Source: a virus | IMG/VR virus record: IMGVR_UViG_3300014059_000004 | Length of the DNA stretch: 64,000 nt | Direction: 5' to 3' (one strand) | In this document: piece after piece, positions 1-64,000 of the stretch | How positions within the stretch are numbered: the first letter of the stretch is position 1 | How the letters are laid out: every line of letters begins with the position of its first letter | Notes under the pieces: model-generated | The model's database searches: none | Told to the model about the DNA's origin: nothing | The model's input: the letters and a program-made list of their open reading frames with translations, nothing else | Translations under genes and position numbers: made by a program

Positions 1-729
1 GTGTACGAAGCGACTTGGGATGCATTTCGCAACAATGACATCGCCCTTTGCGCTTTCTTTGCGTACCCGGGTTACGTGATGACAGGCCTAGCGGCTGCAA
101 AGTCGCCAGGATCTGCTCTTCACTTGATGAACGTTCTGTCTGGCGGTTCTTTGGCTACGACTGTGAAGGGAATCAAGAACGCTTACAAGAAGAGCGGCGG
201 TGGATACTCTGCCCCGCATGGACCAATGTCTCCATCAGGTGGTTACGTTGCTGATCCGATGCCCGGTGGCTTCTTTGGCGAAGGGACTCTTCACGAAGAC
301 GGCAAAGGGAAGAAAAAGAAGAAGCTCCCGCCTATCGGCCAAGTTGTGACGAACAAGAAGCTAGTAGCGAAAGCTCTAGAATCTGATCGCGCTCGCAAGC
401 TGCAAGCTATTTCTAGAGAGATCATTAAGAAGACGTTGAGCAACGTTCTTCAGCAAGCCGAAGCCGTCTTGACTGCAAAGAGCATCCAGGAGCTCGAGAC
501 AAAGTTGGGCAAGAAGGTGAAGGGTTCTGAGAAGCTCAACAACTTGAAACCCGAAGAGCGACAGCAGCTCGAGGCCCAGCTGCTGTCAAACGTGAAGAAG
601 TCTATGACGCTCTTCTACGTGAAGAACTTGCAAGCTCAAGTAAAAGTTGCTATTGAAGCTGGAATCCCGAAAGATTCACCCTTCGTGTCAGATTATGCAG
701 AAGTGATTCAGAAGATCAAGAGCTTCTGA
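1..729 (+). CDS. hypothetical protein (5' partial), Gly/Lys-rich middle, coiled-coil-like C-term
   Basis: Open frame from window edge; KKKKK tract; coherent composition. Confidence 0.5.
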   Translation: MYEATWDAFRNNDIALCAFFAYPGYVMTGLAAAKSPGSALHLMNVLSGGSLATTVKGIKNAYKKSGGGYSAPHGPMSPSGGYVADPMPGGFFGEGTLHEDGKGKKKKKLPPIGQVVTNKKLVAKALESDRARKLQAISREIIKKTLSNVLQQAEAVLTAKSIQELETKLGKKVKGSEKLNNLKPEERQQLEAQLLSNVKKSMTLFYVKNLQAQVKVAIEAGIPKDSPFVSDYAEVIQKIKSF

Positions 730-738
730 ACACTTTCT

Positions 739-1737
739 ATGGCATGTAGTAATATTCTTCTCATGGCTAAGAAGAAGGTTGATCCAAAGAACTACAACGT
801 AGGTTTGATGCACCCTGACGAGCTCGGCGCTCTGAAGGCTCTTGTGAAAGAGTTCATCGGAAAGATTGAAGCGGTTGACAACGAGATCGAGCTCCTGAAA
901 GGTGATCGAGTTGAGATTATTGAAGAATATTCGACGCAACTTGATATGAAAACCCTTCAAGCTGCACTTAAAGTCGTCAAGATCCAATCGTCTGTTGCGC
1001 ACCGTGACACGTTCGATTTGTTCGTCGAAAGCCTCAGCGATCACATTTTAGGAGACACAATGGCCAAGAATTCAAAGACTAAGGCGAAGAAGGCGAAGAA
1101 AGTTGCGGCAGAACCATCACGTGAAGAACGGATGGAATCAGCAGTAAAGAAGGTCGCCAAGAAGAAGGAAAAGGCAGTCACTGCTAAAGTGAAGGTCGCG
1201 AAGACGTTCGAGCTGAACCTAACGAAGTTTGAGCTGCTGCACTTGAGAGATCTTCTCAGCGTTGCCCTCCCACCAGAAGGCCGCGTCACCGTGTCGCAAG
1301 CTCTTGCAAAGCTGGAGAATCGACCGTTGATCGAATCTTACCTGTGGAACAAGGTCAGCGATGCATGCATCTCAGCGGATCTTCCGATGGATTCATCAGC
1401 ACCTGATTACGTGGTTGCCCCTTCTGGCGCACCGCCACTCGGAGTCTTCCAGCTCGCGCAAGAAGAAGCTTCTGACTCATCTGACGATGATGCCTCGAGC
1501 ATCTTTGAAGATGAAGAAGATGATCTTGAAGGCCTCGACGAGCTCGATGAGCTTGAAGAGGATGACGAGGAAGAAGAAGACGAAGAAGGAGATTTACATG
1601 GACTTGAAAGTCGGACAGATCATATACGCGGTCTTGCCAAAGAAGATGATCGTGTACCCGCTGCGTTGCGTAGAGGAGATCACAAAGAAAACTTTGGAAG
1701 GAACGAAGATCGATTACATCTTGGAGTCTGGAGGTGA
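739..1737 (+). CDS. hypothetical protein with Lys-rich centre and strongly acidic D/E tail
   Basis: 332 aa ORF; acidic run EEDDEEEEDEEGD near 1560-1590; true 3' end uncertain (overlaps next gene). Confidence 0.45.
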   Translation: MACSNILLMAKKKVDPKNYNVGLMHPDELGALKALVKEFIGKIEAVDNEIELLKGDRVEIIEEYSTQLDMKTLQAALKVVKIQSSVAHRDTFDLFVESLSDHILGDTMAKNSKTKAKKAKKVAAEPSREERMESAVKKVAKKKEKAVTAKVKVAKTFELNLTKFELLHLRDLLSVALPPEGRVTVSQALAKLENRPLIESYLWNKVSDACISADLPMDSSAPDYVVAPSGAPPLGVFQLAQEEASDSSDDDASSIFEDEEDDLEGLDELDELEEDDEEEEDEEGDLHGLESRTDHIRGLAKEDDRVPAALRRGDHKENFGRNEDRLHLGVWR

Positions 1738-2041
1738 AGATCGTGAAAGGATCAACCTTGATGAGTTCAAAGGTGAGATCTTCGATTCTGTCGAGAAGCT
1801 AAAGTCTACGCTAGTCGCTCGGGCATCAAATCAGATCAACAAGATGGTCGATGCTGCCGTTGAGAAGGCTAACGCATGGTTCCCATCCAAGACGAGTCAG
1901 CTGCAAGACGATGATACAACTCTGTTCGGTGGATCTCCGCCAGATTCTTCACCGGTCGAAATTTCTACTGCTGAAGTCATGCTACCAGATGGCAGGGTTG
2001 TCAACGCAAAAGTCAAGGTTCATGAGTCGTTGAAGAGTTGA
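1598..2041 (+). CDS. hypothetical protein
   Basis: ATG at 1598 in frame of ORF 1361..2041 immediately after acidic tail of upstream gene; protein-like composition. Confidence 0.4.
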   Translation: MDLKVGQIIYAVLPKKMIVYPLRCVEEITKKTLEGTKIDYILESGGEDRERINLDEFKGEIFDSVEKLKSTLVARASNQINKMVDAAVEKANAWFPSKTSQLQDDDTTLFGGSPPDSSPVEISTAEVMLPDGRVVNAKVKVHESLKS

Positions 2042-2054
2042 TACTTAAGTCGTC

Positions 2055-2324
2055 ATGGTCAACATCTTGAAAGAGTTCATCCTTGAAGCTATCAAGGCTT
2101 CTTCTTCCTACATGAAGAAAGAACGTGTTAGAGCCGAGCTTCAAGAGATGATCGTTGCTTCTGTGAAGTCAGGTGCAATCTCTGATCAAAAATCACTAGA
2201 TGAATTCTTCTCAACGCTGGACATGGCGGCTCTTGCGCTAAAAGCAGTTCCTTACGAGGCCTACGTGCAGCTCGCTGGCGCAAAGAAGAGTGCAAAGTTA
2301 GCTCACAAAGCTTTACGATGGTAA
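2055..2324 (+). CDS. hypothetical protein
   Basis: 89 aa ORF, compact spacing. Confidence 0.45.
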   Translation: MVNILKEFILEAIKASSSYMKKERVRAELQEMIVASVKSGAISDQKSLDEFFSTLDMAALALKAVPYEAYVQLAGAKKSAKLAHKALRW

Positions 2325-2325
2325 C

Positions 2326-2733
2326 ATGAGCTCTGAACCGATTCGGACAAAGATCGAAGATGAAGTACGACGTTGGGATGCTGAGATGAAGTGCCTCCCT
2401 ACGAAAGAAGAGATCTTTGAGTTCGAGATTGTTCGAAGCGAAGGAAAGCACAACATGTTCGAGCGTGATAACGTCCAACGTTACGCGTTTGAAACCGGAC
2501 TGTACCATCTTGTCAATTGGATGGAGCGTTGCAAGGAACATCGCATCAGCTATCTCTCGATGTTCAACGTGGCATTTGCAGCAGCTGAGAAAGACTACGG
2601 TTCACGGGCGACTTGGATCACGCCTGAGATGAGAAAGAAGCGCAAGGCTGCAGCGCTCATCGCAAAGAAAGACAGGCTCCTTGCCGAACTTCGAGCGTTG
2701 GGTGCTGAAGAGAGTGAACTAGAAGACCCGTAA
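2326..2733 (+). CDS. hypothetical protein
   Basis: 135 aa ORF starting 2 nt after upstream stop. Confidence 0.5.
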   Translation: MSSEPIRTKIEDEVRRWDAEMKCLPTKEEIFEFEIVRSEGKHNMFERDNVQRYAFETGLYHLVNWMERCKEHRISYLSMFNVAFAAAEKDYGSRATWITPEMRKKRKAAALIAKKDRLLAELRALGAEESELEDP

Positions 2734-2749
2734 AGCTTACCATAGAAGT

Positions 2750-3307
2750 ATGGAACTGTCGAAGGCTCGTAGCATCGGAGAATCCTTGCTCAAGCTCATC
2801 GGACCAGCAGTGAAGCGAGCAGAGATCGCTGGGTCAGTCCGCCGTGAGAAGGAGACAGTCAAAGACATCGAGCTTGTCATCATTGTTGATGATTACGAGG
2901 CTCTCTTTGGTGCTCTTCGGTCGCGAGGAAAGTTCATCAAGCCTGGCGTTCCTGACATCATCGAATGGCCACCAAAGGTTGGTGCGAAGTACCTGCGCCT
3001 CCTCCTTGAAGAAGGAATCAAGCTAGATGTCTTCGTGGCAACGCCGGCGAACTGGGGCTCGTTGCTGTGCATGAGAACTGGGTCTGCAACTGCACCAAAC
3101 GGTAACGTCCACGGTGGGTTTGTTCCGAAGATGTTTTCGATTTGGAAGAAAGTTTCTGGCGGCGGCCGGATGCTGGGTTGCTTGCCAACGCGGCCAGATG
3201 GCACACAAGTTCACGTTCCTGAGGAGCGAGATTTCTTCGATTTGCTCGGTGTCCAGTGGGTTGAACCGCGCGATCGAACAAGTTCAAAGGCAGTCAAAGC
3301 AAAATGA
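2750..3307 (+). CDS. minimal DNA polymerase X (Pol beta-like nucleotidyltransferase)
   Basis: GSVRREKETVKDIELVI nucleotidyltransferase motif (GS...D-x-D) and C-terminal FFDLLGVQWVEPRDR resembling Pol beta C-terminus (FDYIQWKYREPKDR); 185 aa like ASFV Pol X. Confidence 0.72.
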   Translation: MELSKARSIGESLLKLIGPAVKRAEIAGSVRREKETVKDIELVIIVDDYEALFGALRSRGKFIKPGVPDIIEWPPKVGAKYLRLLLEEGIKLDVFVATPANWGSLLCMRTGSATAPNGNVHGGFVPKMFSIWKKVSGGGRMLGCLPTRPDGTQVHVPEERDFFDLLGVQWVEPRDRTSSKAVKAK

Positions 3308-3567
3308 GGATTTCTATGGATGATATTTTCGCCACTCTTACGACTCTTTTCATAGTTGTCATCGTGGCCGGGTTGATCGCATGCAGCGTCTTCGTCATCA
3401 AAGCTGACGGTCGAACAGACTATTGCTTCATCACCCGCGCTGATTACACCGGCAGGTACTCGTTGATGGCAAATCGACAGTGGAGGTTCAACAGAGAGAT
3501 TCAGTCATCCATGTCGATCGATGATCTTCATGCAACTGCCAAAAAGCTGGAGTGCCCTCTCAAATGA
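3304..3567 (+). CDS. small membrane protein
   Basis: ATGA overlap with PolX stop; hydrophobic helix LTTLFIVVIVAGLIACSVFVI. Confidence 0.5.
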   Translation: MRISMDDIFATLTTLFIVVIVAGLIACSVFVIKADGRTDYCFITRADYTGRYSLMANRQWRFNREIQSSMSIDDLHATAKKLECPLK

Positions 3568-3761
3568 ACGACACGAGCCTGGAATCGCGAGCCAAAGTCA
3601 TCCTCGAAGGAATCGATGATGAGATCGCCGATTGGTTCATCGCAGGTTGCCCAAACGACTTGATGACGCACCTGGGAATGACCCCTCAAGAGTACGCAAC
3701 GTTCTTGTTCAAACCTCAGCGCTGGGCGATCGATTACGTCGTGTCTCTTCATGGAGAGTGA
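3564..3761 (+). CDS. hypothetical protein
   Basis: ATG 3564 overlaps upstream TGA (ATGA). Confidence 0.4.
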   Translation: MNDTSLESRAKVILEGIDDEIADWFIAGCPNDLMTHLGMTPQEYATFLFKPQRWAIDYVVSLHGE

Positions 3762-3978
3762 ATATCCAACACCAGGGATGCTGTTCATACCCAAGACAGA
3801 TGATCTACTTGAAACGTGGGTTGTTATATCAACCCGCGTTCACGTGGTCGATGGCGTTCAGAAGTACACGATCTGTTGGTTGAGCGCTCGGCAAGAGTTG
3901 TTCGTTGGGCTGCCGCAACGTTGGGCTGCCGCAACCTATCGATCTTGTGTCAATAGCGTACATGAAGGTGCTCTATGA
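3751..3978 (+). CDS. small paralog (PGxL N-terminal motif)
   Basis: N-term MESEYPTPGMLFIPKTDD; similar to following three ORFs. Confidence 0.4.
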   Translation: MESEYPTPGMLFIPKTDDLLETWVVISTRVHVVDGVQKYTICWLSARQELFVGLPQRWAAATYRSCVNSVHEGAL

Positions 3979-4187
3979 AATCTATGATCACGCCGGGAAC
4001 GTTGTTGCTTAACAAGAACGATATGACCACGTGGTGGTTGCTTGTAAGCTACAATGTCGTGGAAGACTGCATCTATAACGTAGTGTGGTTTAACATAACA
4101 AACAGCGAGATCATCAGCGCACGAATACATGTCGACAGTCTGAAACGCACGGCGATGCGTGAACTTTACATGCTCATTGAACCATGA
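3975..4187 (+). CDS. small paralog (PGTLL motif)
   Basis: N-term MKSMITPGTLLLNKND; 4-nt overlap coupling. Confidence 0.45.
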   Translation: MKSMITPGTLLLNKNDMTTWWLLVSYNVVEDCIYNVVWFNITNSEIISARIHVDSLKRTAMRELYMLIEP

Positions 4188-4396
4188 AGAAAACGCCTAT
4201 CGTTCCTGGCATGATTTTGCTGTCAAAGTTTCAATCGTTCTCGTTCATGCTGCTGGCGTTGTACGATCATGATGCTCATGATAAGTGCGTCATATGGATG
4301 AACGTAGCAACGTCAGAGCTCACTAAGACTTTCATCGCAAAGAAGACAAAGCTGTACGTAGAAGATTACGATCACGAGTTCTGCGGGTTCATATGA
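4184..4396 (+). CDS. small paralog (PGMIL motif)
   Basis: N-term MKKTPIVPGMILLSK; coupled. Confidence 0.45.
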   Translation: MKKTPIVPGMILLSKFQSFSFMLLALYDHDAHDKCVIWMNVATSELTKTFIAKKTKLYVEDYDHEFCGFI

Positions 4397-4683
4397 GTAA
4401 TGTTGAACCGAAGATTGTGCCAGGAACGCTAGTGATCTCTGATTCTATATCTTGGCGTGGCGTCCTCTTGTGCACTGCCGTGTATAGATTGGGTAGCAAT
4501 TGCTACGTTCATTACGTAGGATTCTTCAAAGATGGTCGTGTGAAGTTCGACATAGTCGACGACAATTCGTGGCGACTTCACAATGAAACGTACGAAAAGT
4601 GGATGAATAATCCATCACGATACACGGTTGTGCAACCCTTATTGCTCTTGAGGTACAGTAAGATACATGGCAAGGCTTCTTGA
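4393..4683 (+). CDS. small paralog (PGTLV motif)
   Basis: N-term MSNVEPKIVPGTLVISD; coupled. Confidence 0.45.
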   Translation: MSNVEPKIVPGTLVISDSISWRGVLLCTAVYRLGSNCYVHYVGFFKDGRVKFDIVDDNSWRLHNETYEKWMNNPSRYTVVQPLLLLRYSKIHGKAS

Positions 4684-5815
4684 GAAGGTTTCTTTCGCAT
4701 GTCGAAACTCAGAGAAGGTGAAAGACCTCTCTGGGAACGATATCGAAGTTCGTCCGACGTTCACCTTCAACCCGGAATCGAAGACTTCCCCTGCGACTGC
4801 AAAGCGTTGGGTCGAGACAAACTGGTACGGCCGGAACAAGGGCGTGTTCGAACCCATCACAGAGCTTAACAGCGGGCTTGTGCTGAAGATCACGAACCTT
4901 GAAGTTCGCAGCGAAGGTGGTCGAGCGTACAAAGTCATCGATCAGTTCAATCGCCAGCACGATCTCCGTGAGGATCAACTTCTGGAGTGCATCAAGCGCG
5001 AGGGCATCGCTCCGGGTGGGAAGCTCGGCGGGCAGTTCGTGTGGGGCGTTGATGGGTCGACGCTTCGTCTGACTCTCGTTGGCGGTGATTCGTACGCAGA
5101 GATGGTTCAGGGTTCGATCGATGCTTCTGCAGCAGCATCTTGGAATCCTTTGACTTTGAAGACGATGACACCGGGCACGGTGTGCCAGAAGCGCGATGGA
5201 ACGAAGCTCGTCTTCTTGGGCCGTGCAAAATTCCCGCACCTGAATGGAACTCTTCATGCTTTCGTCGAGCTTCCTGCGCCACCCGAACGTTACGATCCCG
5301 AGGTGGCTGCTAACAACGGCGGTGATCCTTCCTTCGTCAAGAAGAACAACGATATCGCAGATGCATGGGATTCCATGTCATGGAAGGCTCGCTACGATTA
5401 CGTGGAGTTGGATCGATACGCACGTTACGATCGACCCGACAGAGAAGATCATCGAATCTACAAGCCCGTCATCTTCTTGAGCAGCCCGAAGTTCGTGTCT
5501 GCTGAAGAAGTTTTGAAGGACTTTCCTACATCGATGTTCATGAATGCTAACGATTCACGGCCGTACGTGACCGGAAACCAAGATGAACTGCGCAATTTTT
5601 ACCTCGACAACAGTCTTGGACCTCAGTACAATGCTACGTGGAACTGCTACGGTCACAACAACAGAAGCGCAGTTGCGGAACGAAAGCGTCTGCAGAAATT
5701 GATCGAGGAAGATCATGCAAAGGCACTGAAGGCTGCAAAGGAGGCTGTAACGTGGCTCTTAACGATGGCGCAGTGGAAGGTAAGAAGTTGTCGACAGAAC
5801 GCATCAAGGAGATGA
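4667..5815 (+). CDS. hypothetical protein (382 aa)
   Basis: Long ORF; stop TGA overlaps next ATG (ATGATGA at 5812-5817). Confidence 0.55.
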   Translation: MARLLEKVSFACRNSEKVKDLSGNDIEVRPTFTFNPESKTSPATAKRWVETNWYGRNKGVFEPITELNSGLVLKITNLEVRSEGGRAYKVIDQFNRQHDLREDQLLECIKREGIAPGGKLGGQFVWGVDGSTLRLTLVGGDSYAEMVQGSIDASAAASWNPLTLKTMTPGTVCQKRDGTKLVFLGRAKFPHLNGTLHAFVELPAPPERYDPEVAANNGGDPSFVKKNNDIADAWDSMSWKARYDYVELDRYARYDRPDREDHRIYKPVIFLSSPKFVSAEEVLKDFPTSMFMNANDSRPYVTGNQDELRNFYLDNSLGPQYNATWNCYGHNNRSAVAERKRLQKLIEEDHAKALKAAKEAVTWLLTMAQWKVRSCRQNASRR

Positions 5816-6306
5816 TGAAGGGTTGGTTGAACGATCCTAGCGCTCGTGGACGCTTTGATCACCTCGTTGATGTTGATCATTATCACAAGAATCATGGGAA
5901 GCCAAACTACTGGTTCAGCAAGCTGACGCTTCAAGAGTTCATCGACCGATCGGTTGCTAGGTTTGGATTGAAGCCCGGTCTGACGGCCGAGGAGGCTCGC
6001 CAGAAGATATGGGATCTGTGGTGCAATCCGAAGAGCTGGCAACGCACTGAGAAGCGGCGCCTCGGTGCAGATCACCTAGATTTTATCTATGAGATGAACG
6101 GAAACGTTCTTGGTGGTTTCATGGAAGATTTCATGGGCGATCACGATCGAGAGTTGTGCGCTCGGTATGCGGGGCGATCTGAGGCAGAGAAGTGCATCTA
6201 CAGGCTCTTCGACTCGAATCTATTCGGTGACAACTACAGGCTCGAGGTCGTCACCACGCCTGATGACAGTCATGTCATCGGTTGGGTCATCGTGGAGGAT
6301 TTATGA
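5812..6306 (+). CDS. hypothetical protein
   Basis: ATG at 5812 preceded by aaggag; in frame of ORF 5638..6306. Confidence 0.5.
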   Translation: MMKGWLNDPSARGRFDHLVDVDHYHKNHGKPNYWFSKLTLQEFIDRSVARFGLKPGLTAEEARQKIWDLWCNPKSWQRTEKRRLGADHLDFIYEMNGNVLGGFMEDFMGDHDRELCARYAGRSEAEKCIYRLFDSNLFGDNYRLEVVTTPDDSHVIGWVIVEDL

Positions 6307-7055
6307 AGATTTACATCCCTGATCTCGGAGATTCGTTCAGCGTCGAGCAGATGTCATGGTCTGTCACGATCAAGAAAGATTTTAGGAACACAGTTGCTCT
6401 TAAGTTGCTGAAGCTCTATAATCAGCCAGGTGAGGCAACTGTGACGCTTCCAGCCGGAACTACGTTTACCATCGATGACATCGGTGATGAATTCAACACA
6501 AACGACGTGACGATCATCATCACGAGCTGCGAGCGCCACGAGTACGTTGGCCTGCGGTTTGCAGTGAGCTTCCAGACAATCGGCTCTGTCAACTTGGATC
6601 TCGTTGCAAAGAATCAGCTACGAGGCGGAAACTACGCTGCATCTCTTCGGTCATCGGCTCGCGCTGCAGTTGATCCCAGTTACAAGGAGAAGAAAGAGAA
6701 GCGCAAGGCCGCTGAAGATCACATCAGAGCCATCCGCGAAGTTATCGTATCGATGGTCAACAATTCTGTGCCCGGTGCTAGAATGGAACATCTGGACGCA
6801 GTCGCTCAAAACGCTGAGAACTACTTGTACGCTGGCCGTGCACGCCCGTTGATGTACAACAAGCGTTACTTTAACAATCTGATGTACGATAAGAACATGT
6901 GGAACGTGCTGTCAACCAAGAAAGAGTCAGATGGTTCTGTTGTCAGGAAAGTTGGCTTCTACAGTCGTTCTGATTCTGGCGGCTTCATAGTTCGATCTCT
7001 CAACAACGAAATTCTTTCTGTAGAACCTTACTTGCCCACGGAGTCAACCAAGTGA
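6303..7055 (+). CDS. hypothetical protein
   Basis: ATGA coupling at 6303; 250 aa. Confidence 0.55.
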   Translation: MKIYIPDLGDSFSVEQMSWSVTIKKDFRNTVALKLLKLYNQPGEATVTLPAGTTFTIDDIGDEFNTNDVTIIITSCERHEYVGLRFAVSFQTIGSVNLDLVAKNQLRGGNYAASLRSSARAAVDPSYKEKKEKRKAAEDHIRAIREVIVSMVNNSVPGARMEHLDAVAQNAENYLYAGRARPLMYNKRYFNNLMYDKNMWNVLSTKKESDGSVVRKVGFYSRSDSGGFIVRSLNNEILSVEPYLPTESTK

Positions 7056-8266
7056 AATTTTTCGTACCTGCAGTTGGTTACCAGATCGTCCTCGCTGCTG
7101 ATTGGAACTTCTCGCTCTACCTCGAAGACAGGAACGACACGTGCCTGAAGCTCTTGGCGCCCAAAGTCTACGAGGATGTGAAAAGCAACTGGCACAATCG
7201 TTCCAAATCCGGAAAGGGCTGGCCGCTCGATTACAAGCACGAGTCTGTGATGCTGCCGAAAGGCACGAAGCTGGAGATCGATCGAGTTTACGTTCGAACT
7301 GCGAACAAGGCCAAGGAAGGATCTGACAACTACGATTCCATCACGTTCAAAGTTGTTGGCGAAAAATCGAAAGTTCGCTTCTGGGCGAAGCTCGAAGACG
7401 TCAACAACATCGAGTACGAGCTCCCAGACAACTTCACTGCAGGCAAAGAAGCTGCAGTGAAGGCAGCGAAGGCACCCAAGAAGCTGACGCTTAAGGATAT
7501 CACAACAACCATCGATGGCGCTTTGCACCTGTACGATCGGGAAGACAAGCGCAATTACCCGAAATGGTTGACAGCAACTGCGCAGGGTGAGATCAAGCAC
7601 CTGCTTGATACGTTCAATTCATTTGCAATTCCAATCAAGCGTGCCGAGAGTGAAGCTCGCCGGCAAGTTGCTGAGCGCGATGCAAAGTTGCGCTATGCAC
7701 AAGGTAACTTTCCTGCGTACTTGAAGACCACGATCAAATCTGTGGAAGAGTACGTGAAGTGGGACTTGCAGCACCGCAACTATAATCTCAGGTTGCAACC
7801 TGAGATTGATGACAAAGATCTCCGTGAAGATGCGGCTCGAGTCATCGCGTACCATCTTCTTAGTTACTACTGCGTTAGCAAGGTGCAGTTCAAGCGCAGA
7901 GCTGATGGTTCTGCAGTTCGAACGTGGTCATTTAAGGTCAGAGATAATGTTCCCACGCCGCCGAGCATCCATGCCATCGACGTGTCAAAGTATTGGTTGC
8001 AAGTCGCGGTCGATCCTACCGAGACAGAGATCGTCAGCTTCTCGTGCGGTGTGGACGGGAATCCTCCGCCAGTCGCTTTAGACCGCTCGGAGTTATCACG
8101 AGAAGCCCACGAATTAATTCGAGATAAACAAATGGTTAGTACTGTGGTATCATTTATCAGTAAATCGTGGGCTAACATCGACTGGGACAGCGTGTACTGC
8201 TGGCTCGTCGTTCCATGCACAGGAAGGATTCAAAGCAGATGTCGTTCATCAGATGGCCAGAGATAG
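7052..8266 (+). CDS. hypothetical protein (404 aa)
   Basis: GTGA coupling to upstream stop; long clean ORF. Confidence 0.55.
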   Translation: MKFFVPAVGYQIVLAADWNFSLYLEDRNDTCLKLLAPKVYEDVKSNWHNRSKSGKGWPLDYKHESVMLPKGTKLEIDRVYVRTANKAKEGSDNYDSITFKVVGEKSKVRFWAKLEDVNNIEYELPDNFTAGKEAAVKAAKAPKKLTLKDITTTIDGALHLYDREDKRNYPKWLTATAQGEIKHLLDTFNSFAIPIKRAESEARRQVAERDAKLRYAQGNFPAYLKTTIKSVEEYVKWDLQHRNYNLRLQPEIDDKDLREDAARVIAYHLLSYYCVSKVQFKRRADGSAVRTWSFKVRDNVPTPPSIHAIDVSKYWLQVAVDPTETEIVSFSCGVDGNPPPVALDRSELSREAHELIRDKQMVSTVVSFISKSWANIDWDSVYCWLVVPCTGRIQSRCRSSDGQR

Positions 8267-9237
8267 TCAACTTCCACACGCTTCGGAAGAACATCAGGAA
8301 CTACCCCCACATCGTGGGAGACGGTAACGTCACCTTCAGGCCCAAGGTGAAGCTTCATGGTGCCAATGCAGGGATCCAAGTCAGGCGAAAGGGCATCACA
8401 GTCCAGACCCGCGAGCAGTTCATCGCTCCTGGCAACGATTTTGCTGGGTTGGCAGCATGGGCTCACAGAGAATCGCAATCGTTTGTAGACACCGGTGCAG
8501 CAGTCGATAAAGTGATCTTCGGTGAATGGTGCGGACCTGGCATCAACAAGGGAACAGCATTGACGCAAGTCAGCAAGAAGTTCTTTGCTGTCTTTGCCGC
8601 TGCGACCCTAGACGCATTTGACAACGAAGAGTCGAAGCTGATCGTTGAACCTGACGAACTCGAGATGCTGGTCGCGGGCGTCCATGATGCGTACGTGCTT
8701 CCTTGGCACTCGAAGTCGTTCAACGTTAACATGTTGCACCATGCAAAAGATCTGCAACCCATCGTTGACAAGATAAACAGCGACGTTGCTGAAGTTGAGA
8801 GATGCGATCCCTGGGTAAAGTCCACGTTCCAAGTTGAGGGCGTCGGTGAAGGTCTCGTTTACTACCCACTGCCAACGACGGTGAAGACGTTCACGAACTT
8901 GGCTTTCAAGGCAAAGGGTGAAGCTCACAAGATCTTGACGCACGGAAAACCAGCGCAAGTTGATCCGGAAGTTGCCGCATCTGCAGCTGAGTTTGTCGCT
9001 CTCGTTCTGTCTGAAGCTCGCCTCGTGCAAGGTGTCGCCACGCTCGGTGGTGAATATCATCCGCGACTCACGGGACCGTTCTTGGCTTGGGTGTGCAAGG
9101 ACGTCTTCAAGGAAGCTCAAGCTGAGCTTGAAGCCAGCGGGTTGGAGTGGCACGACGTTCGTGGTCAGCTGCAAGCTGCTGCGCGTGCATGGTACTTGAA
9201 GAAGTGCAACGAAACGTTACGTCATGGTACAATCTAA
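8239..9237 (+). CDS. ATP-dependent RNA ligase, Rnl2-like (nick-sealing nucleotidyltransferase)
   Basis: Motif I KLHGAN (KxHGxN of Rnl2-type ligases), motif V-like AFKAKGEAHK; RBS aggaagga 10 nt before ATG 8239. Confidence 0.62.
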   Translation: MSFIRWPEIVNFHTLRKNIRNYPHIVGDGNVTFRPKVKLHGANAGIQVRRKGITVQTREQFIAPGNDFAGLAAWAHRESQSFVDTGAAVDKVIFGEWCGPGINKGTALTQVSKKFFAVFAAATLDAFDNEESKLIVEPDELEMLVAGVHDAYVLPWHSKSFNVNMLHHAKDLQPIVDKINSDVAEVERCDPWVKSTFQVEGVGEGLVYYPLPTTVKTFTNLAFKAKGEAHKILTHGKPAQVDPEVAASAAEFVALVLSEARLVQGVATLGGEYHPRLTGPFLAWVCKDVFKEAQAELEASGLEWHDVRGQLQAAARAWYLKKCNETLRHGTI

Positions 9238-9240
9238 GAA

Positions 9241-9412
9241 GATGCTACAACCTCACGTGGTTCTGTGCGACGGCATGAATTTTCTGCATCGAGCCCGAAG
9301 TGGATGGACAGGCGGTCCTGCGCCCGTCGTCTTCAACTTCATGAGGAACATCAGGTCTCTCGTGGAGACGCTATTCTTTGCCCCTCCAACACGGTTCGAT
9401 ATACTTAATTGA
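9241..9412 (+). pseudogene. orphan 5' fragment (about 57 codons) of the 5'-3' exonuclease gene, displaced by a homing-endonuclease insertion
   Basis: MLQPHVVLCDGMNFLHRARSGWTGGPAPVVFNFMRNIR aligns with N-terminus of the full FEN gene at 10075; ends ...DIL then stop overlapping the endonuclease ATG; GC-rich backbone-like composition. Confidence 0.6.
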
Positions 9413-10096
9413 ATGAGATATGTTTATCTGATTCAGAATCTAATCAACGGGAAAGTATATGTTGGGCAAACGAAAAATTTTTCCAATAGAAAAGCAGGAC
9501 ATTTGTATTCTGCCAAGAAAGGTGATCTTCGACCTCTTTACTGTTCCATCCGAAAATATGGTCATGAAAATTTCGAGTTTCGAATTCTAGAAGAGTGTGA
9601 TGATCATGAGTGTGATGATCGTGAAATTTATTGGATATCACATTATGATTCGTTTAACATCGATAGAGGTTATAATCTGACGCGTGGAGGAGAAGGATCT
9701 ACGGGTTGCGTTGTTTCGATAGAAACTCGTCAGAAAATGAGTGATAAACACCGCGGAAAACCTAAGTCACTAGAACATCGCCAGGCAATTTCTCGTGCAA
9801 GACTTGGTTGGGAAGGTTTGCGTGGCGCTAGAAATCCAAATTTCGGAACACATCTTACTGATCAAGCACGTAAAAAAATTAGTGAGCATGCTAAACTACG
9901 GATTGGAGTGAAAAATCCAAATTGTTCATTGACTGAAGATGATGTTAAGGGAATCAAGTATCAATTGTCAATTGGAACTAGAGTTTGTGACATTGTGAAA
10001 CTGTTCAATATTAGTCGTTCTCAAGTAAATCGGATTAAGCTTAACAAGCAATGGAAGCACGTAACAATAGAATTATGCGTCCTCATATTTGTCTAG
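9413..10096 (+). CDS. GIY-YIG homing endonuclease with NUMOD3-type DNA-binding repeats
   Basis: YVYLIQNLINGKVYVGQT...R...H GIY-YIG core; repeated ETRQKMSDKHRGK / EHRQAISRARLG / DQARKKISEHAK NUMOD-like motifs; strongly AT-rich versus flanks. Confidence 0.85.
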   Translation: MRYVYLIQNLINGKVYVGQTKNFSNRKAGHLYSAKKGDLRPLYCSIRKYGHENFEFRILEECDDHECDDREIYWISHYDSFNIDRGYNLTRGGEGSTGCVVSIETRQKMSDKHRGKPKSLEHRQAISRARLGWEGLRGARNPNFGTHLTDQARKKISEHAKLRIGVKNPNCSLTEDDVKGIKYQLSIGTRVCDIVKLFNISRSQVNRIKLNKQWKHVTIELCVLIFV

Positions 10097-11244
10097 TAGA
10101 TGGGATGAATTTTTTGCACCGGTCTAGAACTGGCTGGACAGCTGGTCCAGCTCCTGTAGTTTTTAATTTTTTTCGTAACATACGAGCACTAGTAGAAAAA
10201 CTTGATATCAGTCGCTTGTATTTCGTGCTTGAAGGCCATCCGCAAGCTCGTCACGATATCTTGCCGCAATACAAAGCGAACCGCATCGTAGAAGCCGGCA
10301 CCAAAGAGCACGATGAGATGGTGAAGTTCTTCAGCCAGGTCGACGAGATAGTCGGGTTGCTGGCTGGTTCTTTTCCGTTCTCTGTCGTGCGTCATCCTCA
10401 CCACGAGTGCGATGACACAATCTACAACCTCATCAAGCGTGGCACACGAGCCGTGAAGTGGACAGTTGTATCGAACGATTCTGACTTCACGCAGCTCCTA
10501 GATGAATTTGAGGGCGTCAGCATCTACAACCCCATGAAGAAGGCTTACGTTGAGCAAGCTCCCGCTGATTACGTTACATGGAAGGCTCTTCGTGGAGATC
10601 CAACAGACAACATCCCAAAGATCATTACGGATGGTGCTGCTACGGCGCTGATGGACGACCCGGATGCGTTGAAGGAGTTCTTCAATGATCCTGCTAATAA
10701 AGAAGCCTTTCGAAAGAACTATTCGCTCATCAAGTTCACCACGTGGTCTGACGAAGAGGCGCATGGCATGACGTCTTCGCAACCGACCAAAGATTGGGCG
10801 CCAGTCCGCTCTACGTTCGAGAAGTACGGCTTTAAGTCGCTTCTGAAAGATGAAGCTTGGGGAAAGTTCACTGCGACGTTTGATCACCTTTGGGGTGAAT
10901 ACTTACTCGTTATGAAGATCAAGCTTCGCGAGCTTAAGTCGATGATCAGAACGATTCTCACCGAGGGAATGACATCATTTGATGGCTGGAACGTCGGTGA
11001 CTGGGTGAAGTTGCCAGGCGGTGCTGTCGTTCAGATCGCTTCGTTTGAAGATACGCCGTCGACTGGTGGTAGCTACGTCACGTGCCGGACAACTGACGGC
11101 CGAGCTCAACGCGCTGACTACATGTTTGCAGACGCAGTGAAGCCAACGCCAGAAGAGATCAAGTCTTGGTCGAAGCACAAGAAATCTTCTGCTCGGCGCG
11201 AAGCTGATTACTACGCGAAGCACGGAACTCGCGGCGAATTCTGA
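10075..11244 (+). CDS. 5'-3' exonuclease / flap endonuclease (FEN, T4 RNase H / Pol I 5'-nuclease family)
   Basis: DGMNFLHR, QYKANR, ECDDTI, VVSNDSDFTQL motifs; first about 45 codons AT-rich like the endonuclease, remainder backbone-like. Confidence 0.8.
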   Translation: MRPHICLVDGMNFLHRSRTGWTAGPAPVVFNFFRNIRALVEKLDISRLYFVLEGHPQARHDILPQYKANRIVEAGTKEHDEMVKFFSQVDEIVGLLAGSFPFSVVRHPHHECDDTIYNLIKRGTRAVKWTVVSNDSDFTQLLDEFEGVSIYNPMKKAYVEQAPADYVTWKALRGDPTDNIPKIITDGAATALMDDPDALKEFFNDPANKEAFRKNYSLIKFTTWSDEEAHGMTSSQPTKDWAPVRSTFEKYGFKSLLKDEAWGKFTATFDHLWGEYLLVMKIKLRELKSMIRTILTEGMTSFDGWNVGDWVKLPGGAVVQIASFEDTPSTGGSYVTCRTTDGRAQRADYMFADAVKPTPEEIKSWSKHKKSSARREADYYAKHGTRGEF

Positions 11245-11302
11245 CGTAACTTCGGCGTCATCTCTTACCTATCAGCATGTAGCTGATCAAGGAGAGATTG
11301 AC

Positions 11303-11767
11303 ATGTCCAAGTTTCTGAAGTTTTTGGGTTACGCCTGGGCCGCGCCAGTGACGTTGTTTGGGTTGTTGTACGTTGCCCTGATGACCGCTGCGGGGTTTTA
11401 CAAATGGCACGGCGTCGAAGGAGACGCTCTTGTTTGGACTGTCAAACCCACATCACCAAGTTGGTTGATGGCGTTGTGGAAGAAGTGGGGCGGGCAAGCG
11501 ATCGGCAACGTGGTGGTGCTTAAAGTTTCACCCGTTGATCGTCCGATGGTTCTCATCCACGAGCAGAAGCACGTAGATCAAGTCATGCGGCTCGGAATCT
11601 TCCAGCCGATCATGTACGCACTGTGCTACGTAGCAATCAGAGTAGGTTGTCCTGGATCAGATCCCTACTGGTCATCACCTTTTGAGGTAGATGCAAGGCG
11701 CCATGCTGGACAGCTTGTTGACGTAGAAGGTTTGCTCAAGAAGTTGAAAGAAACTGGGAAGAGCTGA
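11303..11767 (+). CDS. membrane protein with HExxH motif (putative membrane-anchored metallopeptidase-like)
   Basis: N-terminal TM helix; LIHEQKHVDQ. Confidence 0.45.
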   Translation: MSKFLKFLGYAWAAPVTLFGLLYVALMTAAGFYKWHGVEGDALVWTVKPTSPSWLMALWKKWGGQAIGNVVVLKVSPVDRPMVLIHEQKHVDQVMRLGIFQPIMYALCYVAIRVGCPGSDPYWSSPFEVDARRHAGQLVDVEGLLKKLKETGKS

Positions 11768-11783
11768 TCAATACTTAGAGTAC

Positions 11784-12614
11784 ATGCATCAATCAGTCAT
11801 AGATGCTTTCAGCAGCTTCACGGGCCGCTTCGAAGGCGTCGTTGAGCACATGTACCTAGACGTCAAAGGCCTGGTGACGATCGCTCGGGGAAACCTGATC
11901 GATCCGATCTCTATGGCTACTTCGTTGCCATTTGAAAGGAAGTCTGGCGGGCTGGCACCGCCGGGTGAAATTGCTACAGAGTGGCACAACGTTAAAGCTA
12001 GGACAGATCTCGCGCTGAAGGGTGCTCCTTCGTTCAGGGCTATCACGGCTCTAAAGCTGTCTCAGAAATCTTGCGACGACCTGGTCAGGCGCAGGCTCCT
12101 AGAGATGGAAGCTCACGTCAAGAAGCGCTTCCCTGAGTTTGATTCATGGCCCGCAGATGCTCAGCTTGGGATCATGAGCATGTCTTGGGCTATGGGATCT
12201 GGCTTCAACTTTCCACGCTTCGAAGCCGCTGTGAAGAAGAAAGACTTCTTGACTGCAGCGGCAACGTGCAAGATGAATGAAGCAGGAAATCCCGGCTTGA
12301 AGCCTCGCAACGAGGCAAATGTAATCTTGTTCACCAACGCTGCTCGAGTTCTTGAAGAACCAGACACGTACCCCGCTATGACGCTTCACTGGCCTGACAA
12401 ACTTCCAGATCATCCTCTGATCCCAGTTGTCATCGAAGAGCCAGAGCCTGAAGTAAAAACTCAACCGTCAGTTGATATAATTGTGCCTGAGCCGCCTCCT
12501 GCACCTCTCCCAACACCAGATGCAAAAGGTTTCTTGGCGATCTTGTTCAACGCTGTCAAGTTCTTGATCTCAATGCTAACAGGGAAGAAGCTATTATGTA
12601 CGTACCAAAGCTAG
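11784..12614 (+). CDS. GH24 (T4-type) lysozyme with Pro-rich linker and C-terminal hydrophobic segment
   Basis: FEGVVEHMYLDVKGLVTIARG (E...D...TIG catalytic region) and ADAQLGIMSMSWAMGSGFNFPRFEAAVKKKDFLTAAATCKMN matching T4 lysozyme C-lobe; C-term PEPPPAPLPTP then GFLAILFNAVKFLISMLTG. Confidence 0.65.
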   Translation: MHQSVIDAFSSFTGRFEGVVEHMYLDVKGLVTIARGNLIDPISMATSLPFERKSGGLAPPGEIATEWHNVKARTDLALKGAPSFRAITALKLSQKSCDDLVRRRLLEMEAHVKKRFPEFDSWPADAQLGIMSMSWAMGSGFNFPRFEAAVKKKDFLTAAATCKMNEAGNPGLKPRNEANVILFTNAARVLEEPDTYPAMTLHWPDKLPDHPLIPVVIEEPEPEVKTQPSVDIIVPEPPPAPLPTPDAKGFLAILFNAVKFLISMLTGKKLLCTYQS

Positions 12615-13402
12615 GCGGCTGGAAAGCCGACCACGAAGATCCAGATCATGACGCAAGCAAGAACTACGTCTTTGCGGATAATATCTCTAAGTTCGCAGCT
12701 GCATCACCAGCTAGCGCTCCGCAAGAGGTCGACGGCGTCCTAGATCTGCGCCAGTGGTGCTCACCGGTCGAGGATCAGGGAGCTATAGGAAGTTGTACGG
12801 GCAACGGTGTCGTTGGGGCTCTCGAGTTTCTTCAGATCCGCAACGGCAAACCTTTCGTAGACCTGTCTAGGATGTTCGTCTACTACAATGCTCGTTTGAT
12901 GTCACGAATGCAAGATCGCGATGAGGGTGCTTACATTCACATGGCGTTCGGAACGCTGTCATCGTTGGGAACTTGTGCAGAAGAAAAGTGGCCTTATGAC
13001 ACCAGCAAGGTCTTCATTCGACCGTCTTGGGGTTCTTACAGGGACGCTTACGTCAACAAAATTGACAGCTACTATTCTATCGGTGGATCTGGTCAAGCGC
13101 AGAAAAACTACATCATCTCTGCGCTGCAAGCAAGCCATCCGATCGTCTTTGGCATGACTGTCGATAAAGATTACATGGCGTACCGCGGCGGTCCACCCGT
13201 TGCGATGCCAAAGTCCGTTAGGGCCGGCGCTGGAGGTCACTGCCAAGTGATCGTAGGCTACGATCTTGGAAGAGAGCTGTGGTTGGTTCGCAACTCTTGG
13301 GGAACTTGGTGGGGAGATGATGGTTACGCTTGGGTGCCGTTTAAGTACCTAGACGAAAGCTCTGCAAACAGCTTTTGGGTACCGTTTTTGGAGGGTACAT
13401 GA
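12596..13402 (+). CDS. papain-like cysteine peptidase (C1 family)
   Basis: DLRQWCSPVEDQGAIGSC (Q/C catalytic region), HCQVIVGYD (His), NSWGTWWGDDGY (Asn/Trp). Confidence 0.8.
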   Translation: MYVPKLGGWKADHEDPDHDASKNYVFADNISKFAAASPASAPQEVDGVLDLRQWCSPVEDQGAIGSCTGNGVVGALEFLQIRNGKPFVDLSRMFVYYNARLMSRMQDRDEGAYIHMAFGTLSSLGTCAEEKWPYDTSKVFIRPSWGSYRDAYVNKIDSYYSIGGSGQAQKNYIISALQASHPIVFGMTVDKDYMAYRGGPPVAMPKSVRAGAGGHCQVIVGYDLGRELWLVRNSWGTWWGDDGYAWVPFKYLDESSANSFWVPFLEGT

Positions 13403-13722
13403 GCGATCAACAGCTGCTGAAAGAGTACGTCTCAACTATCATTGCTGAGCTCAAGCTTGACACAAAGTTCATCGCCCGGCTAAAGAGGCACATGGCGCCG
13501 TCGCTAGCATCAAATGGTCGCACTGCTGCCGTTTTCTGGATCAGAAAGACAGAAGAGATCAATGATGAACCTCTGCCTGATAATATCAGACGTGAGATCA
13601 TCGATTATGCATCTTCAAAGTACGCGAAGCTATTCCGCAAGCACAACAATGATTTCAAGGAAACAGATTCAGCGCTTGTTGGGCTCATCAATGCTAAGTT
13701 TGGGTACTTGAGAGAAATTTGA
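13399..13722 (+). CDS. hypothetical protein
   Basis: ATGA coupling with protease stop; RBS ggaggg. Confidence 0.45.
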   Translation: MSDQQLLKEYVSTIIAELKLDTKFIARLKRHMAPSLASNGRTAAVFWIRKTEEINDEPLPDNIRREIIDYASSKYAKLFRKHNNDFKETDSALVGLINAKFGYLREI

Positions 13723-13729
13723 GAGAATA

Positions 13730-14104
13730 ATGAAAAAATTGGGCGCAGTATCTATCCTTCTCATTACGTTGATTATTTCTGGGTGCCCTCGTGGGTCCAA
13801 CGTAACACCTCAACCGCCAGTTGTGACCGATACGGGTGACTGCCAGGCTGCATGTGATCGTCTCAACAGCTTGGGTTGCGAAGAGGGCCGTGATATCGAC
13901 ATGAAGAGGTTGTGCGCTGACACTGGTGATTGTGACTTGGGTCATGGTTGCGTAGCGAACCACTGCGTGGCAACGTGCAGCGTGTTCTGCCGTGATACGC
14001 AAGCAGCAGGCGTTTGGCTCGCTCCGTCTTGCGTCAAGAACATAACGAGCTGCGATCAGATCGAATCATGTCCACTTCCAGAACCAAAGAAGTTAAGCTT
14101 CTGA
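13730..14104 (+). CDS. Cys-rich lipoprotein
   Basis: Signal peptide with lipobox LIISGC; 14 Cys. Confidence 0.55.
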   Translation: MKKLGAVSILLITLIISGCPRGSNVTPQPPVVTDTGDCQAACDRLNSLGCEEGRDIDMKRLCADTGDCDLGHGCVANHCVATCSVFCRDTQAAGVWLAPSCVKNITSCDQIESCPLPEPKKLSF

Positions 14105-14577
14105 AGCAGCTCATCCGTGAGATGTTGACAGATCCTCGACCGCCGATAACAAACGTCGAAGTGGGTGGTTCGTTGGCAAATGACGAAGAAGACGAGACGC
14201 TCGCAGCTTTGAATGCCCCGCGAGCTGCATGCGTTCTTGTTAGGAACCCAAACGGAAAGATCTTGGCAGTCTCTAGGAAAGATGATCCAAACGATTTTGG
14301 ATTGCCGGGTGGGAAAGTGGATCCTGGTGAGGTTGAGGTTGAAGCCGCTGCAAGAGAGCTTGAAGAAGAGACTGGTTACACTGCTGTAAATCTAACAAAA
14401 GTGTTCTCGCAGAAAGATGATGCTGGTTACTTCGTGACGACTTACTCTTGCTCAGTCATGGGTAACGTTGACACTGATGAATCTGGTGTGGTGAAGTGGG
14501 TTGAACCCGCTGTTCTCCTGCAAGGATCTTTCAGCGACTACAATCGAAAGCTGTTCAAGAGGGTGGGAATCCTATGA
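14068..14577 (+). CDS. Nudix hydrolase
   Basis: Nudix box GLPGGKVDPGEVEVEAAARELEEETG. Confidence 0.75.
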   Translation: MSTSRTKEVKLLKQLIREMLTDPRPPITNVEVGGSLANDEEDETLAALNAPRAACVLVRNPNGKILAVSRKDDPNDFGLPGGKVDPGEVEVEAAARELEEETGYTAVNLTKVFSQKDDAGYFVTTYSCSVMGNVDTDESGVVKWVEPAVLLQGSFSDYNRKLFKRVGIL

Positions 14578-15248
14578 AGCAACACTTGAAGTCGTACATA
14601 TCACACCTCATTGAAGCAGCAGTGGGCGGAGATCAAGCTATAGATGCTGGGCTAGCTCTTTATAGGGGACAGCGAGAAGGTAAGATTTACTACGTTCTTT
14701 ACGAGCCCAAGACTCTAGCGTCTGTCATGCAAGAACCGGGTTTCTGGAGCATGCGATTCTCCAAACCTCTCGATGAATTTATCTACGGTTTCATCGAAGC
14801 CATCCCACACTCTGACGAGTGCAATGACGCTATCGAAGTTCATCGATCTGCAGCGTCTAAAGGTTACGGTCCGCTCATGTACGATATTGTCATGAGCGAC
14901 GGCGACGGTGGCTTGATGCCAGACAGGGTATCGACAAATTCTTCTGCCGAGAAGTTGTGGCAATATTACTCTTCGAAGCGCAGCGACGTTGACAAGAAAC
15001 CGTTTGATGATCGTGATGATCCAAAGACACCAGAAGAATGCGATGACTGCGAGCTTGTGAAAGATCCAAACAAGGTATTGAACTACTCTTACGACGGGCC
15101 AGGACAAAGCGCGGCAAAATCAAGCTTGATCCAAAGGCATGGTGAAGTTGCTCAGCAGCTGGCAAAGCACGACGTGAAGCAATCATCGCTAGAAAATGTT
15201 CTGTACCAACTTGGTAACACGTACTTTGACAAGAAGTACGGCAGATGA
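14574..15248 (+). CDS. hypothetical protein
   Basis: ATGA coupling to Nudix stop; 224 aa. Confidence 0.5.
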   Translation: MKQHLKSYISHLIEAAVGGDQAIDAGLALYRGQREGKIYYVLYEPKTLASVMQEPGFWSMRFSKPLDEFIYGFIEAIPHSDECNDAIEVHRSAASKGYGPLMYDIVMSDGDGGLMPDRVSTNSSAEKLWQYYSSKRSDVDKKPFDDRDDPKTPEECDDCELVKDPNKVLNYSYDGPGQSAAKSSLIQRHGEVAQQLAKHDVKQSSLENVLYQLGNTYFDKKYGR

Positions 15249-15272
15249 ACTTGCTCAGCTAGACGAATTACA

Positions 15273-15719
15273 ATGTTGGCAAGTGGTATGATACCGCTAG
15301 CAAGTCCTCACAGTCTCATACAAGAATCTCTATGGCCCAATGAATGGCTCGTCCTCGTCAGCTGCATCATGCTGAACCGGACGAAGAGAACGCAGGTAGA
15401 AAAGATCCTACCTGAATTCATGTCTCGTTGGTCAACGCCTGAGAAGTACTTGGAGAGCTCCCCAGCTGAAGTCGCTGACTTGATCCGGTCGCTTGGATTC
15501 AAGAATCGTCGCGAAGCCACGATCAGGTCAATGACAAAGGCTTACGTGAGCAAATCTTGGTCAGATGCCCGGGAGCTGCCCGGTATCGGTGAGTACGGTT
15601 GGAGATCATGGAAGATGTTCTTCCAATGCGATGTGGGTAGCTACCGCCCGTCAGACGGTGCGTTGGGCATATACTACGACTGGATAAAGAAACATGAGCA
15701 ACGCAAAGAAGATCGCTGA
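15273..15719 (+). CDS. HhH-GPD DNA glycosylase, MBD4 catalytic-domain-like (mismatch T/U glycosylase family)
   Basis: LIQESLWPNEWLVLVSCIMLNRT...SPAEVADLIRSLGFKNRREATI...LPGIGEYGWRSWKMF...YYDWIKKHE parallels MBD4 glycosylase domain. Confidence 0.68.
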   Translation: MLASGMIPLASPHSLIQESLWPNEWLVLVSCIMLNRTKRTQVEKILPEFMSRWSTPEKYLESSPAEVADLIRSLGFKNRREATIRSMTKAYVSKSWSDARELPGIGEYGWRSWKMFFQCDVGSYRPSDGALGIYYDWIKKHEQRKEDR

Positions 15720-16023
15720 ACGCGTTAAAGAGAAAGCGCCGAAGGCTCCACGAAAGAAGAGAGTGAAGATCGATCCAAAGACAGTGCCTGCGATCGCTGA
15801 CGGCGTGCTGCTAGCACCAGTTGGTAGCAAGATCTTGGTGACTCGGTTGCGCCATGCTCGTCCTCACACTTCATCTTGCGAGATTCACAAGATCGATGAA
15901 GATGGAACGATCCACGCGTGGGACGAGACGCTCAACCAGTGGTTTCTCTTCAAGGCATCAGACAATGTCGATGTCAGGTTCTACAATGCCGCGGCTGCTG
16001 GTGCTGCTGCGCTGGAGGGATGA
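15694..16023 (+). CDS. small basic protein
   Basis: 109 aa ORF ending adjacent to next ATG. Confidence 0.45.
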   Translation: MSNAKKIAERVKEKAPKAPRKKRVKIDPKTVPAIADGVLLAPVGSKILVTRLRHARPHTSSCEIHKIDEDGTIHAWDETLNQWFLFKASDNVDVRFYNAAAAGAAALEG

Positions 16024-16839
16024 ATGCCCGAGGGTGTTGAAGTCACGTTGAGCGTCGAAGAGATCAACAACCTGTTCAGCGGTGAGATCATTCGTGCCGT
16101 TCAGCTGCACAACACTGGTCGTTACTCTTCGAAAGAGCCCGCTGGTTACCAAAATTTCGCTTCTGCTGTTCGTGATGGCTACATGATGGAAGCAGCTCGC
16201 GTAAAGGGAAAGTTCTCATGGTGGACGTTCAAGAAAGATCTTGAGCCCGATTGGTACATGATGTGCACCTACGGGATGACGGGAAAGTGGACGACGCGGC
16301 CCATGGCTGGGCACGCCGTCATGTCAATCATGTCTGATGAGTTGACAACGACGTTCATTGACCAGCGTCGATTCGGGACGTTGAGCTTCACGTCTTCTGC
16401 TGAAGCGCTAGCTTCAAAGCTGAAGTCAATAGGTCCTGACATGCTTAACGCACCACCGGATGATGAAGAATTCATCGAGCGCATGATGTTCAAGAGCAAT
16501 CGAACGATCGCTGAAGCTCTGATGGACCAAAGCTGCGTCTCTGGCGTCGGCAATTACTTGAAGTGTGAATCTTTGTATGCTGCGAAGATATCACCGCATC
16601 GTCCAGTTTCGTCGCTAACCCACGAAGACTTTGCTGACCTACGATCAGCTATCATAATGATGATGAACCTATCGTACGAGCTCGGTGGGGCTTACTCAGT
16701 GGGTCCGGATGGCACATCATGGATATCAGACAGATTTTCAGTGTACAATCAAGTCACTGATCCTCATGGATTCCCAGTAGAAAAAAAAGCGACCGCTGAC
16801 GGTCGAACAACTTACTGGTGTCCAAAAAGACAGAAGTAG
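16024..16839 (+). CDS. Fpg/Nei family DNA glycosylase / AP lyase
   Basis: N-terminal MPEGVEV (catalytic Pro2-Glu3), DQRRFG, H2TH region LMDQSCVSGVGNYLKCESLYAAKISP, C-terminal YWCPKRQ zinc-finger-like. Confidence 0.8.
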   Translation: MPEGVEVTLSVEEINNLFSGEIIRAVQLHNTGRYSSKEPAGYQNFASAVRDGYMMEAARVKGKFSWWTFKKDLEPDWYMMCTYGMTGKWTTRPMAGHAVMSIMSDELTTTFIDQRRFGTLSFTSSAEALASKLKSIGPDMLNAPPDDEEFIERMMFKSNRTIAEALMDQSCVSGVGNYLKCESLYAAKISPHRPVSSLTHEDFADLRSAIIMMMNLSYELGGAYSVGPDGTSWISDRFSVYNQVTDPHGFPVEKKATADGRTTYWCPKRQK

Positions 16840-16842
16840 AAG

Positions 16843-17175
16843 ATGGAAAAAGTAGCACCGCGCTATTCTCCTGACATGGTCAGAGAGAACGTTCAGCGCA
16901 ACATTGAAAGACTATTCGCTGGGTACAGCGCTGGAAGACCGGCGAACTGGTCATGTGATGTCAGAACTAAAGAAGTGATAACGACTGCTAACTGGCTCGG
17001 TGAAGAGCTCCAGCGCATTGGCCTAGACGATGCTGGAGCCAAAGTTCAGAACGCGCAGTTCAACAGAAGGGTTCGTTCAGAAGAAGATTTGTGGTCAATT
17101 GCGTCCCAAATTTTGAACGATGCGCTGGATGGCAACGTTGACAGGAACAGGAGACCTCATCGACGATGGAGCTAA
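16843..17175 (+). CDS. hypothetical protein
   Basis: 110 aa ORF. Confidence 0.45.
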   Translation: MEKVAPRYSPDMVRENVQRNIERLFAGYSAGRPANWSCDVRTKEVITTANWLGEELQRIGLDDAGAKVQNAQFNRRVRSEEDLWSIASQILNDALDGNVDRNRRPHRRWS

Positions 17176-17414
17176 GCCCAGTAAGCGAATTCGTTGCACG
17201 TTTTACGTTGAAGGTGACGCAATTGATAGAAACAGAATTGTGTTACGTTTCTTGGGATACGTTTGTTCAGAACGACAGCGGCACACGTGGTGTAATTCTG
17301 AAAAAGAACACGATGTGCATCCTCACGCACTTGGGACCAGATTACGCAAAAGTCATCGTTCCTTCGTTGGGTGATTCTTTCTTCGTGCTTCGAACCTTCA
17401 TAAGGCACCTATGA
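17166..17414 (+). CDS. hypothetical small protein
   Basis: Coupled at both ends (overlaps upstream stop; TGA overlaps 17411 ATG). Confidence 0.4.
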   Translation: MELSPVSEFVARFTLKVTQLIETELCYVSWDTFVQNDSGTRGVILKKNTMCILTHLGPDYAKVIVPSLGDSFFVLRTFIRHL

Positions 17415-18328
17415 TGAGACGTAAGAACAGCAACATGCTGCTGCGCATTGCGCAAGCAGATGCATTGGCGTTGGGCATCGAATTCATCGATAAAGAGAAG
17501 CATGGCGAGCTTTTTGAAGCTGTTGGCTCTATGAATCGTTACGTTCAGCACCCAACGTACGAGCTGATGAAACCGGGCTGGTACTCAGATGATACCCAGC
17601 AGAGCATTGCGATCGCAGAGTTGCTGTGCACCAGCGAATCACCCAGCGCCGTTGATTTTGTTGGCAAATTTTGGGAAGTTCATGCAAGAGATCCACGCGA
17701 TGGTTACAGCAGAGCGATGCAAGAGCTACTAGAGTCTTCGAAGAACGGTGATGAGCTGAAGCTGAAGCTTCAACCAAATTCCGACAAGAACGGTGCAGCG
17801 ATGCGCTCGGTTCCCATAGGCGTCATCAAAGATCCAGATGCCGTCGTTCGCTACGCTGGGTTGCAAGCAGCTACGACGCATGCCACGTGGGGTGGCATCA
17901 ACTCCTCGATCGCTGTTGCATTGATGTCGCATTATGCCCTCTACGATCGTCGAGATTTTAATCACATGCTAGGATGGTGTAGCCGTTACCTAGATTCTTT
18001 TGATTATTTCTCGAAGCCCTGGGAGGGCCCTGTGAAGGCTCGACCGAAGCAGCCGGGGGATCGTGGCCTCGGTTGGAACACGGCTTGGGCTGTTCATACG
18101 TTGCTTGTCGAAGAAAAATCGCTAGCGGGTATCATGTCTCGAGTTGCGAGCTGGGGTGGTGACACAGACTCTGTCGCTGCGATCGCATGGGGCATTGCAT
18201 CTGCACGCTACTCTGACGAAGTGTTGCCGAGCTTCCTTGAAACCGACCTTGAAGCTAGCCGTGATGGTAACTACGGTGTACAGTTCCTCAAGGATCTTGG
18301 TGAGCAGCTGATGTGCAAGTACGCTTGA
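17411..18328 (+). CDS. ADP-ribosylglycohydrolase (ARH/DraG family)
   Basis: ADALALG, YSDDTQ, NGAAMR, TTHATWGG, SWGGDTDSVAAIAWGIA motifs. Confidence 0.75.
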   Translation: MMRRKNSNMLLRIAQADALALGIEFIDKEKHGELFEAVGSMNRYVQHPTYELMKPGWYSDDTQQSIAIAELLCTSESPSAVDFVGKFWEVHARDPRDGYSRAMQELLESSKNGDELKLKLQPNSDKNGAAMRSVPIGVIKDPDAVVRYAGLQAATTHATWGGINSSIAVALMSHYALYDRRDFNHMLGWCSRYLDSFDYFSKPWEGPVKARPKQPGDRGLGWNTAWAVHTLLVEEKSLAGIMSRVASWGGDTDSVAAIAWGIASARYSDEVLPSFLETDLEASRDGNYGVQFLKDLGEQLMCKYA

Positions 18329-18332
18329 AGCT

Positions 18333-20225
18333 GTGGCTTGTAAAATAGCTGATCTGCAGGGTACATTTCAACTTATGGCACCAAGCACCAAAGCCAAGAA
18401 ATCTGTCATCGATAGCATCACGACGTTCCACAGCACTTTGAAAGTGAAGGTGTCAGATCTAAGGAACATCCAAGAAGAGCACGGCGACATGTGTTGCACG
18501 TTCATCGACGATGTTGTTCATGAGTATGACAATTGCGGCGAGGCAAAAGAGTGCAGCCAGTGCAAGGCGATGAACGATAATGACGCTCGTTTCTGCAAGC
18601 GGTGCGCTTACCCACAAGCAGGTTACGAGTTCATCAGCATCCCAAAGATCTATTGGTCAGATGTTGAAAACACTGCAAAGAATTCTTTTGAGAACGTAGT
18701 CATCAAGAAGCTTGTACCCCTGACAACGGGTCGAGCATTCTTCATCATGACGTACGTCAATCCAGATTATGAGCACGTTACAAAAGTCGTGGGGGCGGCG
18801 ATCGTAGACGGGAAGTACGAAGAGTGCGACGTGACTTTCACGTCGAAAGCAAACAAGCGAGTTCGTTACAACGTTGAACTTTTAGCACCACGAGACAAAA
18901 TGACTGAAAAGAACAAGACGCTAGTGACGCAAGTTAGAGATTTCTTCAACGTGAGCAAGGTGAAGCAAGTCATCCACGTTGGAACTGACATCTTTCAAGC
19001 ATCAACGCCTTTCTTGGAAGATCCCACCTGGTGGAACGGTTTGAAGAGCAGCTTCTCGATCTCCAAAGTGCTCATCGAGCAGTTTGAAGTGTGGGGAGAT
19101 GATTTCTTCTCTAGCGATGAGTGGTCTGCACCTTACAGCAGGGACTTCAACTCTACGATCATCAAGGTCGTCAGTCGCTATCCTTACGAGAACATTCGCA
19201 CCAACGATGATGCTACGATCATTCGCATGATCGATGCCGATGGCATCAAGATGGGTTACACGATGAACACCCGTCTCAACGTTCCTGGCAACATCTACGT
19301 TGATACTGCGAAGCTGAAAGAGGCTCAAGCTCTCATCAAGAAGATCTTGTGGGAATCGTTGAAAGATTCAAACCTCGTCATGAGGCAGAACAAGCGCGTT
19401 GGAACGTCTGACGATGATTCTAGGATCGTGTTTGAATCTGACGATGCCTTTCATCCCCTTGCATCTGAGAGAGCAACTTCGTACGCAGCATACTTGAAGC
19501 GGTGCATCGACGCTGACGTGCCGCGGTCAGTGATGCTGTACGGTCCGCCGGGGACTGGAAAGTCTACGATGGCTCGAACCATCGTGGAGAACCTTGGCAT
19601 GCGCAGCTTCCGAATTCGCGTTGAGGATGTTGCTAACCTTGAGAGCTCTACGCTCTTTGAGGCTATCACGATCTTTGAACCCGATGCAATCATCTTGGAT
19701 GACTTTGACAGAGCGCATGCGCAGGCGCAGCTGCTCGAGACGCTCGAGTTCTTCCAGAGGCACGTGAAGCTTGTCATCGCAACTGTCAACAATCGTAACA
19801 GTCTTGATGAGGCAATCCTTCGCCCTGGTCGCTTCGATGAGATGTTGTTTGTGAAGACAATGGACGGTGATGTTGTCAGGTCGATCCTTGGAACTTACGC
19901 TGATGAGGCTTACGAGCTCGTCAAGAATTGGCCCATCGCCTTCATCCAAGAGTACGTGAAGAGGCGTCGGTTCATGTCTGCCGCTGAAGCATCTGAGTCT
20001 ACGATCGAGCTCTCGAAGCGTGTTGCTCGCCTCGAGAAGTACGAGGATGATCCAGCGCCTGAAGTGACAACACTTGATGATCACTCTATGAAGACTGATC
20101 CGCCCGATAACGGTCCTATCACTGAAGATCTTGAAGGTGAAGAGAACGAAGAAGGAGGCGGCCCCGAGGGCGACGCCCCTTTTTGTCCACCGCTAGAAAC
20201 CTTAGTGATCTTACTACGAAGCTAG
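18333..20225 (+). CDS. AAA+ ATPase with N-terminal Cys-cluster (zinc-ribbon-like) region
   Basis: Walker A LYGPPGTGKST, Walker B AIILDDFD, SRH ILRPGRFDE; CSQCKAMNDNDARFCKRC; acidic C-terminus. Confidence 0.75.
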   Translation: MACKIADLQGTFQLMAPSTKAKKSVIDSITTFHSTLKVKVSDLRNIQEEHGDMCCTFIDDVVHEYDNCGEAKECSQCKAMNDNDARFCKRCAYPQAGYEFISIPKIYWSDVENTAKNSFENVVIKKLVPLTTGRAFFIMTYVNPDYEHVTKVVGAAIVDGKYEECDVTFTSKANKRVRYNVELLAPRDKMTEKNKTLVTQVRDFFNVSKVKQVIHVGTDIFQASTPFLEDPTWWNGLKSSFSISKVLIEQFEVWGDDFFSSDEWSAPYSRDFNSTIIKVVSRYPYENIRTNDDATIIRMIDADGIKMGYTMNTRLNVPGNIYVDTAKLKEAQALIKKILWESLKDSNLVMRQNKRVGTSDDDSRIVFESDDAFHPLASERATSYAAYLKRCIDADVPRSVMLYGPPGTGKSTMARTIVENLGMRSFRIRVEDVANLESSTLFEAITIFEPDAIILDDFDRAHAQAQLLETLEFFQRHVKLVIATVNNRNSLDEAILRPGRFDEMLFVKTMDGDVVRSILGTYADEAYELVKNWPIAFIQEYVKRRRFMSAAEASESTIELSKRVARLEKYEDDPAPEVTTLDDHSMKTDPPDNGPITEDLEGEENEEGGGPEGDAPFCPPLETLVILLRS

Positions 20226-20419
20226 AATGGGTTCAGTCTGAACAAAAAGGAGAATTTAAGCCCGCGCCCTTGAAGCCTGTTACGCCCGCGCAGCTGAAGA
20301 AATTTTACGCTCAACTGCGTCTACAGTATCCTGGGAAGATTGGTATTGCAAAGGTCAGTGAGGCTAGAGAGTTCAACAAGATGCTGAAAAAGCTAGTGTT
20401 TGGCAACAAGAAGAAGTGA
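20183..20419 (+). CDS. possible small protein
   Basis: 78 aa ORF overlapping 3' end of AAA+ gene; weak. Confidence 0.25.
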   Translation: MSTARNLSDLTTKLEWVQSEQKGEFKPAPLKPVTPAQLKKFYAQLRLQYPGKIGIAKVSEAREFNKMLKKLVFGNKKK

Positions 20420-20452
20420 AACTTTGATCTGCACAGATGTAAGATTGAATCA

Positions 20453-21385
20453 ATGCTAGGCGTTTGCTGCCATTGGCTTAAGTCTCACGTGCAACCACGC
20501 ACGGGTAACACTGTTCTCGTCAATGAGATGTCTGAACGTACGTTGCAGCTGGGAAGGTTCCAGCGCGGCGCGTACACTGACGAGCAGATCCGTGTTACGT
20601 ACATCAGCAACATCAAGAACCTCGCTGCGATGATACCCAAGGTGTCAGCAGCGGGGATTCGTCTATTTCGAATTTCGTCATCTCTGTTCCCGCTTGCTGA
20701 TAAAGTGCCTCGCAAGACGTGGGACAATCCTGCGGTTCGTGCAGAGTTGCAGCGTGCTGGCACAGCAGCAATCTCACGTGGTATACGGTTGACAACGCAC
20801 CCAGGTCAGTTCTGCGTCATATCGTCCGATTCTGACCGCGTTGTTGAGAATTCTTTCAACGAGTTGTCACTTCATGGCTGGATCTTTGATGCCATGGGTC
20901 TCCCGCGGTCGCCGCACGCAGCAATCAACATTCACGGTGGTAAGGGTGACCGTCATTCACGGCTCGTTGATGGCATTCGTTCGTTGCCACAGTCTGTTCG
21001 GTCTAGGCTTACGCTTGAGAACGATGAGTCAGCGTACTCTGTCGTCGACTTGCTACCCGTCTACAAGGAAACTGGCGTGCCGATCGTGTGGGATTCGCAC
21101 CATCATACGTTCAACGACGGCGAGCTAACTGCTGACGAAGCGTTCAATGTAACACAGTTGACATGGCCGAAAGGTGTGATACCTCTTCAGCACATATCAA
21201 ACACTGAGCCTTCATTGTTGAACGGTTCATTTATTGACAGGAGGAAGCATAGCGACTACATCCATCATGTTCCTGATTGTCAGCTCCGTGGGCTTAGGGA
21301 TGATACAATCGCCGTAGAAGTCGAAGCTAAGCACAAGAATCTTAGCGTTGACCTCATGGCATCGATGTTCAACATACCTAAATGA
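20453..21385 (+). CDS. uvdE: UV damage endonuclease UvdE
   Basis: RISSSLFP, THPGQF, INIHGGKGDR, LTLENDESAYSV, PIVWDSHHH motifs of UvdE/TIM-barrel AP endonuclease family. Confidence 0.8.
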   Translation: MLGVCCHWLKSHVQPRTGNTVLVNEMSERTLQLGRFQRGAYTDEQIRVTYISNIKNLAAMIPKVSAAGIRLFRISSSLFPLADKVPRKTWDNPAVRAELQRAGTAAISRGIRLTTHPGQFCVISSDSDRVVENSFNELSLHGWIFDAMGLPRSPHAAINIHGGKGDRHSRLVDGIRSLPQSVRSRLTLENDESAYSVVDLLPVYKETGVPIVWDSHHHTFNDGELTADEAFNVTQLTWPKGVIPLQHISNTEPSLLNGSFIDRRKHSDYIHHVPDCQLRGLRDDTIAVEVEAKHKNLSVDLMASMFNIPK

Positions 21386-21410
21386 TATGGGCTCGGAGTG
21401 ACTACTTATC

Positions 21411-21734
21411 ATGAGAATTAAGATGGCAACTAGAACACCTTCTAAGGGATCACTCACGGACGGTACTGAATTCCAGCTGCACAAATCTCAATTGATGTTG
21501 TTCAGCGGGATCATGAGCAAGGTGATTGATTTCACTGAACACAAGCTTCTGAAGTGCATTGATTCGGTTGATGACGTGCAGCAGAAAGTAGTGTTGAAAG
21601 ATCTCCTTGACAAGTACAGAAAAGGCACAGTTGCGGTATCATGGCGAAAAGGCCGACCGGTTCAACTACCAGTGACTAAGGAAAAGTTACTTCTGAACAC
21701 TGCGTCAGATTGTGGTAAAATGAAGGTACCATGA
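21411..21734 (+). CDS. hypothetical protein upstream of chaperonin
   Basis: 107 aa; no GroES mobile-loop signature. Confidence 0.45.
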   Translation: MRIKMATRTPSKGSLTDGTEFQLHKSQLMLFSGIMSKVIDFTEHKLLKCIDSVDDVQQKVVLKDLLDKYRKGTVAVSWRKGRPVQLPVTKEKLLLNTASDCGKMKVP

Positions 21735-23356
21735 TCAATGACGTCGAGACACACAACATTACGAAAGTTTTCTTCAAGAACGACGCGAGGCGTAGACTCT
21801 ATCGAGGAATAGAGTGCACAGCTGAAAGCGTTGCATGCACGCTGGGACCGAAAAGAAAGACAGTCGTCATCCAGAAGAAAGATGGACCGCCAGTTGTCAC
21901 CAAGGACGGCGTTACGGTTTCAAAGTCAGTCAGGCCCAAAGATCCAGTTGAAAGGATGGGAGCAGATCTGATCAGGGAGGCAGCATCACAGACGAACGAG
22001 GTTGCTGGTGATGGCACAACGACAGCAACGGTGTTGACTTACGCTCTAGTCAAGGGTGGGTTGAAGTACCTTGAAGCAGGGTTTGAAGCAAAAGAGCTGT
22101 GCGAAGGGATGGAACGAGCTCGAGTGCTAGTCGATGAATACCTTGTGAAATCTGCTAAGAAGCTGACGACCAAAGAAGAGATCGCTCAGGTCGGCACGAT
22201 CTCTGCGAACGGCGACGGTCGCATCGGCAACCTCATCGCTGATGCGATGGAGAAGGTCGGATCTGACGGCATCATCACCGTTGAGGATGCAAAAGGAATG
22301 GAGACAACGCTTGAAACTGTCGAAGGTATGCAGTTCGAGCGTGGTTACTTGAGCCCTTACTTCGTCACCAACCAAGAACGAATGAATGTCACTTACAATG
22401 ATGCTCGCGTTCTTGTCACTGACAAGAAACTATCATCGCTGAGCGAGCTGATTCCTCTGCTTGAGAAAGTCGTAAGATCCCAGTCAAAGCTGCTCATCAT
22501 TGCCGAAGATGTTGATGGTGAAGCGATGCAAGGACTGGTCGTCAACCGCGTCAATGCGAACCTAGCAGTCGTTGCTGTCAAAGCACCGGGTTACGGAAAA
22601 CACAAGGATGAACTGCTTCACGATATCGCAGTTCTTACTGGTACGACAGTTGTGTCGCCAGCTGCTGGATTGAAGATCGAGAAGCTTGAGCTCAACGATC
22701 TTGGTACTGTCAAGAAGGTCGTCGTTGATGCTAAGTCGACAACGTTGGTCGGAGCTGGCGCATCTCGGCCCGCTGTTGACGCTCACGTTGCAAATCTTAG
22801 GACGCAGCTCGAAGACGTGACGCTAACAACTGATGAAGTGACAAAGTTGAAGGTGCGCATCGCGCGGCTTGCTTCTGGCGTTGCTGTCATCAAGGTCGGA
22901 GGCTCAACTGAGCTTGAGATGATTGAGAAGAAGTATCGCATCGAAGATGCTCTGAACGCAACGCGAGCAGCGGTCGCCGAGGGCATCGTAGCTGGCGGCG
23001 GAACTGCATTCTTCAATGCCACGTGGATGGTTGACGTGCCTCAAGATGATGTTGGTGCAAAGCTTGTCATGACATCAATCCTAGCACCCTTGCAGACGAT
23101 CGTTTCGAATGCCGGAAAGTCACATGAAGTCGTCATCAACAATCTACGAAGTGGAATGATCAAGTCAGACATCCAGTTTCGTGGTTACGACGCTGCAAGC
23201 GACAGAGAAGTTGACATGTTTGCTCATGGCATCATCGATCCAGTGAAAGTTTCCAGGACGGCTTTGAAGAACGCAGTTTCAGTAGCAATCACATTTTTGT
23301 CTATCGGCGCAGTGATAGTTGAAGACACCAAGGATAGTGAAAAAGATGATCAATGA
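21731..23356 (+). CDS. groL: GroEL/Hsp60-type chaperonin
   Basis: TLGPKRKTVV, AGDGTTTATVL, equatorial/apical signature regions, GGGTAF near C-term; ATGA coupling. Confidence 0.9.
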   Translation: MINDVETHNITKVFFKNDARRRLYRGIECTAESVACTLGPKRKTVVIQKKDGPPVVTKDGVTVSKSVRPKDPVERMGADLIREAASQTNEVAGDGTTTATVLTYALVKGGLKYLEAGFEAKELCEGMERARVLVDEYLVKSAKKLTTKEEIAQVGTISANGDGRIGNLIADAMEKVGSDGIITVEDAKGMETTLETVEGMQFERGYLSPYFVTNQERMNVTYNDARVLVTDKKLSSLSELIPLLEKVVRSQSKLLIIAEDVDGEAMQGLVVNRVNANLAVVAVKAPGYGKHKDELLHDIAVLTGTTVVSPAAGLKIEKLELNDLGTVKKVVVDAKSTTLVGAGASRPAVDAHVANLRTQLEDVTLTTDEVTKLKVRIARLASGVAVIKVGGSTELEMIEKKYRIEDALNATRAAVAEGIVAGGGTAFFNATWMVDVPQDDVGAKLVMTSILAPLQTIVSNAGKSHEVVINNLRSGMIKSDIQFRGYDAASDREVDMFAHGIIDPVKVSRTALKNAVSVAITFLSIGAVIVEDTKDSEKDDQ

Positions 23357-23729
23357 AGAGTTGAACAAAGAAGAGAACGTAAAGATCGAGGACATTGACT
23401 GGGAGTCTGTCTCGCACGGCGAGAAGATGTCATTCAGCACGATTCAGTTCCTTGCTGATATGTACGGCAACTCAGTGACCGTCAGCAAGGAAGTTTACAG
23501 CGCGAAGCTTGAAACGATGTTCATCTCTGTTGTCATCGTTCTAGTGGGCCTGCTGGTGAAGATGTCAATGGTTGGAATCATCTGCACCGTTGGAATCTAC
23601 ATGTTCTTGAGCACGATCATAGCAGCATTCAAAGAAGGAGCGGCTCGAGTGCTTCATGATGATGCGTTGATCTTGCTTCGTGGCACGCTGCTCGTCTTCA
23701 AGAAGAAATACCCGTCTAGCAAGAAGTGA
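23346..23729 (+). CDS. membrane protein
   Basis: Two hydrophobic helices (VVIVLVGLLVKMSMVGIICTVGIYMFLSTIIAAF). Confidence 0.5.
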   Translation: MINEELNKEENVKIEDIDWESVSHGEKMSFSTIQFLADMYGNSVTVSKEVYSAKLETMFISVVIVLVGLLVKMSMVGIICTVGIYMFLSTIIAAFKEGAARVLHDDALILLRGTLLVFKKKYPSSKK

Positions 23730-23747
23730 GTTTTACTTATTGAGAAG

Positions 23748-23945
23748 ATGAAATTCCAAGTTGGTGATCTTGTCACGATTGCAAACAACAACGGATACGT
23801 TTCAACTAAAGACTCTGGTCTCATCATCTCTGTAAGAGCTGCGAACCAGAATAAGTCTTACCAGTACGAGAGCGTGTACTACGTGTGGCTGAACAAGGGC
23901 TCTATGATGGGTCCCTTGTTCAGCCACGAACTTCTAGGCTTCTAG
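23748..23945 (+). CDS. array-family paralog (plus strand outlier)
   Basis: N-term MKFQVGDLV. Confidence 0.5.
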   Translation: MKFQVGDLVTIANNNGYVSTKDSGLIISVRAANQNKSYQYESVYYVWLNKGSMMGPLFSHELLGF

Positions 23946-24173
23946 AAGCTTTATCTGCGATTCATGAGCAGTTGTTAGTCGACCAAGGCTTGGAAAGTAT
24001 ACAACGATCGTCCCGTACAGAGTGTAGTCTGGGATTTCGTTGCTTCCAACATCTACTTGAACGACGATGCCAATGTCTTTTGGGCTCAACACGTAGTACT
24101 TGTTAGGGTCAGAGCAATTGAGGGCCGTGACAACCCTTGCTCTCTGCGTCTCTACCAAGTCGCCCGGTTTCAT
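23934..24173 (-). CDS. array paralog
   Basis: N-term MKPGDLV. Confidence 0.55.
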   Translation of the reverse strand: MKPGDLVETQRARVVTALNCSDPNKYYVLSPKDIGIVVQVDVGSNEIPDYTLYGTIVVYFPSLGRLTTAHESQIKLLEA

Positions 24174-24176
24174 CTT

Positions 24177-24431
24177 TTACAACGATAGCCAATTGCTGTC
24201 CCAGCTAACTGTGTCGCACCCGTAATCGTACAAACGACCGTTGATCAGCAACGACACGTGAGTTCTTTGACCCTTGCTTTGAGATCTTACGATCACAGCA
24301 ATCATGCCGCTCTTGATTGCTATGGATGATGGTCTTCTGATGAGCGGCGCTGCCCATCCCAAGATCAGCTTCCTTGCCATCACTAGATCACCAGGCTTAG
24401 GCGTATTCAAATTTTCTCCAAGATTTTCCAC
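24177..24431 (-). CDS. array paralog
   Basis: PKPGDLV near N-term. Confidence 0.5.
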   Translation of the reverse strand: MENLGENLNTPKPGDLVMARKLILGWAAPLIRRPSSIAIKSGMIAVIVRSQSKGQRTHVSLLINGRLYDYGCDTVSWDSNWLSL

Positions 24432-24633
24432 GCTCAGATTCCCAAAAGAGAGCAGTCTGCAAGGTGCCGTCAGAGCATAGTACTACAATCTCGTGCGCTC
24501 GTACATTTTCACCGAACGAAGTCACGATCTTGACGATCGATCCAAACCGCGGTTTGATTGCACCCTTTCCAAACCATGCGACTAGATCACCCACATCCAG
24601 AGTTTTTGGTGTTGATGTGAATCTTTGAAGCAT
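24397..24633 (-). CDS. array paralog (start trimmed to internal ATG)
   Basis: MLQRFTSTPKTLDVGDLV. Confidence 0.45.
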   Translation of the reverse strand: MLQRFTSTPKTLDVGDLVAWFGKGAIKPRFGSIVKIVTSFGENVRAHEIVVLCSDGTLQTALFWESERGKSWRKFEYA

Positions 24634-24814
24634 GTCCACACTCGGGGCAGCTGAACGTGATCCAAAAACCGCCCCTGACAACGCGCTCTGGGTGCTTTGA
24701 GCCACATTCACCGCAGCAACCTTCAGCTTCAGCGCGTAGCTTGCGTATCCAAGGATGTTCATCTGATGATGTTGCTTCGACGAGCACCGTGAACATTCTA
24801 GCGATATTCAGCAT
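24587..24814 (-). CDS. possible zinc-ribbon small protein
   Basis: CCGECGSKH...(17)...SCPECGHASK; overlaps untrimmed neighbour, uncertain. Confidence 0.3.
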   Translation of the reverse strand: MLNIARMFTVLVEATSSDEHPWIRKLRAEAEGCCGECGSKHPERVVRGGFWITFSCPECGHASKIHINTKNSGCG

Positions 24815-24826
24815 TGCCCGACAAGG

Positions 24827-25027
24827 TTAAGTATCGCTGAGAATCTCAACTTTGTCAATGATCCACCAAGTAGCAACTTCGAACGTTTGGTGCTCATAGA
24901 ACAAACCAGTTTTATCGTCAGTGTGCCACAGGATTGTCACAAGAGCACCATCTGGTATGACGAAACCTTTGAACGTGCGATACAGCTGGTTGAGCTTGAC
25001 AAGATCGCCAGGCCGTATCGTGAGCAT
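24827..25027 (-). CDS. array paralog
   Basis: N-term MLTIRPGDLV. Confidence 0.55.
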   Translation of the reverse strand: MLTIRPGDLVKLNQLYRTFKGFVIPDGALVTILWHTDDKTGLFYEHQTFEVATWWIIDKVEILSDT

Positions 25028-25074
25028 AGATCATTGTACAATGAACTTGGTACGAAGTACAGTATCATTTACAG

Positions 25075-25455
25075 ATGGAATTTGACTTGGGTGAGGGAGC
25101 TCACCATGTGCACGTTGGTGGTGTTAATGCAGAGATGGAGTTGCCGGCAAGCTTTAACGTGCTACCGCGTGAAGATCAAGTGCAAGCTCAGCTAGCAGCT
25201 GATTTTTTCCAACGCATCGTTGCTGCAGAGCGCGAGGGTTCTAAGGTTACGCTAGTCACAGCGATCGGTGAGATCTTTGTTCTTCGTGCTGGTGATGCAG
25301 GTCTGCCAGATGGTGATGTGCACCCTGGTGATTTCGGTAAGAAGATCACTGTCGGTGACTTTGAAGCATTGTCAAGTTGGATTCTTGCGTTGAGCACCAA
25401 GATAATCAGCGTTGTTGACTTATTTAGTAGATGCGAATCAACGTCGAAAGAGTAA
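25075..25455 (+). CDS. possible hypothetical protein
   Basis: 126 aa ORF, no motif; weak. Confidence 0.3.
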   Translation: MEFDLGEGAHHVHVGGVNAEMELPASFNVLPREDQVQAQLAADFFQRIVAAEREGSKVTLVTAIGEIFVLRAGDAGLPDGDVHPGDFGKKITVGDFEALSSWILALSTKIISVVDLFSRCESTSKE

Positions 25456-25667
25456 GGCAGATCGTTCGTGAAGAGATCGAAAGAATGATGAATCGATCTG
25501 CTGGGATGTTCGGCGGTGGAGGTATAAGCAGGTCAGACAATGGTGTCGTGCCTCCACCTCCAGGATTGGGCAGTCCGAGCGAAGAGATAGAGAATGAAAA
25601 ACAAGAACAAGATGAACCAAGCCAGTCAGTCGTCCGAGCAAACAACAGAGCGGGAAGACGCGATTGA
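25431..25667 (+). CDS. small protein, paralog of 29098..29499 (shared RVRQIVxEEI motif)
   Basis: MRINVERVRQIVREEIER... vs VKITIARVRQIVLEEILRE. Confidence 0.45.
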   Translation: MRINVERVRQIVREEIERMMNRSAGMFGGGGISRSDNGVVPPPPGLGSPSEEIENEKQEQDEPSQSVVRANNRAGRRD

Positions 25668-25866
25668 GCTTCAAGGCGTGGTGGATGAAGCTCTACCTGG
25701 GACGCTGTTTAGCGTCATCGTAGAAGGCGGCAATAAAGTTCTAGCCACGCTGTCTGGCAAGCTTCGCATCAACAGGATCAGGTTGATCCCAGGTGATCGT
25801 GTTACAGTGGCGGTTTCGCCCTATGACTGTTCTCGAGGGCGCGTATTGTGGCGACTCTTAACATAG
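25594..25866 (+). CDS. infA: translation initiation factor IF-1 homolog
   Basis: EDAIELQGVVDEALPGTLFSVIVEGGNKVLATLSGKLRINRIRLIPGDRVTVAVSPYDCSRGRVLWR aligns over full length with bacterial IF-1 (S1-like OB fold). Confidence 0.75.
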   Translation: MKNKNKMNQASQSSEQTTEREDAIELQGVVDEALPGTLFSVIVEGGNKVLATLSGKLRINRIRLIPGDRVTVAVSPYDCSRGRVLWRLLT

Positions 25867-25877
25867 ATTTCAACTAC

Positions 25878-26737
25878 TTACGCAACGTGCTCGACGTGCT
25901 GCATAACTTCAGCATGTCGGGCTTTCAGCGTTCCAGCGATCAGCTTTGCTTCGCCGTTCCATTCGGCAGCCAGATCGTTCATTCCATGCGACTTGAGCTC
26001 TTCAGCAACTTCCTTGCTTGCGGCGCTGAGCGTTGATGCTATGCTGCTCCATGGAACTGATGCAAAAGTTTTCCCAGCTTTCACCAAGTCTGCGTGCTGG
26101 TAGACACGCCCGGCGCCGCCGAACGATGGATCTAGCATCGTCTTCAGCTCACCCGGTTTATCGCCGAACTTTCCGCCTTTCCTACCACCTTGAGCTCTGA
26201 ACGTCAGAGACCCGCCTGGGTCGATGCGCGTTGCCTTTCCTTTGTCTGCGATGACGTTGCCCGATCCGGTGCCGATGACGTCCCAGTTTGCAAGGAAGAT
26301 GTCAACGTACACGCCAGCTGACAGCATGCTAGCCAATTCTTTAGCTGGGATCGTTTCAAGTGCCATCTTGCCTGCAACGGCTGACGTAGCCAGTCCAACC
26401 TTGCCACCTTTGCGATCGTACACGAGCTCAACGTTTGGGATGTCGACACCTGGGTACAGCGAGTAAACTTTGTACGCAAGGTACTCAACTAGGATCTGCA
26501 AGCTTGGGTTGACGCCATCAAACAACGACTCGTCTGAGAACTTCAAGTAGTACTTGTTGCCACCGATGCTGCACGTCTTCATGACGTGAGTAGAACCTGC
26601 TGCGAAGCAGACGTCACCTACGTCTTCAATGTCAACTTCGTTGAGGACTGCTACCCTGATGAGCTCCTTCAGCTCGTTTATTCTTATAAGCATAGGTGGT
26701 TTTCCTTGGTTCTTTTTCTTTGAATTAACTGTGGGCA
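25878..26737 (-). CDS. hypothetical protein (about 286 aa)
   Basis: Start trimmed to MPTVNSKK just downstream of upstream stop; Gly-rich C-term. Confidence 0.5.
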
Positions 26738-26769
26738 TCCTGTGACCACCAGCGGTTAAATATAGGGTC

Positions 26770-36030: not shown

Positions 36031-36260
36031 GCCGGCTTCAAGAAGTCAAGGTTGCACAGTATCGTGTGACCCATGGGTGCATAGAAGTATAGTGCACCGC
36101 GGCCCTGAGCATAGGGATCGACATCTTCCATGTCCATGATCTGGATGATCAGTAGCAATGTCCCAGGTAGCGTGATGTAGTGCGTTGATCGATCTTCGAT
36201 GACGCGAAATGCTAGCCTCGTTGTCGTGGTGACTAAGTCACCCGGAGAAAAATTGTTCAT
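36027..36260 (-). CDS. array paralog
   Basis: MNNFSPGDLV. Confidence 0.55.
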   Translation of the reverse strand: MNNFSPGDLVTTTTRLAFRVIEDRSTHYITLPGTLLLIIQIMDMEDVDPYAQGRGALYFYAPMGHTILCNLDFLKPA

Positions 36261-36327
36261 GAAGCTCCGCTTGTCATAGTTTCATACGCCCAGCAAGCAT
36301 CACCACGATAGTTTGTAGCAATAGATT

Positions 36328-36558
36328 TCATCGCAGAGGTTCAAGGAAGATTGATCTAACCCATCCCACCTGATGGTTGTTGGCAACGTATATGCAGCAA
36401 TCTACTTTATCATCACCGTAGCCTTGAGTTCCTACAACGATGCAGATGGAACCTTTGGCTTTGGTGCAACGTTTGTACTCCCAATCGGGTTCTTTCAAAG
36501 AACGTGATCGTAGAGCAACATCACACTGGAATATCATCATATCGCCGGTAGAGACCAT
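36328..36558 (-). CDS. array paralog
   Basis: MVSTGDMMI. Confidence 0.5.
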   Translation of the reverse strand: MVSTGDMMIFQCDVALRSRSLKEPDWEYKRCTKAKGSICIVVGTQGYGDDKVDCCIYVANNHQVGWVRSIFLEPLR

Positions 36559-36806
36559 CAGGCATCCTCAAGCAAACCAGAACGTAGCCAACCTAGGTGC
36601 ACTCCCGTAGCAGTGTTGGCGAGAACGTAGCAATCTACTTCATAGTTGAAGCCGCCCAACGGATTGACTCCAAGCAGCAACAGGTAATGAAGTTGACTTC
36701 GTCCCACAGTAGCACCATACTCCCATCGAACGTCATTGATCGGTGCAGATCGTAGCGTGATCGCATGGCAATTGATCTTCAGAAGAGAACCGATCTTGAG
36801 ATTCAT
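36558..36806 (-). CDS. array paralog
   Basis: MNLKIGSLL. Confidence 0.55.
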   Translation of the reverse strand: MNLKIGSLLKINCHAITLRSAPINDVRWEYGATVGRSQLHYLLLLGVNPLGGFNYEVDCYVLANTATGVHLGWLRSGLLEDA

Positions 36807-37045
36807 GGCAATTGCAGCTCTTCTTCAAACAGCAAGCATCGCTGCCCGCTTGGGTTGATCAACTCTGTGCACTTTGAACCCATGATGATCCGCGAGTCGA
36901 TGACCACGTGGAAACCATTTTGGATGAGACCGCAGTAACAGTTACTTCCACCGCGCTCCAGGTAATTCTTGTTTCCAAACTGCATCTCGGGACGTGGGAC
37001 AACAAGCTCGCCGACAGAGAACTTGGCTACGTATTTTTCTCGCAT
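36803..37045 (-). CDS. array paralog
   Basis: KFSVGELV. Confidence 0.5.
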   Translation of the reverse strand: MREKYVAKFSVGELVVPRPEMQFGNKNYLERGGSNCYCGLIQNGFHVVIDSRIIMGSKCTELINPSGQRCLLFEEELQLP

Positions 37046-37239
37046 GATTCTTTCACAACGTTAACGTGGATAACCCAGGTTCGAACGATGATGCCAGAGG
37101 GTGTCATCAGCAGGCAAGTTTCTTCGTTAATCTTCAAAGACACCACGACATGGATGCCTTCTTCAAGCGGACGAAGCACCAACCCAAAGCCGTAGTAGTT
37201 GCGGCTGCTTATTGTCACAAGATCACCTGGATGATACAT
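37027..37239 (-). CDS. array paralog
   Basis: MYHPGDLV. Confidence 0.55.
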   Translation of the reverse strand: MYHPGDLVTISSRNYYGFGLVLRPLEEGIHVVVSLKINEETCLLMTPSGIIVRTWVIHVNVVKESCEKNT

Positions 37240-37478
37240 TAGGACAACTTCATCATGCAGTCAGAGTACGCCCAATACACTTCTCCTGATGGTGCTAGAA
37301 CTGCTAGAAAGTGCTTGTTTGGATTTCTCACCGCTGTTGGTTCAATTCCGATGATCACATGATATCCACGCTTTATGGGTCGATGATAGAACCATTGATC
37401 ATTTTTCTGCGATCTGTGATAGCTCCAAGCATCCTCGAAGCCTTCCGCAGGGACGAACGCAATGTCTCCTATTTTCAC
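37239..37478 (-). CDS. array paralog
   Basis: MKIGDIAFV. Confidence 0.55.
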   Translation of the reverse strand: MKIGDIAFVPAEGFEDAWSYHRSQKNDQWFYHRPIKRGYHVIIGIEPTAVRNPNKHFLAVLAPSGEVYWAYSDCMMKLS

Positions 37479-37705
37479 TCAATCACCGTCATCTGCATTG
37501 TTTGCAAGTACAGTATGCGCCCTTGCGGGGTAAGAATTCCGACTCTGTCATACTCGCTTGTGCAAGGAGGTGCGTGGACGACGATGCACAGGCCAGCGTT
37601 ATTTGTGAGTATCCTTGTGATCGCATCTCCCCGGAAGCTTTCGTAGAAGAAAAGGTTGCCGTGAGGCCTAACAAGCATCCCAACGGACTTCTGGTATTTT
37701 GACAT
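37475..37705 (-). CDS. array paralog (trimmed)
   Basis: MSKYQKSVGMLV. Confidence 0.45.
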   Translation of the reverse strand: MSKYQKSVGMLVRPHGNLFFYESFRGDAITRILTNNAGLCIVVHAPPCTSEYDRVGILTPQGRILYLQTMQMTVIE

Positions 37706-37706
37706 C

Positions 37707-37913
37707 TTACGCCAATCTTTCAAGACGTTGCACAAGCTCCACATGATCAACGTGGCACAACGCAATTTTACCGCATCGCAGCAGCAACCTAACATGAGTG
37801 TTTCCCATCATGCCGAGCACGACCAGCGAGCCCGCGAACTTTTTCTCACCGAACGTGCGTATGTAAGGTTCCATGTTGACAAGGTCACCAACCTTAAACC
37901 TGCCCGGGGTCAT
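37707..37913 (-). CDS. array paralog
   Basis: MTPGRFKVGDLV. Confidence 0.55.
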   Translation of the reverse strand: MTPGRFKVGDLVNMEPYIRTFGEKKFAGSLVVLGMMGNTHVRLLLRCGKIALCHVDHVELVQRLERLA

Positions 37914-38176
37914 AGCATCACATTTCCGCGTAAGTCAACAATGATCTTTATCTGAGATGAAAATAGGAACTTAACTTGACTGTCAGCAGTGAGCAAGCCG
38001 ATCACGTGAAGATCCGGGCACAACATTGCATGAGTGCAGCCCGGTGAATATATGACAGTGCACAAGCTGGCCCAGTTCGTGAGCTCATTTCCCACTTTCT
38101 GTGCTTCTATATCATCAAAAAAGAAGATGTCGTCGATAGGCTTAACAATCGCTCCGGGCTTAACAACGGGTTTCAT
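37910..38176 (-). CDS. array paralog
   Basis: MKPVVKPGAIV. Confidence 0.5.
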   Translation of the reverse strand: MKPVVKPGAIVKPIDDIFFFDDIEAQKVGNELTNWASLCTVIYSPGCTHAMLCPDLHVIGLLTADSQVKFLFSSQIKIIVDLRGNVML

Positions 38177-38427
38177 CTTAGCTGCTCAATCTCGTCATCG
38201 TAAAGTTGAACGATCCTTCCGTCGCTGTTGTTGAGCAGCATTACAACGCTGAGATTGTCAGGATGATAACCCAAGAACACGTAACCAGATGATACGTCAG
38301 AACTTGAAATTTCATCTCCACTCGCTGTGAAGTGATTGTAACCATATCCTTCATCGACTACAACGTACATGGCACTGCCCGGTGCGAAGTCAGTGACAAC
38401 AAGATCGCCTGCCCGAAATGTCTTCAT
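38173..38427 (-). CDS. array paralog (trimmed)
   Basis: MKTFRAGDLV. Confidence 0.5.
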   Translation of the reverse strand: MKTFRAGDLVVTDFAPGSAMYVVVDEGYGYNHFTASGDEISSSDVSSGYVFLGYHPDNLSVVMLLNNSDGRIVQLYDDEIEQLR

Positions 38428-38678
38428 ACAACCTCGAACTCCCCAGCTCTCAGCGACAGTATTTCTCCGTCGGAGGTGATGAACTGAGCGTAATTTGCTG
38501 GCTCGTTCACGCGCCATGCTGTCCAGCAGATGAACACAAGAACGTCATCTCTCTTGACAACACGTTCAGATGCCGTTGCGCTAGCAAAGTTGATGTACTG
38601 CAAATTGCTGTTGGCACATGCTCTCGTTGGGCGGCAGAGATCACCAGACAGAATTTTGACGCTTGAATGGTTCATCAT
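38424..38678 (-). CDS. array paralog
   Basis: KILSGDLC. Confidence 0.5.
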   Translation of the reverse strand: MMNHSSVKILSGDLCRPTRACANSNLQYINFASATASERVVKRDDVLVFICWTAWRVNEPANYAQFITSDGEILSLRAGEFEVV

Positions 38679-38899
38679 AGTTCTTTGAACTCACCCTCGA
38701 TCAGTCCAACGATCTGATCACCCAAGATGAAGTAGCACAGCCTTGGGTATTCTCGATCAGCGCTGTACAAGAACACTAGCTTGTGATGACGGAATATGGC
38801 GATGCGCTTGTGCATAGCAAAATGAGCGTTGCAGTAAATTTCACCTTCAAGCTCTGGTGTTGGTGAGCAAAGAGCACCGGCTCGGATGCCATCCGTCAC
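38675..38899 (-). CDS. array paralog
   Basis: MTDGIRAGALC. Confidence 0.5.
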   Translation of the reverse strand: MTDGIRAGALCSPTPELEGEIYCNAHFAMHKRIAIFRHHKLVFLYSADREYPRLCYFILGDQIVGLIEGEFKEL

Positions 38900-39171
38900 A
38901 GCGCCTCGATCTCTTCAGCAAGGAGAAATGTGACAGTTTTGAGCTGTGCGTGCAGCAAAATAGCAATTGTGGACATCTCCATAGTTGAAACGTCAATCCT
39001 CCGCGCCTGCAAGAATCCGATGCACAAGAACGTGACGTTTGGGTTAACCCGCGGAAGATTCATGTTGACAGTCCAAACGTTCGTTCCGTTTTCGCGAGGC
39101 GTGATGTTCATGTACCTGAACTGGATGACGTCTCCCGAGGGGGTGCACAGATCACCGACTTTGATCGTCAT
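38896..39171 (-). CDS. array paralog
   Basis: MTIKVGDLC. Confidence 0.55.
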   Translation of the reverse strand: MTIKVGDLCTPSGDVIQFRYMNITPRENGTNVWTVNMNLPRVNPNVTFLCIGFLQARRIDVSTMEMSTIAILLHAQLKTVTFLLAEEIEAL

Positions 39172-39401
39172 AGCAACTTAAATTCTCTGTTGTACAGCGA
39201 TGCTATCGTTCCATCAGGCAGCACAAATACAGCCATCGACGTACTTTGCGTAGAGAGGGTGACAATGTTAACCCAGCCGATGAACAACAGCACGTCGTTC
39301 TTTTGCGCCCAAACATTAGTTGGAAAATTTCCAACCGGATCGATGTAGCTTACTGCACCGTTTCCAATCGGAGAGCATAGATCACCAACTTTTATGCTCA
39401 T
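39168..39401 (-). CDS. array paralog
   Basis: MSIKVGDLC. Confidence 0.55.
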   Translation of the reverse strand: MSIKVGDLCSPIGNGAVSYIDPVGNFPTNVWAQKNDVLLFIGWVNIVTLSTQSTSMAVFVLPDGTIASLYNREFKLL

Positions 39402-39628
39402 ATCTTATGAAACTCTCCATCATAAAGCATCACGATTGATCCATCTGGGAGAATGAACTTTGCTATGCGTCGATCACTGTAGGAAGAACCTTCAGGATGC
39501 CAACAAACGAACAGAAGAATATCACTGTAGGCAGCTTTTCGACCGGTTACTACGTTGCGAGCAGACAAGTAGTTAACATTCCCAAGCCCTGTTTTGGTGG
39601 GTATGCAAATGTCACCACTATCATACAT
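39398..39628 (-). CDS. array paralog
   Basis: MYDSGDIC. Confidence 0.55.
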   Translation of the reverse strand: MYDSGDICIPTKTGLGNVNYLSARNVVTGRKAAYSDILLFVCWHPEGSSYSDRRIAKFILPDGSIVMLYDGEFHKI

Positions 39629-39863
39629 GCGTCACCTCGCTTTTGTGCAGCCAGACAACTTTACCATCGTTTACGCGCATGAGAGCGCAAGCGTTCCAAT
39701 CGTAACTAATCTTAAAGCCAACTACTACGTACATTTCATCGTGCTCAGCGGGGCTTGACTTTGAATCGTAGATCGCGTGCTTGGCGCCCAATGACGACTC
39801 CAAGATGTAGTAACGCTTGCTAAGCGTCGGTGCTAGCTTCACAAGATCGCCAATGTTAAACAT
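39621..39863 (-). CDS. array paralog (trimmed)
   Basis: MFNIGDLV. Confidence 0.5.
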   Translation of the reverse strand: MFNIGDLVKLAPTLSKRYYILESSLGAKHAIYDSKSSPAEHDEMYVVVGFKISYDWNACALMRVNDGKVVWLHKSEVTHV

Positions 39864-40098
39864 GCTGGAGCTCGTTCTCGTACAGGTGAACAATTTTAAG
39901 ATCTTCGATGCTCCACAATGTGGAAATATTCTTGTACATTCCACCGTGAACGATCGTCATCTGCCCGATGTAAACGTACAAGTCTCCGCGCTTAGTGTAA
40001 TCCCAGTTTTCGGGGGTTGCTGTAGATCCATCGGGATTGATAAACGCTCTGCCTAGAGCATCTCTTCTTGGCGTCACCAGATCACCAATCCTGAACAT
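39856..40098 (-). CDS. array paralog (trimmed)
   Basis: MFRIGDLV. Confidence 0.5.
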   Translation of the reverse strand: MFRIGDLVTPRRDALGRAFINPDGSTATPENWDYTKRGDLYVYIGQMTIVHGGMYKNISTLWSIEDLKIVHLYENELQHV

Positions 40099-40346
40099 AA
40101 CACTTCTACGACTTCTTTTGAAGTAAGGTAAGTGATGATGCACTGGGGGATCATCAACAGCACGTACACCTTGTTGTCATCAACAAGACCAGATTCTAGA
40201 GCTCCTACGATCAAGTAACGATGGTTGCTAGATACTGTTACCATCTTGTGATTTCCTCGCCAGTCACCGGGATATCTCTCGTCAGGTTTCATGTAAGCGT
40301 AACCCCAAGAGTCTTCGACTGCTCGGACGTAAGATCCAATCTTCAT
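40074..40346 (-). CDS. array paralog
   Basis: MKIGSYV. Confidence 0.5.
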   Translation of the reverse strand: MKIGSYVRAVEDSWGYAYMKPDERYPGDWRGNHKMVTVSSNHRYLIVGALESGLVDDNKVYVLLMIPQCIITYLTSKEVVEVLCSGLVIW

Positions 40347-40570
40347 GCCAGCTCAACTTTCTCCACATTGATGTAGAGCACTGCTCCCGAAACGTGCAGC
40401 AGAGCGCACAAGTAGATCGGATCAGAAGACTTCCCAACTGTTACGTAACCCAAGAGCACGTAGCGATCTCGAGCTCTAACGCGCCTGGTTGTCCGGACAG
40501 AGCGATGGGTCAAGTAGTGATGAGCTCCCGCAGTAGATTTTGGCTTCAACAAGGATCCAGTGTTGAACAT
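40343..40570 (-). CDS. array paralog (trimmed)
   Basis: MFNTGSLL. Confidence 0.45.
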   Translation of the reverse strand: MFNTGSLLKPKSTAGAHHYLTHRSVRTTRRVRARDRYVLLGYVTVGKSSDPIYLCALLHVSGAVLYINVEKVELA

Positions 40571-40809
40571 GCTAACACCCATGCATCGACGTCGGCGTCG
40601 AACAAGAGGCCAAGGTTTCCAGTGTCAACTATCATGACGCAGATAATCCTGTTGTAGTCCGCCGTTTCTGGTGCGTAACCAATCAGCAAGAATCGATCTG
40701 ATCCTTGGATCTTGCGATCGTTAGACACTTCAAGCCCGTCGCCCGACAGCGTCAAGTAGTTTTGTCCGATCATGGAAGCCTTTGGTCGCAGCAGGTCACC
40801 CGTTTTCAT
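40546..40809 (-). CDS. array paralog (trimmed)
   Basis: MKTGDLL. Confidence 0.5.
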   Translation of the reverse strand: MKTGDLLRPKASMIGQNYLTLSGDGLEVSNDRKIQGSDRFLLIGYAPETADYNRIICVMIVDTGNLGLLFDADVDAWVLACSTLDPC

Positions 40810-40834
40810 GCCCCTTGAAGCTCGCCTTCCCACA

Positions 40835-41050
40835 TCATGCCCACGTGCGCATCACCAGAGCACATGACATACACGATGTGCTTTGTGCCAAATTCATCTC
40901 CTTCACACCGATGACAAAGTAGATGTCTTTGAGCGACGTCACTCGTGAGCTCCACGAAGGCAGCACGGCGCCATTTTCAACGACGAGGAACGAGGCACCG
41001 TCCATGCTCCTCTTCAACCTGACGATATCACCAGGCGCGAAATTGCTCAT
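40835..41050 (-). CDS. array paralog
   Basis: MSNFAPGDIV. Confidence 0.55.
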   Translation of the reverse strand: MSNFAPGDIVRLKRSMDGASFLVVENGAVLPSWSSRVTSLKDIYFVIGVKEMNLAQSTSCMSCALVMRTWA

Positions 41051-41295
41051 AGCGCAACGACCTCATCGATCCACAATTCACCGACGTGCTGATCTCTGGT
41101 TCTCAGCAACCAACAACGTCCACGCTTTCCACCGTCAGAAATTGTCACTTGTTCGTATCCAATGATCATGAATACGTCTCTGACCCGTGCTCGAGGACCA
41201 TCAAGTCCCCCAAATCCTGCTCGCTTAAGAAATGGATAATCATGCGCAGTGTTGATGATTGTCACGAGCGCGCCGATGCATGAAGCGTTAACCAC
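41047..41295 (-). CDS. array paralog
   Basis: MVNASCIGALV. Confidence 0.5.
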   Translation of the reverse strand: MVNASCIGALVTIINTAHDYPFLKRAGFGGLDGPRARVRDVFMIIGYEQVTISDGGKRGRCWLLRTRDQHVGELWIDEVVAL

Positions 41296-41527
41296 AAGTC
41301 ACCTCGTTAACGTCCCAATCGTCAAGGAAGACGAGCGACATGTCGCGCCTCAGGCACATCACGATGTTTCGACGACTCATGTCGTACGAGGAAACGACGG
41401 TTAGAAACTCAGATTCATCCACCAGCATAGATGAATCGTTCCACTGACGACACCAACAATCATCCAGCAATTTAAGGCCACGAGCTTCGCTGTGCGGTTT
41501 AACAAGCATGCCAGGAAGATGACGCAT
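41288..41527 (-). CDS. array paralog
   Basis: MRHLPGMLV. Confidence 0.5.
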   Translation of the reverse strand: MRHLPGMLVKPHSEARGLKLLDDCWCRQWNDSSMLVDESEFLTVVSSYDMSRRNIVMCLRRDMSLVFLDDWDVNEVTCG

Positions 41528-41587
41528 CCTCTTAACATCTTACCACTCTGGGCCCGAGCTGTGCACAGCGCTCGTGGGCCTCACGAT

Positions 41588-41854
41588 TTAATCGCACAAA
41601 TCATCCGATGGTTTCCATCTCAATACCCCCAAATAAACTAGAGAGCACCCTCGAGCCCGGAGCAGCAGGTACGTGCTCTTGAGGCCGATCAACGGCGCCA
41701 ACTCCGGCGATATGGGAATCTCTGAGATGAAGATGAGGTATTCACCCTTCTCAATATCATGGTCGTAGGATGCCCACTGCGGCGTGCCTCGTTCGCCGTA
41801 GTACAGCGTCCAGCATCTCTTGCTAGCCTTGAGCAACGTTCCAGGTTTTATCAC
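41588..41854 (-). CDS. array paralog
   Basis: MIKPGTLL. Confidence 0.55.
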   Translation of the reverse strand: MIKPGTLLKASKRCWTLYYGERGTPQWASYDHDIEKGEYLIFISEIPISPELAPLIGLKSTYLLLRARGCSLVYLGVLRWKPSDDLCD

Positions 41855-41866
41855 AGTAGGCCTACT

Positions 41867-42130
41867 TCATAGGTGTAAAAGTTTCGCTACGTTCCTTGCG
41901 TCGACGGTGCACAGTTCACCAGACGATTTCATGACTCGGATGTACTTCGAAGACTTGTTGAACCAATAGTGCATCAACTCTTCTTCTTTGTCACCAACGT
42001 TGCAGATGAACACTAGCAGCTGACTGTTTAGGATGACGCCTTGTTCTGGGTGCAACTTCCAATTAGCGCCAGCACCAAAGAAGCAGGGTATGACGTAATC
42101 TGTCGGCTGCAGCAAGTCGCCCGTCAACAC
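41867..42130 (-). CDS. array paralog
   Basis: MLTGDLL. Confidence 0.55.
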   Translation of the reverse strand: MLTGDLLQPTDYVIPCFFGAGANWKLHPEQGVILNSQLLVFICNVGDKEEELMHYWFNKSSKYIRVMKSSGELCTVDARNVAKLLHL

Positions 42131-42399
42131 AGCGCCACCTCATGCGCGTACAAGTTGATCAATCCTATCGTTGGTGAAAAGAGGTGAAGCACAGAGCCTC
42201 CTTCGATGTACGCTTCATGCCCAATGCAAAGAAGAAATTCTTTCTTGGTGTTTGGTATTCCATAGCGGAATGATGTGACCCAAGAGCCCTTAAGGTGCCG
42301 TGTCAACGGCGGCATGTTGACTGCAGCGTCAGACGGTACTACGATCGATCCGCAGCTGATTTTAGTGCCATGGCAATCTGTGGGCGCGCGCACTTTCAT
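42124..42399 (-). CDS. divergent array paralog (trimmed)
   Basis: MKVRAPTDCHGTKISCGSIV; ATGA coupling. Confidence 0.4.
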   Translation of the reverse strand: MKVRAPTDCHGTKISCGSIVVPSDAAVNMPPLTRHLKGSWVTSFRYGIPNTKKEFLLCIGHEAYIEGGSVLHLFSPTIGLINLYAHEVALC

Positions 42400-42641
42400 A
42401 GGGTCACAACGTCCCTTCTGTCGATGTAGACAATCCTCCCAGACTCTCTGATGACGCGTGCAATGTTTTCTGGTGACTTCGTCCACCGCGAGAAGTACTC
42501 GTAATCGCAGTCATCTTGTGTAAGATCGCTGACGTAAATAAGAATTTCTTTCCACAAGATCGTCGTGTAACCAGCCGGCTCTCTGTCAGCGAAGCAGTAT
42601 ATCGCTTCGTGCCCTGGTATCACAAGATCGCCTGACTTCAC
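42396..42641 (-). CDS. array paralog
   Basis: MKSGDLVI. Confidence 0.55.
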   Translation of the reverse strand: MKSGDLVIPGHEAIYCFADREPAGYTTILWKEILIYVSDLTQDDCDYEYFSRWTKSPENIARVIRESGRIVYIDRRDVVTL

Positions 42642-42886
42642 GGGATGACCTCAAATTCTCTCGTGCATATTTCGTACAAAGCACCGTCCTTAGAGCTCAA
42701 AGCATAAGCAGTTGTTTCACCCTCAACGGGAATCATGCCCATGTACGCATACACCGGTCCTGGTGCTTCATAAAACGCTTCGTACGTCTTAGAAACGTTC
42801 CACTTATAAATCCAGTGACGAGATCCAGAAGCGTCAGCTTTCGGTCGAAGCAACGTTCCAAGAAGTAGATCATCTAGATCGATCAT
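42638..42886 (-). CDS. array paralog (trimmed)
   Basis: MIDLDDLLLGTLL. Confidence 0.45.
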   Translation of the reverse strand: MIDLDDLLLGTLLRPKADASGSRHWIYKWNVSKTYEAFYEAPGPVYAYMGMIPVEGETTAYALSSKDGALYEICTREFEVIP

Positions 42887-43131
42887 AGCTTTGATAGCAT
42901 CCTTTTGTCGACGTACACGAGGCTGCAATCAGCACGCATGATCATCATCGTCGCAGCGGTGTACGTGCCCAACGATGGATGCACCCTTCTTTGGTCATCA
43001 CGGGAGAGCTTGCAGATGAACGTGCAAATTTCATCGCTAGCTATCGTTCTGATCAGCAGACCGAATTCAGGGTGCACTTCGAAGCACGTTGTTGCTGCGA
43101 ACCGCGATGCGACAAGGTCACCTGATTTCAT
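42883..43131 (-). CDS. array paralog
   Basis: MKSGDLVA. Confidence 0.55.
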   Translation of the reverse strand: MKSGDLVASRFAATTCFEVHPEFGLLIRTIASDEICTFICKLSRDDQRRVHPSLGTYTAATMMIMRADCSLVYVDKRMLSKL

Positions 43132-43373
43132 AGCTCTTCAACGTTCTCAGCATCGGTCAAGTAGATTTCACAATCTGGCGTAAGAATGTACAGAGCCGGA
43201 GCATCATCACGGTCAACCATGTTTCCGAGGTACACGTACAGTGGTCGACCGTGAGCTGTGATCACCTGCGAGTGAATCGGATTTGTTGAGTACAACCAAT
43301 GAAATGAAGAGGTTGGGATCAACAATGATCCTATCTTCAGCTTTTTCACGCTCTTCACGGTGCATCGCTCCAC
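43128..43373 (-). CDS. array paralog
   Basis: KLKIGSLL. Confidence 0.5.
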   Translation of the reverse strand: MERCTVKSVKKLKIGSLLIPTSSFHWLYSTNPIHSQVITAHGRPLYVYLGNMVDRDDAPALYILTPDCEIYLTDAENVEEL

Positions 43374-43591
43374 AGGATCAGCATGTCTTTTGTCGTTCGA
43401 TCATAGTTGATAACGATGCCAGCTGGCTCCGGAGCAAAATCGTTTAGTTTGCGATCGTAGTCATCCCACGCCGGTCTGACAACATCACCAGGAAGCCAGA
43501 ACACGTCGCGAGCTGGAATCTCGTAAGCGTGCTCAAATTCCACGAGGTAACCGATCTGCGTCCAGCGATGTTGTATCAGTTGGGGTGACAT
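43355..43591 (-). CDS. divergent array paralog
   Basis: FWLPGDVV. Confidence 0.4.
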   Translation of the reverse strand: MSPQLIQHRWTQIGYLVEFEHAYEIPARDVFWLPGDVVRPAWDDYDRKLNDFAPEPAGIVINYDRTTKDMLILWSDAP

Positions 43592-43743
43592 GGTTCAAAG
43601 CAGTAATCAGGGAACACTAGCACTTTTGTGTCTCTAGCCCGCAGGACGATTCCGTACCATCGCGAACCAGCTTGGTCCTTCCAGGACTCTGCATCGCCGA
43701 GAAAAATAAGCAGATCGCCGACGTCAAAGGAAACATCATTCAT
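43576..43743 (-). CDS. array paralog (short, 55 aa, found by eye in a gap of the ORF track)
   Basis: MNDVSFDVGDLL...VLVFPDYCFEP. Confidence 0.4.
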   Translation of the reverse strand: MNDVSFDVGDLLIFLGDAESWKDQAGSRWYGIVLRARDTKVLVFPDYCFEPCHPN

Positions 43744-43919
43744 GCTAGCACCATGATATCATAGGCGTAGTATGTTAGCACCCCGCCGTTTGGCAGCATC
43801 ACTCGAACGATCAGATCACCCCAAGCCCCAACGCGAAGGCCGATGCAAACCATGATGGTGTCATGAGGATGATATCCAATCTTCGCCTGAACTAGATCGC
43901 CGATCTTAATCTTCTTCAC
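43740..43919 (-). CDS. array paralog (GTG start, 59 aa)
   Basis: VKKIKIGDLV...VMLPNGGVLTYYAYDIMVLA; ATGA coupling downstream. Confidence 0.4.
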   Translation of the reverse strand: MKKIKIGDLVQAKIGYHPHDTIMVCIGLRVGAWGDLIVRVMLPNGGVLTYYAYDIMVLA

Positions 43920-44128
43920 GGGAGACTCAAGTCGTGGTTGTACACGTAAATCAAGTGACCAGATGGAAGAATCACCAACGCGTAATTACCACCATGCACT
44001 CGATAGTCGTTCAAGTAAACAGCAAGTCGCTCGTTAGAGCCAAAGTTGCGAATCTTTGGATGATCAGAATCAAGCTCGCATATGATGACATTGTCTCTGT
44101 TGATCTTCACCAAAGTACCGGTTTTCAT
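43916..44128 (-). CDS. array paralog
   Basis: MKTGTLV. Confidence 0.55.
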   Translation of the reverse strand: MKTGTLVKINRDNVIICELDSDHPKIRNFGSNERLAVYLNDYRVHGGNYALVILPSGHLIYVYNHDLSLP

Positions 44129-44304
44129 AGCTTCCTCAAGTTGCTCGCGTAGTACACTGCAATCTGTCCGTTGGGAAACATGACGCGAACCAGGCAGTCG
44201 CCGTGAAGGCTGTCAAGCGTTCCCATACACACCATGGGGCTCCGAGTCTGAGACAATCGGTTTTCAAATCGCAGCAGATCACCAGTCTTGAATGATTCTT
44301 TCAT
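44125..44304 (-). CDS. array paralog (59 aa, manual)
   Basis: MKESFKTGDLL...VMFPNGQIAVYYASNLRKL. Confidence 0.45.
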   Translation of the reverse strand: MKESFKTGDLLRFENRLSQTRSPMVCMGTLDSLHGDCLVRVMFPNGQIAVYYASNLRKL

Positions 44305-44522
44305 GCGGGCACCAAGTCAGCTGCAACGATGCGTGTCAACTTCCCTGACGGAAGCAGGACCCACTTGTAATCCTCGCCGGCGATCGTCTCGCAACCTACA
44401 CACATGCAGATGAAGTTGGGTTTAACTTTGAAGAACGCAAATTTCTCAAATCCCATGGGTATCATGGGTGCTTCAATGATCGTTGTGTGCCGCGTGGTAA
44501 GCAGATCTCCCGGCAGCATCAT
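44301..44522 (-). CDS. array paralog
   Basis: MMLPGDLL. Confidence 0.55.
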   Translation of the reverse strand: MMLPGDLLTTRHTTIIEAPMIPMGFEKFAFFKVKPNFICMCVGCETIAGEDYKWVLLPSGKLTRIVAADLVPA

Positions 44523-44692
44523 AGCAGCTCTCTCAGCTCGCTTGCGTATCGCCAGGCAACTTGCCCAGACGAGCAGACAACGCAGGCAATGCTAGGGTGA
44601 ACATGGTCCGTGCCCACGTAGATCAACACTGACCTCTTTGGTATTACGTGGTTATCGTAGATCCAATAGACCAGATCCCCGGATTTCATCAT
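44519..44692 (-). CDS. array paralog (57 aa, manual)
   Basis: MMKSGDLVYW...SSGQVAWRYASELREL. Confidence 0.45.
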   Translation of the reverse strand: MMKSGDLVYWIYDNHVIPKRSVLIYVGTDHVHPSIACVVCSSGQVAWRYASELRELL

Positions 44693-44856
44693 TGCTCCGC
44701 GTGCTTCAGATCACAGACGTAGAACCAATCAATCTGCCCATTCGGTGCTATAACGTAAGCGAATGCAGAATCCGGATCACAACGACACAAGTAGATGTAC
44801 ACGGTGTGCTGGGCGGCCCAGTTAACCAAGTCACCGCTACGAAATGAATCGCTCAC
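44689..44856 (-). CDS. array paralog (GTG start, manual)
   Basis: VSDSFRSGDLV...IAPNGQIDWFYVCDLKHAEQ. Confidence 0.4.
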   Translation of the reverse strand: MSDSFRSGDLVNWAAQHTVYIYLCRCDPDSAFAYVIAPNGQIDWFYVCDLKHAEQ

Positions 44857-45101
44857 TTGACAACCTTGAACTGGTGCGGGAAAGAGACCCAGATCTCACC
44901 GCGGAACAATACGACAGCGAGGTTACAATCATCCCACGTGACCGTGCCAAGAAAAGTGCCAGCTGCTCGGCATTCTTCATCTGTGGGCTTGAAATCTTTA
45001 TACACGAGCCGCGCGCCGTCCTCATGCAGTGAAATGGTCGTCACGTACGTACTTCCATGCGATTGTAGAATCACCATGTCACCCGGAAGTGTCACTGCCA
45101 T
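44853..45101 (-). CDS. array paralog
   Basis: MAVTLPGDMV. Confidence 0.5.
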   Translation of the reverse strand: MAVTLPGDMVILQSHGSTYVTTISLHEDGARLVYKDFKPTDEECRAAGTFLGTVTWDDCNLAVVLFRGEIWVSFPHQFKVVK

Positions 45102-45141
45102 CTAACAATTGTAACCCATTTTGTGGCACCAGTGCACAGCG

Positions 45142-45360
45142 TTACAAAGGCCTTAGTCTTGATGGATGAACTTCTACCAAGACACCAGACGGAAGCAAGA
45201 TAAGAACCAAGCTTCCGTTGCCACGACCGCTAATACCAACGTACACGAAAGGTCCAGAACCGGGAACTTCGAAGCCGTGAAGACCATATTCATAGGGTGC
45301 TTTCAACGTGAGGACGTACAGATCTCTCGAGTCGCTGCAGACCAGATCGCCGATCTTCAT
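45142..45360 (-). CDS. array paralog (trimmed)
   Basis: MKIGDLVC. Confidence 0.5.
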   Translation of the reverse strand: MKIGDLVCSDSRDLYVLTLKAPYEYGLHGFEVPGSGPFVYVGISGRGNGSLVLILLPSGVLVEVHPSRLRPL

Positions 45361-45518
45361 AGCAGCTCTAGTGCACCAACGTAGTATCTGTTGACGCGTC
45401 CGCTGAACAGCAAGACCCAAGCCCAAGTCGCTCCTGACTTGAGCTGACCAAACCCTATGATGATGCACGCTTCTGGCAAATAATTTTTTCGTGGGACAAC
45501 CAAGTCACCAACTTTCAT
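45357..45518 (-). CDS. array paralog (53 aa, manual)
   Basis: MKVGDLVVPRKN...LLFSGRVNRYYVGALELL. Confidence 0.45.
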   Translation of the reverse strand: MKVGDLVVPRKNYLPEACIIIGFGQLKSGATWAWVLLFSGRVNRYYVGALELL

Positions 45519-45530
45519 AGCGACACCTCA

Positions 45531-45758
45531 TCAGATGAAAAACACGTTGTCGACGTACGTAACAACCAGCTCACCAGTTTCGCGCATCACCATGATGCGA
45601 TTGCGATGAAACTGGGTAGGCTCGATAATGAAGACACCGACGCACAGCAACACTTCATCGTCAACCAAGCACTGACCCAGGTAATAACCAGATATCGGAT
45701 TGCAGGTTGATATGAACTTGCTCTTCGAGCAGACAAGATCTCCAGGTTCGATATTCAT
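45531..45758 (-). CDS. array paralog
   Basis: MNIEPGDLV. Confidence 0.55.
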   Translation of the reverse strand: MNIEPGDLVCSKSKFISTCNPISGYYLGQCLVDDEVLLCVGVFIIEPTQFHRNRIMVMRETGELVVTYVDNVFFI

Positions 45759-46015
45759 TCAACCCACTGCAGCTCTTTAACGGAGCCGGCGTACGTAGAG
45801 ATAACACGACCGTCTGGTAGCAAGATCCACACGTACTGCAAACCGTCAACTTTGAAGCTGTTTACGTATACAGCAACGCAGAAGTTTACGGCGAAATCAT
45901 CTGCAATCTTTGATTGCCTCACTTTGAGGAAGTGATCTGCCTCGTGCGGATTCATTGAAATTCTCTTGAACGTGGGAACGACCAGAACACCAGCTTTCAT
46001 AGTGGACTCCTCCAA
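45755..46015 (-). CDS. array paralog
   Basis: MKAGVLVV. Confidence 0.5.
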   Translation of the reverse strand: MEESTMKAGVLVVPTFKRISMNPHEADHFLKVRQSKIADDFAVNFCVAVYVNSFKVDGLQYVWILLPDGRVISTYAGSVKELQWVE

Positions 46016-46185
46016 AGCGGTTGTACGTCGCTTTCGTAGAACTTTTTGATGTTCCCGTTCGACCCCATAAGAATTGCGACCTTTGCCACTTCGTACATCA
46101 CACCGGCCAAGTAAACATAGATCTCACGGTCCCATGCAAAAGAAACGGTGACAAGATCACCTGTGACAAAATTATGTTTCATCAA
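45997..46185 (-). CDS. array paralog
   Basis: NFVTGDLV. Confidence 0.55.
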   Translation of the reverse strand: MMKHNFVTGDLVTVSFAWDREIYVYLAGVMYEVAKVAILMGSNGNIKKFYESDVQPLWRSPL

Positions 46186-46402
46186 TCTTCAGATCGCTCC
46201 TTGCTACCGTTGCTACTTGCCCATGCGATGTCAGAACCAAGTACGCCCTGATGTTGCCAACGAACATCTGCGCAAGGTAGATGAAGACCACATGCCCACG
46301 CTCTGGATCCCATGCCCGGACTGAATTCCATTTGCCGTGACGATCTAGCTCAATGTACGTTGTGTACACTGCGCTCAGCAAGTCACCAGCACGAATCGTC
46401 AT
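46172..46402 (-). CDS. array paralog
   Basis: MTIRAGDLL. Confidence 0.55.
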   Translation of the reverse strand: MTIRAGDLLSAVYTTYIELDRHGKWNSVRAWDPERGHVVFIYLAQMFVGNIRAYLVLTSHGQVATVARSDLKIDET

Positions 46403-46572
46403 TGTATCTCCAGAAGCTCATCAACCCAACGCCAGCGAACATCGCCGGTCGGGCGGATGATAAGAGCAACGTGCTCGGTGTCAGACGCAGTGCAGATGAA
46501 CACGTTGATGCCCGGAACTTCATCATGGATCCAATAGACCAGATCGCCTGACTTAAACTGTTCACGCTTCAT
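46399..46572 (-). CDS. array paralog (57 aa, manual)
   Basis: MKREQFKSGDLV...RPTGDVRWRWVDELLEIQ. Confidence 0.45.
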   Translation of the reverse strand: MKREQFKSGDLVYWIHDEVPGINVFICTASDTEHVALIIRPTGDVRWRWVDELLEIQ

Positions 46573-46732
46573 GCAGCAGTTCCAGCTCGTTCAACCAATA
46601 CTCTACAGCACAACCTTCTACATTTATAACCAGAGCAAAGTGGTAAAAGTTCCCAGCTGGGACATACGAACTCACGTATATAAGCGGTTCGTTGCGATTA
46701 AATGCCCAACACACCAGATCACCAGCTTTCAT
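46562..46732 (-). CDS. array paralog (56 aa, manual)
   Basis: MKAGDLVCWAFN...YWLNELELL. Confidence 0.45.
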   Translation of the reverse strand: MKAGDLVCWAFNRNEPLIYVSSYVPAGNFYHFALVINVEGCAVEYWLNELELLHEA

Positions 46733-46772
46733 GCTAGCACAAAATCTCCGTCAGTGATGAGCAGATCTCCAG

Positions 46773-46955
46773 TCACCATGCTCTCTTCATGTCATCGTAA
46801 TCAAACCGTGAAACAGTGCCATCAGGACACATGAACCAACCGTGAGTCCAATTGTTAGAGCTGCACAGGAAGATGAACATGCTCTTGTGATTCCACTTGG
46901 AAATTTTCGGTATGAAGTACGGACAGTATGCCGCATCGCCAGAATAAAATTTCAT
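46773..46955 (-). CDS. array paralog
   Basis: MKFYSGDAA. Confidence 0.5.
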   Translation of the reverse strand: MKFYSGDAAYCPYFIPKISKWNHKSMFIFLCSSNNWTHGWFMCPDGTVSRFDYDDMKRAW

Positions 46956-47167
46956 GTTACGAGCCTCAATTCCGCAGTGTGAGCCGCTGCAAACGTTCCA
47001 TCGGGAAGAAGGACGATGGTGAGGTAATCAAGCGGCCCTGGGCAAGTCCCGCAGCAGATGAAGGGACCAATACCTTCGAAGTGACGAACGTCACCGTTAT
47101 TTGGATCAGCTGCATTCCACACGACAATGTCTTTGAAGCGAGAGGTTAGAAGGTCACCAGTTCTCAT
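46952..47167 (-). CDS. array paralog
   Basis: MRTGDLL. Confidence 0.55.
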   Translation of the reverse strand: MRTGDLLTSRFKDIVVWNAADPNNGDVRHFEGIGPFICCGTCPGPLDYLTIVLLPDGTFAAAHTAELRLVT

Positions 47168-47370
47168 TTGATCACCTTAAGCTCTGAAGCTCTCGTGTAC
47201 ATGATCTTGCCGTTTGGAAGAAGGATGATTGTGAGTTGACCGCCGATGTCACCAAGGCAGATGAACGGTCCACGGCCAGTGAGCATGCGGCCGCCCTGAC
47301 ACAGCTTATCATCCATCTCAAAGACGAACGTGTCCTTCCACGCGCCACAGACAAGATCACCGGTCTTCAT
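47164..47370 (-). CDS. array paralog
   Basis: MKTGDLVC. Confidence 0.55.
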   Translation of the reverse strand: MKTGDLVCGAWKDTFVFEMDDKLCQGGRMLTGRGPFICLGDIGGQLTIILLPNGKIMYTRASELKVIK

Positions 47371-47576
47371 CGTGACACCGCTTCGAATTCATCTGTTATG
47401 ATGTGAACGACACGGCCATCAGGTGACAATGCCAGCCCACGTGCGGGTGACAGCAGCAAGAAGTAACCGAACGAGCGCCTGTACCACTGGCTACCGTGGG
47501 TTGACATGATCGTGGTCGTGAAAGTATCTCCCATCGGTAGAAGAAGATCACCGTGGATAAATGGAAAGCGGCTCAT
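47367..47576 (-). CDS. array paralog
   Basis: FIHGDLLL. Confidence 0.5.
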   Translation of the reverse strand: MSRFPFIHGDLLLPMGDTFTTTIMSTHGSQWYRRSFGYFLLLSPARGLALSPDGRVVHIITDEFEAVSR

Positions 47577-47788
47577 CGGGAGATAACCTTCACAAAATCA
47601 TCAATCTTGATTATCACGATCCGTTCTCCAAGAAGCCCATACACGTACTCTTGATCTCGTACCGAGTAACCAATCACGAGGAGAGGGTCAACTATCTCCG
47701 TACCCCACGTGCCCCTACGAACATCGTAAACAGGGGCGTACTTCCCTTCGTAATTCCCGGCCAGAAGATCACCGATCACTGGAGACAA
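47573..47788 (-). CDS. array paralog
   Basis: MSPVIGDLL. Confidence 0.55.
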   Translation of the reverse strand: MSPVIGDLLAGNYEGKYAPVYDVRRGTWGTEIVDPLLVIGYSVRDQEYVYGLLGERIVIIKIDDFVKVISR

Positions 47789-48020
47789 CCTTCAAATCAG
47801 AAGCTAGAACACGGGAAACGCGGCCAGAAGGAAACATCACCCAGCACAGCGAGACACCCCGGACGTTGCAGACACCAAGGTAGATGAGCGGAAAATCACC
47901 AGCTACATCGACCAGGCGACCCGAGAACTTGCCAGGCTGCACTTCAGCATACTCAACCACGTAGGTGGCGATGAAGCCTTCTTTGCGCCGGATTCTAAGA
48001 ACGTCTCCAAGCGTCATCAT
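47769..48020 (-). CDS. array paralog
   Basis: MMTLGDVL. Confidence 0.5.
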   Translation of the reverse strand: MMTLGDVLRIRRKEGFIATYVVEYAEVQPGKFSGRLVDVAGDFPLIYLGVCNVRGVSLCWVMFPSGRVSRVLASDLKVVSSDR

Positions 48021-48220
48021 AGGGGTGACACCTCTCCAGAAGAAACCACGAGGATCTTATCACCAGCAAGGACGTACACGTAATGTTCAGCCCAAATTTC
48101 ATGGTAACCCAAGAAGACCATGGGACCCAAGCGCTCCACGAGCCACTTCTCATGCGATGGGCCAGCATACTGGAACGTTGGATACTTCGACCTAAGAAGG
48201 TCACCGCAGTTAAAAGCCAT
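48017..48220 (-). CDS. array paralog (trimmed)
   Basis: MAFNCGDLL. Confidence 0.5.
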   Translation of the reverse strand: MAFNCGDLLRSKYPTFQYAGPSHEKWLVERLGPMVFLGYHEIWAEHYVYVLAGDKILVVSSGEVSPL

Positions 48221-48447
48221 CAGAGTGGTCGCCATCGGTGGGGGTAAGTGATCAAAATGCGGGACCGGTGAAGAACAATGGTGCAATCGACATCATCGAT
48301 CTTTAGGGTGCCAACGGCGACCCCGGCCGCAGCATCGTCTTCACCAGTGGGGTAAAACATGCGGCAGCGAAATGGTGCGGTGCTGACAACTGTCGGGAAG
48401 ACATCGTCGAAAGAATCCAACCGAACCAAATCACCGGGGGAGAACAT
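48220..48447 (-). CDS. array paralog
   Basis: MFSPGDLV. Confidence 0.55.
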   Translation of the reverse strand: MFSPGDLVRLDSFDDVFPTVVSTAPFRCRMFYPTGEDDAAAGVAVGTLKIDDVDCTIVLHRSRILITYPHRWRPL

Positions 48448-48450
48448 GCC

Positions 48451-48588
48451 TCACCTCGTTCTTCCAAAGGTAGATGAAGCACCCGTGATTGTGAGCTGAT
48501 CGTACATGCGGGAGACAAGGATGAAGATGTACCCCGCTGGGTAATCCAACACGGGGCGGGAGAGAACCAGCAAGTCTCCAGCTCTCAT
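48451..48588 (-). CDS. array paralog (45 aa, manual, possibly truncated)
   Basis: MRAGDLLVLSRP. Confidence 0.35.
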   Translation of the reverse strand: MRAGDLLVLSRPVLDYPAGYIFILVSRMYDQLTITGASSTFGRTR

Positions 48589-48592
48589 CTGA

Positions 48593-48898
48593 TCACCACG
48601 AAGTCACTATCATAGATGGCAACGAGCTCTCCGCAATAGAGAACGTAGCTGTAGTTCGGATTCCATGGATGCCGTGAGACGTAGGTGACCATGAAGTTGC
48701 GAGGCATATGCACACGTCCGGTTCGCCACGCAGGTTACAGATGAACGTGTACAGATGATTTTCACAGCGTCCATCCCCAGCACCCCACTTCGCGAAGTAG
48801 CTATTTTCATCGAATCCTGCGAGCTTTGAGAAACGCAACCCTTTTGCGCTCTGCGTTGTCATCAGAAGATCACCTGGAGACCACGTGTAAGTGATCAA
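48593..48898 (-). CDS. array paralog
   Basis: TWSPGDLL. Confidence 0.5.
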   Translation of the reverse strand: MITYTWSPGDLLMTTQSAKGLRFSKLAGFDENSYFAKWGAGDGRCENHLYTFICNLRGEPDVCICLATSWSPTSHGIHGIRTTATFSIAESSLPSMIVTSW

Positions 48899-49131
48899 AC
48901 TTTCACCATGTTGATGACTCTCGTCATTATGACTTCGTTCGCCGAGCTCAAGTACGTGCCGATGCTTCCGAAGTCGCCGTTGACGTTGACTGGGCCGACG
49001 TACATGTACATCGCGTTCGAACGAAGCAACTTATCGCCGAACAGGATGTCTTTTCCATCGCGGGTCATGACTATGACGCTGCCGTACGTGCAACCGCTTT
49101 CAGATTCTAGCTTGAACAACTCACCAATCAT
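48895..49131 (-). CDS. array paralog (trimmed)
   Basis: MIGELF; ATGA coupling. Confidence 0.45.
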   Translation of the reverse strand: MIGELFKLESESGCTYGSVIVMTRDGKDILFGDKLLRSNAMYMYVGPVNVNGDFGSIGTYLSSANEVIMTRVINMVKV

Positions 49132-49391
49132 AGGCTCACCAACGTTCCGTACTTGCAGTAGATAATCTTCCCATCGGGTGTCAAGTAAGCAGCACGCACG
49201 GTGCAGTTGGTCGCCCGTGCTTCTCCAACGTATACGTATGGGCCCTGGGTGACAAGCTGCTCGCCCAAAAGACACCATACGTACTCAACTTGAGTCCTCA
49301 ACGAGTCTGTTACTTTGGTGTAACGGTGAAGCGCCCAAGTCCAGTGACCCAAGATGCTAGGATCAGCAATGAACAGATCGCCTGTTTTCAT
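49128..49391 (-). CDS. array paralog (trimmed)
   Basis: MKTGDLF. Confidence 0.5.
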   Translation of the reverse strand: MKTGDLFIADPSILGHWTWALHRYTKVTDSLRTQVEYVWCLLGEQLVTQGPYVYVGEARATNCTVRAAYLTPDGKIIYCKYGTLVSL

Positions 49392-49603
49392 AGGTGTTCG
49401 AACGCGTGAGACGCTGCATACCTGATCTGACCATCGCGGCGCAAGTACATCGCAAGATTTTGACCCCACTTCGTTATGAAGATGAAGACTTCGCCCGTAT
49501 TAACAAAATCTGAAGTGAAGAAATGACCGTTGATGTCGACGTACGACATCGTCTTTGACCACTTGCACTTCACCAAGTCACCAGTCTTGAACTCTGTGTT
49601 CAT
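49388..49603 (-). CDS. array paralog
   Basis: EFKTGDLV. Confidence 0.55.
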   Translation of the reverse strand: MNTEFKTGDLVKCKWSKTMSYVDINGHFFTSDFVNTGEVFIFITKWGQNLAMYLRRDGQIRYAASHAFEHL

Positions 49604-49830
49604 AGTGGTTCGAAGTTTCCTTTGAGTGATATTACAATGGAACTGGTAACGTTGACAAAGTAGTAGCTATAGCTCTTGTCATAGTCACCCAAGTACATTA
49701 GAAGTGTGGCTCTATCAACCATTTGTCCCATCGTACCAAGACCATGACTTGTTTTCACGAACGTGATAGCAAAGTCAAATGGCAACGATCGTCTCAAGCA
49801 AACGAGCTGTCCGACAGTCTGCGCCTTCAT
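49600..49830 (-). CDS. array paralog
   Basis: MKAQTVGQLV. Confidence 0.5.
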   Translation of the reverse strand: MKAQTVGQLVCLRRSLPFDFAITFVKTSHGLGTMGQMVDRATLLMYLGDYDKSYSYYFVNVTSSIVISLKGNFEPL

Positions 49831-49873
49831 GGTTCAATCTTTACGAAGGCATATTCGCGACACGCACGAACCT

Positions 49874-50062
49874 TCAAATCAACGGTTGACAGAAAGTAAG
49901 AAAGACGCCCATTTTAACGTGTGGAACTTTGCTCAAGTATACGTGCAGTTGAAACGCAGACGCAATTGTACCGTTCCAGACCCAAAAGCCCCTATCGTCG
50001 TATTGATACACGTAGACCCCATGCGAACCCTTGGCTACCACAAGATCGCCGCTCTTCATCAC
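49874..50062 (-). CDS. array paralog
   Basis: MMKSGDLVV. Confidence 0.55.
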   Translation of the reverse strand: MMKSGDLVVAKGSHGVYVYQYDDRGFWVWNGTIASAFQLHVYLSKVPHVKMGVFLTFCQPLI

Positions 50063-50277
50063 CGCACCGGTGTTACGTCAAAGATATCGCAAACAATTAT
50101 TTTCCCCGTCGAGCAGTGCAAGAAGTACGTCAACGTGTCGCTGTTCACAACACCCACGTAGATCAGAAGATCTCTTACTGGAATTCGTTCTCCATCGTTA
50201 AACCAGCCCTCATCTTCAACCCAAATTTGAGCGCGAACATGCTCACTGCGTGCTCTAGCAAGATCGCCCGCGCGCAT
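50059..50277 (-). CDS. array paralog
   Basis: MRAGDLA. Confidence 0.5.
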   Translation of the reverse strand: MRAGDLARARSEHVRAQIWVEDEGWFNDGERIPVRDLLIYVGVVNSDTLTYFLHCSTGKIIVCDIFDVTPVR

Positions 50278-50513
50278 AATATCACCTGCATCCCGTCAAC
50301 TTCGACAAAGACTATTTGGCACCGCGGGATGCAGAAGAAGCTACCGATCACTGAATCGTCTGCTTTTCCCAAGTACATGCACTGTTCATCGGAATACAAC
50401 ATGTATGACTTCAACCCTTTCGATGCGTCGTGCATCCACCACTTGCCCCCTTCTGCATAGAACGTTCTGGGTCCATAGCGTGATCGTGTTCTCACCAAAT
50501 CACCGGTGCACAT
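50175..50513 (-). CDS. array paralog (trimmed; 3' third overlaps neighbour in another frame)
   Basis: MCTGDLV. Confidence 0.4.
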   Translation of the reverse strand: MCTGDLVRTRSRYGPRTFYAEGGKWWMHDASKGLKSYMLYSDEQCMYLGKADDSVIGSFFCIPRCQIVFVEVDGMQVILCARAILLEHAVSMFALKFGLKMRAGLTMENEFQ

Positions 50514-50520
50514 GCCTTGA

Positions 50521-50649
50521 TCAGACGACATGAAACTCATGAACAAGACCGCGGCCGCTGTGAAAACGTGACGCCTTTTGCGCTGGATCATCACCAATGA
50601 AGTACAAAAAGTTGCTGTACGTTGACGTTAGCAGATCGCCGACTTTCAT
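50521..50649 (-). CDS. array paralog, short (42 aa, manual)
   Basis: MKVGDLLTSTYSNFLYFIGDD. Confidence 0.35.
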   Translation of the reverse strand: MKVGDLLTSTYSNFLYFIGDDPAQKASRFHSGRGLVHEFHVV

Positions 50650-50867
50650 AGTGTTTCAAGCTCGTGCATCGCAGCCCAGCCAACCTCACCCCATGGGAAC
50701 ATGAATATAAAACCTGGCGTTCCACCAACGTCTGTAAACGTACCCAAGTACAATAGGAAGAAGTATCGACCGCTCAACATCCGTGCGCCGGTCAAAATAC
50801 CATCGTTGAATCGACAGTACATGATGTCGTCGTACTTCGACCTAAGCAGATCACCAGGGCTAAACAT
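50646..50867 (-). CDS. array paralog (trimmed)
   Basis: MFSPGDLL. Confidence 0.5.
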   Translation of the reverse strand: MFSPGDLLRSKYDDIMYCRFNDGILTGARMLSGRYFFLLYLGTFTDVGGTPGFIFMFPWGEVGWAAMHELETL

Positions 50868-51082
50868 GCTCTCAAGCTCTCCATCGGAATCCGGACAACA
50901 GAACCATCCGGCTTCATGATCCACCCGCAGGGGACAACAGTTCCCTTCGAGGTGCCCACGAGCTCGCGGGACAACCAGATGCAAGGTCCAGATGGCCACT
51001 TCCCAGAAGCTCTAGGGCGGTTGTAGACATCTACTTCAACCCAGTACATCCCCACAATGCGGCACAAGTCACCGGTCAGCAT
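50792..51082 (-). CDS. array paralog (trimmed; tail overlaps next member)
   Basis: MLTGDLC. Confidence 0.45.
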   Translation of the reverse strand: MLTGDLCRIVGMYWVEVDVYNRPRASGKWPSGPCIWLSRELVGTSKGTVVPCGWIMKPDGSVVRIPMESLRACLALVICLGRSTTTSCTVDSTMVF

Positions 51083-51450
51083 CTCTCTCCCCTTATGGTA
51101 AACTACAGCACCGCAGAAGTGCACTGCTGGGGGAAGTGCTTCTGACTTGACCCCTTCATCCCCGAATGGCTCTTTGGAGGGCTTCCGCCGCCCGAGTCAC
51201 AGATGCCCTCAGGTGGCAATTCCTCACGGGAGTACTGCTGTGCAGTTTCCTTGGGAACCCCGGCGAAATTATCGTCTATGAGGATGTGGGTCATCGCGGT
51301 GCAGCTCTGTGAGGTTGTCGGTTGTCACGTAGCAGAGAAGACAGATGGGAAGACACTTTCCTCACAGCGACGCACGAGGGGGACTTTTCTCGTGGGAATT
51401 CCTCACAGCGATCACGATTTCAGGGTAGCTGGGAATGGCACTAACGGGTT

Positions 51451-51473
51451 CATCGCGGTGATCAATTTCTCAC
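51451..51473. repeat. left copy of 23-bp perfect inverted repeat (CATCGCGGTGATCAATTTCTCAC)
   Basis: Exact reverse complement found at 51744..51766. Confidence 0.7.
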
Positions 51474-51715
51474 CCAATTTTTTCAGAGTGCTCGAAGAGG
51501 TAGAGGATGTGACTCTCTGTATCTGGACCACTGAGTACCCATACCTCTGGTTGACCGATCTTGCTGGAGACCAAGAATGTCCACGGTGATGTCGATAGGA
51601 GGATGTAGATGCTCGGAGCGCTTGTGTCGTACCAGACGTCTCCCGGCTCGAGCTGGACCGCCGCTCGATGGATACCATTTTCATCACCGCGCATCGCAGC
51701 GCTACTTGCCTTCAT
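51470..51715 (-). CDS. possible divergent array member lying between the 23-bp inverted repeats
   Basis: VQLEPGDVWYD; weak. Confidence 0.3.
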   Translation of the reverse strand: MKASSAAMRGDENGIHRAAVQLEPGDVWYDTSAPSIYILLSTSPWTFLVSSKIGQPEVWVLSGPDTESHILYLFEHSEKIG

Positions 51716-51743
51716 CTTGGTTCTTATGGGTTGTGTGTCTCAC

Positions 51744-51766
51744 GTGAGAAATTGATCACCGCGATG
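51744..51766. repeat. right copy of 23-bp perfect inverted repeat
   Basis: GTGAGAAATTGATCACCGCGATG = reverse complement of 51451..51473; adjacent 10-bp palindrome CTCACGTGAG. Confidence 0.7.
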
Positions 51767-51896
51767 AATTTGGCTCTCGCAAAAGTCTCCGGGCAGCTCT
51801 TGACCGCCGCTCGAGGTCCATTCTTGAGCCTCATATTTCACTTGGAGTACTTCACCATGTAAGTCAACCGTGCCTCAGTCGTCACGCGGAACTCCT

Positions 51897-52100
51897 TCAG
51901 CCCCCATCGTGGTAGAAGATGATCGTGATGTTCTTGGGTACCGTGCCAGGGGTGATCGACCACGAGGCTTCCGGCTCGCTCTTGTAGATGAGAAGATCTG
52001 GGAGCGCGGTCTTGAAGACGATGATGTCTCCCGGCACCATGCGTGCCACAGGTACTTGTGGCAGAAGATCGATGAACGGCCAGCTGCCCCGCCCCTTCAT
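51897..52100 (-). CDS. array paralog (trimmed)
   Basis: VARMVPGDIIV. Confidence 0.45.
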   Translation of the reverse strand: MKGRGSWPFIDLLPQVPVARMVPGDIIVFKTALPDLLIYKSEPEASWSITPGTVPKNITIIFYHDGG

Positions 52101-52330
52101 GGGTTCACCCTGAGAATGTCGGGTGTGAGCGGCGTGCGCTCGTAGGCCCTCGTCGAGCGCCACAAATTCAGCGTGCTCAATTCAAGAGACCAGAAGTAGA
52201 CAAATTCACCAGTTACGTGGACTGAGACTACCAAGTCGTAGCGCGGGCGGTTGTCGCTGACAGGGTCACCTTCCCAAACGAAGACATCTCCAGGTCTTAC
52301 TTCTCCGTGCTTCAAGTTCTTCAGGATCAT
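52097..52330 (-). CDS. array paralog
   Basis: EVRPGDVFV. Confidence 0.5.
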   Translation of the reverse strand: MILKNLKHGEVRPGDVFVWEGDPVSDNRPRYDLVVSVHVTGEFVYFWSLELSTLNLWRSTRAYERTPLTPDILRVNP

Positions 52331-52578
52331 GATACCTTGACAACAACATCTTTGAATGTTGAACCTCGCATCGCGGACCAGAAGTGACCATTGTGAGCTC
52401 GCCAGAGGTGCACCTCAACGACGCCCCATTCATTGATGACGTTTGCTATGACCAGCTCCAAGTAAGGCCCAACATCTTCGTGCATCTCTGAATCGCAAGA
52501 CGTCCAGATGACCAGGTCACCCGGTTGAAGAGCGTCGATCTCCGCTTCTGTGAGGTACTTCGGATTCATCAGCTTCAT
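52327..52578 (-). CDS. array paralog
   Basis: ALQPGDLVI. Confidence 0.5.
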   Translation of the reverse strand: MKLMNPKYLTEAEIDALQPGDLVIWTSCDSEMHEDVGPYLELVIANVINEWGVVEVHLWRAHNGHFWSAMRGSTFKDVVVKVS

Positions 52579-52905
52579 TCAGTTAACTCGAACGTACTCA
52601 TTGATGTCACCTTTATTCCACTCCCTAGACACGTGCTTCCCGGAGAGCCTACCGTACGTAGAAGAATAGATGATAAACGTCACAGTGCCACGTTGAGAAC
52701 CAGAACCGTCCCAGGGGCGTGCAAAGTTGCAGATCACAAGACCCATCGTATGATACTGCACCACCCCGGGTGCAGCGGTCGAGACCGGCCCAGAGAAGAA
52801 AAGAAGATCGCCCGGGACCAGGTCTTTTGCAACGTCGCGCCAATTCATCAGCCCGGCCTTTTTCAGCCGAGCTCGATCAGTTTCGTTGATAATGGTGGCA
52901 AACAT
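52579..52905 (-). CDS. array paralog
   Basis: DLVPGDLLF. Confidence 0.5.
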   Translation of the reverse strand: MFATIINETDRARLKKAGLMNWRDVAKDLVPGDLLFFSGPVSTAAPGVVQYHTMGLVICNFARPWDGSGSQRGTVTFIIYSSTYGRLSGKHVSREWNKGDINEYVRVN

Positions 52906-52915
52906 GTGCTCAACC

Positions 52916-53857
52916 TCAAAAAGGTACTCCCAGTAACAAATTTAACAGGAGCGAGAAATCTGAATCATTCCTGTCAGCGTTCAAGTTCACAGTGAACGGT
53001 GTCATCCCGTCGGGGGATATGCTGATCATTGACATTGTGACGATATCGTGACCCGCGCCGTGCATCTCATTCCGGACGGTTGCAACGACGAGCAAGTACT
53101 CGTTGAGCATCGAGCCCGGGACAGAAAAGAGCAAGTCGCCAGGCTCCAGCGTTCCGAACGTCCACCTTTTGCGGGCCACTGGTAACTTCACCTTCCGCGG
53201 TCGACCACGCTTCCGCTTAGCAGAGACCTCTGCGCGCTTCTCCTTGGCAGCACGCTCTGCAGCGATGACATCTTTCGGGCGGTTCTTGGAACCAGGCGGG
53301 CGACCGCGCTTCCCCTTGCGGACAGGCTTGGGCTCACCCTCCGGCGGCAGCGGTCGAACTCGCGGTCGGCCACGCTTCTTCTTGCCGATGGTCTCCTTGG
53401 CGATGGCCAGGCAGTACACGTCACCCTTCTTCGGGCCGGTGATGTAGTTGCCCAGGGCATGCTGCTTCAGGTCTTCGTTCCAGAGACCCACCACACCAGT
53501 CTCGTCATCGATGCTCTCCACCGTGTACGTCAGGGTATCGAGCCACGGACGCGCTGCCAGGACAGAAGCATAGCGCTCGATGACGATCTTGTCACCGATG
53601 TTAAAGAGCGGGAGGGGAGCACCGTCCACCACCACAAGCGCAGGCTTCAGGTGAGAGATGTCTGGCTTCCGGGCATTGCGGTCCGCCCACGCAGCGTCCG
53701 GATCGCGGCCAGCAAGACCCCAGTCTTCATCAGCGTCCGCAGGGAGAGCCGGCGGGGGAAGAGCAGATGCCGAAGCAACGAGTGCATTGACCTGGTCGGT
53801 GAGAGGGTTCGTCTCGTCCATAGGTTTATTGTACCACGTTTCTTCGAGGGTTTGCAC
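52916..53857 (-). CDS. two-domain array-family protein with three AT-hook motifs in the linker
   Basis: LFNIGDKIVI... and TLEPGDLLF... domains; KRGRPRV, GKRGRPPGSKNRPK, RKRGRPRKV (GRP cores). Confidence 0.55.
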   Translation of the reverse strand: MQTLEETWYNKPMDETNPLTDQVNALVASASALPPPALPADADEDWGLAGRDPDAAWADRNARKPDISHLKPALVVVDGAPLPLFNIGDKIVIERYASVLAARPWLDTLTYTVESIDDETGVVGLWNEDLKQHALGNYITGPKKGDVYCLAIAKETIGKKKRGRPRVRPLPPEGEPKPVRKGKRGRPPGSKNRPKDVIAAERAAKEKRAEVSAKRKRGRPRKVKLPVARKRWTFGTLEPGDLLFSVPGSMLNEYLLVVATVRNEMHGAGHDIVTMSMISISPDGMTPFTVNLNADRNDSDFSLLLNLLLGVPF

Positions 53858-53929
53858 AGAATATTCGAATTAAATTGAGAGTGGTTTTCCACCCTCGAAT
53901 TGTGTGAATTCTCTGTGAGGCTCACGGGC

Positions 53930-54154
53930 CTAAAAGGCGGTCAATGAATCGTACGTGTCATCATGGGTCGGGTAGCTCTTCCAGACCTTAAAAGTTTCCA
54001 AGCTCATGAACCCAATGTCGAGCAATTCACCATCGTCGTGCTTCATCGTCTTCCAGATCACCATGACCATCGCCTTGCGACCGCCGCCGGGTCTCCAGCC
54101 TTCCTTGTCCCACAGGAGCAATGTCCCCGGTTGAAGATCTTTTACGTACACCAT
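53930..54154 (-). CDS. array paralog (QPGTLL variant)
   Basis: MVYVKDLQPGTLLLW. Confidence 0.5.
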   Translation of the reverse strand: MVYVKDLQPGTLLLWDKEGWRPGGGRKAMVMVIWKTMKHDDGELLDIGFMSLETFKVWKSYPTHDDTYDSLTAF

Positions 54155-54375
54155 AATAGCATCGTTGCGTAGCAGTACTGCTCGTCGACTTCACTGACAG
54201 TATCCCAGAATCTCTGCTCTTCCGCGCAGAAGAATCTGACCCTCCTCCAATAAACGTTGCTCTCGTGAGCCCAGATGCCGATCACCATGACTGTCACTGG
54301 CGTCGTCAACCTTGGAACGATTGTGCGATCCCAGCGCAATAGAGTTCCTGGTTGAATGTCTTGAACTTTGACCAT
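54142..54375 (-). CDS. array paralog (QPGTLL variant)
   Basis: MVKVQDIQPGTLLRW. Confidence 0.5.
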   Translation of the reverse strand: MVKVQDIQPGTLLRWDRTIVPRLTTPVTVMVIGIWAHESNVYWRRVRFFCAEEQRFWDTVSEVDEQYCYATMLLWCT

Positions 54376-54489
54376 GTGAAGAGTTCTTTTAGCGCTACGC
54401 AGGCACGTTTAACAGTATTCAACAATTGTATTACGTTCGAACATGAGCTGGGTTGTGTATAAGAGAACGAATACGTTGAATAAGAAAAT

Positions 54490-54711
54490 TTATATTGGGC
54501 TCACGATCACGTGCCCTGCGTTCTCGCAGGGATGATGTTCACCCCAAGGCTTTGTGCACCATTTATATTCCGGGTCGACATTGTTGAACGTTTCAACTTT
54601 GCCATCATGGATTGTGACCATCGTGCTACCCTTTGTGCTGACGAACACGTGGAGCGTTCGAACCCAAGTGACGATCGATCCGGGAAGTATGTTCTTTGTC
54701 TTTATTGTCAT
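54490..54711 (-). CDS. array paralog variant
   Basis: NILPGSIVTW. Confidence 0.45.
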   Translation of the reverse strand: MTIKTKNILPGSIVTWVRTLHVFVSTKGSTMVTIHDGKVETFNNVDPEYKWCTKPWGEHHPCENAGHVIVSPI

Positions 54712-54986
54712 TGTGCGAGGATGAAGGGGGTGACTGAGCTGCCGAGCTCACGCTTGAACTTCTCAATGTCACCGCACACGGGCCACAGGTGGTTCTCTTG
54801 GACCTCGATCCAGTTGAGCCGGCTCATGGGGGAGTGCCAGGAATGCTCAAGCATCGTGACTTTGTACCAGAAGTCGTCCTTCAACGTGGGATTGGGAACT
54901 TTACCGATGCACAAGACAACGTACAGCGAAGAAGCCCACTGGATGAGGGCACCAGTTTTGACATCAGTTGTGGGGATGAATAGCAT
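54708..54986 (-). CDS. array paralog variant
   Basis: DVKTGALIQW. Confidence 0.45.
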   Translation of the reverse strand: MLFIPTTDVKTGALIQWASSLYVVLCIGKVPNPTLKDDFWYKVTMLEHSWHSPMSRLNWIEVQENHLWPVCGDIEKFKRELGSSVTPFILAQ

Positions 54987-55062
54987 CTGTTGAATTGTGC
55001 AAACCCGTGGATTGACGCATGCGCGTCACCCGGTGGAGTGATGAGCTGGGCTCATCAACCTG

Positions 55063-55144
55063 TGGAGCAACCCTGAGTCGAACAGGGACCGCGCATGGCG
55101 GCTCGGGTGGTTTAAGCCCCAGACTCTCCTGAGATTATTGCCCC
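55063..55144 (-). other. tRNA-like element: canonical T-arm plus acceptor 3' strand (GGTCCCTGTTCGACTCAGGGTTGCTCCA), followed by 7-bp hairpin; 5' half does not fold into a canonical D/anticodon arm
   Basis: T-stem CCCTG/CAGGG, T-loop TTCGACT, 7-nt acceptor complement GGGGCAA 82 nt upstream; downstream hairpin GATGAGC-TGG-GCTCATC at 55040..55056. Confidence 0.35.
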
Positions 55145-55870
55145 TTGCCCGAGAGATCACGGGTCACTCATGGTTTCATTGTAACCGGTTTAGTGTATAT
55201 TATACACATGGTGATCGAGAAGTTTGTTGAAGCAAAAGTTCAACATCTACGCATGAAGTGTGATCAATGCAACGTTGAATTTGTTCGCAACAAAAACGTA
55301 AGAATGCTCATGTCGCGGCCTCGACAATATTGTTCATCTGGCTGCGCTTCTGGTGCTCTACGCAAAGGCGGTATTGCTGATGCTTCGCGAAAGAAGACAT
55401 GCACTGAGAAGTATGGATCATCTTACTTTATTATCACACCTCAAATTCTCGCGCAGAACGCAGAGAGATCTCACACGCCTGAAGCAGAAGCCCGCCGGCG
55501 GGCCGCCGTCAGAGAATCTTTGAAGAGCACAACAGTTCAGCTAAGACGTGGGCTGTTTTTGACACGATCTAAAGCTGAGATCAAGTTCTTTGATGCCCTG
55601 GCCGGGGCCTTGGGTTATAAACTAGAGACGCAAGTATACATCAACGGTTGGTGGATCGATGCTTGGTCACCTGTTCATGATGTTTGGCTTCAATTCGACG
55701 GCGTATACTGGCATTCAAAACCGGGCGCTGTTCTTCGTGATCGAGCTCAAGATCTGTGGTTTGCAGATCAAGGAAAAAGATTGATCAGAATCACTGATGT
55801 AGAAGCACGAAACGCCAGGTCCGTTGAAGACCTGGCGTTGAAGATTACTAATCCAGTGGGTAGTTCATAA
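55145..55870 (+). CDS. endonuclease-like protein: N-terminal Cys cluster plus C-terminal DUF559/Vsr-like PD-(D/E)xK-type domain
   Basis: CDQCNVEF...CSSGC; C-term WIDAWSPVHDVWLQFDGVYWH resembles E-x-D-G-x-x-W-H restriction-endonuclease-like motif. Confidence 0.45.
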   Translation: MPERSRVTHGFIVTGLVYIIHMVIEKFVEAKVQHLRMKCDQCNVEFVRNKNVRMLMSRPRQYCSSGCASGALRKGGIADASRKKTCTEKYGSSYFIITPQILAQNAERSHTPEAEARRRAAVRESLKSTTVQLRRGLFLTRSKAEIKFFDALAGALGYKLETQVYINGWWIDAWSPVHDVWLQFDGVYWHSKPGAVLRDRAQDLWFADQGKRLIRITDVEARNARSVEDLALKITNPVGSS

Positions 55871-56644
55871 CTCAAAGACGTTGATCTGACCCATCTCGTG
55901 CAGTCCTTCCTTATTGTAGCCAAGGACGTAACCCCGACCGGAACATCCAAACCTATTCTTTGTCACCTCGAAGATGCGCTGCCCGTAGGAAGGCGACTTC
56001 TCCTGCTGGTCGATGTAAAGCTTTCCTCGGACGTCGATGGCGTGGAGGATGCCGTTCTTCCCAGAGAACTCGCCGTCCTTGTTCACCTGGCCGATGAAGA
56101 CCACGCACCCGTAAGTCGCCTTGGCCCACTCGGTCAGCATCTCGGTTGCACGGAGCGGCGTGGTCCCGTTCGTCCCGTTGGAGTACTTCCCGTCGTCCAG
56201 AGTCTGCAAGGAGTCCTGGAGGATGAAGACCTGCTTGCCCTTGTGAACCTTGCGCAGTTCATCAGCATGGGCCAGGAGATCCGGCACCATGATGTCCTGC
56301 CCGCAGACGAAGCCGTGCTTCAGGTTGAGGCGCTCGGTGACCATGCGGACCTGGTGCAGGGATTCCTCGCCCGTGTTGTACAGGCAGATGTGACCGGACT
56401 TCGTGATGGAATCTGCAACCTGCAGCAGCATCGTGGTCTTCCCAGCACCCGGCGTACCCGTCAGCATCATCACCGAGGAAGGCACGAATCCCTCACCGCC
56501 CACCGCATCGTCGAACCAGGTGACGCCCGTCTTCACTCGCCGGCGCAGGGCATCCGGGACCTTGACGTCCATGATGTTCGTCCCACGCTTCAGGCCTTTG
56601 ATCCCAACATTGATTGACATTGACCGGGCCATTGTATACCTCAA
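55865..56644 (-). CDS. RecA-superfamily ATPase (single-domain RadA/Sak4/KaiC-like)
   Basis: Walker A LTGTPGAGKTTMLLQ, Walker B VFILQDSLQ, 259 aa. Confidence 0.55.
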   Translation of the reverse strand: MRYTMARSMSINVGIKGLKRGTNIMDVKVPDALRRRVKTGVTWFDDAVGGEGFVPSSVMMLTGTPGAGKTTMLLQVADSITKSGHICLYNTGEESLHQVRMVTERLNLKHGFVCGQDIMVPDLLAHADELRKVHKGKQVFILQDSLQTLDDGKYSNGTNGTTPLRATEMLTEWAKATYGCVVFIGQVNKDGEFSGKNGILHAIDVRGKLYIDQQEKSPSYGQRIFEVTKNRFGCSGRGYVLGYNKEGLHEMGQINVFEL

Positions 56645-56801
56645 TCCTGTGGTTGTACAGATTGGTGATCGTTTATGAAAGTCAAGCTGCGAAGCGCGGG
56701 ATCCTATCCGGATTCCCCTTTCCGCCGCAGCGGCATAGTCTAGTTATACCCCAACCCTGAAGCCCTTTGCACCCTCACAGATCTCCGGTGCTCAAATTGC
56801 T

Positions 56802-56881
56802 GTGGGCCTCACGAGTAAAACGATTTAATGGGGAGGTAGGGTAACACCTTCCGACCATGGGAAGGTCACGGTGAGGCCCAC
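56802..56881. other. structured intergenic element: 11-bp outer stem GTGGGCCTCAC...GTGAGGCCCAC enclosing 7-bp hairpin ACCTTCC-gaccatg-GGAAGGT
   Basis: Inverted complementarity read directly; contains the 30-bp motif also present inverted at 61931..61962. Confidence 0.45.
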
Positions 56882-56939
56882 GTGTGACCTGACGGCCGGT
56901 GTGGTAAGGTGGCCGCAGGATGCTGACGTGGGAAGGGGT

Positions 56940-56975
56940 GTGCAAAGGCAACCGCGATGGTGGTACTATAAGATC
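56940..56975 (+). promoter_or_regulatory. conserved promoter-like motif GTGCAAAG-N16-TACTAT-AAGATC immediately before ATG
   Basis: One of four instances with identical spacing (also 57545, 62035, 63877). Confidence 0.55.
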
Positions 56976-57290
56976 ATGGCACGAATCAAGACGAACGGCA
57001 CGGCGCAGATGATTCTCTCGTACCTGAAGGCTTCTCACGAGTGGGGACCCTTCACGGAGCGCCAGATCCTGGATCAGGTTCGACCCAAGGGTTGTTCACC
57101 GCGGTGGGGGAACTCTTACTTCCTCGTGGGCAAGGGCAACGCTCACGAGATTTCACTCATCAAGCGAGGTCTCATCGACGTGGTGGCAGAATCCACGCGC
57201 GGTGCAAGGATGTACGCGATCTCAGAGCTCGGGCGTAAAGTTCTCCAGGCGTCTCTGATGATCCCTGCGCTACCGCGCTCCGCAGTGTAA
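56976..57290 (+). CDS. small winged-helix-like protein (MARIKTNGT...), paralog of gene starting at 63913
   Basis: ATG directly after promoter motif; N-terminus shared with 63913 ORF (MARINQND). Confidence 0.5.
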   Translation: MARIKTNGTAQMILSYLKASHEWGPFTERQILDQVRPKGCSPRWGNSYFLVGKGNAHEISLIKRGLIDVVAESTRGARMYAISELGRKVLQASLMIPALPRSAV

Positions 57291-57323
57291 TCGCAGCGAT
57301 CCTTAGCTTAGAATAGACTTACA

Positions 57324-57548
57324 ATGTCTCCCCGCGCAACGGTTGGTTTCGCTGCTATCGCAGCATTGCTGCTCTGGATCATAGTGTTCACTTACGGCGT
57401 GGTGAAGGGAATCTTGTTTTACCTGGGAATCGAAGTCTCAGCGAGTGCACTCTTCCCGTTCGTCACCACAGTCATCGTTCCTGCTCTCATCCTCCTGGGC
57501 ATCTACCGTGGGTATCGCCGGCTGATGAACTGGATCTCGGGGAAGTGA
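57324..57548 (+). CDS. small membrane protein (2 TM)
   Basis: FAAIAALLLWIIVFTYGVV and VTTVIVPALILLGIY helices. Confidence 0.45.
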   Translation: MSPRATVGFAAIAALLLWIIVFTYGVVKGILFYLGIEVSASALFPFVTTVIVPALILLGIYRGYRRLMNWISGK

Positions 57549-57580
57549 AAAGTCTCGCCTGAAAGGGTTATACTAAGATC
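57545..57580 (+). promoter_or_regulatory. promoter-like motif GTGAAAAG-N16-TATACT-AAGATC-ATG
   Basis: Second instance of the conserved motif. Confidence 0.55.
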
Positions 57581-58015
57581 ATGGCTGCCAAGAAGAACAA
57601 GAACGACGGGTTGGTTAACAACGTGAAGCACTACTTCAACGTTGCAACGTACGCAGAGATCGTTGCTCTGTCGAACGCATGCGCTCGGGAGCTTGGAAAG
57701 CGTGATTATGCTTTCCGGTTGGAGAATGCACAGCGCGAGGCAGATCGCATCAAGAAGCACATGAAGAAGACTTCGTGGAAGTCGATCGATCGTGGACGTC
57801 TTCCGTATCGTCCTGGTTACTCTATGGTAGGGTGTTACACACCCCCGCGGAAGCGGAAGTTCTTCTGCGGAGGCGTGTGGACTTACAACAAGCGTTTCTA
57901 TGCCCTCTCCAAGAGCGGTGCACTCTACGTGTTTGTTGAGTGGGCCCGTGAATGGGTTCGCAAGGATGTCCCTCGGTTAAAGAAAAAAGAATCGGGCGGG
58001 TGTCACTTAGTGTAA
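57581..58015 (+). CDS. basic hypothetical protein
   Basis: 144 aa ORF starting at the motif-adjacent ATG. Confidence 0.5.
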   Translation: MAAKKNKNDGLVNNVKHYFNVATYAEIVALSNACARELGKRDYAFRLENAQREADRIKKHMKKTSWKSIDRGRLPYRPGYSMVGCYTPPRKRKFFCGGVWTYNKRFYALSKSGALYVFVEWAREWVRKDVPRLKKKESGGCHLV

Positions 58016-58122
58016 AAGATACCCACCGCATGTTACAGTCAAACTACAATACGGTGCTGCGGTGCAAAAGGGTGCCGCAGCACCCTAGCGTTTCAACGAG
58101 GAAAAAGGGAAAAAAGAACAAC

Positions 58123-59283
58123 ATGACCGCAACTCCGATGTCCATTCACACGTTCTGCGAGGTAGCGCCGAAGCTTCCGCGCGATACTTCCATCCTGCTC
58201 CGAGGCCCGCACGGCATCGGAAAGTCGCAGGTGGTCCGGCAGGTGGTCCGCAAGATCGCCGAGCTCGAGGGCCTGGGTGAGCTGGAGCTCATTGACAGGC
58301 GCCTGTCGCAGATGTCCGAGGGTGACATGATCGGTCTTCCGTCGACCGACGGTGAGGTCACCCGGTTCAACCCGCCCGACTGGTTCAAGCGTGCTTGCGT
58401 CAAGCCGTGCGCTCTGTTCCTCGACGAGCTGAATCGTGCAACTCACGAGGTCATGCAGGCTGCGTTCCAGATCGTTCTGGACCGTGAGCTGAACGGCATG
58501 AAGCTTCACCCGAACTCGCGGGTCTTCTCCGCGATCAACTCCAGCGCCGAGTACACCGTCAACGAGATGGACCCTGCGCTGCTCGATCGTTTCTGGACGG
58601 TCGACCTGCGTCCGGATGTCAAGGACTGGATCGATTGGGCAACGACCGAGGGGAAGATCTCCAACACTCTCGTCGACTTCATCCGCGCTCACGGTGAGAC
58701 GTGGCTCGACACGCCGAAGAAGACCGAGCCTGGAACTGTGTCGACCTCGCGGCGCTCCTGGGAGCGACTGTCGAACGCTCACAAGCTTCTCGGCATCGAG
58801 GAGGAGCCGACCAACCCGCTCTTCTACTCCGTCGCCCTGGGCTACGTGGGAACGGAGGCAACGATCGCCTACGTGGACTTTGCGAAGTCCGTGGACACCC
58901 GCGTCGATGGATCTGACGTGATCAACAACTGGAAGAAGTTCGAGAAGAAGGTGGAGAAGCTCTCGCAGGATCGCCTCAACGGTCTCGTCGAGAAGGTGGC
59001 AGATTACGTCAAGAAGGAGGTCGGTGACAAGCTGACGGACAAGCAAGGCAAGAACCTGCAGGCCTTCATGAAGTTCCTGCCGGGTGAGCTCCGCATCAAC
59101 GCATGGGCGAAGATGATGGAAGGCGGCGTCGACAACGTCAACATGGCGAAGTCGATCCACAAGTACTGCGTGCCGGACATCCTGGACGTCTTCGGGGTGC
59201 CTTTCGGCGCAGCGGGCGTGAACATTACGCCAAATATTCCTGGCTTTCTAAAGGATAAGGACGCCAAGAAGTTACGGACCTGA
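58123..59283 (+). CDS. MoxR/CobS-like AAA+ ATPase (AAA_5)
   Basis: Walker A LLRGPHGIGKSQ, Walker B ALFLDELNRA, 386 aa; RBS aaaaaggga. Confidence 0.68.
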   Translation: MTATPMSIHTFCEVAPKLPRDTSILLRGPHGIGKSQVVRQVVRKIAELEGLGELELIDRRLSQMSEGDMIGLPSTDGEVTRFNPPDWFKRACVKPCALFLDELNRATHEVMQAAFQIVLDRELNGMKLHPNSRVFSAINSSAEYTVNEMDPALLDRFWTVDLRPDVKDWIDWATTEGKISNTLVDFIRAHGETWLDTPKKTEPGTVSTSRRSWERLSNAHKLLGIEEEPTNPLFYSVALGYVGTEATIAYVDFAKSVDTRVDGSDVINNWKKFEKKVEKLSQDRLNGLVEKVADYVKKEVGDKLTDKQGKNLQAFMKFLPGELRINAWAKMMEGGVDNVNMAKSIHKYCVPDILDVFGVPFGAAGVNITPNIPGFLKDKDAKKLRT

Positions 59284-59289
59284 GAACGG

Positions 59290-59769
59290 GTGTCGAAAGT
59301 GGCAACACAATCGAGCACCCGTTGGAAAGAGGCGCTGGATGAGCTTGAGGCTTGGTGCAGTTCAAAGGGGCTCAAGCTCTTCTTCCTGCGTTCTGAACGA
59401 ACGGGTGCGTACTGGGATCTGAGCCGTGAGATCATCGTTAACTCACGGTTCTGCGACGAAACGAAGTGCTACATCATCCTCCATGAAGCGGGTCACTACC
59501 TGTACTCCATCGATCACAGCGGCGGTCGAAGCTCATGGCGGGTGAAAGCGATAGAACCGCAGAGCGATTCGCCGGTGCACCTCCGCCACGAACATGCTCT
59601 GAACCTCTTGAAAGAAGAGTACGAAGCATGGGATAGGGGACTGAAGCTCGGGCGTCGTCTGGGCATCCTACCAACGGGTGATCTACCGAAGAACTGGTCA
59701 AAGCTGAAGAACAAGTGCCTGGCTAGCTACGTTGCTGATACTGCTGCGAAGCTCGCGGAGAAACCATGA
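59290..59769 (+). CDS. putative zinc metallopeptidase (HExxH)
   Basis: ILHEAGHYLYS motif. Confidence 0.45.
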   Translation: MSKVATQSSTRWKEALDELEAWCSSKGLKLFFLRSERTGAYWDLSREIIVNSRFCDETKCYIILHEAGHYLYSIDHSGGRSSWRVKAIEPQSDSPVHLRHEHALNLLKEEYEAWDRGLKLGRRLGILPTGDLPKNWSKLKNKCLASYVADTAAKLAEKP

Positions 59770-60341
59770 AGAAGATCAAGATTCCATCGCACCCTGACGT
59801 TGCCGCACAGATCGTCTCATCGAACCCGATGACAATGATCGCATTCCAGCACGTCATGCTGCAGAGCGGTATCGTGCCCATCACAACGGTGGGATCTGAC
59901 GTCAACAAGCTGCTGAAGGACCAAGGGGTTTCAGAGGAGGATCAGCGCACCCTGAAGCGAAAGTTCCGAAAGCTGTGGCGAACTGCTGCAAAGCGCGTGG
60001 AGAAGAGCAACAGCGGAACAGCAGCGATCAGGGAAGCAAGGGCCGCAGCGCTTCGCACGAAGCCGGTGCCAAATGCACCTGAAGCTCCAGTGCCGCCACC
60101 GAATCGTTTTCACAAAGAGGCTCGGAAGGCTCTGGTCTTCATGACTCTCAGACCGCAGATCCAGGCGCTGGTCGACAGCATGGTCGATCTTACGACCAAG
60201 AAGGAGTTACATCGAATGATACGATCTGGCCCAGGCCCGCCCCGCTTACACTTGCTACGATTGACCTTGGATATGCAGGTGACAGAATCCGAAAGGATGT
60301 CCAGTAACCAATTGAAGACTGTGAAACACTTGTTGAGTTGA
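59766..60341 (+). CDS. hypothetical protein
   Basis: ATGA coupling; 191 aa. Confidence 0.45.
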   Translation: MKKIKIPSHPDVAAQIVSSNPMTMIAFQHVMLQSGIVPITTVGSDVNKLLKDQGVSEEDQRTLKRKFRKLWRTAAKRVEKSNSGTAAIREARAAALRTKPVPNAPEAPVPPPNRFHKEARKALVFMTLRPQIQALVDSMVDLTTKKELHRMIRSGPGPPRLHLLRLTLDMQVTESERMSSNQLKTVKHLLS

Positions 60342-60379
60342 AACGACAAACGCCCGGGGTATCCCTCCCCGGGCGTTTT

Positions 60380-61120
60380 CTATTTGAGCTTAAGGCTTAA
60401 AAGAGAACGAACGCCAGCACCGTACCACGGGCGCTTGATGGAGCAAGACAATGCATCCAGGACAACGTACCCGATGTGCTTGCCTTCTCCCGTTGCTTCG
60501 GCATCGTTCGGATCCAGGCCGATGTCGTCTTTCTGGCCCATCCTGTTGACACCGCTCTGGACGTAGCCGAAGCGCCAGCAACCCAAGACAGTGCCGACGA
60601 TGAGAATTTCACCACCGTAACCATCGTCTTCTTTGTACGTAACGAGCTCGCCGAGCTTACGGCGGGGCAGCTGGGCCATGCGTAATTCCTCAATGACAGG
60701 TTTGAGACATGCTAGGGTTGGGATGATGTAGCATCCCGTGCCGATGATGAACGTGTGGCGGAGGAGACGCAGCGTGGCATCCTTCTTCCGCTCTTCGCTT
60801 CTGATAGAGCCTGCGAACACAGCGACCGTGCCGATCTTTGCGATCGGTTCTGAACTACGCCCTGTCATGCGCTCCATGAGAACTGGGTACGCCGGCTGCG
60901 TGTAGTACTTTGGAAGGTACTCTTCGTACAGCGGTACTGTCACTGTGAACATCGATCCTGCATGCTGCAGCGCAGAGATCCATGCCTCGTAGATCTTCGG
61001 ATCTACGGACGGGGGATCTGTCGCGCCTCTGAATGGCGGGAGCTGAAGAACTTCAACCTTGGGTGGTGGCTTACCGCCCGAAGTTCCCGTCCACTTGATG
61101 ATGGGTCGCTTCTTCGCCAT
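60380..61120 (-). CDS. hypothetical protein (246 aa)
   Basis: Clean ORF; convergent with upstream block. Confidence 0.5.
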   Translation of the reverse strand: MAKKRPIIKWTGTSGGKPPPKVEVLQLPPFRGATDPPSVDPKIYEAWISALQHAGSMFTVTVPLYEEYLPKYYTQPAYPVLMERMTGRSSEPIAKIGTVAVFAGSIRSEERKKDATLRLLRHTFIIGTGCYIIPTLACLKPVIEELRMAQLPRRKLGELVTYKEDDGYGGEILIVGTVLGCWRFGYVQSGVNRMGQKDDIGLDPNDAEATGEGKHIGYVVLDALSCSIKRPWYGAGVRSLLSLKLK

Positions 61121-61123
61121 TCC

Positions 61124-61483
61124 TCAACCCCTCGAGATTTCGATCGAGAAGCGAACGACGATGTACGTCATGACCGCGGGGGCGTAAGGAAGACCCGTGA
61201 TCAGATTGATCGGACGTTCGTCGACGATCTCACCCGAGTCAGCGACCCCCACAGCGGGCACGGTCACCCGCTGGGTCTCCCAAGTGAAAGCTGTGAAAGG
61301 CGATGCCTCGCGGGGAGCGAGGCCAGTCATCCGAAACAGCTCCAGAACGCGGCCTTGCGAGTTGAGCTGCCCATTCCCAGACGTCAGCTGGTACGTCTGC
61401 TCGTAACGACCTTCACCGAGGGATTCCTCGGAAATCAGGACGAGCTCCAGGATCGGGATGGGATTGATGTGACATATCCTCAT
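61124..61483 (-). CDS. hypothetical protein
   Basis: 119 aa ORF tightly following. Confidence 0.45.
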   Translation of the reverse strand: MRICHINPIPILELVLISEESLGEGRYEQTYQLTSGNGQLNSQGRVLELFRMTGLAPREASPFTAFTWETQRVTVPAVGVADSGEIVDERPINLITGLPYAPAVMTYIVVRFSIEISRG

Positions 61484-61527
61484 GGTTGGCCTCCTAAGAG
61501 GATTCTACAACTTTCTGCGGTGAATGT

Positions 61528-61839
61528 TCACTTCGTGGCTTCGAACCAAGCCTTGAACTGCTGCGATTGCTCGGGCGTCAGGGTGCCGACGTGCCACATG
61601 CACTCCACGGCACCATTGTACTTGTAGTCGTACACAGCCACGTTGAATCCAGGACCTTCGAAGATCCACTCGTGGGTCGTCTTATACCCATCACCAGGGA
61701 GCGGTTCACCGAACCGGGCGACCATCTGCTTCAGGGTTCCTCGGACAGTTACACCGTGGAACGACGTTTCGTTGATGTCTGCATCGGGGTTCGGCCTGAA
61801 CATGATCCAACTATAACTCATTCCCCCCGTGAGTTGCAC
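61528..61839 (-). CDS. hypothetical protein
   Basis: 103 aa ORF. Confidence 0.45.
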   Translation of the reverse strand: MQLTGGMSYSWIMFRPNPDADINETSFHGVTVRGTLKQMVARFGEPLPGDGYKTTHEWIFEGPGFNVAVYDYKYNGAVECMWHVGTLTPEQSQQFKAWFEATK

Positions 61840-61930
61840 CCGGTCATACCCTCGCCCGCGGGCATTCCATTACCACCACCTTCCAACCCCCGACCGGTCG
61901 CACAGGTGACCCACGGTGACCCCCGAAAAG

Positions 61931-61962
61931 CCGGAAGGTGTTACCCTACCACCCTATTAAAT
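61931..61962. repeat. inverted copy of about 30-bp motif (CCGGAAGGTGTTACCCTACCACCCTATTAAAT) shared with 56824..56853
   Basis: Reverse complement matches ATTTAATGGGGAGGTAGGGTAACACCTTCCG with 2 mismatches; both in divergent intergenic regions. Confidence 0.6.
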
Positions 61963-62034
61963 GAGAAGCACGTGAGTGATTATACTCAGGGTACAATTAC
62001 AACGCGGGTATAATCGAAAATAATCTTGCGCTCC

Positions 62035-62070
62035 GTGAAAGAACGACCGCTGCCATGGTACAACTAGATC
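62035..62070 (+). promoter_or_regulatory. promoter-like motif GTGAAAGA-N16-TACAAC-TAGATC-ATG
   Basis: Third instance, same spacing. Confidence 0.5.
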
Positions 62071-63201
62071 ATGATGGAGCGGCGGAAAGGAAACGCCCCT
62101 CCCAGAAACCTCTCACAAGAAACCCAAAGGAATACACACACCATGTCGATGAAGAACCCCACCTCGCCCCGCCGCATCTACTCCACCCGCGGCACGATGG
62201 TTTTCCTCTTCAAGGGCAAGCGCTACTGCCCGGCCGGTGAGTCGGCCTTCGTCACCAAGGCGCCTTGCACTGTCGTCGAGGAGCACAAGGACGGAAGCCT
62301 CACGGTGAAGCAGCGCCTCCCGAAGAAGGCTGGCATCACGGAGGTCTGGGTCGAGTTCGCAGAGTTACCGAGGCAGTGTAAAGACGAGTTAGGACGAGTT
62401 AGAGTAAAAACACACGGCGAGGGGATGATCCCTCGCCAAGTGAGAGACATCTCTCACCAGAGAACGCGGAAACTTTCAAAGAGGAAAAAGGATATACACA
62501 TGAGCGAGAACACGAACGAGAACAAGGCGACCGAGGCTGCTTCCACGAGCGAGACGACGGACGTCGTCGATGCGGCGCTGAAGGCCGCGCTGGCACGGAA
62601 GGCTGCGAAGGCTGCGGGTGGAGCGAAGACGGCTGCTCCGAGTGCAAAGCCTGCGAAGGCGACCGACGCGGAGCGGGAGGCCAAGAAGGCTCAGATCGAG
62701 GCGGATCGGAAGGCCCGCAAGGAGGCGAAGGAGGCGGAGCGAGCGGAGAAGCTGGCTCTTGCACAGGCGAACCGGAAGCCGGCTCACATGTCCAAGGTCG
62801 AGAAGGCAGCGGAGCGTCTGCCGCGCCTCGAGGGCACGGCCGAGCATCTGTTCACCGATGCGACCGCGAATCTCAGCCGCGACCAGGTGACTGCTCTTGC
62901 ACTGCACCTCCAGCACTTCAACCGCGCTCAGGCCACCGAGCGTGCCCTCACGGCGAAGCTCGAGGTCGGTGCAAACGTCCGGATCACCGGTGGCGATCCT
63001 CGCTTCATCGGGCTGACGGGTGAGCTCTCCAAGGTCCAGCGCATCCGGTGCTATTGCACTGTTCCTGGCCTCGACCGCGACGTCTATCTCTTCACGAGCG
63101 ATGTCACGGTGATCGAGGAGGACTCGGAGTCGGAGACGGTCGAGAACACTGGTACGGATGGCTTAGAAATTGGAGAGCTAGTGAACGAAATCGCTTGTTA
63201 G
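62071..63201 (+). CDS. hypothetical protein with central Ala/Lys-rich low-complexity (histone-H1-like) segment; possible internal restart at 62503
   Basis: ATG at motif-defined position; KAAAKAAGGAKTAAPSAKPAKATDAEREAKKAQIEADRKARKEAKEAERAEK. Confidence 0.5.
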   Translation: MMERRKGNAPPRNLSQETQRNTHTMSMKNPTSPRRIYSTRGTMVFLFKGKRYCPAGESAFVTKAPCTVVEEHKDGSLTVKQRLPKKAGITEVWVEFAELPRQCKDELGRVRVKTHGEGMIPRQVRDISHQRTRKLSKRKKDIHMSENTNENKATEAASTSETTDVVDAALKAALARKAAKAAGGAKTAAPSAKPAKATDAEREAKKAQIEADRKARKEAKEAERAEKLALAQANRKPAHMSKVEKAAERLPRLEGTAEHLFTDATANLSRDQVTALALHLQHFNRAQATERALTAKLEVGANVRITGGDPRFIGLTGELSKVQRIRCYCTVPGLDRDVYLFTSDVTVIEEDSESETVENTGTDGLEIGELVNEIAC

Positions 63202-63847
63202 CTCTCCACCTAATTGCCTTCTCTCTTATAAGCGCCTTGGTTTTCTCAGTATGCCCAGCGTACTGATGATTATCAAGGCGCTTTTGTTTTTCTCTTTTCA
63301 CAGCTGCAAGTCGAATCCTTTCTCTTGTTTCTTCTGAGATTGGTTTTCGATTCTTCTGTGAACGTCTCATCTTCTCAAGCGTTGCAGCACTGTGTTTCCG
63401 ACCAGTCGACGATTCAATCATCTTTTTCTTGATTTCGTCAGTTGATTGTGCAATGCGGACACCTCGACTGATCTTTCTTTTTGTCTCTTCTGAAGTGACA
63501 TGTCCCATCTTTGCTTTGCTCACCTTTTCTGCGATGAAAGGATTGTGCATTGGACTAGTTTCACCTCCCAGAGTTAGATTAGCGCCCCACCAATCTGGTC
63601 CTCCATGTGCGTACGTTTTGTATTCTGTTATGAGACGTTGTTCATGTTGAAGAGCCTCGAGTTCATCATCAGTTTCAAATACAACTGATCGAAATTGCCC
63701 GTACTTTGCTGCAATTCGTGAATGAAATTCATTCCGTTCTAGCGAATTCACTCGCTTAAGATTACCTTTCCCAACGTAGTATGGTCTTTTTACATCTTCA
63801 TTAGTGTAGTCGACGTATACGCAGTAGCGACATGAAAGTTGAAACAT
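63104..63847 (-). CDS. GIY-YIG homing endonuclease (I-TevI-like with NUMOD3 repeats), free-standing
   Basis: YVDYTNEDVKRPYYVGKG...R...E core; ETKRKISRG / ETRERIRLAA repeats; AT-rich; 3' end overlaps upstream gene antisense by about 98 nt. Confidence 0.75.
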   Translation of the reverse strand: MFQLSCRYCVYVDYTNEDVKRPYYVGKGNLKRVNSLERNEFHSRIAAKYGQFRSVVFETDDELEALQHEQRLITEYKTYAHGGPDWWGANLTLGGETSPMHNPFIAEKVSKAKMGHVTSEETKRKISRGVRIAQSTDEIKKKMIESSTGRKHSAATLEKMRRSQKNRKPISEETRERIRLAAVKREKQKRLDNHQYAGHTEKTKALIREKAIRWRANKRFRSLALQFLSHPYQCSRPSPTPSPPRSP

Positions 63848-63876
63848 TGATTGAATTATACAACGTTTGATCGTTT

Positions 63877-63912
63877 GTGCAAAGTTGGCGGCGAAAAGGT
63901 TACAGTAAGATC
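63877..63912 (+). promoter_or_regulatory. promoter-like motif GTGCAAAG-N16-TACAGT-AAGATC-ATG
   Basis: Fourth instance. Confidence 0.55.
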
Positions 63913-64000
63913 ATGGCCCGAATCAACCAGAACGACACGAAGACGGTTGCGATGCTTCTCAGCGACGAGCTGAGCTCGATCCTCGAGGACGCCGCGGACG
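63913..64000 (+). CDS. 5' partial gene, paralog of 56976..57290 (MARINQNDTKTVAML...)
   Basis: Runs off window end; N-terminus shared with 56976 gene. Confidence 0.4.
   Translation, partial: MARINQNDTKTVAMLLSDELSSILEDAAD

What the first reader, a model, noticed from the sequence alone, without database searches (positions are those of the whole stretch)
23748..54986. Tandem array of about 94 divergent small paralogs occupying one third of the window
From 23.7 to 55 kb the minus strand is almost entirely tiled by head-to-tail ORFs of 40-120 aa that belong to one family. The N-terminus is M-x(0-6)-G-D-L-V (variants G-T-L-L, G-D-L-C, P-G-D-V). A mid-protein aromatic/hydrophobic strand follows, and the conserved C-terminal block is (I/V)LLP(D/N/S)G-x-(I/V)...(E/D)(L/F)-x-x-(L/I/V). 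Units are translationally coupled (ATGA/GTGA start-stop overlaps at most junctions). No two units are similar at nucleotide level, so the array is old and under diversifying rather than homogenising pressure. Several members shorter than 60 aa sit in gaps of the ORF track (for example 43576-43743, 44125-44304, 46399-46572). The predicted all-beta pattern resembles small KOW/Tudor/SH3-like barrels such as the DUF2158-type GDxV...E.L fold. I do not recognise it as a named phage family. Possible roles are a library of binders (anti-defence or host-takeover factors), packaged internal proteins, or cargo for the co-located vault protein. Four plus-strand relatives sit at 3751-4683.
Basis: partly seen in the sequence, partly recalled or inferred. 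Interest (0 to 1): 0.92.

Follow-up and report, generated by a model that had tools for sequence, protein, structure and literature searches.

The report
Huge-phage array of SH3-like paralogs
An uncultivated huge phage devotes about 17 kb to roughly 75 back-to-back genes for tiny, very divergent SH3-like barrel proteins of a previously undescribed family, whose gene content is reshuffled even between close relatives; this pattern suggests, but does not prove, a library of binders aimed at the host.

Summary
A new protein family tiles the minus strand from 34,095 to 51,124: about 75 head-to-tail genes, median 76 aa, coding density 0.98, and 48 of 75 junctions with 4-nt or 1-nt overlaps. A family HMM recovers 53 of the 75 core genes at E≤1e-3 (54 window ORFs in all) with no reversed-sequence decoys, 64 at E≤0.1, and most of the rest share the motifs by eye.

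These are the flanks at 23.7–25, 29.4–30.5 and 51.9–55 kb; the four plus-strand ORFs at 3751–4683 fail the same test. Large unrelated genes, including a major-vault-protein homolog, interrupt the region.

Relatives differ by cassette-like gain, loss and transposition of units. Most likely this is a fast-turnover repertoire of small binders for host takeover or anti-defence. The function is untested.

The parts
34095..51124 (-). Core tandem array: 75 tiled small genes of one SH3-like family, including divergent members and remnants
   Evidence: Tiling, junction statistics and coding density 0.98; family HMM
34095..34403 (-). member, 102 aa
   Evidence: HMM E=2e-09
34400..34633 (-). borderline member, 77 aa
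   Evidence: HMM E=3e-02; VGDLI motif
34630..34848 (-). member, 72 aa
   Evidence: HMM E=6e-08
34845..35078 (-). member, 77 aa
   Evidence: HMM E=1e-13
35075..35305 (-). member, 76 aa
   Evidence: HMM E=1e-07
35302..35529 (-). borderline member, 75 aa
   Evidence: HMM E=1e-02; KPGDLV motif
35526..35753 (-). member, 75 aa
   Evidence: HMM E=4e-07
35803..36027 (-). tiled ORF, 74 aa, below threshold
   Evidence: HMM E=7; YPGDVF motif only
36027..36260 (-). probable divergent member, 77 aa
   Evidence: HMM E=0.2; SPGDLV motif
36328..36558 (-). member, 76 aa
   Evidence: HMM E=6e-08
36558..36806 (-). probable divergent member, 82 aa
   Evidence: HMM E=2; IGSLL...LLLLGV motifs
36803..37045 (-). member, 80 aa
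   Evidence: HMM E=4e-05
37027..37239 (-). member, 70 aa
   Evidence: HMM E=5e-07
37239..37478 (-). member, 79 aa
   Evidence: HMM E=5e-10
37475..37705 (-). borderline member, 76 aa
   Evidence: HMM E=2e-03
37707..37913 (-). borderline member, 68 aa
   Evidence: HMM E=3e-02; VGDLV motif
37910..38176 (-). tiled ORF, 88 aa, below threshold
   Evidence: No HMM hit; KPGAIV motif only
38173..38427 (-). member, 84 aa
   Evidence: HMM E=5e-13
38424..38675 (-). member, 83 aa
   Evidence: HMM E=4e-17
38675..38899 (-). member, 74 aa
   Evidence: HMM E=7e-08
38896..39171 (-). borderline member, 91 aa
   Evidence: HMM E=3e-02; VGDLC motif
39168..39401 (-). member, 77 aa
   Evidence: HMM E=3e-16
39398..39628 (-). 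member, 76 aa
   Evidence: HMM E=2e-14
39621..39863 (-). member, 80 aa
   Evidence: HMM E=7e-14
39856..40101 (-). member, 81 aa
   Evidence: HMM E=8e-12
40074..40346 (-). member, 90 aa
   Evidence: HMM E=1e-10
40343..40570 (-). member, 75 aa
   Evidence: HMM E=6e-12
40546..40809 (-). member, 87 aa
   Evidence: HMM E=7e-12
40835..41050 (-). member, 71 aa
   Evidence: HMM E=9e-06
41047..41295 (-). member, 82 aa
   Evidence: HMM E=3e-07
41288..41527 (-). borderline member, 79 aa
   Evidence: HMM E=3e-02
41588..41854 (-). probable divergent member, 88 aa
   Evidence: HMM E=0.2; KPGTLL motif
41867..42130 (-). member, 87 aa; identical to P0010, which lies on a 313,755-bp JGI contig
   Evidence: HMM E=6e-12
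42124..42399 (-). probable divergent member, 91 aa
   Evidence: HMM E=3; FLLCIG...LINLYAHEVAL motifs
42396..42641 (-). member, 81 aa
   Evidence: HMM E=3e-15
42638..42886 (-). probable divergent member, 82 aa
   Evidence: HMM E=0.7; LGTLL...VYAYMG...REFEVI motifs
42883..43131 (-). member, 82 aa
   Evidence: HMM E=2e-12
43128..43358 (-). member, 76 aa
   Evidence: HMM E=4e-15
43355..43591 (-). different subtype inside the array, 78 aa: 'LPGDVV...GIVI...ILWSDAP', like the L002 array type
   Evidence: HMM E=2; aligns with the L002 'LWS' group (alignment A3)
43576..43743 (-). borderline member, 55 aa
   Evidence: HMM E=6e-02; VGDLL motif
43740..43919 (-). member, 59 aa
   Evidence: HMM E=4e-11
43916..44128 (-). 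member, 70 aa
   Evidence: HMM E=2e-17
44125..44304 (-). member, 59 aa
   Evidence: HMM E=2e-13
44301..44519 (-). member, 72 aa
   Evidence: HMM E=5e-14
44519..44689 (-). member, 56 aa
   Evidence: HMM E=7e-16
44689..44856 (-). member, 55 aa
   Evidence: HMM E=1e-10
44853..45101 (-). probable divergent member, 82 aa
   Evidence: HMM E=0.2; LPGDMV motif; BLASTP-related to 48220-48447 at 35% identity
45142..45360 (-). member, 72 aa
   Evidence: HMM E=7e-16
45357..45518 (-). member, 53 aa
   Evidence: HMM E=2e-10
45531..45758 (-). member, 75 aa
   Evidence: HMM E=3e-13
45755..46000 (-). member, 81 aa
   Evidence: HMM E=1e-16
45997..46182 (-). member, 61 aa
   Evidence: HMM E=5e-08
46172..46402 (-). 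member, 76 aa
   Evidence: HMM E=3e-12
46399..46572 (-). member, 57 aa
   Evidence: HMM E=2e-11
46562..46732 (-). member, 56 aa
   Evidence: HMM E=2e-08
46773..46955 (-). member, 60 aa
   Evidence: HMM E=2e-10
46952..47167 (-). member, 71 aa
   Evidence: HMM E=5e-15
47164..47370 (-). member, 68 aa; the protein whose structure was modelled
47367..47576 (-). borderline member, 69 aa
   Evidence: HMM E=5e-03
47573..47779 (-). borderline member, 68 aa
   Evidence: HMM E=3e-02; IGDLL motif
47769..48017 (-). member, 82 aa
   Evidence: HMM E=3e-14
48017..48220 (-). member, 67 aa
   Evidence: HMM E=5e-11
48220..48447 (-). borderline member, 75 aa
   Evidence: HMM E=4e-03
48451..48588 (-). truncated unit, 45 aa (N-terminal half only); reads through into the next unit in L003
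   Evidence: HMM E=0.2; three-frame comparison with L003 and L006
48585..48898 (-). out-of-frame chimeric unit: the N-terminal half (48593-48898) and C-terminal half (48585-48713) lie in different frames
   Evidence: The C-terminal half is part of an intact gene in L003 and L006; HMM E=0.02 for each half
48895..49131 (-). probable divergent member, 78 aa
   Evidence: HMM E=0.2; MIGELF...MYMYVG motifs
49128..49391 (-). member, 87 aa
   Evidence: HMM E=5e-12
49388..49603 (-). member, 71 aa
   Evidence: HMM E=5e-19
49600..49830 (-). member, 76 aa
   Evidence: HMM E=3e-08
49874..50059 (-). member, 61 aa
   Evidence: HMM E=2e-10
50059..50277 (-). member, 72 aa
   Evidence: HMM E=9e-16
50175..50513 (-). 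member, 112 aa; its 3' part overlaps the next gene by 103 nt
   Evidence: HMM E=1e-10
50521..50649 (-). truncated remnant, 42 aa; the first 36 aa equal the N-terminus of the intact 69-aa P0057
   Evidence: HMM E=5e-07
50646..50867 (-). member, 73 aa; a single-gene block that lies next to the 43.7-kb position in L001/L010 and L003
   Evidence: HMM E=5e-18; synteny
50792..51082 (-). member, 96 aa; overlaps the next gene by 76 nt
   Evidence: HMM E=1e-08
23748..23945 (+). plus-strand small ORF with family-like motifs (MKFQVGDLV...GLIISV...ELLGF); borderline
   Evidence: HMM E=0.04-0.09; translation
23934..24173 (-). outlying member, 79 aa, the only flank ORF that passes the family HMM
   Evidence: HMM E=1.5e-05
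24177..25027 (-). three flank small ORFs with a PGDLV/VGDLV motif (24177-24431, 24397-24762, 24827-25027); family membership not shown
   Evidence: HMM E>1; their own HMM gives only E about 0.02 to two core genes; omega 0.07-0.32 against L001 shows they are coding
29381..30530 (-). four flank ORFs with GTLV/GDLV-like motifs (29381-29602, 29599-29787, 29762-30253, 30258-30530); membership not shown
   Evidence: No HMM link; conserved in L001
51897..52905 (-). four flank ORFs with a PGD(L/V/I)(V/I/L/F) motif, second subtype; membership not shown
   Evidence: hhalign against the core gives probability 16% over 11 columns only; cross-validation negative
53930..54986 (-). four flank ORFs with 'PG(T/S/A)L(L/I)...W' motifs, subtype 2; the model is possibly an SH3-like barrel but at low confidence
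3751..4683 (+). four plus-strand small ORFs with a PG(T/M)L(L/I) motif; not demonstrably related to the core or to the 54-kb group
   Evidence: Translations; cross-validation negative
31335..34079 (-). context: major-vault-protein homolog (914 aa), 15 nt downstream of the last array gene on the same strand
   Evidence: Pfam MVP_shoulder 2e-30, Vault, Vault_3, Band_7; PDB rat MVP E 2.5e-20; omega 0.006-0.03

Best explanation
The core (34.1-51.1 kb, minus strand) is a lineage-specific tandem expansion of a previously undescribed family of stand-alone, single-domain SH3-like beta-barrel proteins of 53-112 aa, in an uncultivated huge phage (a relative's contig is 313 kb).

Shown:
- The units are real translated genes, packed head to tail with start/stop overlaps, so they are probably made from long polycistronic mRNAs with translational coupling.
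- They arose by old local tandem duplications and then diverged to at most 42% identity.
- They keep a conserved barrel scaffold (GDLV strand, hhhhG strand, hhhLPxGxh hairpin, C-terminal (E/D)h strand). An insert between the first and central strands varies from about 2 to 48 residues.
- They evolve under relaxed purifying selection (omega about 0.3, and 0.59 in the inserts), 5-50 times weaker than the conserved neighbouring genes (omega 0.006-0.07).
- The repertoire turns over as whole-gene cassettes between close relatives, by gain, loss, transposition, truncation, fusion and out-of-frame chimeras, with breakpoints at gene starts.

Inferred: each unit is a small protein-binding module. Its variable hairpin and loops, the region that forms the ligand-binding face in classical SH3 domains, recognise a different host (or competing-element) target. 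Together they would form an accessory host-takeover or anti-defence repertoire that is continually reshuffled in an arms race with the host.
For: Family reality: HMM with decoy control.

Coding status: dN/dS 0.28-0.35; SD enrichment, 29 of 75 against 8.8+-2.8; an independent gene caller tiles the relatives' arrays in the same way.

Novel family: no Pfam, PHROG, NCBIfam or PADLOC hits. Only 68 hits among 1.84e9 representatives, about 56 of them small proteins of the same clade, and only 10-12 clusters by the word-indexed search.

Scaffold plus variable insert: alignment A1; match versus insert omega 0.30 versus 0.59, insert length 2-48 aa.

Heterogeneous surfaces: pI 4.1-10.1 and net charge -9 to +7, which argues against one common nucleic-acid ligand.

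Relaxed constraint relative to neighbours: MVP 0.006-0.03, GroEL 0.05, KaiC-like ATPase 0.07.

Cassette turnover: mosaic synteny with multi-kb indels and a single-gene transposition. 10-16 members per relative lack a counterpart of at least 60% identity in the window. 29 of 46 block ends lie within 30 nt of a gene start against 12.3 expected, P<0.001. Remnants and chimeras are present.

Local duplication origin: the best paralog lies a median of 3 genes away against 21 at random.

Non-structural genomic context: RNA ligase, exonuclease, UvdE, ADP-ribosylglycohydrolase, protease, AAA ATPases, GroEL.

General knowledge (not tested here): clusters of small, fast-evolving, non-essential genes in phages such as T4 and SPO1 encode host-takeover and anti-defence factors, and SH3-like barrels are common protein-, peptide- and nucleic-acid-binding modules.
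Against: - There is no direct evidence for any binding partner, for expression timing or for phenotype. The fold is generic and also serves RNA/DNA binding (KOW, Tudor, Sm) and cell-wall binding (SH3b).
- No residue-level positive selection was detected (omega<1 even in the inserts), although arms-race binders often show it. The two pairs with omega>1 (50646-50867 and 50175-50513 against L001) rest on small divergences and were not tested for significance.
- About 75 copies is far more than known anti-defence loci carry.
- Tight same-strand linkage to a very conserved MVP homolog, conserved in a 64%-identity relative whose arrays are of a different sequence type, could mean a function tied to the vault-like particle instead.
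- No sigma70-like promoters or early-gene signals could be identified.
Confidence: 0.45

Rival explanations
1. The paralogs are vault-associated. They would be adaptors or cargo for the particle formed by the adjacent phage major-vault-protein homolog, each unit docking a different client or being itself encapsulated.
For: - The last array gene ends 15 nt upstream of the MVP gene on the same strand.
- MVP plus flanking arrays of small PGDxV-motif ORFs is also seen in L002, whose MVP is only 64% identical and whose array sequences are a different type.
- Every contig that reaches the array end also carries MVP.
- MVP is under very strong constraint, omega 0.006-0.03.
Against: - Two other huge phages with MVP homologs (LR756500, LR756501) have no such arrays within 20 kb.
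- The preprint on gut-phage MVPs reports different neighbours in each genome (10.1101/2023.11.10.566534).
- No separate conserved targeting peptide exists: the conserved N- and C-terminal motifs are barrel strands in the model.
- Cargo for one shell would be expected to co-evolve with it, yet the repertoire differs by roughly 20-50% between phages whose MVPs are 99% identical.
Confidence: 0.12
2. The paralogs are nucleic-acid-binding regulators: KOW-, Tudor- or Sm-like barrels acting as gene-specific transcription or translation factors or as DNA- or RNA-coating proteins. This would parallel the function proposed for the ~35-copy Zn-ribbon expansion of Bacillus phage G.
For: - The flank model matches EF-P and eIF5A domain I.
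- There is a precedent for a jumbo-phage lineage-specific expansion interpreted as transcription factors or DNA binders (PMC7824862).
Against: - pI ranges from 4.1 to 10.1 with median 6.7. 17 of 56 members are acidic (pI<6) and only 14 basic (pI>8), so no common basic nucleic-acid-binding surface is apparent.
- No KOW, Sm/Hfq or Tudor sequence signature was found.
- Rapid presence/absence turnover is unusual for regulators of a phage's own genes.
Confidence: 0.12
3. The paralogs are structural or packaged proteins, such as internal head proteins, decoration proteins or ejected proteins, present in the virion.
For: Huge phages package many proteins of unknown function (general knowledge). Translational coupling would give balanced amounts of each product. 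Small beta-barrel decoration domains exist in phages.
Against: - The neighbourhood contains no recognisable structural genes.
- Structural components are normally conserved, whereas these show omega about 0.3 and gene-by-gene turnover.
- There are no PHROG structural hits.
Confidence: 0.07
4. The array is largely dispensable DNA: duplicates that filled spare capsid capacity after capsid enlargement and are decaying, with no specific function for most copies.
For: - Hua et al. proposed tandem duplication as a route to jumbo-genome expansion and reported arrays of more than 30 similar genes in phages G and 121Q (PMC5646251).
- Truncated, frameshifted and chimeric units are present.
- Constraint is relaxed.
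Against: - omega of about 0.3 over more than 8,000 codons is clear purifying selection, not neutrality.
- Reading frames, SD sites and 4-nt overlaps are maintained across about 70 genes despite divergence to 20% identity.
- The barrel scaffold is conserved well enough for a pLDDT-95 model.
- Only about 4 of 75 units are visibly degraded.
Confidence: 0.08
5. The units are single beta-propeller blades that assemble into hetero-oligomeric propellers.
For: The family profile hits designed 'Bagel' propellers (8prj, E 1.7e-14 summed over repeats) and BamB blades in the PDB. It also hits long repeat proteins in the metagenome library.
Against: - The hits cover only profile positions ~29-63, the hhG...hhhLPDGxh hairpin. 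Single-repeat E-values are about 0.004 or worse.
- AF2 gives a confident closed SH3-like barrel for the whole chain.
Confidence: 0.02

Closest known systems
Tandem paralog arrays of jumbo phages: Bacillus phage G (~35-copy Zn-ribbon expansion) and phage 121Q (array of more than 30 similar genes)
   Same: A lineage-specific tandem expansion of one small-protein family occupies a sizeable block of a very large phage genome. It is interpreted as duplication-driven genome growth (PMC5646251; PMC7824862).
   Different: - The fold and family differ: an all-beta SH3-like barrel, not a Zn ribbon, with no Pfam or PHROG match.
- There are about twice as many copies: 54 proven and about 70 probable.
- The copies are not 'very similar' but at most 42% identical.
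- Cassette-level turnover between close relatives is documented here.
Bacterial SH3 (SH3b) domains of NlpC/P60 peptidases and phage endolysins (e.g. PDB 3pvq, 4krt, 3m1u)
   Different: - Sequence identity is only 5-15%, and no SH3_x Pfam hit is found.
- SH3b domains are accessory cell-wall-binding modules fused to catalytic domains, whereas these are stand-alone cytoplasmic-looking proteins.
- No signal peptide or catalytic partner was noticed in the translations; this was not formally tested.
KOW domains of NusG/Spt5 and related 'translation protein SH3-like' barrels (EF-P/eIF5A domain I, ribosomal eL14)
   Different: - The KOW sequence motif is not detected by Pfam.
- These proteins are not attached to NGN or ribosomal contexts.
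- Charge is heterogeneous.
   Same: Small size and a GDxV-type first strand (from memory, not tested structurally).
   Different: None of 39 members matches the Pfam DUF2158 model, or any other Pfam model recurrently, even at E<=1.
Clusters of small early host-takeover or anti-defence genes in virulent phages such as T4 and SPO1 (general knowledge)
   Same: Dense runs of small overlapping genes without homologs, weak constraint, variable presence among relatives, and a non-structural location.
   Different: Those clusters are collections of unrelated small proteins. Here one fold is reiterated about 75 times. No expression-timing or phenotype data exist for this array.

Membership tests
SH3-like small beta-barrel fold class | A compact 5-7-stranded, highly bent antiparallel barrel of about 55-70 residues, superposable on SH3, KOW or Tudor domains | tested here: met
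KOW motif family (Pfam PF00467) | A significant match to the KOW sequence profile | tested here: not met
   No KOW hit for any of 39 members at E<=1
DUF2158 (YodC-like) | A significant match to the Pfam DUF2158 profile | tested here: not met
   No hit for 10 members or for all 39 members at E<=1
Bacterial SH3 (SH3b) cell-wall-binding domains | A sequence match to SH3_3, SH3_5 or related Pfam models | tested here: not met
   No such Pfam hit; the similarity is structural only, at 5-15% identity
Bacterial SH3 (SH3b) cell-wall-binding domains | Occurrence as an accessory module fused to a lytic or catalytic domain, or an exported protein | tested here: not met
   All units are stand-alone ORFs of 42-112 aa. 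No catalytic domain is fused.
Jumbo-phage tandem lineage-specific expansion (phage G / 121Q type) | More than 30 paralogs of one family in a contiguous tandem array in a phage genome larger than 200 kb | tested here: met
   54 members at E<=1e-3, 53 of them within 17 kb. A relative's contig is 313,755 bp. Phage-type GroEL and IMG/VR relatives.
Jumbo-phage tandem lineage-specific expansion (phage G / 121Q type) | The copies are 'very similar' (recent duplicates), and in phage G are Zn-ribbon proteins | tested here: not met
   Maximum paralog identity is 42% and there is no nucleotide similarity. The fold is an all-beta barrel, not a Zn ribbon.
   Only 23934-24173 passes (E 1.5e-5). hhalign probability is 16% and 2% over 11 columns. 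Cross-validated HMMs find no links at E<0.01.
Single family covering all ~94 ORFs (fold-level version) | Flank ORFs adopt the same SH3-like barrel | tested here: inconclusive
Beta-propeller blade repeats (PQQ/BamB-like, designed 'Bagel') | A four-stranded blade that assembles into a toroid, with a profile match over the whole unit | tested here: not met
Vault cargo or adaptor (INT-domain-like targeting to MVP) | Physical binding to the MVP repeat region, or encapsulation in the particle | not testable with these tools
   Only gene adjacency is available. No complex prediction or experiment was possible.
Known anti-phage defence or anti-defence protein families | A match to PADLOC models | tested here: not met
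   One chance-level hit (DndD, E 0.014) among 39 members. PADLOC covers defence systems, not anti-defence proteins, so this is a weak test.

The most novel reading that the evidence does not exclude
The phage builds a vault-like compartment from its highly conserved MVP homolog. The ~75 SH3-like paralogs would be a diversified, rapidly exchangeable set of adaptors or cargo that recruit different host or phage molecules into or onto that particle, making this a viral organelle with a combinatorial cargo-targeting library. The conserved co-location of MVP with arrays of small PGDxV-motif barrel-like proteins in a relative whose MVP is only 64% identical is compatible with this reading. Nothing tested here excludes it.
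Probability: 0.1. Interest if true: 0.9.

Novelty: new variant of a known kind. Interest (0 to 1): 0.62.

Why it matters
- It adds a previously undescribed protein family: there is no Pfam, PHROG or NCBIfam model, and the family is seen only in one uncultivated huge-phage clade among 1.84 billion sequence clusters.
- At 54 proven and about 70 probable copies, it exceeds the two tandem expansions I could find reported for phages (more than 30 copies in phages G and 121Q).
- It shows that huge-phage genome size can be inflated by an old, continuously reshuffled cassette array rather than by recent duplicates.
- If the units are target-specific binders, the array is a natural library of minimal scaffolds of 55-80 aa with a variable hairpin. 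That would be useful both for finding new host-takeover or anti-defence mechanisms and as an engineering scaffold.
- Its tight linkage to a phage major-vault-protein homolog gives a concrete, testable handle on what vault-like particles do in prokaryotic viruses, which remains an open question.

Tried and rejected
(1) Nucleotide searches of the array and of the MVP region against 50,697 GenBank phage records found no match.

(2) Pfam, PHROGs, NCBIfam and PADLOC scans of members gave only scattered chance-level hits.

(4) The look-up of P0010's 313-kb contig returned nothing on record, so the full genome could not be examined.

(5) The afdb50 fold library was unavailable. BFVD gave no match at E<=0.001.

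(6) I tried to unite the flank groups and the plus-strand four with the core:
- an iterated HMM seeded on them only re-found its seeds and their orthologs, which is circular;
- cross-validation was negative;
- hhalign was negative;
- the structure model was of low confidence.

(7) The search for related loci with the family alignment failed because no stretch is conserved enough. Single distant members P0073 and P0049 were not found in IMG/VR.

(8) The MVP-encoding huge phages LR756500 and LR756501 were scanned for arrays and none were found.

(9) Sigma70 promoter and terminator scans showed no enrichment. Rfam gave no hits.

(10) Literature searches for a described equivalent found only the phage G and 121Q arrays and the gut-phage MVP preprint. 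None mentions this family.

(11) Diversifying selection was rejected at the pooled level, with omega 0.28-0.35. The two pairs with omega>1 rest on small divergences and were not tested for significance.

Full report
WHAT THE WINDOW IS. The 64-kb window has about 50% GC and a strand switch near 23.9 kb. It encodes a phage-type GroEL (phrog_5725, E 1e-143), AAA ATPases, an RNA ligase, a 5'-3' exonuclease, UvdE, an ADP-ribosylglycohydrolase, a papain-like protease, a KaiC/DnaB-like ATPase and one tRNA-Leu. It has no nucleotide match in 50,697 GenBank phage records. One window protein is identical to a protein on a 313,755-bp JGI contig, and close relatives are IMG/VR viral contigs. It is therefore a non-structural region of an uncultivated huge phage.

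CHECKING THE OBSERVATION. The minus strand between about 23.9 and 55 kb is densely coding, but not only with small ORFs. Large ORFs lie at 25878-26849, 26770-28902, 30555-31319, 31335-34079 and 52916-53857.

I seeded an HMM with 16 clear units and iterated it against all six-frame ORFs plus reversed-sequence decoys.
- It recruited 42 window ORFs at E<=1e-3 with no decoys.
- With sequences from related contigs added, it recruited 54 at E<=1e-3, 57 at E<=1e-2 and 69 at E<=0.1, with 0, 1 and 7 decoys among 1,427.
- All hits at E<=1e-2 are on the minus strand. All but one (23934-24173) lie within 34,095-51,124.

A dynamic-programming tiling, hand-corrected at 15 places, gives 75 genes in that 17-kb core.
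- Gene length is 42-112 aa (median 76) and coding density is 0.98.
- There are 63 ATG starts.
- 39 junctions overlap by 4 nt and 9 by 1 nt.
- 53, 56 and 64 of the 75 pass the HMM at 1e-3, 1e-2 and 0.1. Most of the remaining 11 show the motifs by eye.

No nucleotide repeat underlies the array. The only DNA repeats are ~30-nt patches encoding M-K-x-G-D-L, and TRF finds nothing. Only 29 of 2,775 paralog pairs are detectable by BLASTP, and the best pair is 42% identical. Even so, the best paralog of a gene lies a median of 3 genes away against 21 at random (P<0.001). That is the trace of old local tandem duplication.

THE FLANKS ARE NOT SHOWN TO BELONG. This concerns the groups at 24.2-25.0, 29.4-30.5, 51.9-52.9 and 53.9-55.0 kb, and the four plus-strand ORFs at 3751-4683. 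They share a short PG(D/T)L(V/L) first strand.
- HMMs built from each group find no other group or the core at E<0.01.
- An apparent success was circular, because it only re-found its own seeds and their orthologs.
- Profile-profile comparison aligns only 11 columns, with probability 16% and 2%.

THESE ARE REAL GENES. I compared the window with three related contigs: L001/L010 from IMG/VR, and L003 and L006 from Logan assemblies.
- Ortholog pairs give pooled dN/dS of 0.28, 0.30 and 0.35 over 3,400, 3,550 and 1,230 codons.
- SD-like tetramers precede 29 of 75 genes against 8.8+-2.8 at random positions.
- An independent gene caller tiles the relatives' arrays in the same way.
- The arrays recur in at least nine sequencing runs and two IMG/VR contigs, so they are not an assembly artefact.

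WHAT THE PROTEIN IS. No Pfam, PHROG, NCBIfam or PADLOC model matches, either for ten members or for all 39 aligned members scanned singly at permissive thresholds. AlphaFold2 on the 39-sequence alignment gives a seven-strand all-beta model with mean pLDDT 95.2.

- Spt5/NusG KOW, PWWP, Tudor, NdhS and classical SH3 domains follow.
- Sequence identity is 3-25% throughout.

A PDB sequence-profile search hit designed 'Bagel' propellers and BamB blades, but only over profile positions ~29-63 and mainly by summation over repeats. Given the confident barrel model, I read this as a shared beta-hairpin motif, not homology. BFVD gave only weak matches (none at E<=0.001) to assorted small uncharacterised phage proteins, some annotated as SH3.

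The conserved columns are the barrel strands. The segment between the first strand and the central hhhhG strand varies from about 2 to 48 residues.

DISTRIBUTION. An exhaustive profile search of 1.84 billion cluster representatives found 68 proteins at E<=1e-3.
- Twelve are long repeat proteins that hit the hairpin motif.
- The other ~56 are 53-94 aa (one is 146 aa).
- 51 of the 56 map to window genes at 29-100% identity. Five have no counterpart in the window but carry the same motifs.

Two word-indexed searches of 5.8 billion sequences found only 10 and 12 clusters, all from metagenomes and none with a Pfam domain or a meaningful name. Every contig examined shows the same dense arrays.

EVOLUTIONARY DYNAMICS. 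Shared blocks between the window and its relatives are 84-99% identical at nucleotide level. They are interrupted by multi-kb insertions and deletions and by transposed blocks. For example, the single gene at 50646-50867 lies next to the 43.7-kb position in both L001/L010 and L003.
- L010, whose MVP is 99% identical, has 52 family members, 10 of them without a counterpart of at least 60% identity in the window.
- L003 has 58 members with 16 unmatched, and L006 has 25 with 12 unmatched.
- Block ends cluster at gene starts: 29 of 46 lie within 30 nt against 12.3 expected, P<0.001. BLAST HSP ends are approximate and some are shared between relatives.
- The window itself holds decay and recombination products: a 42-aa remnant identical to the first 36 aa of an intact 69-aa ortholog; an out-of-frame chimera at 48585-48898 whose C-terminal half is intact in L003 and L006; and a 45-aa truncation that reads through as a two-domain fusion in L003.

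Constraint is weak relative to the conserved neighbours:

| Gene(s) | dN/dS |
|---|---|
| MVP homolog | 0.006-0.03 |
| 286-aa protein | 0.007 |
| GroEL | 0.05 |
| 313-aa protein | 0.06 |
| KaiC-like ATPase | 0.07 |
| Small paralogs, pooled | about 0.3 |

(Values.) Within the paralogs, scaffold (match-state) codons give omega 0.30 and insert codons 0.59. What is seen is relaxed purifying selection plus fast cassette turnover. Member pI ranges from 4.1 to 10.1, with net charge from -9 to +7.

CONTEXT AND THE VAULT PROTEIN. The 914-aa ORF 15 nt downstream of the array is a genuine MVP homolog: Pfam MVP_shoulder 2e-30 with Vault repeats, and rat MVP E 2.5e-20 over the shoulder and cap-helix region.
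- Homologs at 45% identity occur in the 462-kb and 735-kb uncultured phage genomes LR756500 and LR756501, but no arrays lie within 20 kb of them.
- A preprint reports MVPs in two gut phages, with different neighbours in each (10.1101/2023.11.10.566534).
- In L002 (MVP 64% identical) the MVP gene is flanked by arrays of small ORFs of a different sequence type, 'PGDxV...G(I/V)xI...(V/I)LWS'. A single copy of that type sits inside the window's array at 43355-43591.
- The MVP-array linkage is thus conserved within this clade but is not general.

INTERPRETATION. Four things are established:
- This is a new family of stand-alone SH3-like barrels.
- It was expanded by old tandem duplication.
- It is translated from tightly coupled genes.
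- It is weakly constrained and exchanged as cassettes.

The most economical functional reading is an accessory repertoire of small binding modules, with a conserved scaffold and a variable hairpin, directed at diverse host or competitor targets (host takeover or anti-defence). That fits the non-structural location, the heterogeneous surface charge, the turnover pattern and the behaviour of small accessory genes in other virulent phages (general knowledge). This step is inference, and I give it about 0.45.

The rivals are an MVP-associated adaptor or cargo set (0.12), nucleic-acid-binding regulators as proposed for the phage G Zn-ribbon expansion (0.12), mostly dispensable duplicated filler (0.08), virion proteins (0.07) and propeller-blade oligomers (0.02).

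COMPARISON WITH THE KNOWN. Tandem arrays of more than 30 similar genes are reported for phages G and 121Q (PMC5646251). Phage G's ~35 copies are Zn ribbons (PMC7824862), and a 2026 review repeats the point (PMC13282480). The present array is the same kind of phenomenon, but with a different and undescribed protein family and fold. It has roughly twice the copy number, much deeper divergence, and documented cassette turnover. I therefore rate it a new variant of a known kind, of moderately high interest (0.62).

LIMITS.
- There are no expression, proteomic or interaction data.
- The full genome was not retrievable.
- One structure model represents the whole family.
- The gene starts of about 15 units were chosen by hand.
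- The dN/dS values are simple Nei-Gojobori pairwise estimates.

Noticed in passing
window 31335-34079 (-): A 914-aa major-vault-protein homolog: Pfam MVP_shoulder 2e-30, rat MVP E 2.5e-20. It is under very strong purifying selection (omega 0.006-0.03). Homologs at 45% identity occur in the 462-kb and 735-kb uncultured phage genomes LR756500 and LR756501.
   Followed up: partly
window 30555-31319 (-) and 26770-28902 (-): Two large proteins of unknown function (254 and 710 aa) lie next to the MVP gene, with no Pfam, PHROG or PDB match. They evolve fast (73% and 84% identity to L001, omega 0.27 and 0.23), unlike the adjacent 286-aa protein at 25878-26738 (99.7% identity, omega 0.007).
   Followed up: partly
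window 41561-41570, 45132-45141, 51360-51369, 51401-51410 (all -): The motif CGCTGTG(M)(R)(S) occurs 7 times in the window against 1.8 expected. Four copies lie on the minus strand inside the rare intergenic gaps of the array. In the 51.3-kb gap it forms an inverted repeat with CCTCACAG. It is a candidate phage promoter or RNA-processing element.
   Followed up: partly
L002 12837-16142 (+) and 21041-22700; window 43355-43591 (-): A relative whose MVP is only 64% identical carries arrays of a different small-ORF type, 'PGDxV...G(I/V)xI...(V/I)LWS..P', on both sides of its MVP gene. One copy of that type is embedded in the window's array.
   Followed up: partly
window 52916-53857 (-): A conserved 313-aa protein (98% identity to L006, omega 0.06) interrupts the small-ORF block. 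It contains an internal 'NIGDKIVIERY' strand resembling the family's first strand, so it may be a fused or extended barrel protein. It has no Pfam, PHROG or PDB match.
   Followed up: no
L003 ~1310-1650 (+); P0018 (146 aa): Two-unit fusions exist in relatives. In L003 the 45-aa truncated unit reads through into the next unit, and a 146-aa database protein has two family domains.
   Followed up: no
window 55062-55144 (-): ARAGORN calls a tRNA-Leu(TAA) immediately upstream of the minus-strand block, but Rfam reports no match at gathering threshold anywhere in the window. It may be an atypical tRNA.
   Followed up: no
window 31599-34127 (+): An 842-aa ORF runs antisense to the MVP gene, in the locally GC-richer stretch (55-57% GC). 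It is most likely a non-coding shadow ORF.
   Followed up: no
BFVD hits: Seven of the top 32 weak structural matches carry neighbouring UniProt accessions (A0A516M6B7, A0A516M733, A0A516M758, A0A516M760, A0A516M7N1, A0A516MB48, A0A516MBA9; 52-176 aa). This suggests another, unnamed virus with many small barrel proteins. Its identity could not be resolved.
   Followed up: no
window 12596-13402, 17411-18328, 20453-21385, 21731-23356 (+): The plus-strand block encodes a papain-family cysteine protease, an ADP-ribosylglycohydrolase, a UvdE UV-endonuclease and a phage GroEL. This is an unusual auxiliary gene set for a phage.
   Followed up: no

Follow-up and report, generated by a model that had tools for sequence, protein, structure and literature searches.

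A bacterial-type initiation factor IF-1 with a basic N-terminal tail, linked to GroEL, in a probable large uncultivated phage and its viral relatives

The open reading frame at positions 25594-25866 of a 64,000-nucleotide viral DNA (IMG/VR record IMGVR_UViG_3300014059_000004; the whole stretch analysed, here called the window) encodes a genuine bacterial-type translation initiation factor IF-1, a conclusion drawn from sequence comparison and structure modelling. The gene belongs to a coherent, virus-only subgroup of tailed, GroEL-linked IF-1 genes (n = 35 loci). Functionally, the protein is regarded with moderate confidence, on sequence and model, as a virus-adapted IF-1 that would act at the 30S A site, sustaining or boosting initiation on phage messages that are poor in SD sites and translationally coupled.

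The IF-1 (infA-like) coding sequence lies on the plus strand and comprises 90 codons, beginning at ATG 25594 and closing with a TAG stop at 25864-25866. An in-frame TAG at 25588-25590, two codons 5' of the ATG, makes 25594 the earliest possible start, and this start is supported by the recurrence of the same MKNKNK N-terminus in relatives. Profile searches with the ORF gave 83.8 bits (E 5.9e-24, cut-off 61.15) for the NCBIfam equivalog TIGR00008 (infA), residues 20-88 matching profile positions 1-69 of 69, and 67.5 bits against a cut-off of 30.2 for Pfam PF01176, with profile positions 1-64 of 64 covered. Alignment by phmmer to 12 solved IF-1 chains was gapless, at approximately 50-56% identity and a best E of 3.7e-21.

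The predicted fold leads to the same assignment. An AlphaFold (AF2) model built from 21 sequences, used in place of an earlier 8-sequence model (pLDDT 49.9) that was discarded, has pLDDT of approximately 88-93 over residues 21-90. By Foldseek it superimposes on S. pneumoniae IF-1 (4QL5) with a TM score of 0.94 normalised to the target and an rmsd of 1.0 Å, and on 30S-bound E. coli IF1 (9FCO) with an rmsd of 0.9 Å, archaeal and eukaryotic IF1A ranking after bacterial IF-1. The S1-like OB barrel, placed at codons 20-88 (25651-25857, plus strand) by structure alignment, the model and residue mapping, is modelled with strands b1 (24-33), b2 (38-43), b3 (48-53), b4 (69-74) and b5 (81-88) and a helix at 55-59, and the modelled protein terminates 2-3 residues past the last barrel strand. 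The preliminary description, which had matched the 90-aa protein to bacterial IF-1 over the OB domain, is upheld by the two profiles, the gapless chain alignments and the TM score. With bacterial IF-1 (infA; 1HR0, 1AH9, 6C00, 4QL5, 9FCO) the window protein has in common an OB core of the same length without indels at 50-56% identity, the five-strand barrel with its short b3-b4 helix, and the basic residues that contact the 30S subunit; it differs in an extra basic, disordered N-terminal tail of 17-19 aa. A role as a cold-shock-like RNA chaperone was also considered for the ORF and set aside as a minor possibility, there being no CSD match and the ribosome-contact residues being intact.

The tail corresponds to codons 1-19 (25594-25650, plus strand; MKNKNKMNQASQSSEQTTE), and is delimited by model confidence and by relatives. 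It is rich in Lys and Asn and appears disordered, the first 20 residues of the AlphaFold model having pLDDT of only 46-52. Its 17-19 residues are basic or polar, with lysines at K2, K4 and K6 and a net charge of +2 over the first 17, so that of the 20-aa acidic/polar extension described earlier the extension itself and its polar character stand, whereas the acidic character does not. All 35 GroEL-linked loci have such a tail (median 18 aa, net +4, with K at 22%, N at 13% and R at 8%), net positive in 34 of the 35; its sequence is weakly conserved and composition alone is kept. Among the other viral IF-1s compared, 31 of 41 have no N-terminal extension, and the tail is absent from the IF-1 of Lak-B1, of LR756511 and of the gut phage record MT835508.

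The subgroup was defined among the best 80 IMG/VR matches together with loci collected earlier, and comprises 35 loci with the window included. Four traits define it: a basic N-terminal extension; the motifs E(A/S)LPGT(L/W)F and LATLSGK; a threonine at the position of window T52; and GroEL within 10 kb. The window IF-1 shows all four. In a neighbour-joining analysis of the OB core alone, 26 of the 30 unique cores form a pure clade, and mean OB-core identity is 63% inside the subgroup and 51-53% to all other sequences. On viral contigs of up to 369 kb, relatives at 45-69% identity have retained IF-1 within this module. When the subgroup motif was sought in 185,579 species-representative genomes, only 14 IF-1 genes were recovered, all at most 59% identical; nearly all of these cellular matches align only from about residue 20, the tail is absent from all 14, rpmJ is next to most and GroEL is near none.

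The statement that IF-1 genes are rare in phages holds numerically, with 36 carriers among 50,697 phage records, several of which resemble mis-deposited bacterial contigs, and 489 IMG/VR viral contigs encoding an IF-1 relative by pattern scan. A phage IF-1 as such is not new, because IF1 in huge phages was published in 2020 by Al-Shayeb et al. (PMC7162821), Jug phages have IF-1/1A among their core genes (PMC12880540), and an IF-1 is annotated in the record of Sinorhizobium phage Phosso. The literature search returned no paper on a GroEL/IF-1 module or on a tailed phage IF-1. New here, as far as the searchable literature goes, are the virus-only subgroup with a conserved basic tail, its own substitutions at the ribosome interface, the invariable linkage to GroEL, and a start codon buried in the conserved upstream gene. 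To our knowledge, no phage IF-1 has been tested experimentally so far.

Comparison with other phage IF-1 proteins sets the subgroup apart. The IF1 of huge, Lak and Jug phages is likewise a host factor borne by a phage in a very large genome, and has been proposed to redirect host translation; the proteins of Lak-B1 and LR756511, however, are plain 72-aa, tail-less forms without GroEL in the flanks examined, and fall outside the window subgroup at no more than 51% identity. Closer in form is DAC19_4 of Bacteroides phage DAC19, annotated as 'hypothetical protein', which is homologous to IF-1, bears a long basic tail and is separated by three small genes from the phage GroEL upstream of it, again forming a GroEL-linked pair. 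The isolated Bacteroides phages DAC16-23 and SJC03 carry IF-1 of this DAC19 type, at 42-45% identity to the window protein; in the core tree it does not join the main clade. Over the approximately 70 kb of DAC19 examined, no window-gene homologue was found besides GroEL and IF-1. As a cultured relative, DAC19 offers an experimental entry point for the tailed IF-1.

Linkage to GroEL is a constant feature of the surrounding gene order. The phage GroEL (Cpn60) of the window is encoded at 21731-23356 on the plus strand (phrog_5725, E 1.4e-143; PF00118), and a GroEL gene lies 1.8-10 kb upstream of IF-1 in 35 of 35 clade loci, a linkage that suggests a module for production and folding. A frequent companion is an AAA ATPase (18333-20225, plus strand; PF00004), found upstream of GroEL in many clade loci at 34-68% identity, and the loci often also hold UvdE, an ADP-ribosylglycohydrolase and a gene resembling that of the major vault protein (MVP-like). 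The cellular context of infA, with rpmJ and ribosomal-protein genes, is absent at the window locus, where IF-1 is flanked by phage ORFans and by a convergent gene.

IF-1 is the third cistron of a short plus-strand unit (25075-25455, 25431-25667, 25594-25866) flanked by minus-strand genes. The first gene (25075-25455, plus strand) encodes 126 aa without a PHROG assignment and is called on all contigs with an exact match; positional homologues of 124-147 aa occur in loci L012, L014 and L015, and tblastn matches at approximately 30% in L095 and L097. The second (25431-25667, plus strand) encodes a 78-aa protein for which no Pfam or PHROG family was matched, but which is conserved in L014 and L015 with the pattern LTxRQLRxxIxEEV...PPxGLG...EPSQ..RV..RN and has tblastn matches at the equivalent position in many clade loci. 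On the 3' side the unit is bounded by a convergent minus-strand gene (25878-26849; called as 286 aa on metagenome contigs), which is reached 11 nt past the IF-1 stop and has homologues 3' of IF-1 in L091, L093 and L015; no terminator-like hairpin was found in the gap between the two.

The last 74 nt of the 78-aa gene overlap the tail codons of IF-1 in another frame. In 29 of the 35 loci, an upstream ORF with the same relative frame runs into the IF-1 ORF and terminates 14-173 nt within it, so that the tail codons usually serve two genes. The tail is not a mere by-product of this overlap, however, since loci without an overlapping upstream ORF (L012, L112, L114-L116) retain a tail that is still basic. 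A frameshift fusion of the 78-aa gene with IF-1 was considered and rejected as unnecessary, given that IF-1 possesses a conserved ATG and MKNKNK start of its own and that the tail is retained in relatives lacking the upstream ORF.

The residues by which IF-1 would engage the ribosome were mapped from C. difficile IF1 (Cd-IF1) modelled on the T. thermophilus 30S complex (PMC10913371) and from the review of Gualerzi and Pon (PMC4611024), window numbering being Cd + 17 in the gapless alignment. In cellular IF1, basic residues touch the 530 loop, A1492/A1493, helix 44 and S12 (PMC10913371, PMC4611024). The Cd-IF1 contacts K39, R41, R46 and Y60 are all present as window K56, R58, R63 and Y77, as are R64, R66 and W69 as R81, R83 and W86, and the essential C-terminal arginine (E. 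coli Arg69) is R87; the 30S-contact residues of the window IF-1 are mostly invariant or nearly so among relatives. Three positions at the ribosome interface deviate from cellular IF-1 in a clade-specific manner. In place of His35 the window protein has T52, the residue being threonine in 97% of the subgroup and Tyr or His outside it; Met42 is replaced by I59; and the b1-b2 loop, which enters the helix 44 groove, reads GTL (G36-T37-L38) where cellular proteins have NAM.

Because of these clade-specific changes (T52, I59 and the GTL loop), altered or even inhibitory 30S binding is possible. Taken to its limit, this would make the protein a translation inhibitor serving host shut-off, the tailed IF-1 binding the A site too tightly or staying there at subunit joining. 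The extra basic residues together with T52 and G36-T37-L38 could raise affinity, and IF1 must leave before inter-subunit bridges form (PMC13345285). The phage itself, however, depends on the same ribosomes to make a very large proteome, the linkage to GroEL points to production and folding rather than to shut-off, and an inhibitory IF-1 is without precedent in the literature examined, so this alternative is considered highly improbable.

Another reading of the conserved contacts is that of a plain dosage back-up, in which the phage gene, with no property of its own, would merely keep up the level of IF-1 when infA of the host is no longer transcribed or translated, the tail being neutral, of low complexity and tolerated by way of the gene overlap. 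Conservation of the core and of the contact residues agrees with this, as do the poor conservation of the tail sequence, of which only composition is kept, and the dual use of the tail codons in 29 of 35 loci. A neutral tail is harder to reconcile with its persistence, still basic, in the five loci without an overlapping ORF named above, with its net positive charge in 34 of 35 loci, with the tail-less state of other phage IF-1 lineages, and with the clade-specific substitutions at the ribosome interface. Plain dosage is considered rather unlikely, and a virus-adapted IF-1 is preferred.

Very probably the window derives from a large uncultivated phage. About 95% of it lies under ORFs, including dozens of ORFan mini-genes. 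Recognizable genes include a GIY-YIG/NUMOD3 homing endonuclease, an RNA ligase, a 5'-3' exonuclease, a papain-like protease, HhH-GPD and Fpg glycosylases, UvdE, an ADP-ribosylglycohydrolase, AAA and MoxR-like ATPases, GroEL, a KaiC/RecA-like ATPase, one tRNA-Leu and the MVP-like gene; just to the left of the window are a second GIY-YIG gene, thymidylate synthase, thymidine kinase, superoxide dismutase and an epimerase. At least 23 metagenome contigs, in which the order of genes is unchanged, encode exactly this IF-1 protein, and it is also carried by an 81.6-kb IMG/VR viral contig at 97% identity. Relatives of IF-1 and of the MoxR-like ATPase occur together, at similar spacing, on IMG/VR contigs of 160, 298 and 309 kb.

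No capsid, portal or terminase gene was found by PHROG and Pfam searches, among the large window ORFs, among ORFs in approximately 20 kb to the left or among large ORFs on related contigs. A 'tail fibre' match in the relative L098 was driven by collagen repeats and was not trusted. One might accordingly regard the window as a cellular or plasmid-like element whose IF-1 is its housekeeping infA, there being also no unambiguous tail gene in the 64 kb and its flanks and the relative's tail-fibre matches being due to collagen repeats. Much speaks against this: the contig and its 35 relatives are in IMG/VR, at up to 369 kb; two GIY-YIG homing endonucleases, thymidylate synthase, thymidine kinase, RNA ligase and many PHROG matches are present; rpmJ and ribosomal-protein context is missing, although most cellular matches have rpmJ directly downstream; the dense ORF coverage and the many ORFan mini-genes are those described above; the tailed IF-1/GroEL pair recurs in the isolated phage DAC19; and the MVP-like gene is common only to curated phage genomes of 462-735 kb. 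A non-phage origin is accordingly held to be very unlikely.

None of the cultured phages is a close relative. A megablast search with 12 kb around IF-1 gave no match in the 50,697 phage records, and for UvdE and the MoxR-like ATPase identity to homologues in cultured phages does not exceed 32%. The 735-kb phage LR756501 has only GroEL and the MVP-like gene in common with the window. With so few genes in common, the window was assigned to neither the DAC19 nor the LR756501 lineage.

The translation signals of the window suggest where an additional IF-1 might be of use. By crude gene calls, an SD core precedes approximately 24-27% of starts, compared with 7-9% of random positions; 23 same-strand junctions are 4-nt ATGA overlaps, and between 34 and 50 kb the minus strand consists of an unbroken run of dozens of genes of approximately 75 aa. 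Genomes with tailed IF-1 have a median of 20% SD-preceded starts, against 35% for those with untailed viral IF-1 (Mann-Whitney p 9e-6), a comparison made with crude calls on loci that are related to each other, so that the effective sample is small. In a genome that is SD-poor and built of stacked cistrons, the supply of IF1 should matter. When IF1 is depleted to 25% of normal, translational coupling in vivo falls sharply (PMC12548453), and IF1 is strongly stimulatory for 70S scanning and also boosts leaderless translation (PMC9031893).

The proposed course of events is that, after infection, IF-1 would be made from the small plus-strand operon and would occupy the A site of the host 30S subunit as cellular IF-1 does, at helix 44, the 530 loop and S12. 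It would then supplement or replace host IF-1, keeping initiation capacity high for phage messages that have few SD sites, in which very many cistrons are tightly stacked or overlap and a few first cistrons are perhaps leaderless. The basic disordered tail may give it an edge over host IF-1, or may stabilise weak start sites. In this scheme we infer ribosome binding, the timing of expression, the role of the tail and the benefit to the phage. For huge phages, redirection of initiation by way of IF1, IF3, S1 and S21 has been proposed (PMC7162821). As a separate matter, extra IF1 alone would bring no obvious preference for phage mRNAs, since IF1 acts in all modes of initiation.

A more selective role had been suggested in the preliminary description, according to which the phage IF-1 would shift the IF1/IF2/IF3 balance toward leaderless phage transcripts. 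The element behind this idea is TACAGTATCAT (25058-25068, plus strand), a -10-like candidate promoter 6 nt upstream of ATG 25075, from which a leaderless or near-leaderless operon transcript would be produced; the 47-nt divergent intergenic region 5' of 25075 in which this element lies also contains a 14-nt perfect palindrome at 25031-25044. The extended motif TACARTANNNT occurs 6 times against 1.33 expected. Five of the 10 TACARTA sites precede the ATG of a long ORF by 5-10 nt, and the first gene of the IF-1 operon is among these five. Such placement is compatible with a small number of first cistrons being leaderless or nearly so. A scan around IF-1 for sigma-70 -35/-10 promoters and terminators showed no excess over shuffled sequences, and the TACARTA motif was not seen upstream of the operon in the divergent relatives L012, L014 and L015.

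That suggestion has some circumstantial backing, in that the -10-like motif stands before five long ORFs, the IF-1 operon included, and IF1 boosts leaderless translation in vitro (PMC9031893). Selectivity does not follow, because IF1 is also required or stimulatory in canonical initiation and in 70S scanning (PMC9031893). Only about five candidate leaderless starts occur in the 64 kb, whereas the great majority of the approximately 140 ORFs lie inside long arrays as internal cistrons, with the 23 ATGA overlaps already noted, and therefore cannot be leaderless. IF-1 is itself a third cistron that starts inside the preceding gene, and both the missing motif in divergent relatives and the lack of a sigma-70 promoter excess weigh in the same direction. 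The factor known to discriminate leaderless mRNAs is IF3, not IF1. A bias toward leaderless messages is thus regarded as quite improbable, and a leaderless-specific role for the phage IF-1 as possible but unsupported; general support of initiation on SD-poor, coupled messages remains the preferred reading.

For the tail, a parallel is found outside bacteria. In the phage protein it is probable that the tail makes additional electrostatic contacts with rRNA or mRNA close to the decoding centre. In yeast, the unstructured basic N-terminal tail of eIF1A touches the anticodon, rRNA and mRNA positions +4 to +6, and promotes the use of weak start sites (PMC5756025). The eIF1A/aIF1A proteins have a homologous OB domain at the same ribosomal site, and their tails resemble that of the window protein in being rich in Lys, Asn and Arg, a likeness of composition only and probably convergent. 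The C-terminal helical domain and tail of eIF1A/aIF1A are absent from the window IF-1, the core of which is clearly bacterial-type. The aIF-1A and eIF-1A profiles (TIGR00523, NF003082) scored 20.6-21.3 bits, far below their cut-offs of 102.9-108, with alignments that begin at window residue 6-9.

By analogy, the tail might tentatively be viewed as eIF1A-like, reaching from the A site toward the mRNA and the codon-anticodon helix of the P site and stabilising weak SD-less or reinitiation starts, which would make the protein a functionally distinct initiation factor of viral evolution, a suggestion that is possible but carries less than even weight. Phage S21, which is unrelated to IF-1 in identity and binds elsewhere on the 30S subunit, also bears basic N-terminal extensions, for which contact with RNA has already been put forward (PMC7162821). 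N-terminally His-tagged IF1 has been employed in cryo-EM and kinetic work on ribosome complexes (PMC13345285), which suggests that an extension at this end of IF1 is tolerated.

In summary, translation factors borne by phages are a major argument for the reprogramming of host ribosomes by very large phages, and the gene described here adds to them a widespread, virus-only IF-1 subgroup with a basic tail, changes at the S12/helix 44 interface and linkage to GroEL. If the eIF1A-like reading of the tail is correct, a whole jumbo-phage lineage and the DAC-type Bacteroides phages could favour their own SD-poor, densely coupled messages, and the constant pairing with GroEL would mark a dedicated module to 'make and fold phage proteins'. 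Should the tail prove to have no effect on start-site choice, the gene would be one more auxiliary translation gene of jumbo phages; should it change start-site choice, it would provide a parallel in the bacterial world to the tail of eIF1A.

The IF-1 operon (25075-25866, plus strand), whose third gene encodes the 90-aa infA-like protein, is separated from a minus-strand block of small genes by a 47-nt divergent intergenic region. Within this region lies a perfect 14-nt palindrome, TCATTGTACAATGA (25031-25044), possibly an operator or a bidirectional promoter element. A -10-like element, TACA(A/G)TA, occurs at 4654, 25058, 31334 (minus strand), 53833 (minus strand) and 63901, in each case with the ATG of a long ORF 5-10 nt downstream, and is enriched in the window, with 5-6 occurrences observed versus 1.1-1.3 expected. 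The enrichment suggests that the element is a candidate phage promoter, from which leaderless or very short-leader transcripts would arise.

Small genes of 60-125 aa each, dozens in all, are arranged back to back on the minus strand at 34095-49830 and 23934-25027, with ATGA overlaps at many junctions and a span of 16 kb without any ORF of at least 150 aa. The arrayed genes have in common an N-terminal M-[KR]-x-G-D-L-[VL] motif and a C-terminal [IV]-[IL]-L-L-P-[DSN]-G motif and make up one paralogous family that is very diverged; a PHROG search with them returned no match. The four genes immediately upstream of the IF-1 operon are members of this same family.

The small protein encoded by the frame overlapping the IF-1 gene (25431-25667, plus strand) and that of the ORF at 29035-29499 (plus strand) have in common a helix-like motif near the N-terminus, (K/R)I(T/N)xxRVRQIVxEEI, after which comes a stretch rich in Gly and Pro; the two align over 59 aa with 35.6% identity (E 0.003). 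A looser version of the motif is seen at the N-terminus of the 286-aa product of the convergent gene (25878-26738, minus strand), MLIRINELKELIR.

In the viral contig IMGVR_UViG_3300033121_002167 (locus positions 10001-10510, 97% identical), the IF-1 frame extends to 169 aa through a change shortly before the stop (…RVLWRSLSDIST…), which either arose in assembly as an error or reflects natural variation; unlike this contig, those from Logan and ENA contain the 90-aa form. In the 298-kb relative IMGVR_UViG_3300009181_000033, IF-1 is followed directly by a collagen-repeat protein of 1,702 aa (locus positions 10463-15568), which matches numerous tail-fibre PHROGs of phages (best E 1.8e-123), but owing to low-complexity repeats. 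In the collection of 50,697 phage records, several phage-labelled entries matching IF-1 or GroEL resemble bacterial contigs, so a tally of "phage" IF-1 genes taken from these records comes out too high. The suspect records include Listeria phage LM 4-11-1 fragments of 1.5-4 kb, contigs of Enterococcus phage Efs 1-1-1 and Staphylococcus phage SA 1306 Kay, Acinetobacter phage MD-2021a, and two Salmonella enterica WGS contigs.

Upstream of the phage GroEL gene, a 107-aa gene (21411-21734, plus strand) overlaps the GroEL start with its stop (ATGA), and relatives have an equivalent gene of 90-103 aa before GroEL; it is a candidate divergent co-chaperonin, with no Cpn10 match on record. A repair and damage-response cluster (15273-21385, plus strand) encodes HhH-GPD and Fpg/Nei glycosylases, an ADP-ribosylglycohydrolase, an AAA ATPase and the UV-damage endonuclease UvdE, and a DNA polymerase beta thumb fragment is found at 2750-3307.

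Major-vault-protein features are strong in the 914-aa product of 31335-34079 (minus strand), which has MVP_shoulder (E 2e-30), Vault repeat and SPFH/Band 7 domains. Antisense to it, in a GC-richer segment (0.55-0.57), runs an 842-aa open frame (31599-34127, plus strand), most likely a shadow ORF that does not encode a protein; its weak tblastn match in the 735-kb phage LR756501 is likewise antisense to the MVP homologue. A literature search for vault-like proteins in phages found no paper. Related jumbo contigs keep the MVP-like gene at 57-77% identity, and its only matches in the set of 50,697 phage records are to three curated genomes of huge phages (462-735 kb, about 45% identity); it may be the most unusual gene of the window.

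What the first reader, a model, noticed from the sequence alone, without database searches (positions are those of the whole stretch)
51100..51870. Repeat-rich low-coding island inside the array with 23-bp perfect inverted repeats flanking a 270-bp segment
Between members at 51082 and 51897 the regular ORF tiling breaks down. The region has at least three direct copies of TTCCTCAC(A/G)GCGA-like sequence (51222, 51358, 51396) and a 10-bp palindrome CTCACGTGAG. A perfect 23-bp inverted repeat pair (51451-51473 / 51744-51766) brackets about 270 bp that contain one weak family ORF. The arrangement could be an invertible promoter/gene switch, a miniature TIR element (MITE-like), or an iteron-type control region that splits the array into sub-operons.
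Basis: seen in the sequence. Interest (0 to 1): 0.55.

Follow-up and report, generated by a model that had tools for sequence, protein, structure and literature searches.

The report
Conserved control spacer in phage gene array
The inverted repeat is real and is shared by a dozen related uncultured huge phages, but it belongs to a fixed, highly conserved non-coding spacer inside a giant array of small duplicated genes, and nothing suggests that it flips or moves.

Summary
The perfect inverted repeat is 25 nt (51449-51473 / 51744-51768), 270 nt apart, and unique in the window. It brackets one real family gene.

About twelve related metagenomic phage lineages carry the same arms at the same place. 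They hold 1-3 tandem paralogs between the arms (270-716 nt), always in the same orientation.

The left arm is the start of a non-coding block of about 180 nt (51291-51473). Its most conserved parts reach 97-99% pairwise identity, against 60-90% around them. The block also holds partial copies of the arm, two perfect 13-mers and a conserved hairpin.

The right arm is less constrained, with 0-5 mismatches across lineages, none compensated in the left arm.

I found no target-site duplication, no other copies, no recombinase among 50 ORFs scanned, no Rfam match and no sigma-70-like promoter. The MITE reading is rejected and the invertible-switch reading has no support. An iteron/operator-like control region at a sub-array boundary fits best, but that is inference. 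A long-range RNA duplex or a functionless relic of an inverted micro-duplication remain live rivals.

Interest is moderate to low: the element is real and conserved, and its function is unproven.

The parts
51449..51473 (.). Left arm (LA) of the 25-nt perfect inverted repeat. On the minus strand it reads GTGAGAAATTGATCACCGCGATGAA. It contains the TGA stop codon of the cassette gene (51472-51470) and is the first module of the conserved non-coding block.
   Evidence: It is unchanged in most of the roughly 12 related lineages. L008/L010/L023 have 2 mismatches and L022 has 1. Mean pairwise identity is 97.6%.
51744..51768 (.). Right arm (RA). On the minus strand it reads TTCATCGCGGTGATCAATTTCTCAC. 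It lies in the 3' part of a 36-aa truncated family ORF, 28 nt upstream of the cassette gene's ATG.
   Evidence: RA is perfect in the window, L007, L008, L011-13, L017, L018 and L023. Position 9 takes C, A or T in L019/20 and L024. There are 4-5 mismatches in L016/L021, L022 and L003. Pairwise identity is 88.4%.
51738..51749 (.). 12-nt palindrome TCTCACGTGAGA. It is formed by the 6 nt before RA on the plus strand (TCTCAC, identical to the last 6 nt of LA) together with the first 6 nt of RA. Removing 51474-51743 would give a perfect 50-nt palindrome.
   Evidence: Read directly. The palindrome is kept in the window, L007, L015 and L017-20. It has one mismatch in L008/L011 and is absent in L003/L022.
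51470..51715 (-). Cassette gene (81 aa), a true family member. It is a chimera of two tandem paralogs, 'A' (N-terminal part) and 'C' (C-terminal part), that are separate genes in relatives. The crossover lies within 51575-51605, in the shared ILLSTSPWTFL coding stretch.
   Evidence: Alignment with L002/L003. ORF maps of relatives show 1-3 genes between the arms. It aligns with the array family. The AlphaFold2 model is a small beta-rich domain with pLDDT 69.6.
51478..51483 (.). T6 run directly after LA (an A run in the gene's last codons). Its length varies among relatives (T5, T6, T7), which moves the stop codon of the cassette gene.
51351..51448 (-). Core of the conserved non-coding block. 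It holds two perfect 13-mers (TTCCTCACAGCGA at 51358-51370 and 51399-51411 on the plus strand). These flank a conserved 6-bp-stem hairpin (CACGAG 51373-51378 / CTCGTG 51389-51394). It also holds unit R3 (51392-51415), which resembles the arm.
   Evidence: 25-nt windows here reach 99.2% pairwise identity. No reading frame shows an excess of synonymous change, and the long plus-strand ORF has stop codons in four lineages. There is no Rfam match and no significant RNA fold.
51330..51350 (.). Spacer of fixed length but variable sequence, lying between the two conserved parts of the block.
   Evidence: Pairwise identity is 59.8%, with no indels.
51291..51329 (-). Second conserved part of the block. 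It contains an exact 11-nt copy of the arm core (51291-51301, TCATCGCGGTG), a CCTCACAG motif on the minus strand and a tandem GACAACC repeat. It ends at the ATG of ORF63.
   Evidence: (I7, D7)
51103..51294 (-). ORF63, which is not family-like and of doubtful coding status. Its N-terminal 20 codons are conserved. The C-terminus and stop position differ among relatives, and L007 carries a frameshift. It contains unit R1 (51213-51237).
   Evidence: No Pfam or PHROG hit.
51724..51834 (-). 36-aa ORF (MRLKNGPRAAVKSCPETFARAKFIAVINFSRETHNP). It is a truncated family member, with an N-terminus homologous to paralog A, and it carries RA. It stays open with the same length in all relatives and is tandemly duplicated in L024.
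51838..52100 (-). Family member just upstream of the island. In this window a 1-nt deletion near 51900 splits it into two ORFs. It is intact (86-87 aa) in L003 and L023.

Best explanation
The island is a conserved non-coding control or boundary region inside a roughly 21-kb array of about 75 small paralogous genes, all on one strand, in an uncultured huge phage. It lies between a syntenic upstream part of the array and a rapidly shuffled downstream part.

The block (51291-51473) is built from copies of one unit of about 25 nt. The best copy, the left arm, is repeated in inverted orientation 270 nt upstream as the right arm. Together the two arms bracket a small cassette of 1-3 paralogs, whose number changes by unequal homologous recombination inside the genes.

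My proposed mechanism is inference. The arms and their degenerate copies are binding sites for a sequence-specific DNA-binding protein. The left arm would be the primary site and the right arm an auxiliary, dispensable one. The core of each arm is a 17-nt quasi-palindrome, TTCATCGC-N-GTGATCAA. Binding would control expression of the cassette and of the downstream sub-array.

Shown: the anatomy, the conservation, the fixed orientation, the variable cassette and the absence of mobility signs.

Inferred: protein binding and a regulatory role.
For: The 25-nt perfect repeat is unique in the window.

The same arms occur at the same position in about 12 related lineages from independent metagenomes.

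The left arm and the adjacent hairpin region are the most conserved sequence of the locus, at 97.6% and 99.2% pairwise identity. Neighbouring 25-nt windows range from about 60% to 94%.

No reading frame in the block shows coding-type substitution, and the long plus-strand ORF is broken by stop codons in 4 lineages.

The block holds further arm-like copies: R3 at 51392-51415 and an exact 11-mer at 51291-51301. The best local score has P = 0.02 against shuffles. The aberrant right arm of L003 resembles R3, which links these repeats to the arms.

The two arms are constrained unequally. The right arm decays in several lineages while the left arm stays. This fits a primary site plus an auxiliary site.

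The one position that takes all four bases, position 9, is the exact dyad centre of the 17-nt quasi-palindrome, and it also varies in the left arm.

The distance between the arms varies from 270 to 716 nt without loss of the arms.

Apart from three short intergenic gaps (72-114 nt, near 53.9, 54.4 and 55.0 kb) and the 313-aa non-family gene at 52916-53857, this is the one long stretch of the array without a family gene.

Genes upstream of the island keep their order in relatives, while those downstream are block-shuffled.
Against: No binding protein has been identified.

No sigma-70-like promoter lies in or next to the block, and the block is not AT-rich, so neither promoter nor origin features are shown.

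Only two full copies of the unit exist, and the degenerate copies are only modestly significant (P = 0.02).

No k-mer of the block recurs elsewhere in the window beyond chance, so it is not a general promoter motif.

The right arm's conservation (88%) is not higher than some neighbouring coding windows (90-94%). Selection on the right arm itself is therefore not demonstrated.

The arms contain CGCGGTGAT, the family's own 'RGD' N-terminal codons (I8/D2). The repeat may therefore simply derive from paralog sequence.
Confidence: 0.35

Rival explanations
1. Relic without a function of its own. The right arm is a leftover of an old small inverted duplication or template switch that copied 25-31 nt of the left-arm region (itself derived from a paralog's 5' 'RGD' coding motif) to a site upstream. 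Only the left arm and its block are functional. The inverted repeat as such does nothing.
For: The right arm decays freely in L003, L016/L021 and L022 (4-5 mismatches), with no compensating change in the left arm.

Its conservation (88%) lies within the range of nearby windows.

The arms share CGCGGTGAT(G/C)AA with the N-terminal codons of paralog A (I8/D2).

The 6 nt next to the right arm continue the palindrome (TCTCAC|GTGAGA). A fold-back or template-switch junction would leave this signature.

The array is visibly prone to recombination: chimeric genes, duplications and block shuffling.
Against: The right arm is identical over all 25 nt in at least three deep haplotype groups, whose adjacent 25-50 nt differ by 25-35%.

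The repeat has persisted in nearly every lineage sampled.

Among otherwise intact right arms, only the central position varies.
Confidence: 0.25
2. Long-range RNA duplex. On the minus-strand polycistronic transcript the two arms pair into a 25-bp helix that encloses the cassette mRNA. This could create an RNase III-type processing site or clamp the cassette message, setting its stability or translation apart from the rest of the array.
For: Both arms lie on the transcribed strand and bracket the cassette coding block tightly: the right arm sits 28 nt before the ATG and the left arm overlaps the stop codon.

The 361-nt RNA folds with the arms paired, at z = -4.6 against shuffles.

A perfect helix of 20 bp or more is a classical RNase III substrate (established knowledge, not tested here).
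Against: There is no covariation. Across 7 distinct arm-pair haplotypes, 0 of 25 pairs show a compensatory change, 10 pairs are broken in some lineage and only 1 change is a wobble.

The central pair is intact in only one haplotype.

The two arms are constrained unequally, which a pairing function does not predict.

The rest of the block shows no significant structure, and there is no Rfam match.
Confidence: 0.15
3. Invertible DNA switch. A site-specific recombinase flips 51474-51743. This would switch the cassette gene off and swap the C-terminal tails of ORFs that read through the arms.
For: The architecture (a 25-bp perfect inverted repeat around about 270 bp) matches known invertons.

After inversion the 36-aa ORF would read on in frame for 68 aa (derived).

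Some short contigs end inside an arm.
Against: Every assembly examined has the same orientation.

The contig ends inside the arms coincide with the polymorphic arm positions 9 and 13, so strain variation explains them.

No serine or tyrosine recombinase was found among 50 window ORFs.

The interior is all coding sequence, with no promoter-like site.

The homopolymer next to the left arm varies (T5-T7), so the post-inversion reading frame is not conserved.

The arms diverge from each other in several lineages.
Confidence: 0.05
4. Miniature inverted-repeat transposable element (MITE), or another TIR-bounded mobile element.
For: Terminal inverted repeats bound a short segment.
Against: There is no target-site duplication outside the arms.

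The window holds only this pair. Only one locus was found in IMG/VR, and none in the metagenome or genome collections.

The insertion site is the same in all relatives.

The interior consists of ordinary array paralogs in variable number.

No transposase was found.
Confidence: 0.01

Closest known systems
Operator or iteron clusters of phage and plasmid control regions (for example several related 17-25-bp sites, some acting at a distance by DNA looping)
   Same: Several copies of one unit of about 25 nt, in both orientations, sit within about 550 bp. The unit has a quasi-palindromic core with an unconstrained central base. There is one strongly conserved site plus weaker or dispensable ones. 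They lie in the main non-coding gap of a long operon-like array.
   Different: No cognate protein, promoter or AT-rich origin region has been identified. Only two full copies exist. The unit is not found anywhere else in the 64-kb window or in the 81.6-kb related contig.
PeSL regulatory cassettes of T4-type phage hyperplastic regions (Arbiol et al. 2010, PMC2839356; Comeau et al. 2014, PMC4122927)
   Same: Conserved non-coding sequence lies among small, non-essential, rapidly shuffled genes. Recombination crossovers fall inside the conserved sequence: L010 is a recombinant with its junction in the block.
   Different: PeSLs are a strong sigma-70-like promoter plus a terminator stem-loop, and they occur as many direct copies. 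Here there is one locus, no promoter-like or terminator-like match, and the repeat is inverted.
Invertons (fimS, Hin/Gin segments, Bacteroides invertible promoters)
   Same: A perfect inverted repeat of 20-30 bp flanks a few hundred bp.
   Different: No second orientation was seen, no recombinase was found, and there is no promoter inside. The arms are allowed to diverge from each other in several lineages.
RNase III long-range processing stems (for example the stems flanking 16S rRNA, or phage T7 early mRNA sites)
   Same: A helix of 20 bp or more can form on the transcribed strand and would enclose a defined coding unit.
   Different: Pairing is not maintained by compensatory change. Cleavage was not tested.

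Membership tests
Invertible DNA switch (inverton) | Inverted repeats flanking the segment | tested here: met
   25-nt perfect repeat with 270 nt between the arms
Invertible DNA switch (inverton) | Both orientations present in the population | tested here: not met
   About 14 assemblies from about 12 lineages are all collinear. Raw reads were not available, so a rare minority orientation is not excluded.
Invertible DNA switch (inverton) | Cognate site-specific recombinase encoded nearby | tested here: not met
   No recombinase domain in 50 window ORFs. The rest of the genome was not seen.
Invertible DNA switch (inverton) | A promoter, or alternative gene ends, inside the segment | tested here: not met
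   The interior is filled by 1-3 family genes. There is no promoter-like site on the minus strand. The reading frame that inversion would create is not conserved.
MITE / TIR transposon | Target-site duplication outside the terminal repeats | tested here: not met
   The flanks are ...AACGGG | arm ... arm | TTTGGC. No duplication in any lineage.
MITE / TIR transposon | Multiple dispersed copies | tested here: not met
   Two arms only in the window. One locus in IMG/VR. None in the metagenome or genome collections.
MITE / TIR transposon | Presence/absence polymorphism at the insertion site | tested here: not met
   The arms are at the same place in all relatives. Only the number of internal paralogs differs.
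Iteron / operator cluster | Three or more related units in a non-coding region | tested here: inconclusive
   Two perfect 25-mers, two perfect 13-mers, one exact 11-mer and R1/R3 partial copies. The best score has P = 0.02 against shuffles.
Iteron / operator cluster | Conservation above neighbouring sequence without a coding signature | tested here: met
   97.6-99.2% identity against about 60-94% in neighbouring windows. No reading frame has a synonymous excess, and there are stop codons in the plus-strand ORF.
Iteron / operator cluster | Cognate DNA-binding protein, and an adjacent promoter or origin | not testable with these tools
   No sigma-70-like promoter. The host and the phage transcription machinery are unknown.
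Structured RNA / RNase III stem | Pairing maintained by compensatory substitutions | tested here: not met
   0 of 25 pairs compensated. 10 pairs are broken in some lineage.
Structured RNA / RNase III stem | Membership of a described RNA family | tested here: not met
   No Rfam match at E <= 1 in 50800-52200.
PeSL-type regulatory cassette | Sigma-70-like promoter plus terminator stem-loop, in many direct copies | tested here: not met
   Promoter and terminator scans give chance-level results. No recurrence of block k-mers in the window.

The most novel reading that the evidence does not exclude
The two arms are the halves of a split 50-bp palindrome that acts as a dedicated module for one paralog cassette in huge-phage gene arrays. 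It could work as a long-range RNA duplex that releases a separately regulated cassette message. Alternatively, rare recombination between the arms could recode the small ORFs that read through them. Either would be a previously undescribed way of regulating part of a giant tandem gene array.
Probability: 0.12. Interest if true: 0.65.

Novelty: new member of a known kind. Interest (0 to 1): 0.35.

Why it matters
Huge phages carry long arrays of tiny duplicated genes, and nobody knows how these arrays are expressed or diversified. This spacer is the only long, strongly conserved non-coding sequence inside such an array here. It marks the border between a stable part and a rapidly shuffled part. 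If it is a control region, it offers a concrete handle on how such arrays are regulated: a 25-mer for pull-downs and a defined site for transcript mapping. If it is only a recombination scar, it still documents how paralog arrays rearrange through chimeric genes, tandem duplications and inverted micro-duplications.

Tried and rejected
- Nucleotide search of 50000-53000 against GenBank phages: no match.
- Pfam and PHROG scans of island ORFs and family members: nothing.
- Rfam scan: nothing.
- RNA folds of the conserved block on either strand: not better than shuffles.
- The 128-aa plus-strand ORF (51203-51589), which gene callers predict on several contigs: rejected as a gene. It has stop codons in L003, L008, L016 and L021, and the homopolymer indel shifts its frame.
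- ORF63: its coding status remains unresolved, with a synonymous/non-synonymous pattern close to neutral.
- Arm or block k-mers elsewhere in the window as a general promoter motif: none beyond chance. An apparent third site near 55260 was dropped because GATC-containing 8-mers are enriched about fivefold window-wide. I take this to come from the family's Gly-Asp codons (my inference).
- Resemblance of the 12-nt palindrome to chromosomal parS (13 of 16): about 0.5 such matches are expected by chance (my own estimate, not a tool result), and the palindrome is not conserved in relatives, so it was dropped.
- Contig ends inside the arms as a hint of inversion: explained by arm polymorphisms at positions 9 and 13.
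- Exact-pattern scans of the metagenome and genome collections with the arm, and of the metagenome collection with the hairpin block: no hits.
- More distant huge phages (L004-L006): they lack the island altogether.
- Fold search of the cassette protein model: no significant match, only weak SH3-like hints.
- Literature search for the sample accessions: nothing found.

Full report
**Context**

The window looks like part of an uncultured huge phage. It encodes a GroEL-type chaperonin, a major-vault-protein-like protein, AAA ATPases, DNA repair enzymes and a GIY-YIG endonuclease. The vault-like protein matches only the 462-735-kb 'uncultured phage' records LR756500-LR756503.

From about 55.0 kb down to 34.1 kb the minus strand carries roughly 75 tightly packed ORFs of 50-110 aa. 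They share an N-terminal G-D-L type motif and match no Pfam or PHROG family. A Logan contig (SRR1145916, 92 kb) is identical to the window except for 2 bases over the 20-kb stretch compared.

**The observation**

The inverted repeat is perfect over 25 nt (51449-51473 and 51744-51768), with 270 nt between the arms. Allowing 3 mismatches, it has only these two copies in the window and none in shuffled sequence. It is the only perfect long inverted repeat in the 64 kb.

The direct repeats are two perfect 13-mers at 51358 and 51399, plus a partial copy at 51213-51227. The palindrome is 12 nt long, at 51738-51749. The description is therefore correct and slightly understated.

**What lies between and around the arms**

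The ORF between the arms (51470-51715) aligns with the array family. It gives a small beta-rich model with pLDDT 69.6, which has no significant PDB match.

Related contigs were found through the arm sequence, a neighbouring 313-aa gene and two protein searches. They hold one, two or three tandem paralogs (A, B, C) between the same two arms, with inner lengths of 270, 329, 499, 691 and 716 nt. The window's gene is an A/C chimera. Its crossover lies in a sequence shared by the two paralogs, at 51575-51605.

Upstream, the right arm lies in a 36-aa truncated family ORF that stays open in all relatives. The next member upstream is frameshifted in this window only.

Downstream of the left arm there is no family gene for about 370 nt. 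ORF63 (51103-51294) is poorly conserved at its C-terminus and shows no clear coding signature. The 128-aa plus-strand ORF that gene callers predict there carries stop codons in four lineages. The 'low-coding island' is real.

**Conservation**

In an alignment of 11 lineages, two stretches are almost invariant. One is the left arm. The other runs from the first 13-mer through a 6-bp-stem hairpin to the second 13-mer. Between that stretch and a second conserved part, which ends at the ATG of ORF63, lies a spacer of about 20 nt. The spacer keeps its length while its sequence varies.

Pairwise identity in 25-nt windows is as follows:
- left arm: 97.6%
- hairpin window: 99.2%
- variable spacer: 59.8%
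- other windows in and just beyond the block: 83-92%

The right arm scores 88.4%, against 65% and 71% for its immediate flanks, but some nearby coding windows reach 90-94%. The left arm and its block are therefore clearly constrained. The right arm is less so.

The block contains further partial copies of the arm unit: R3 at 51392-51415 and an exact 11-mer at 51291-51301. The best score has P = 0.02 against shuffles. The divergent right arm of L003 resembles R3.

**Tests of the proposed readings**

*Mobile element.* There is no target-site duplication. No other copies exist in the window, in the 81.6-kb related IMG/VR contig, or in the metagenome and genome collections. The position is the same in every relative. 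This reading is rejected.

*Invertible switch.* All assemblies are collinear. Contig ends that fall inside the arms coincide with polymorphic arm positions. No recombinase was found among 50 ORFs. There is no promoter-like site inside the segment. This reading is unsupported, although reads were not available.

*RNA duplex.* The arms pair in the predicted fold, at z = -4.6. Across seven distinct arm-pair haplotypes, however, no pair shows a compensatory change and ten pairs are simply broken in some lineage. There is no Rfam match, and the block itself has no significant fold.

*Control region.* This reading is compatible with the conservation pattern, the repeated units and the unequal constraint on the two arms. 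It also fits the variable arm-to-arm distance and position 9. That position is the dyad centre of the 17-nt quasi-palindrome TTCATCGC-N-GTGATCAA. It is the one site that takes all four bases, and it also varies in the left arm. No promoter consensus, binding protein or AT-rich region is shown, however, and the unit occurs nowhere else in the window.

**Origin**

The arms contain CGCGGTGAT, the codons of the family's own N-terminal R-G-D motif (I8/D2). On the plus strand the six bases before the right arm repeat the last six of the left arm. Removing 51474-51743 would therefore leave a perfect 50-nt palindrome.

This points to an old inverted micro-duplication or fold-back event within the array. 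It was present in the common ancestor of all sampled lineages. The cassette between the arms has since expanded and contracted by unequal crossing-over. L010 is a recombinant whose junction lies in the conserved block, and L024 has duplicated the ORF that carries the right arm.

**Verdict**

The finding is a real, conserved and apparently fixed feature. I rate the readings as follows:
- a DNA-level control or boundary region with repeated binding units: 0.35
- a functional left-arm block with a functionless right-arm relic: 0.25
- a long-range RNA duplex: 0.15
- an invertible switch: 0.05
- a MITE: 0.01
- the remainder is left for something not considered here

It matches no described RNA or regulatory family by sequence, but its general kind is familiar. 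Interest is moderate to low unless experiments show processing, inversion or a dedicated regulator.

Noticed in passing
window 34095-54986 (minus strand): About 75 tandem, mostly translationally coupled ORFs of 50-110 aa form one family. They share an N-terminal G-D-L motif, a hydrophobic strand, and a C-terminal 'PDG..I....E(L/F)..L' motif. There are no Pfam or PHROG hits. The model of one member is a small beta-rich domain with only weak SH3-like similarities. In more distant huge phages (L004-L006) the same interval, between the 313-aa gene homolog and the vault-like gene, holds only about 3 kb of such genes. The array is therefore a lineage-specific expansion.
   Followed up: partly
window 37900-51100 compared with L002/L003 (IMGVR_UViG_3300033121_002167): Downstream of the island the array is block-shuffled between two phages that are 91-99% identical within blocks. 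Blocks are missing, moved or reordered. Genes upstream of the island keep their order.
   Followed up: partly
window 51838-52100 (minus strand): A 1-nt deletion in a G run near 51900 splits a family member that is intact (86-87 aa) in L003 and L023. The Logan contig for this phage carries the same state. This is either a real pseudogene or a shared homopolymer error.
   Followed up: yes
window 51478-51483: The homopolymer next to the left arm is T5, T6 or T7 in different lineages. This shifts the stop codon of the cassette gene. In L003 the gene reads through the arm for 17 more codons.
   Followed up: partly
L024 2199-2360 (Logan SRR12404957): The small ORF that carries the right arm is tandemly duplicated (two right-arm copies 137 nt apart). 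The two copies differ only at arm position 9 (A and T).
   Followed up: no
window 31335-34079 (minus strand): A 914-aa protein has major-vault-protein shoulder and repeat domains and an SPFH/Band-7 region. Its only matches in the GenBank phage collection are huge uncultured phages of 462-735 kb (LR756500-LR756503).
   Followed up: partly
window 56823-56895 and 61890-61962: A 73-nt inverted repeat at 75% identity lies about 5 kb apart. I read it, without checking, as two paralogous genes in opposite orientation. The ORF at 56871-57290 has a weak EarA-like winged-helix hit below the Pfam cut-off, which makes it a possible DNA-binding protein near the array.
   Followed up: no
window 55062-55144 (minus strand): A tRNA-Leu (anticodon TAA) sits directly upstream of the first array gene on the same strand. 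A perfect TATAAT hexamer lies about 40 nt upstream of the tRNA on the minus strand, near 55180-55195 (position estimated, not computed).
   Followed up: no
window 53858-53929 (minus strand): The 72-nt gap upstream of the 313-aa gene contains CCTCACAGAG and GAGAATTCACAC. These resemble motifs of the island block (CCTCACAGAG; GAGGAATTCCCAC). CCTCACAG occurs 7 times in the window against 2 expected, and 5 of those lie between 51.3 and 53.9 kb.
   Followed up: partly
window 9413-10096 (plus strand): A GIY-YIG/NUMOD3 homing-endonuclease-like ORF lies among DNA-metabolism genes.
   Followed up: no

What the first reader, a model, noticed from the sequence alone, without database searches (positions are those of the whole stretch)
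52916..53857. Array-family fusion protein with two family domains joined by three AT-hooks
One array member (313 aa) carries two copies of the family domain (LFNIGDKIVI... and TLEPGDLLF...) separated by a basic linker. The linker contains three canonical AT-hook cores (KRGRPRV, GKRGRPPGSKNRPK, RKRGRPRKV). AT-hooks bind the minor groove of AT-rich DNA. This hints that at least some family members act on DNA or the nucleoid, and it offers an experimental handle on the family's function.
Basis: partly seen in the sequence, partly recalled or inferred. Interest (0 to 1): 0.6.

Follow-up and report, generated by a model that had tools for sequence, protein, structure and literature searches.

The report
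Phage AT-hook protein fused to neighbour
A conserved, uncharacterised protein of a group of huge phages combines a small beta-barrel with HMGA-type AT-hook DNA-binding motifs; in this phage a one-base frame change has joined it to the small gene next door, so the fusion says little about what the neighbouring gene array does.

Summary
The ORF (52916-53857, minus strand, 313 aa) and its three RGRP cores are real and not chance. The protein is not an array member with two family domains.

- **Residues 1-222** belong to a metagenome-only family: 361 clusters at 50% identity with E<=1e-10, typically about 200 aa. It has an acidic N-terminus, a confidently predicted SH3/Tudor-like beta-barrel and a basic tail.
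- **The hooks.** Hook 2 (RGRPxGSKNRPK) shares its nine-residue core, in the family consensus, with the second AT-hook of human HMGA1. It is invariant, and it persists at 30% identity. Hook 1 is restricted to closer relatives. Hook 3 is specific to this lineage.
- **The barrel** is single-copy and shows no detectable homology to the array family (hhalign 1-3%).
- **Residues 223-313** do look like an array gene. In a 96.5%-identical contig this segment is a separate 91-aa gene that overlaps the AT-hook gene by GTGA. One extra base in the window puts the two in frame. More distant relatives are all unfused. The fused part evolves faster and carries in-frame indels in some variants.

Minor-groove binding of AT-rich DNA is a reasonable but untested inference. 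It is a new variant of a known kind, of moderate interest.

The parts
52916..53857 (-). Whole fused ORF, 313 aa from GTG (301 aa from the ATG at 53819-53821); stop codon at 52916-52918.
   Evidence: Fused homologs P0001/P0002/P0003 come from independent assemblies.
53675..53857 (-). Acidic, poorly conserved N-terminal region (aa 1-61, net charge -9).
   Evidence: family mean charge -4.9; pLDDT 54-80 with short helices. Alignment variable here.
53390..53674 (-). Conserved SH3/Tudor-like beta-barrel (aa 62-156), the defining globular domain of the family; single copy in the window.
53357..53383 (-). AT-hook 1, KKKRGRPRV (aa 159-167).
   Evidence: K[RK]KRGRP[RK]K.P is nearly invariant in 116 homologs. 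Absent in the most distant members L010-L013.
53273..53317 (-). AT-hook 2, KGKRGRPPGSKNRPK (aa 181-195), the extended HMGA1-hook-2 type.
   Evidence: R184 G185 R186 P187 G189 N192 are invariant in 121 sequences. Retained at 30-36% identity. The profile aligns it to PDB 2ezd HMG-I(Y).
53207..53275 (-). Predicted basic amphipathic helix (aa 195-217) between hooks 2 and 3.
   Evidence: AF2 helix 195-217, pLDDT 78-88. The V-I-x-A-E-K-x-A-K pattern is conserved.
53192..53218 (-). AT-hook 3, KRKRGRPRK (aa 214-222). Lineage-specific, and the C-terminal end of the protein in the unfused allele.
   Evidence: In 116 homologs these columns are K/R/A-rich or gapped, with P220 in only 2. The L005 protein ends ...KRKRGRPRG*. 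This is the only stretch of the window protein that the Pfam AT_hook model reports (13.5 bits).
53186..53197 (-). Fusion junction CGG AAG GTG AAG (R221 K222 V223 K224). The GTG at 53189-53191 is the start codon of the separate downstream gene in L005.
   Evidence: Window, L031 and L030 read CGCGGAAGGTGAAG. L005 reads CGCGGGGGTGAAG, giving a TGA stop that overlaps a GTG start.
52919..53191 (-). Fused C-terminal domain (aa 223-313), corresponding to the first downstream array gene.
55865..56644 (-). Context: RadA/RecA-like ATPase core gene, the syntenic upstream neighbour of the AT-hook gene.
   Evidence: Pfam KaiC/AAA_25/DnaB_C. PDB RadA 5lkm E 5e-19. Immediately upstream of the AT-hook gene in L003, L004 and L007 and within 1-2.5 kb upstream in L001, L002, L005, L012 and L031.
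34095..52905 (-). Context: downstream array of about 55 small xGD[LIV] genes, filling the interval between the AT-hook gene and the MVP-like gene (31335-34079).
53930..54986 (-). Context: four small L/I-x-PG-x genes upstream of the AT-hook gene, of the same sub-type as the fused C-domain.
   Evidence: The L003-array HMM scores the first three at 11-13.6 bits and the fourth (54708-54986) only 4.5 bits. The homolog of 53930-54154 is fused onto the AT-hook ORF in variants P0269/P0274.

Best explanation
**Shown.** The gene encodes a member of a conserved, uncharacterised family found on large phage-like contigs. The family has an acidic N-terminus, an SH3/Tudor-like beta-barrel of about 95 residues, and a strongly basic, disordered tail carrying HMGA-type AT-hooks. 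In this sub-lineage the tail has gained a third hook. A one-base frame change in the GTGA stop/start overlap has joined the gene to the first downstream small gene of the array, adding a second small SH3-like domain.

**Inferred.** The RGRP cores insert into the minor groove of short AT-rich tracts, with hook 2 as the main anchor. The barrel is a protein-interaction module. The protein would then act as a DNA-tethered adaptor or architectural factor, in the manner of HMGA or of Myxococcus CarD.

**Speculative.** The syntenic RadA-like ATPase is the most obvious candidate partner.

**Probable.** The fusion itself looks like a tolerated accident of gene adjacency rather than the design of the family.
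For: **Family and architecture**
- 177 word-indexed hits. In the exhaustive search, 890, 361 and 135 representatives at 50% identity reach E<=1e-3, 1e-10 and 1e-30. Nearly all are 150-260 aa.
- Charge is bipolar across the family: N-terminus -4.9, tail +20.8 on average.

**Hooks**
- Hooks 1 and 2 are invariant or nearly so.
- Hook 2 alone survives at 30-36% identity.
- Pfam AT_hook matches 101 of 121 members at E<=1.
- The profile aligns to HMG-I(Y) hook 2 in PDB 2ezd.
- The linker is predicted disordered, pLDDT 53-65.

**Fusion**
- L005 has separate 210-aa and 91-aa genes in a GTGA overlap. The window differs there by one extra base and one substitution.
- The fused junction recurs in L031 (96% nt identity) and L030 (90%), from other samples.
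- Outgroups L002, L003 and L010-L013 are unfused, with PGD-type small genes directly downstream.

**Constraint**
- Window against L005: 10 synonymous and 1 non-synonymous difference in 208 codons of the AT-hook part, against 10 and 6 in 91 codons of the C-domain.
- C-part identity is 74-99%, N-part 97-100%.
- Variants carry in-frame indels in the C-domain.

**Synteny**
- The order is AAA_5 ATPase, RadA-like ATPase, AT-hook gene, small genes, MVP-like gene.
Against: - No experiment exists on any member of the family.
- The window protein scores below the Pfam AT_hook gathering threshold (13.5 against 17.4 bits).
- The phage DNA in the window (about 50% GC) shows no excess or deficit of AT tracts against dinucleotide shuffles: 72 against 86.6 +/- 14. 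No target sites are therefore indicated.
- The RadA-like neighbour was not detected in 6 of 14 loci.
- The direction of change is ambiguous inside the sub-lineage. The 90%-identical L030 is fused while the 96.5%-identical L005 is not. The fused state may therefore be the older one there and be maintained.
Confidence: 0.7

Rival explanations
1. The protein is a bona fide array-family member built from two paralogous family domains joined by an AT-hook linker, so the array family as a whole acts on DNA or the nucleoid.
For: - Both begin with a GD-containing strand.
- The AT-hook gene sits at the head of PGD-gene arrays across deep divergence.
- Array genes have fused to it on both sides in different variants.
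Against: - hhalign of the N-domain against three array profiles gives 1-3%.
- Array HMMs do not hit it.
- The N-domain is single-copy, is about 95 aa against 45-100 aa for the array genes, and evolves slowly (10 synonymous to 1 non-synonymous). Array members evolve fast.
- The hooks belong to the tail of a free-standing protein of about 200 aa in hundreds of relatives.
- The fusion depends on one base and is absent in L005 and in all outgroups.
Confidence: 0.08
2. The fused ORF is an assembly or sequencing frameshift artefact, and the real genes are separate as in L005.
For: The two states differ by a single-base indel next to a G-run.
Against: - The same in-frame junction CGCGGAAGGTGAAG occurs in contigs from at least two other samples, at 96% and 90% nucleotide identity.
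- The 27-member cluster of P0001 lists 10 full-length members of 286-426 aa. All seven whose sequences were read (P0001, P0263, P0264, P0268, P0269, P0274; P0261 and P0270) carry the fused junction.
- The junction differs from L005 by a substitution as well as the indel.
Confidence: 0.03
3. The basic RGRP tail does not serve sequence-context-specific binding to double-stranded DNA. It might bind RNA, as extended AT-hooks can. It might also act as a general polyanion or charge-neutralising tail, for example on packaged or replicating phage DNA, with the barrel doing the specific work.
For: - The tail carries a very high positive charge (+12 to +45) in every family member.
- No AT-tract signal is present in the phage DNA.
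- bL19 and EF-P/KOW-type barrels, the top fold matches, are RNA-associated.
Against: A generic basic tail would not keep R-G-R-P-x-G-[SVA]-K-N-R invariant over 121 sequences and down to 30% identity. That exact module is the DNA-contacting element of HMGA1 hook 2 (function from established knowledge of PDB 2ezd/2eze).
Confidence: 0.15
4. The fusion is adaptive. Tethering an array-family barrel to DNA through the hooks gives a new function, and the fused state is maintained by selection in this sub-lineage.
For: - The fused junction is shared by contigs down to 90% nucleotide identity.
- The C-domain still shows more synonymous than non-synonymous change, 10 to 6.
- An independent upstream fusion exists.
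- Hook 3 arose in the same lineage.
Against: - An unfused near-identical allele exists.
- Variants have 15- and 48-residue in-frame deletions that remove core strands of the C-domain.
- The C-part diverges 5-8 times faster than the N-part.
- The internal GTG start is retained, so the free product could still be made.
Confidence: 0.2

Closest known systems
Eukaryotic HMGA1/HMGA2 (HMG-I/Y) AT-hook proteins; Pfam PF02178 AT_hook
   Same: - Multiple RGRP cores flanked by K/R lie in a disordered basic segment.
- The family consensus of hook 2 shares the nine-residue module RGRPKGSKN with HMGA1 hook 2 (PDB 2ezd). The window protein itself reads RGRPPGSKN.
- Charge is bipolar, with an acidic region plus basic hooks.
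   Different: - HMGA proteins are about 100 aa, wholly disordered and have an acidic C-terminal tail.
- This family has a folded beta-barrel of 95 aa and an acidic N-terminus, and it is encoded by phages.
- The window protein scores below the Pfam gathering threshold.
- The similarity is limited to the short motif, so common descent cannot be claimed.
Myxococcus xanthus CarD (CarD_CdnL_TRCF N-terminal domain plus HMGA-like C-terminal domain)
   Same: - It is a prokaryotic protein with an N-terminal Tudor-like five-stranded beta module that binds a protein partner (RNAP beta).
- It also has an acidic segment and four RGRP AT-hooks that bind DNA (PMC4374960, PMC2919716).
- This is the closest architectural analogue.
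   Different: - None of the 121 family members matches Pfam PF02559.
- The acidic region is N-terminal here.
- No CarG-like partner is known.
- The resemblance is one of design, not membership.
Bacterial xenogeneic silencers with AT-hook-like motifs (H-NS, Lsr2 and their phage- or plasmid-encoded homologs)
   Same: They recognise the minor groove of AT-rich DNA through a short Q/RGR-type loop. Mobile elements encode their own versions (PMC8476142, PMC10066036; mechanism from established knowledge).
   Different: In those proteins the motif sits inside a folded DNA-binding domain and is paired with an oligomerisation domain. No such domains are detected here, and the hooks are of the canonical disordered RGRP type.
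The window's own array of small xGD[LIV] proteins
   Same: The C-terminal 91 residues match it in motif order, predicted fold, position and strand. A free-standing ortholog exists.
   Different: The N-terminal barrel and the hooks do not belong to it.

Membership tests
AT-hook motif (Pfam PF02178) | Core G-R-P, usually R-G-R-P, flanked by K/R on both sides. | tested here: met
   Three cores at aa 162-165, 184-187 and 217-220, all with K/R flanks. None of 100,000 shuffles gave three.
AT-hook motif (Pfam PF02178) | Score at or above the Pfam gathering threshold (17.4 bits). | tested here: not met
   The window protein scores 13.5 bits, E 0.069, with only hook 3 reported. Across the family, 101 of 121 members match at E<=1, best 3.1e-4. 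The model has 13 positions, so scores are inherently low.
AT-hook motif (Pfam PF02178) | Motif conserved among homologs and located in an unstructured segment. | tested here: met
   Hooks 1 and 2 are invariant or nearly so in 116-121 sequences. pLDDT is 53-65 over aa 156-190.
AT-hook motif (Pfam PF02178) | Binds the minor groove of AT-rich DNA. | not testable with these tools
   Needs EMSA, footprinting or NMR.
HMGA proteins | Small (about 100 aa), wholly disordered, three hooks, acidic C-terminal tail. | tested here: not met
   A folded 95-aa barrel at pLDDT 93-98. The acidic part is N-terminal. Most family members have two hooks.
HMGA proteins | Hook 2 extended module RGRPKGSKNK. | tested here: met
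   The family consensus kkRGRPkGsKNRpk aligns to 2ezd residues 3-19.
CarD (Myxococcus type) | N-terminal CarD_CdnL_TRCF domain (PF02559). | tested here: not met
   No PF02559 hit in any of the 121 members at E<=1. The fold is Tudor-like only in the generic sense.
CarD (Myxococcus type) | HMGA-like region with an acidic segment followed by RGRP repeats. | tested here: inconclusive
   RGRP repeats are present and an acidic segment is present, but the barrel separates them.
Window array family (small xGD[LIV] proteins), C-terminal domain aa 223-313 | Free-standing gene of 45-100 aa in the same-strand tandem array, with PGD strand, hydrophobic strand, PDG turn and terminal L-x-x-L in that order. 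| tested here: met
   P0121 is a separate 91-aa gene in L005. Motif order is shown in alignment A3.
Window array family (small xGD[LIV] proteins), C-terminal domain aa 223-313 | Significant profile match to array members. | tested here: inconclusive
   hhalign gives 75.6% against the L003 array but 7.7% against the window's distal array. HMM score is 9.8 bits against 9.2 for the best reversed control. The family is too divergent for strong scores.
Window array family (small xGD[LIV] proteins), N-terminal domain aa 62-156 | Profile match to array members. | tested here: not met
   hhalign 1.1-2.7% over 8-16 columns. No HMM hit. tblastn E 7.2.

The most novel reading that the evidence does not exclude
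The AT-hook/barrel protein may be the DNA-anchoring head of the array system. Under this reading the fast-evolving small SH3-like proteins encoded downstream are a diversified set of host-factor binders. They would work at DNA together with the AT-hook protein, and possibly with the RadA-like ATPase and the vault-like protein of the same conserved block. Recurrent in-frame fusions on both sides would then reflect a physical partnership. This would define a new phage module that recruits variable adaptor domains to AT-rich DNA.
Probability: 0.1. Interest if true: 0.7.

Novelty: new variant of a known kind. Interest (0 to 1): 0.4.

Why it matters
AT-hooks are well understood in eukaryotic chromatin proteins and in a few bacterial regulators such as CarD. 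I found no described phage family built on them. Two full-text searches gave nothing relevant. There is no Pfam or PHROG family, and no match in 50,697 deposited phage genomes.

This family has hundreds of members, an invariant HMGA1-type hook and a new beta-barrel domain. It also holds a fixed place in a conserved gene block of very large uncultured phages. That makes it a tractable entry point, through a short peptide and a 95-residue domain, into how these phages handle DNA.

The specific fusion is mainly a caution. Adjacent overlapping phage genes can be joined or split by one base, so domain co-occurrence in a single genome is weak evidence of shared function.

Tried and rejected
1. **AT-tract depletion.** W>=8 runs looked three-fold depleted against mononucleotide shuffles (41 against 117). 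The effect disappears with dinucleotide-preserving shuffles (72 against 86.6 +/- 14), so I dropped it.
2. **Junction allele counts.** A scan of JGI metagenome contigs for the junction pattern returned 8 unrelated chance matches and no relative.
3. **HMM from 46 window array members.** It carries almost no information (all scores below 8 bits). The array of relative L003 gave a more useful profile.
4. **Deposited phage genomes.** Megablast and tblastn of the locus and protein against deposited phages found nothing. PHROGs gave no hits for the protein or seven neighbours.
5. **Other structure and sequence searches.** Foldseek against viral predicted structures gave nothing at E<=1e-3. A hook-2 peptide alone found nothing in PDB sequences.
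6. **Host assignment.** GTDB genomes hold only three family members, on MAG contigs labelled Bdellovibrionota, Verrucomicrobiota and 'bacterium'. These are probably mis-binned phage contigs.
7. **Homologs of the C-domain.** A search with the C-domain alone found only P0121 and P0122. No deep alignment was possible, and its fold model is of medium confidence only.

Full report
**The observation.** The minus strand carries an open frame from 53857 to 52916 (GTG start, 313 aa), exactly as reported. An in-frame ATG at codon 13 gives the 301-aa form that most gene calls in relatives use. The three cores are KKKRGRPRV (aa 159-167), KGKRGRPPGSKNRPK (181-195) and KRKRGRPRK (214-222). They lie in an 80-residue segment of net charge +25. 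None of 100,000 composition-preserving shuffles of the protein or of the linker gave three RGRP motifs. No other ORF in the window has such a cluster. Pfam's 13-position AT_hook model reports only hook 3, at 13.5 bits, below its 17.4-bit threshold.

**The surroundings.** The window is phage-like:
- a GroEL (phrog_5725, 1.4e-143), an exonuclease and AAA ATPases;
- one tRNA-Leu;
- a 914-aa protein with major-vault-protein shoulder and repeat domains. Its only relatives among 50,697 deposited phage genomes are three uncultured phages of 462-735 kb.

From 34.1 to 55.0 kb the minus strand is packed with about 60 small genes of 45-100 aa. Each starts with an xGD[LIV] strand. The ORF in question sits inside this run.

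**What residues 1-222 are.** A search of 5.8 billion proteins returned 177 relatives. An exhaustive profile search of 1.84 billion representatives at 50% identity found 890, 361 and 135 proteins at E<=1e-3, 1e-10 and 1e-30. Nearly all are 150-260 aa. All come from metagenome assemblies or MAGs, and none carries a name beyond 'hypothetical protein'.

The relatives share one architecture:
- a variable acidic N-terminus (mean charge -4.9);
- a conserved block of about 95 residues (query aa 62-156; invariant P65, E94, T108, G121, L125, N137);
- a basic tail (mean charge +20.8) that ends near query residue 220.

**The hooks are conserved.** In 116 homologs of 35-53% identity, hook 1 reads K[RK]KRGRP[RK]K.P with R162, G163, R164 and P165 in 115-116 sequences. 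Hook 2 reads K[KR][KG]RGRPxG[SVA]KNRPK with R184, G185, R186, P187, G189 and N192 invariant. More distant members from viral contigs (30-36% identity, L010-L013) have lost hook 1 but keep hook 2.

The family profile aligns hook 2 to the HMG-I(Y) peptide of PDB 2ezd (TPKRPRGRPKGSKNKGA), with RGRPKGSKN identical to the family consensus. From established knowledge, that peptide is the second, high-affinity AT-hook of HMGA1, solved in complex with AT-rich DNA. Pfam AT_hook matches 101 of 121 members at E<=1.

Hook 3 is different. In other members those columns are simply K/R/A-rich or gapped. It is therefore a recent addition in this lineage.

**The N-terminal barrel is not the array domain.**
- Profile-profile comparison of the barrel alignment with three array alignments (46 window members, 27 members from relative L003, and the window's proximal group) gives 1.1-2.7% probability. 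It covers only the 8-16 columns around the GD strand.
- Array HMMs do not hit it.
- Its best tblastn match to an array gene, MFNIGDLVKL at 39804-39863, has E=7.2.
- The barrel is single-copy in the window. It is under strong purifying selection: 10 synonymous and 1 non-synonymous difference against L005 over 208 codons.

**Residues 223-313 are a fused neighbour.** A search with the C-terminal 90 residues found a free-standing 91-aa protein at 93% identity (P0121). On its contig (L005, 96.5% nucleotide identity to the window over the ORF) the AT-hook gene ends ...KRKRGRPRG-stop after 210 codons. The next gene starts at a GTG inside a GTGA overlap.

The window reads CGCGGAAGGTGAAG where L005 reads CGCGGGGGTGAAG. 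One extra base, plus one substitution, puts the two frames in register. Hook 3 is therefore the C-terminal end of the AT-hook protein, not a designed linker.

The same fused junction is present in contigs from two other samples at 96% (L031) and 90% (L030) nucleotide identity. The listing of the 27-member cluster shows ten full-length members of 286-426 aa, and every one I read is fused. The fusion is therefore not an assembly error.

All more distant relatives are unfused, and a PGD-type small gene follows the AT-hook gene directly. In L002 an 80-aa gene overlaps it by four bases. L003 has an array of at least 27 genes. L010-L013 have several each.

Inside the sub-lineage the direction of change is unclear, because the more divergent L030 is fused and the closer L005 is not. 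The two states are one indel apart.

**Membership of the C-domain in the array family.**
- It is supported by position.
- It shares the order of four motifs with array members: PGDLL, YLLVV, SPDG and a terminal L-rich helix.
- It reaches 75.6% hhalign probability against the L003 array.
- The HMM score is only marginal, 9.8 bits against 9.2 for the best reversed control.

**The fused part is less constrained.**
- Across fused variants the AT-hook part is 97-100% identical to the window and the C-part 74-99%.
- Against L005 the C-part has 10 synonymous and 6 non-synonymous differences in 91 codons.
- P0003 and P0264 carry in-frame deletions of about 48 and 15 residues that remove core strands, and P0268 has an insertion. 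P0263 and P0269 have lost the terminal stop.
- P0269 and P0274 also read through from the upstream array gene, with two stops replaced by W and Y, giving an array-AThook-array protein.

Gene boundaries here are plainly plastic.

**Synteny.** Across loci the order is an AAA_5 ATPase on the opposite strand, a RecA-fold ATPase of about 255 aa, the AT-hook gene, small PGD genes, and the MVP-like gene. The ATPase matches the RadA core (PDB 5lkm, E 5e-19). It lies upstream of the AT-hook gene in 8 of 14 loci and was not detected in the others. The number of small genes between the AT-hook gene and the MVP-like gene ranges from 3 (L002) to about 55 (window).

**Mechanism.**
- *Shown:* a conserved barrel-plus-hooks family, and a frame-change fusion to the downstream array gene.
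- *Inferred from the established behaviour of RGRP hooks:* the tail binds the minor groove of AT-rich DNA, and hook 2 is the principal anchor because it alone is universal.
- *Inferred from fold class and architecture:* the barrel is a protein-interaction module. The protein would then be a DNA-tethered adaptor, like HMGA or like Myxococcus CarD. In CarD a Tudor-like N-terminal module binds RNAP beta, and an acidic-plus-RGRP C-terminal region binds DNA (PMC4374960, PMC2919716).
- *Speculative:* the partner is the neighbouring RadA-like ATPase.

I found no indication of target sites. AT tracts in the window are not enriched or depleted against dinucleotide shuffles.

**Comparison with known families and novelty.** The protein works like an HMGA or CarD-type factor but is a member of neither. 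It has a folded domain and an N-terminal acidic part, unlike HMGA. It lacks the CarD_CdnL_TRCF domain.

I found no description of this family. Literature searches for AT-hook together with bacteriophage or jumbo phage returned nothing relevant. I rate it a new variant of a known kind.

The fusion that drew attention is a lineage-restricted accident of adjacency. It gives at best weak evidence about the array's function. The conserved family behind it is the more useful finding.

Noticed in passing
window 34095-52905 and 53930-54986 (minus strand): About 60 tandem small genes (45-100 aa) begin with an xGD[LIV] strand. They fill the slot between the AT-hook gene and the MVP-like gene. The same slot holds 3 genes in L002, several in L010-L013 and at least 27 in L003. 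A medium-confidence AF2 model suggests an SH3/KOW/Tudor-like barrel.
   Followed up: partly
window 31335-34079 (minus strand): A 914-aa protein carries major-vault-protein shoulder, Vault repeat and Band_7 domains (MVP_shoulder 2e-30). It is conserved at 43-70% identity in L001/2/10/11/13. Its only relatives among deposited phages are LR756500/1/3, uncultured phages of 462-735 kb.
   Followed up: partly
proteins P0269 and P0274 (relatives; corresponds to window 53858-53929 spacer): In some variants the upstream array gene reads straight into the AT-hook ORF. The two stops of the 72-nt spacer are replaced by W and Y. The result is a 412-426-aa array-AThook-array protein.
   Followed up: partly
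window 55062-55870: A tRNA-Leu(TAA) on the minus strand (55062-55144) sits next to a 241-aa plus-strand ORF (55145-55870) with no Pfam or PHROG match. Both lie between the RadA-like ATPase gene and the small genes. The ORF is also present in L005, but neither is at this position in L001-L004, which suggests an insertion.
   Followed up: no
window 55865-56644 (minus strand): A 259-aa RecA-fold ATPase matches the RadA core (PDB 5lkm, E 5e-19) and lacks RadA's zinc-finger and Lon-like domains. It lies upstream of the AT-hook gene in 8 of 14 loci.
   Followed up: partly
L014 540-1298, L015 1030-1560, L016 7965-8342 (IMG/VR contigs): Unrelated proteins on other viral contigs carry two or three RGRPxGSKNKPK-type hooks without the barrel domain. 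HMGA-type hooks therefore occur in other viral lineages too.
   Followed up: no
window 53103-53447 (plus strand): The antisense ORF (114 aa) also reads RGRPRF twice, because the hook codons are near-palindromic. It is a mirror of the real gene, not a second AT-hook protein.
   Followed up: yes
window 53877-53896 (minus strand): A terminator-like hairpin, GAGGGTGGAAAACCACTCTC, is followed by the AT-rich tract AATTTAATTC just upstream of the AT-hook gene start. Terminator-like sites are not enriched over shuffles in this region.
   Followed up: no
window 21731-23356 (plus strand): Phage-encoded GroEL-type chaperonin (phrog_5725, 1.4e-143).
   Followed up: no
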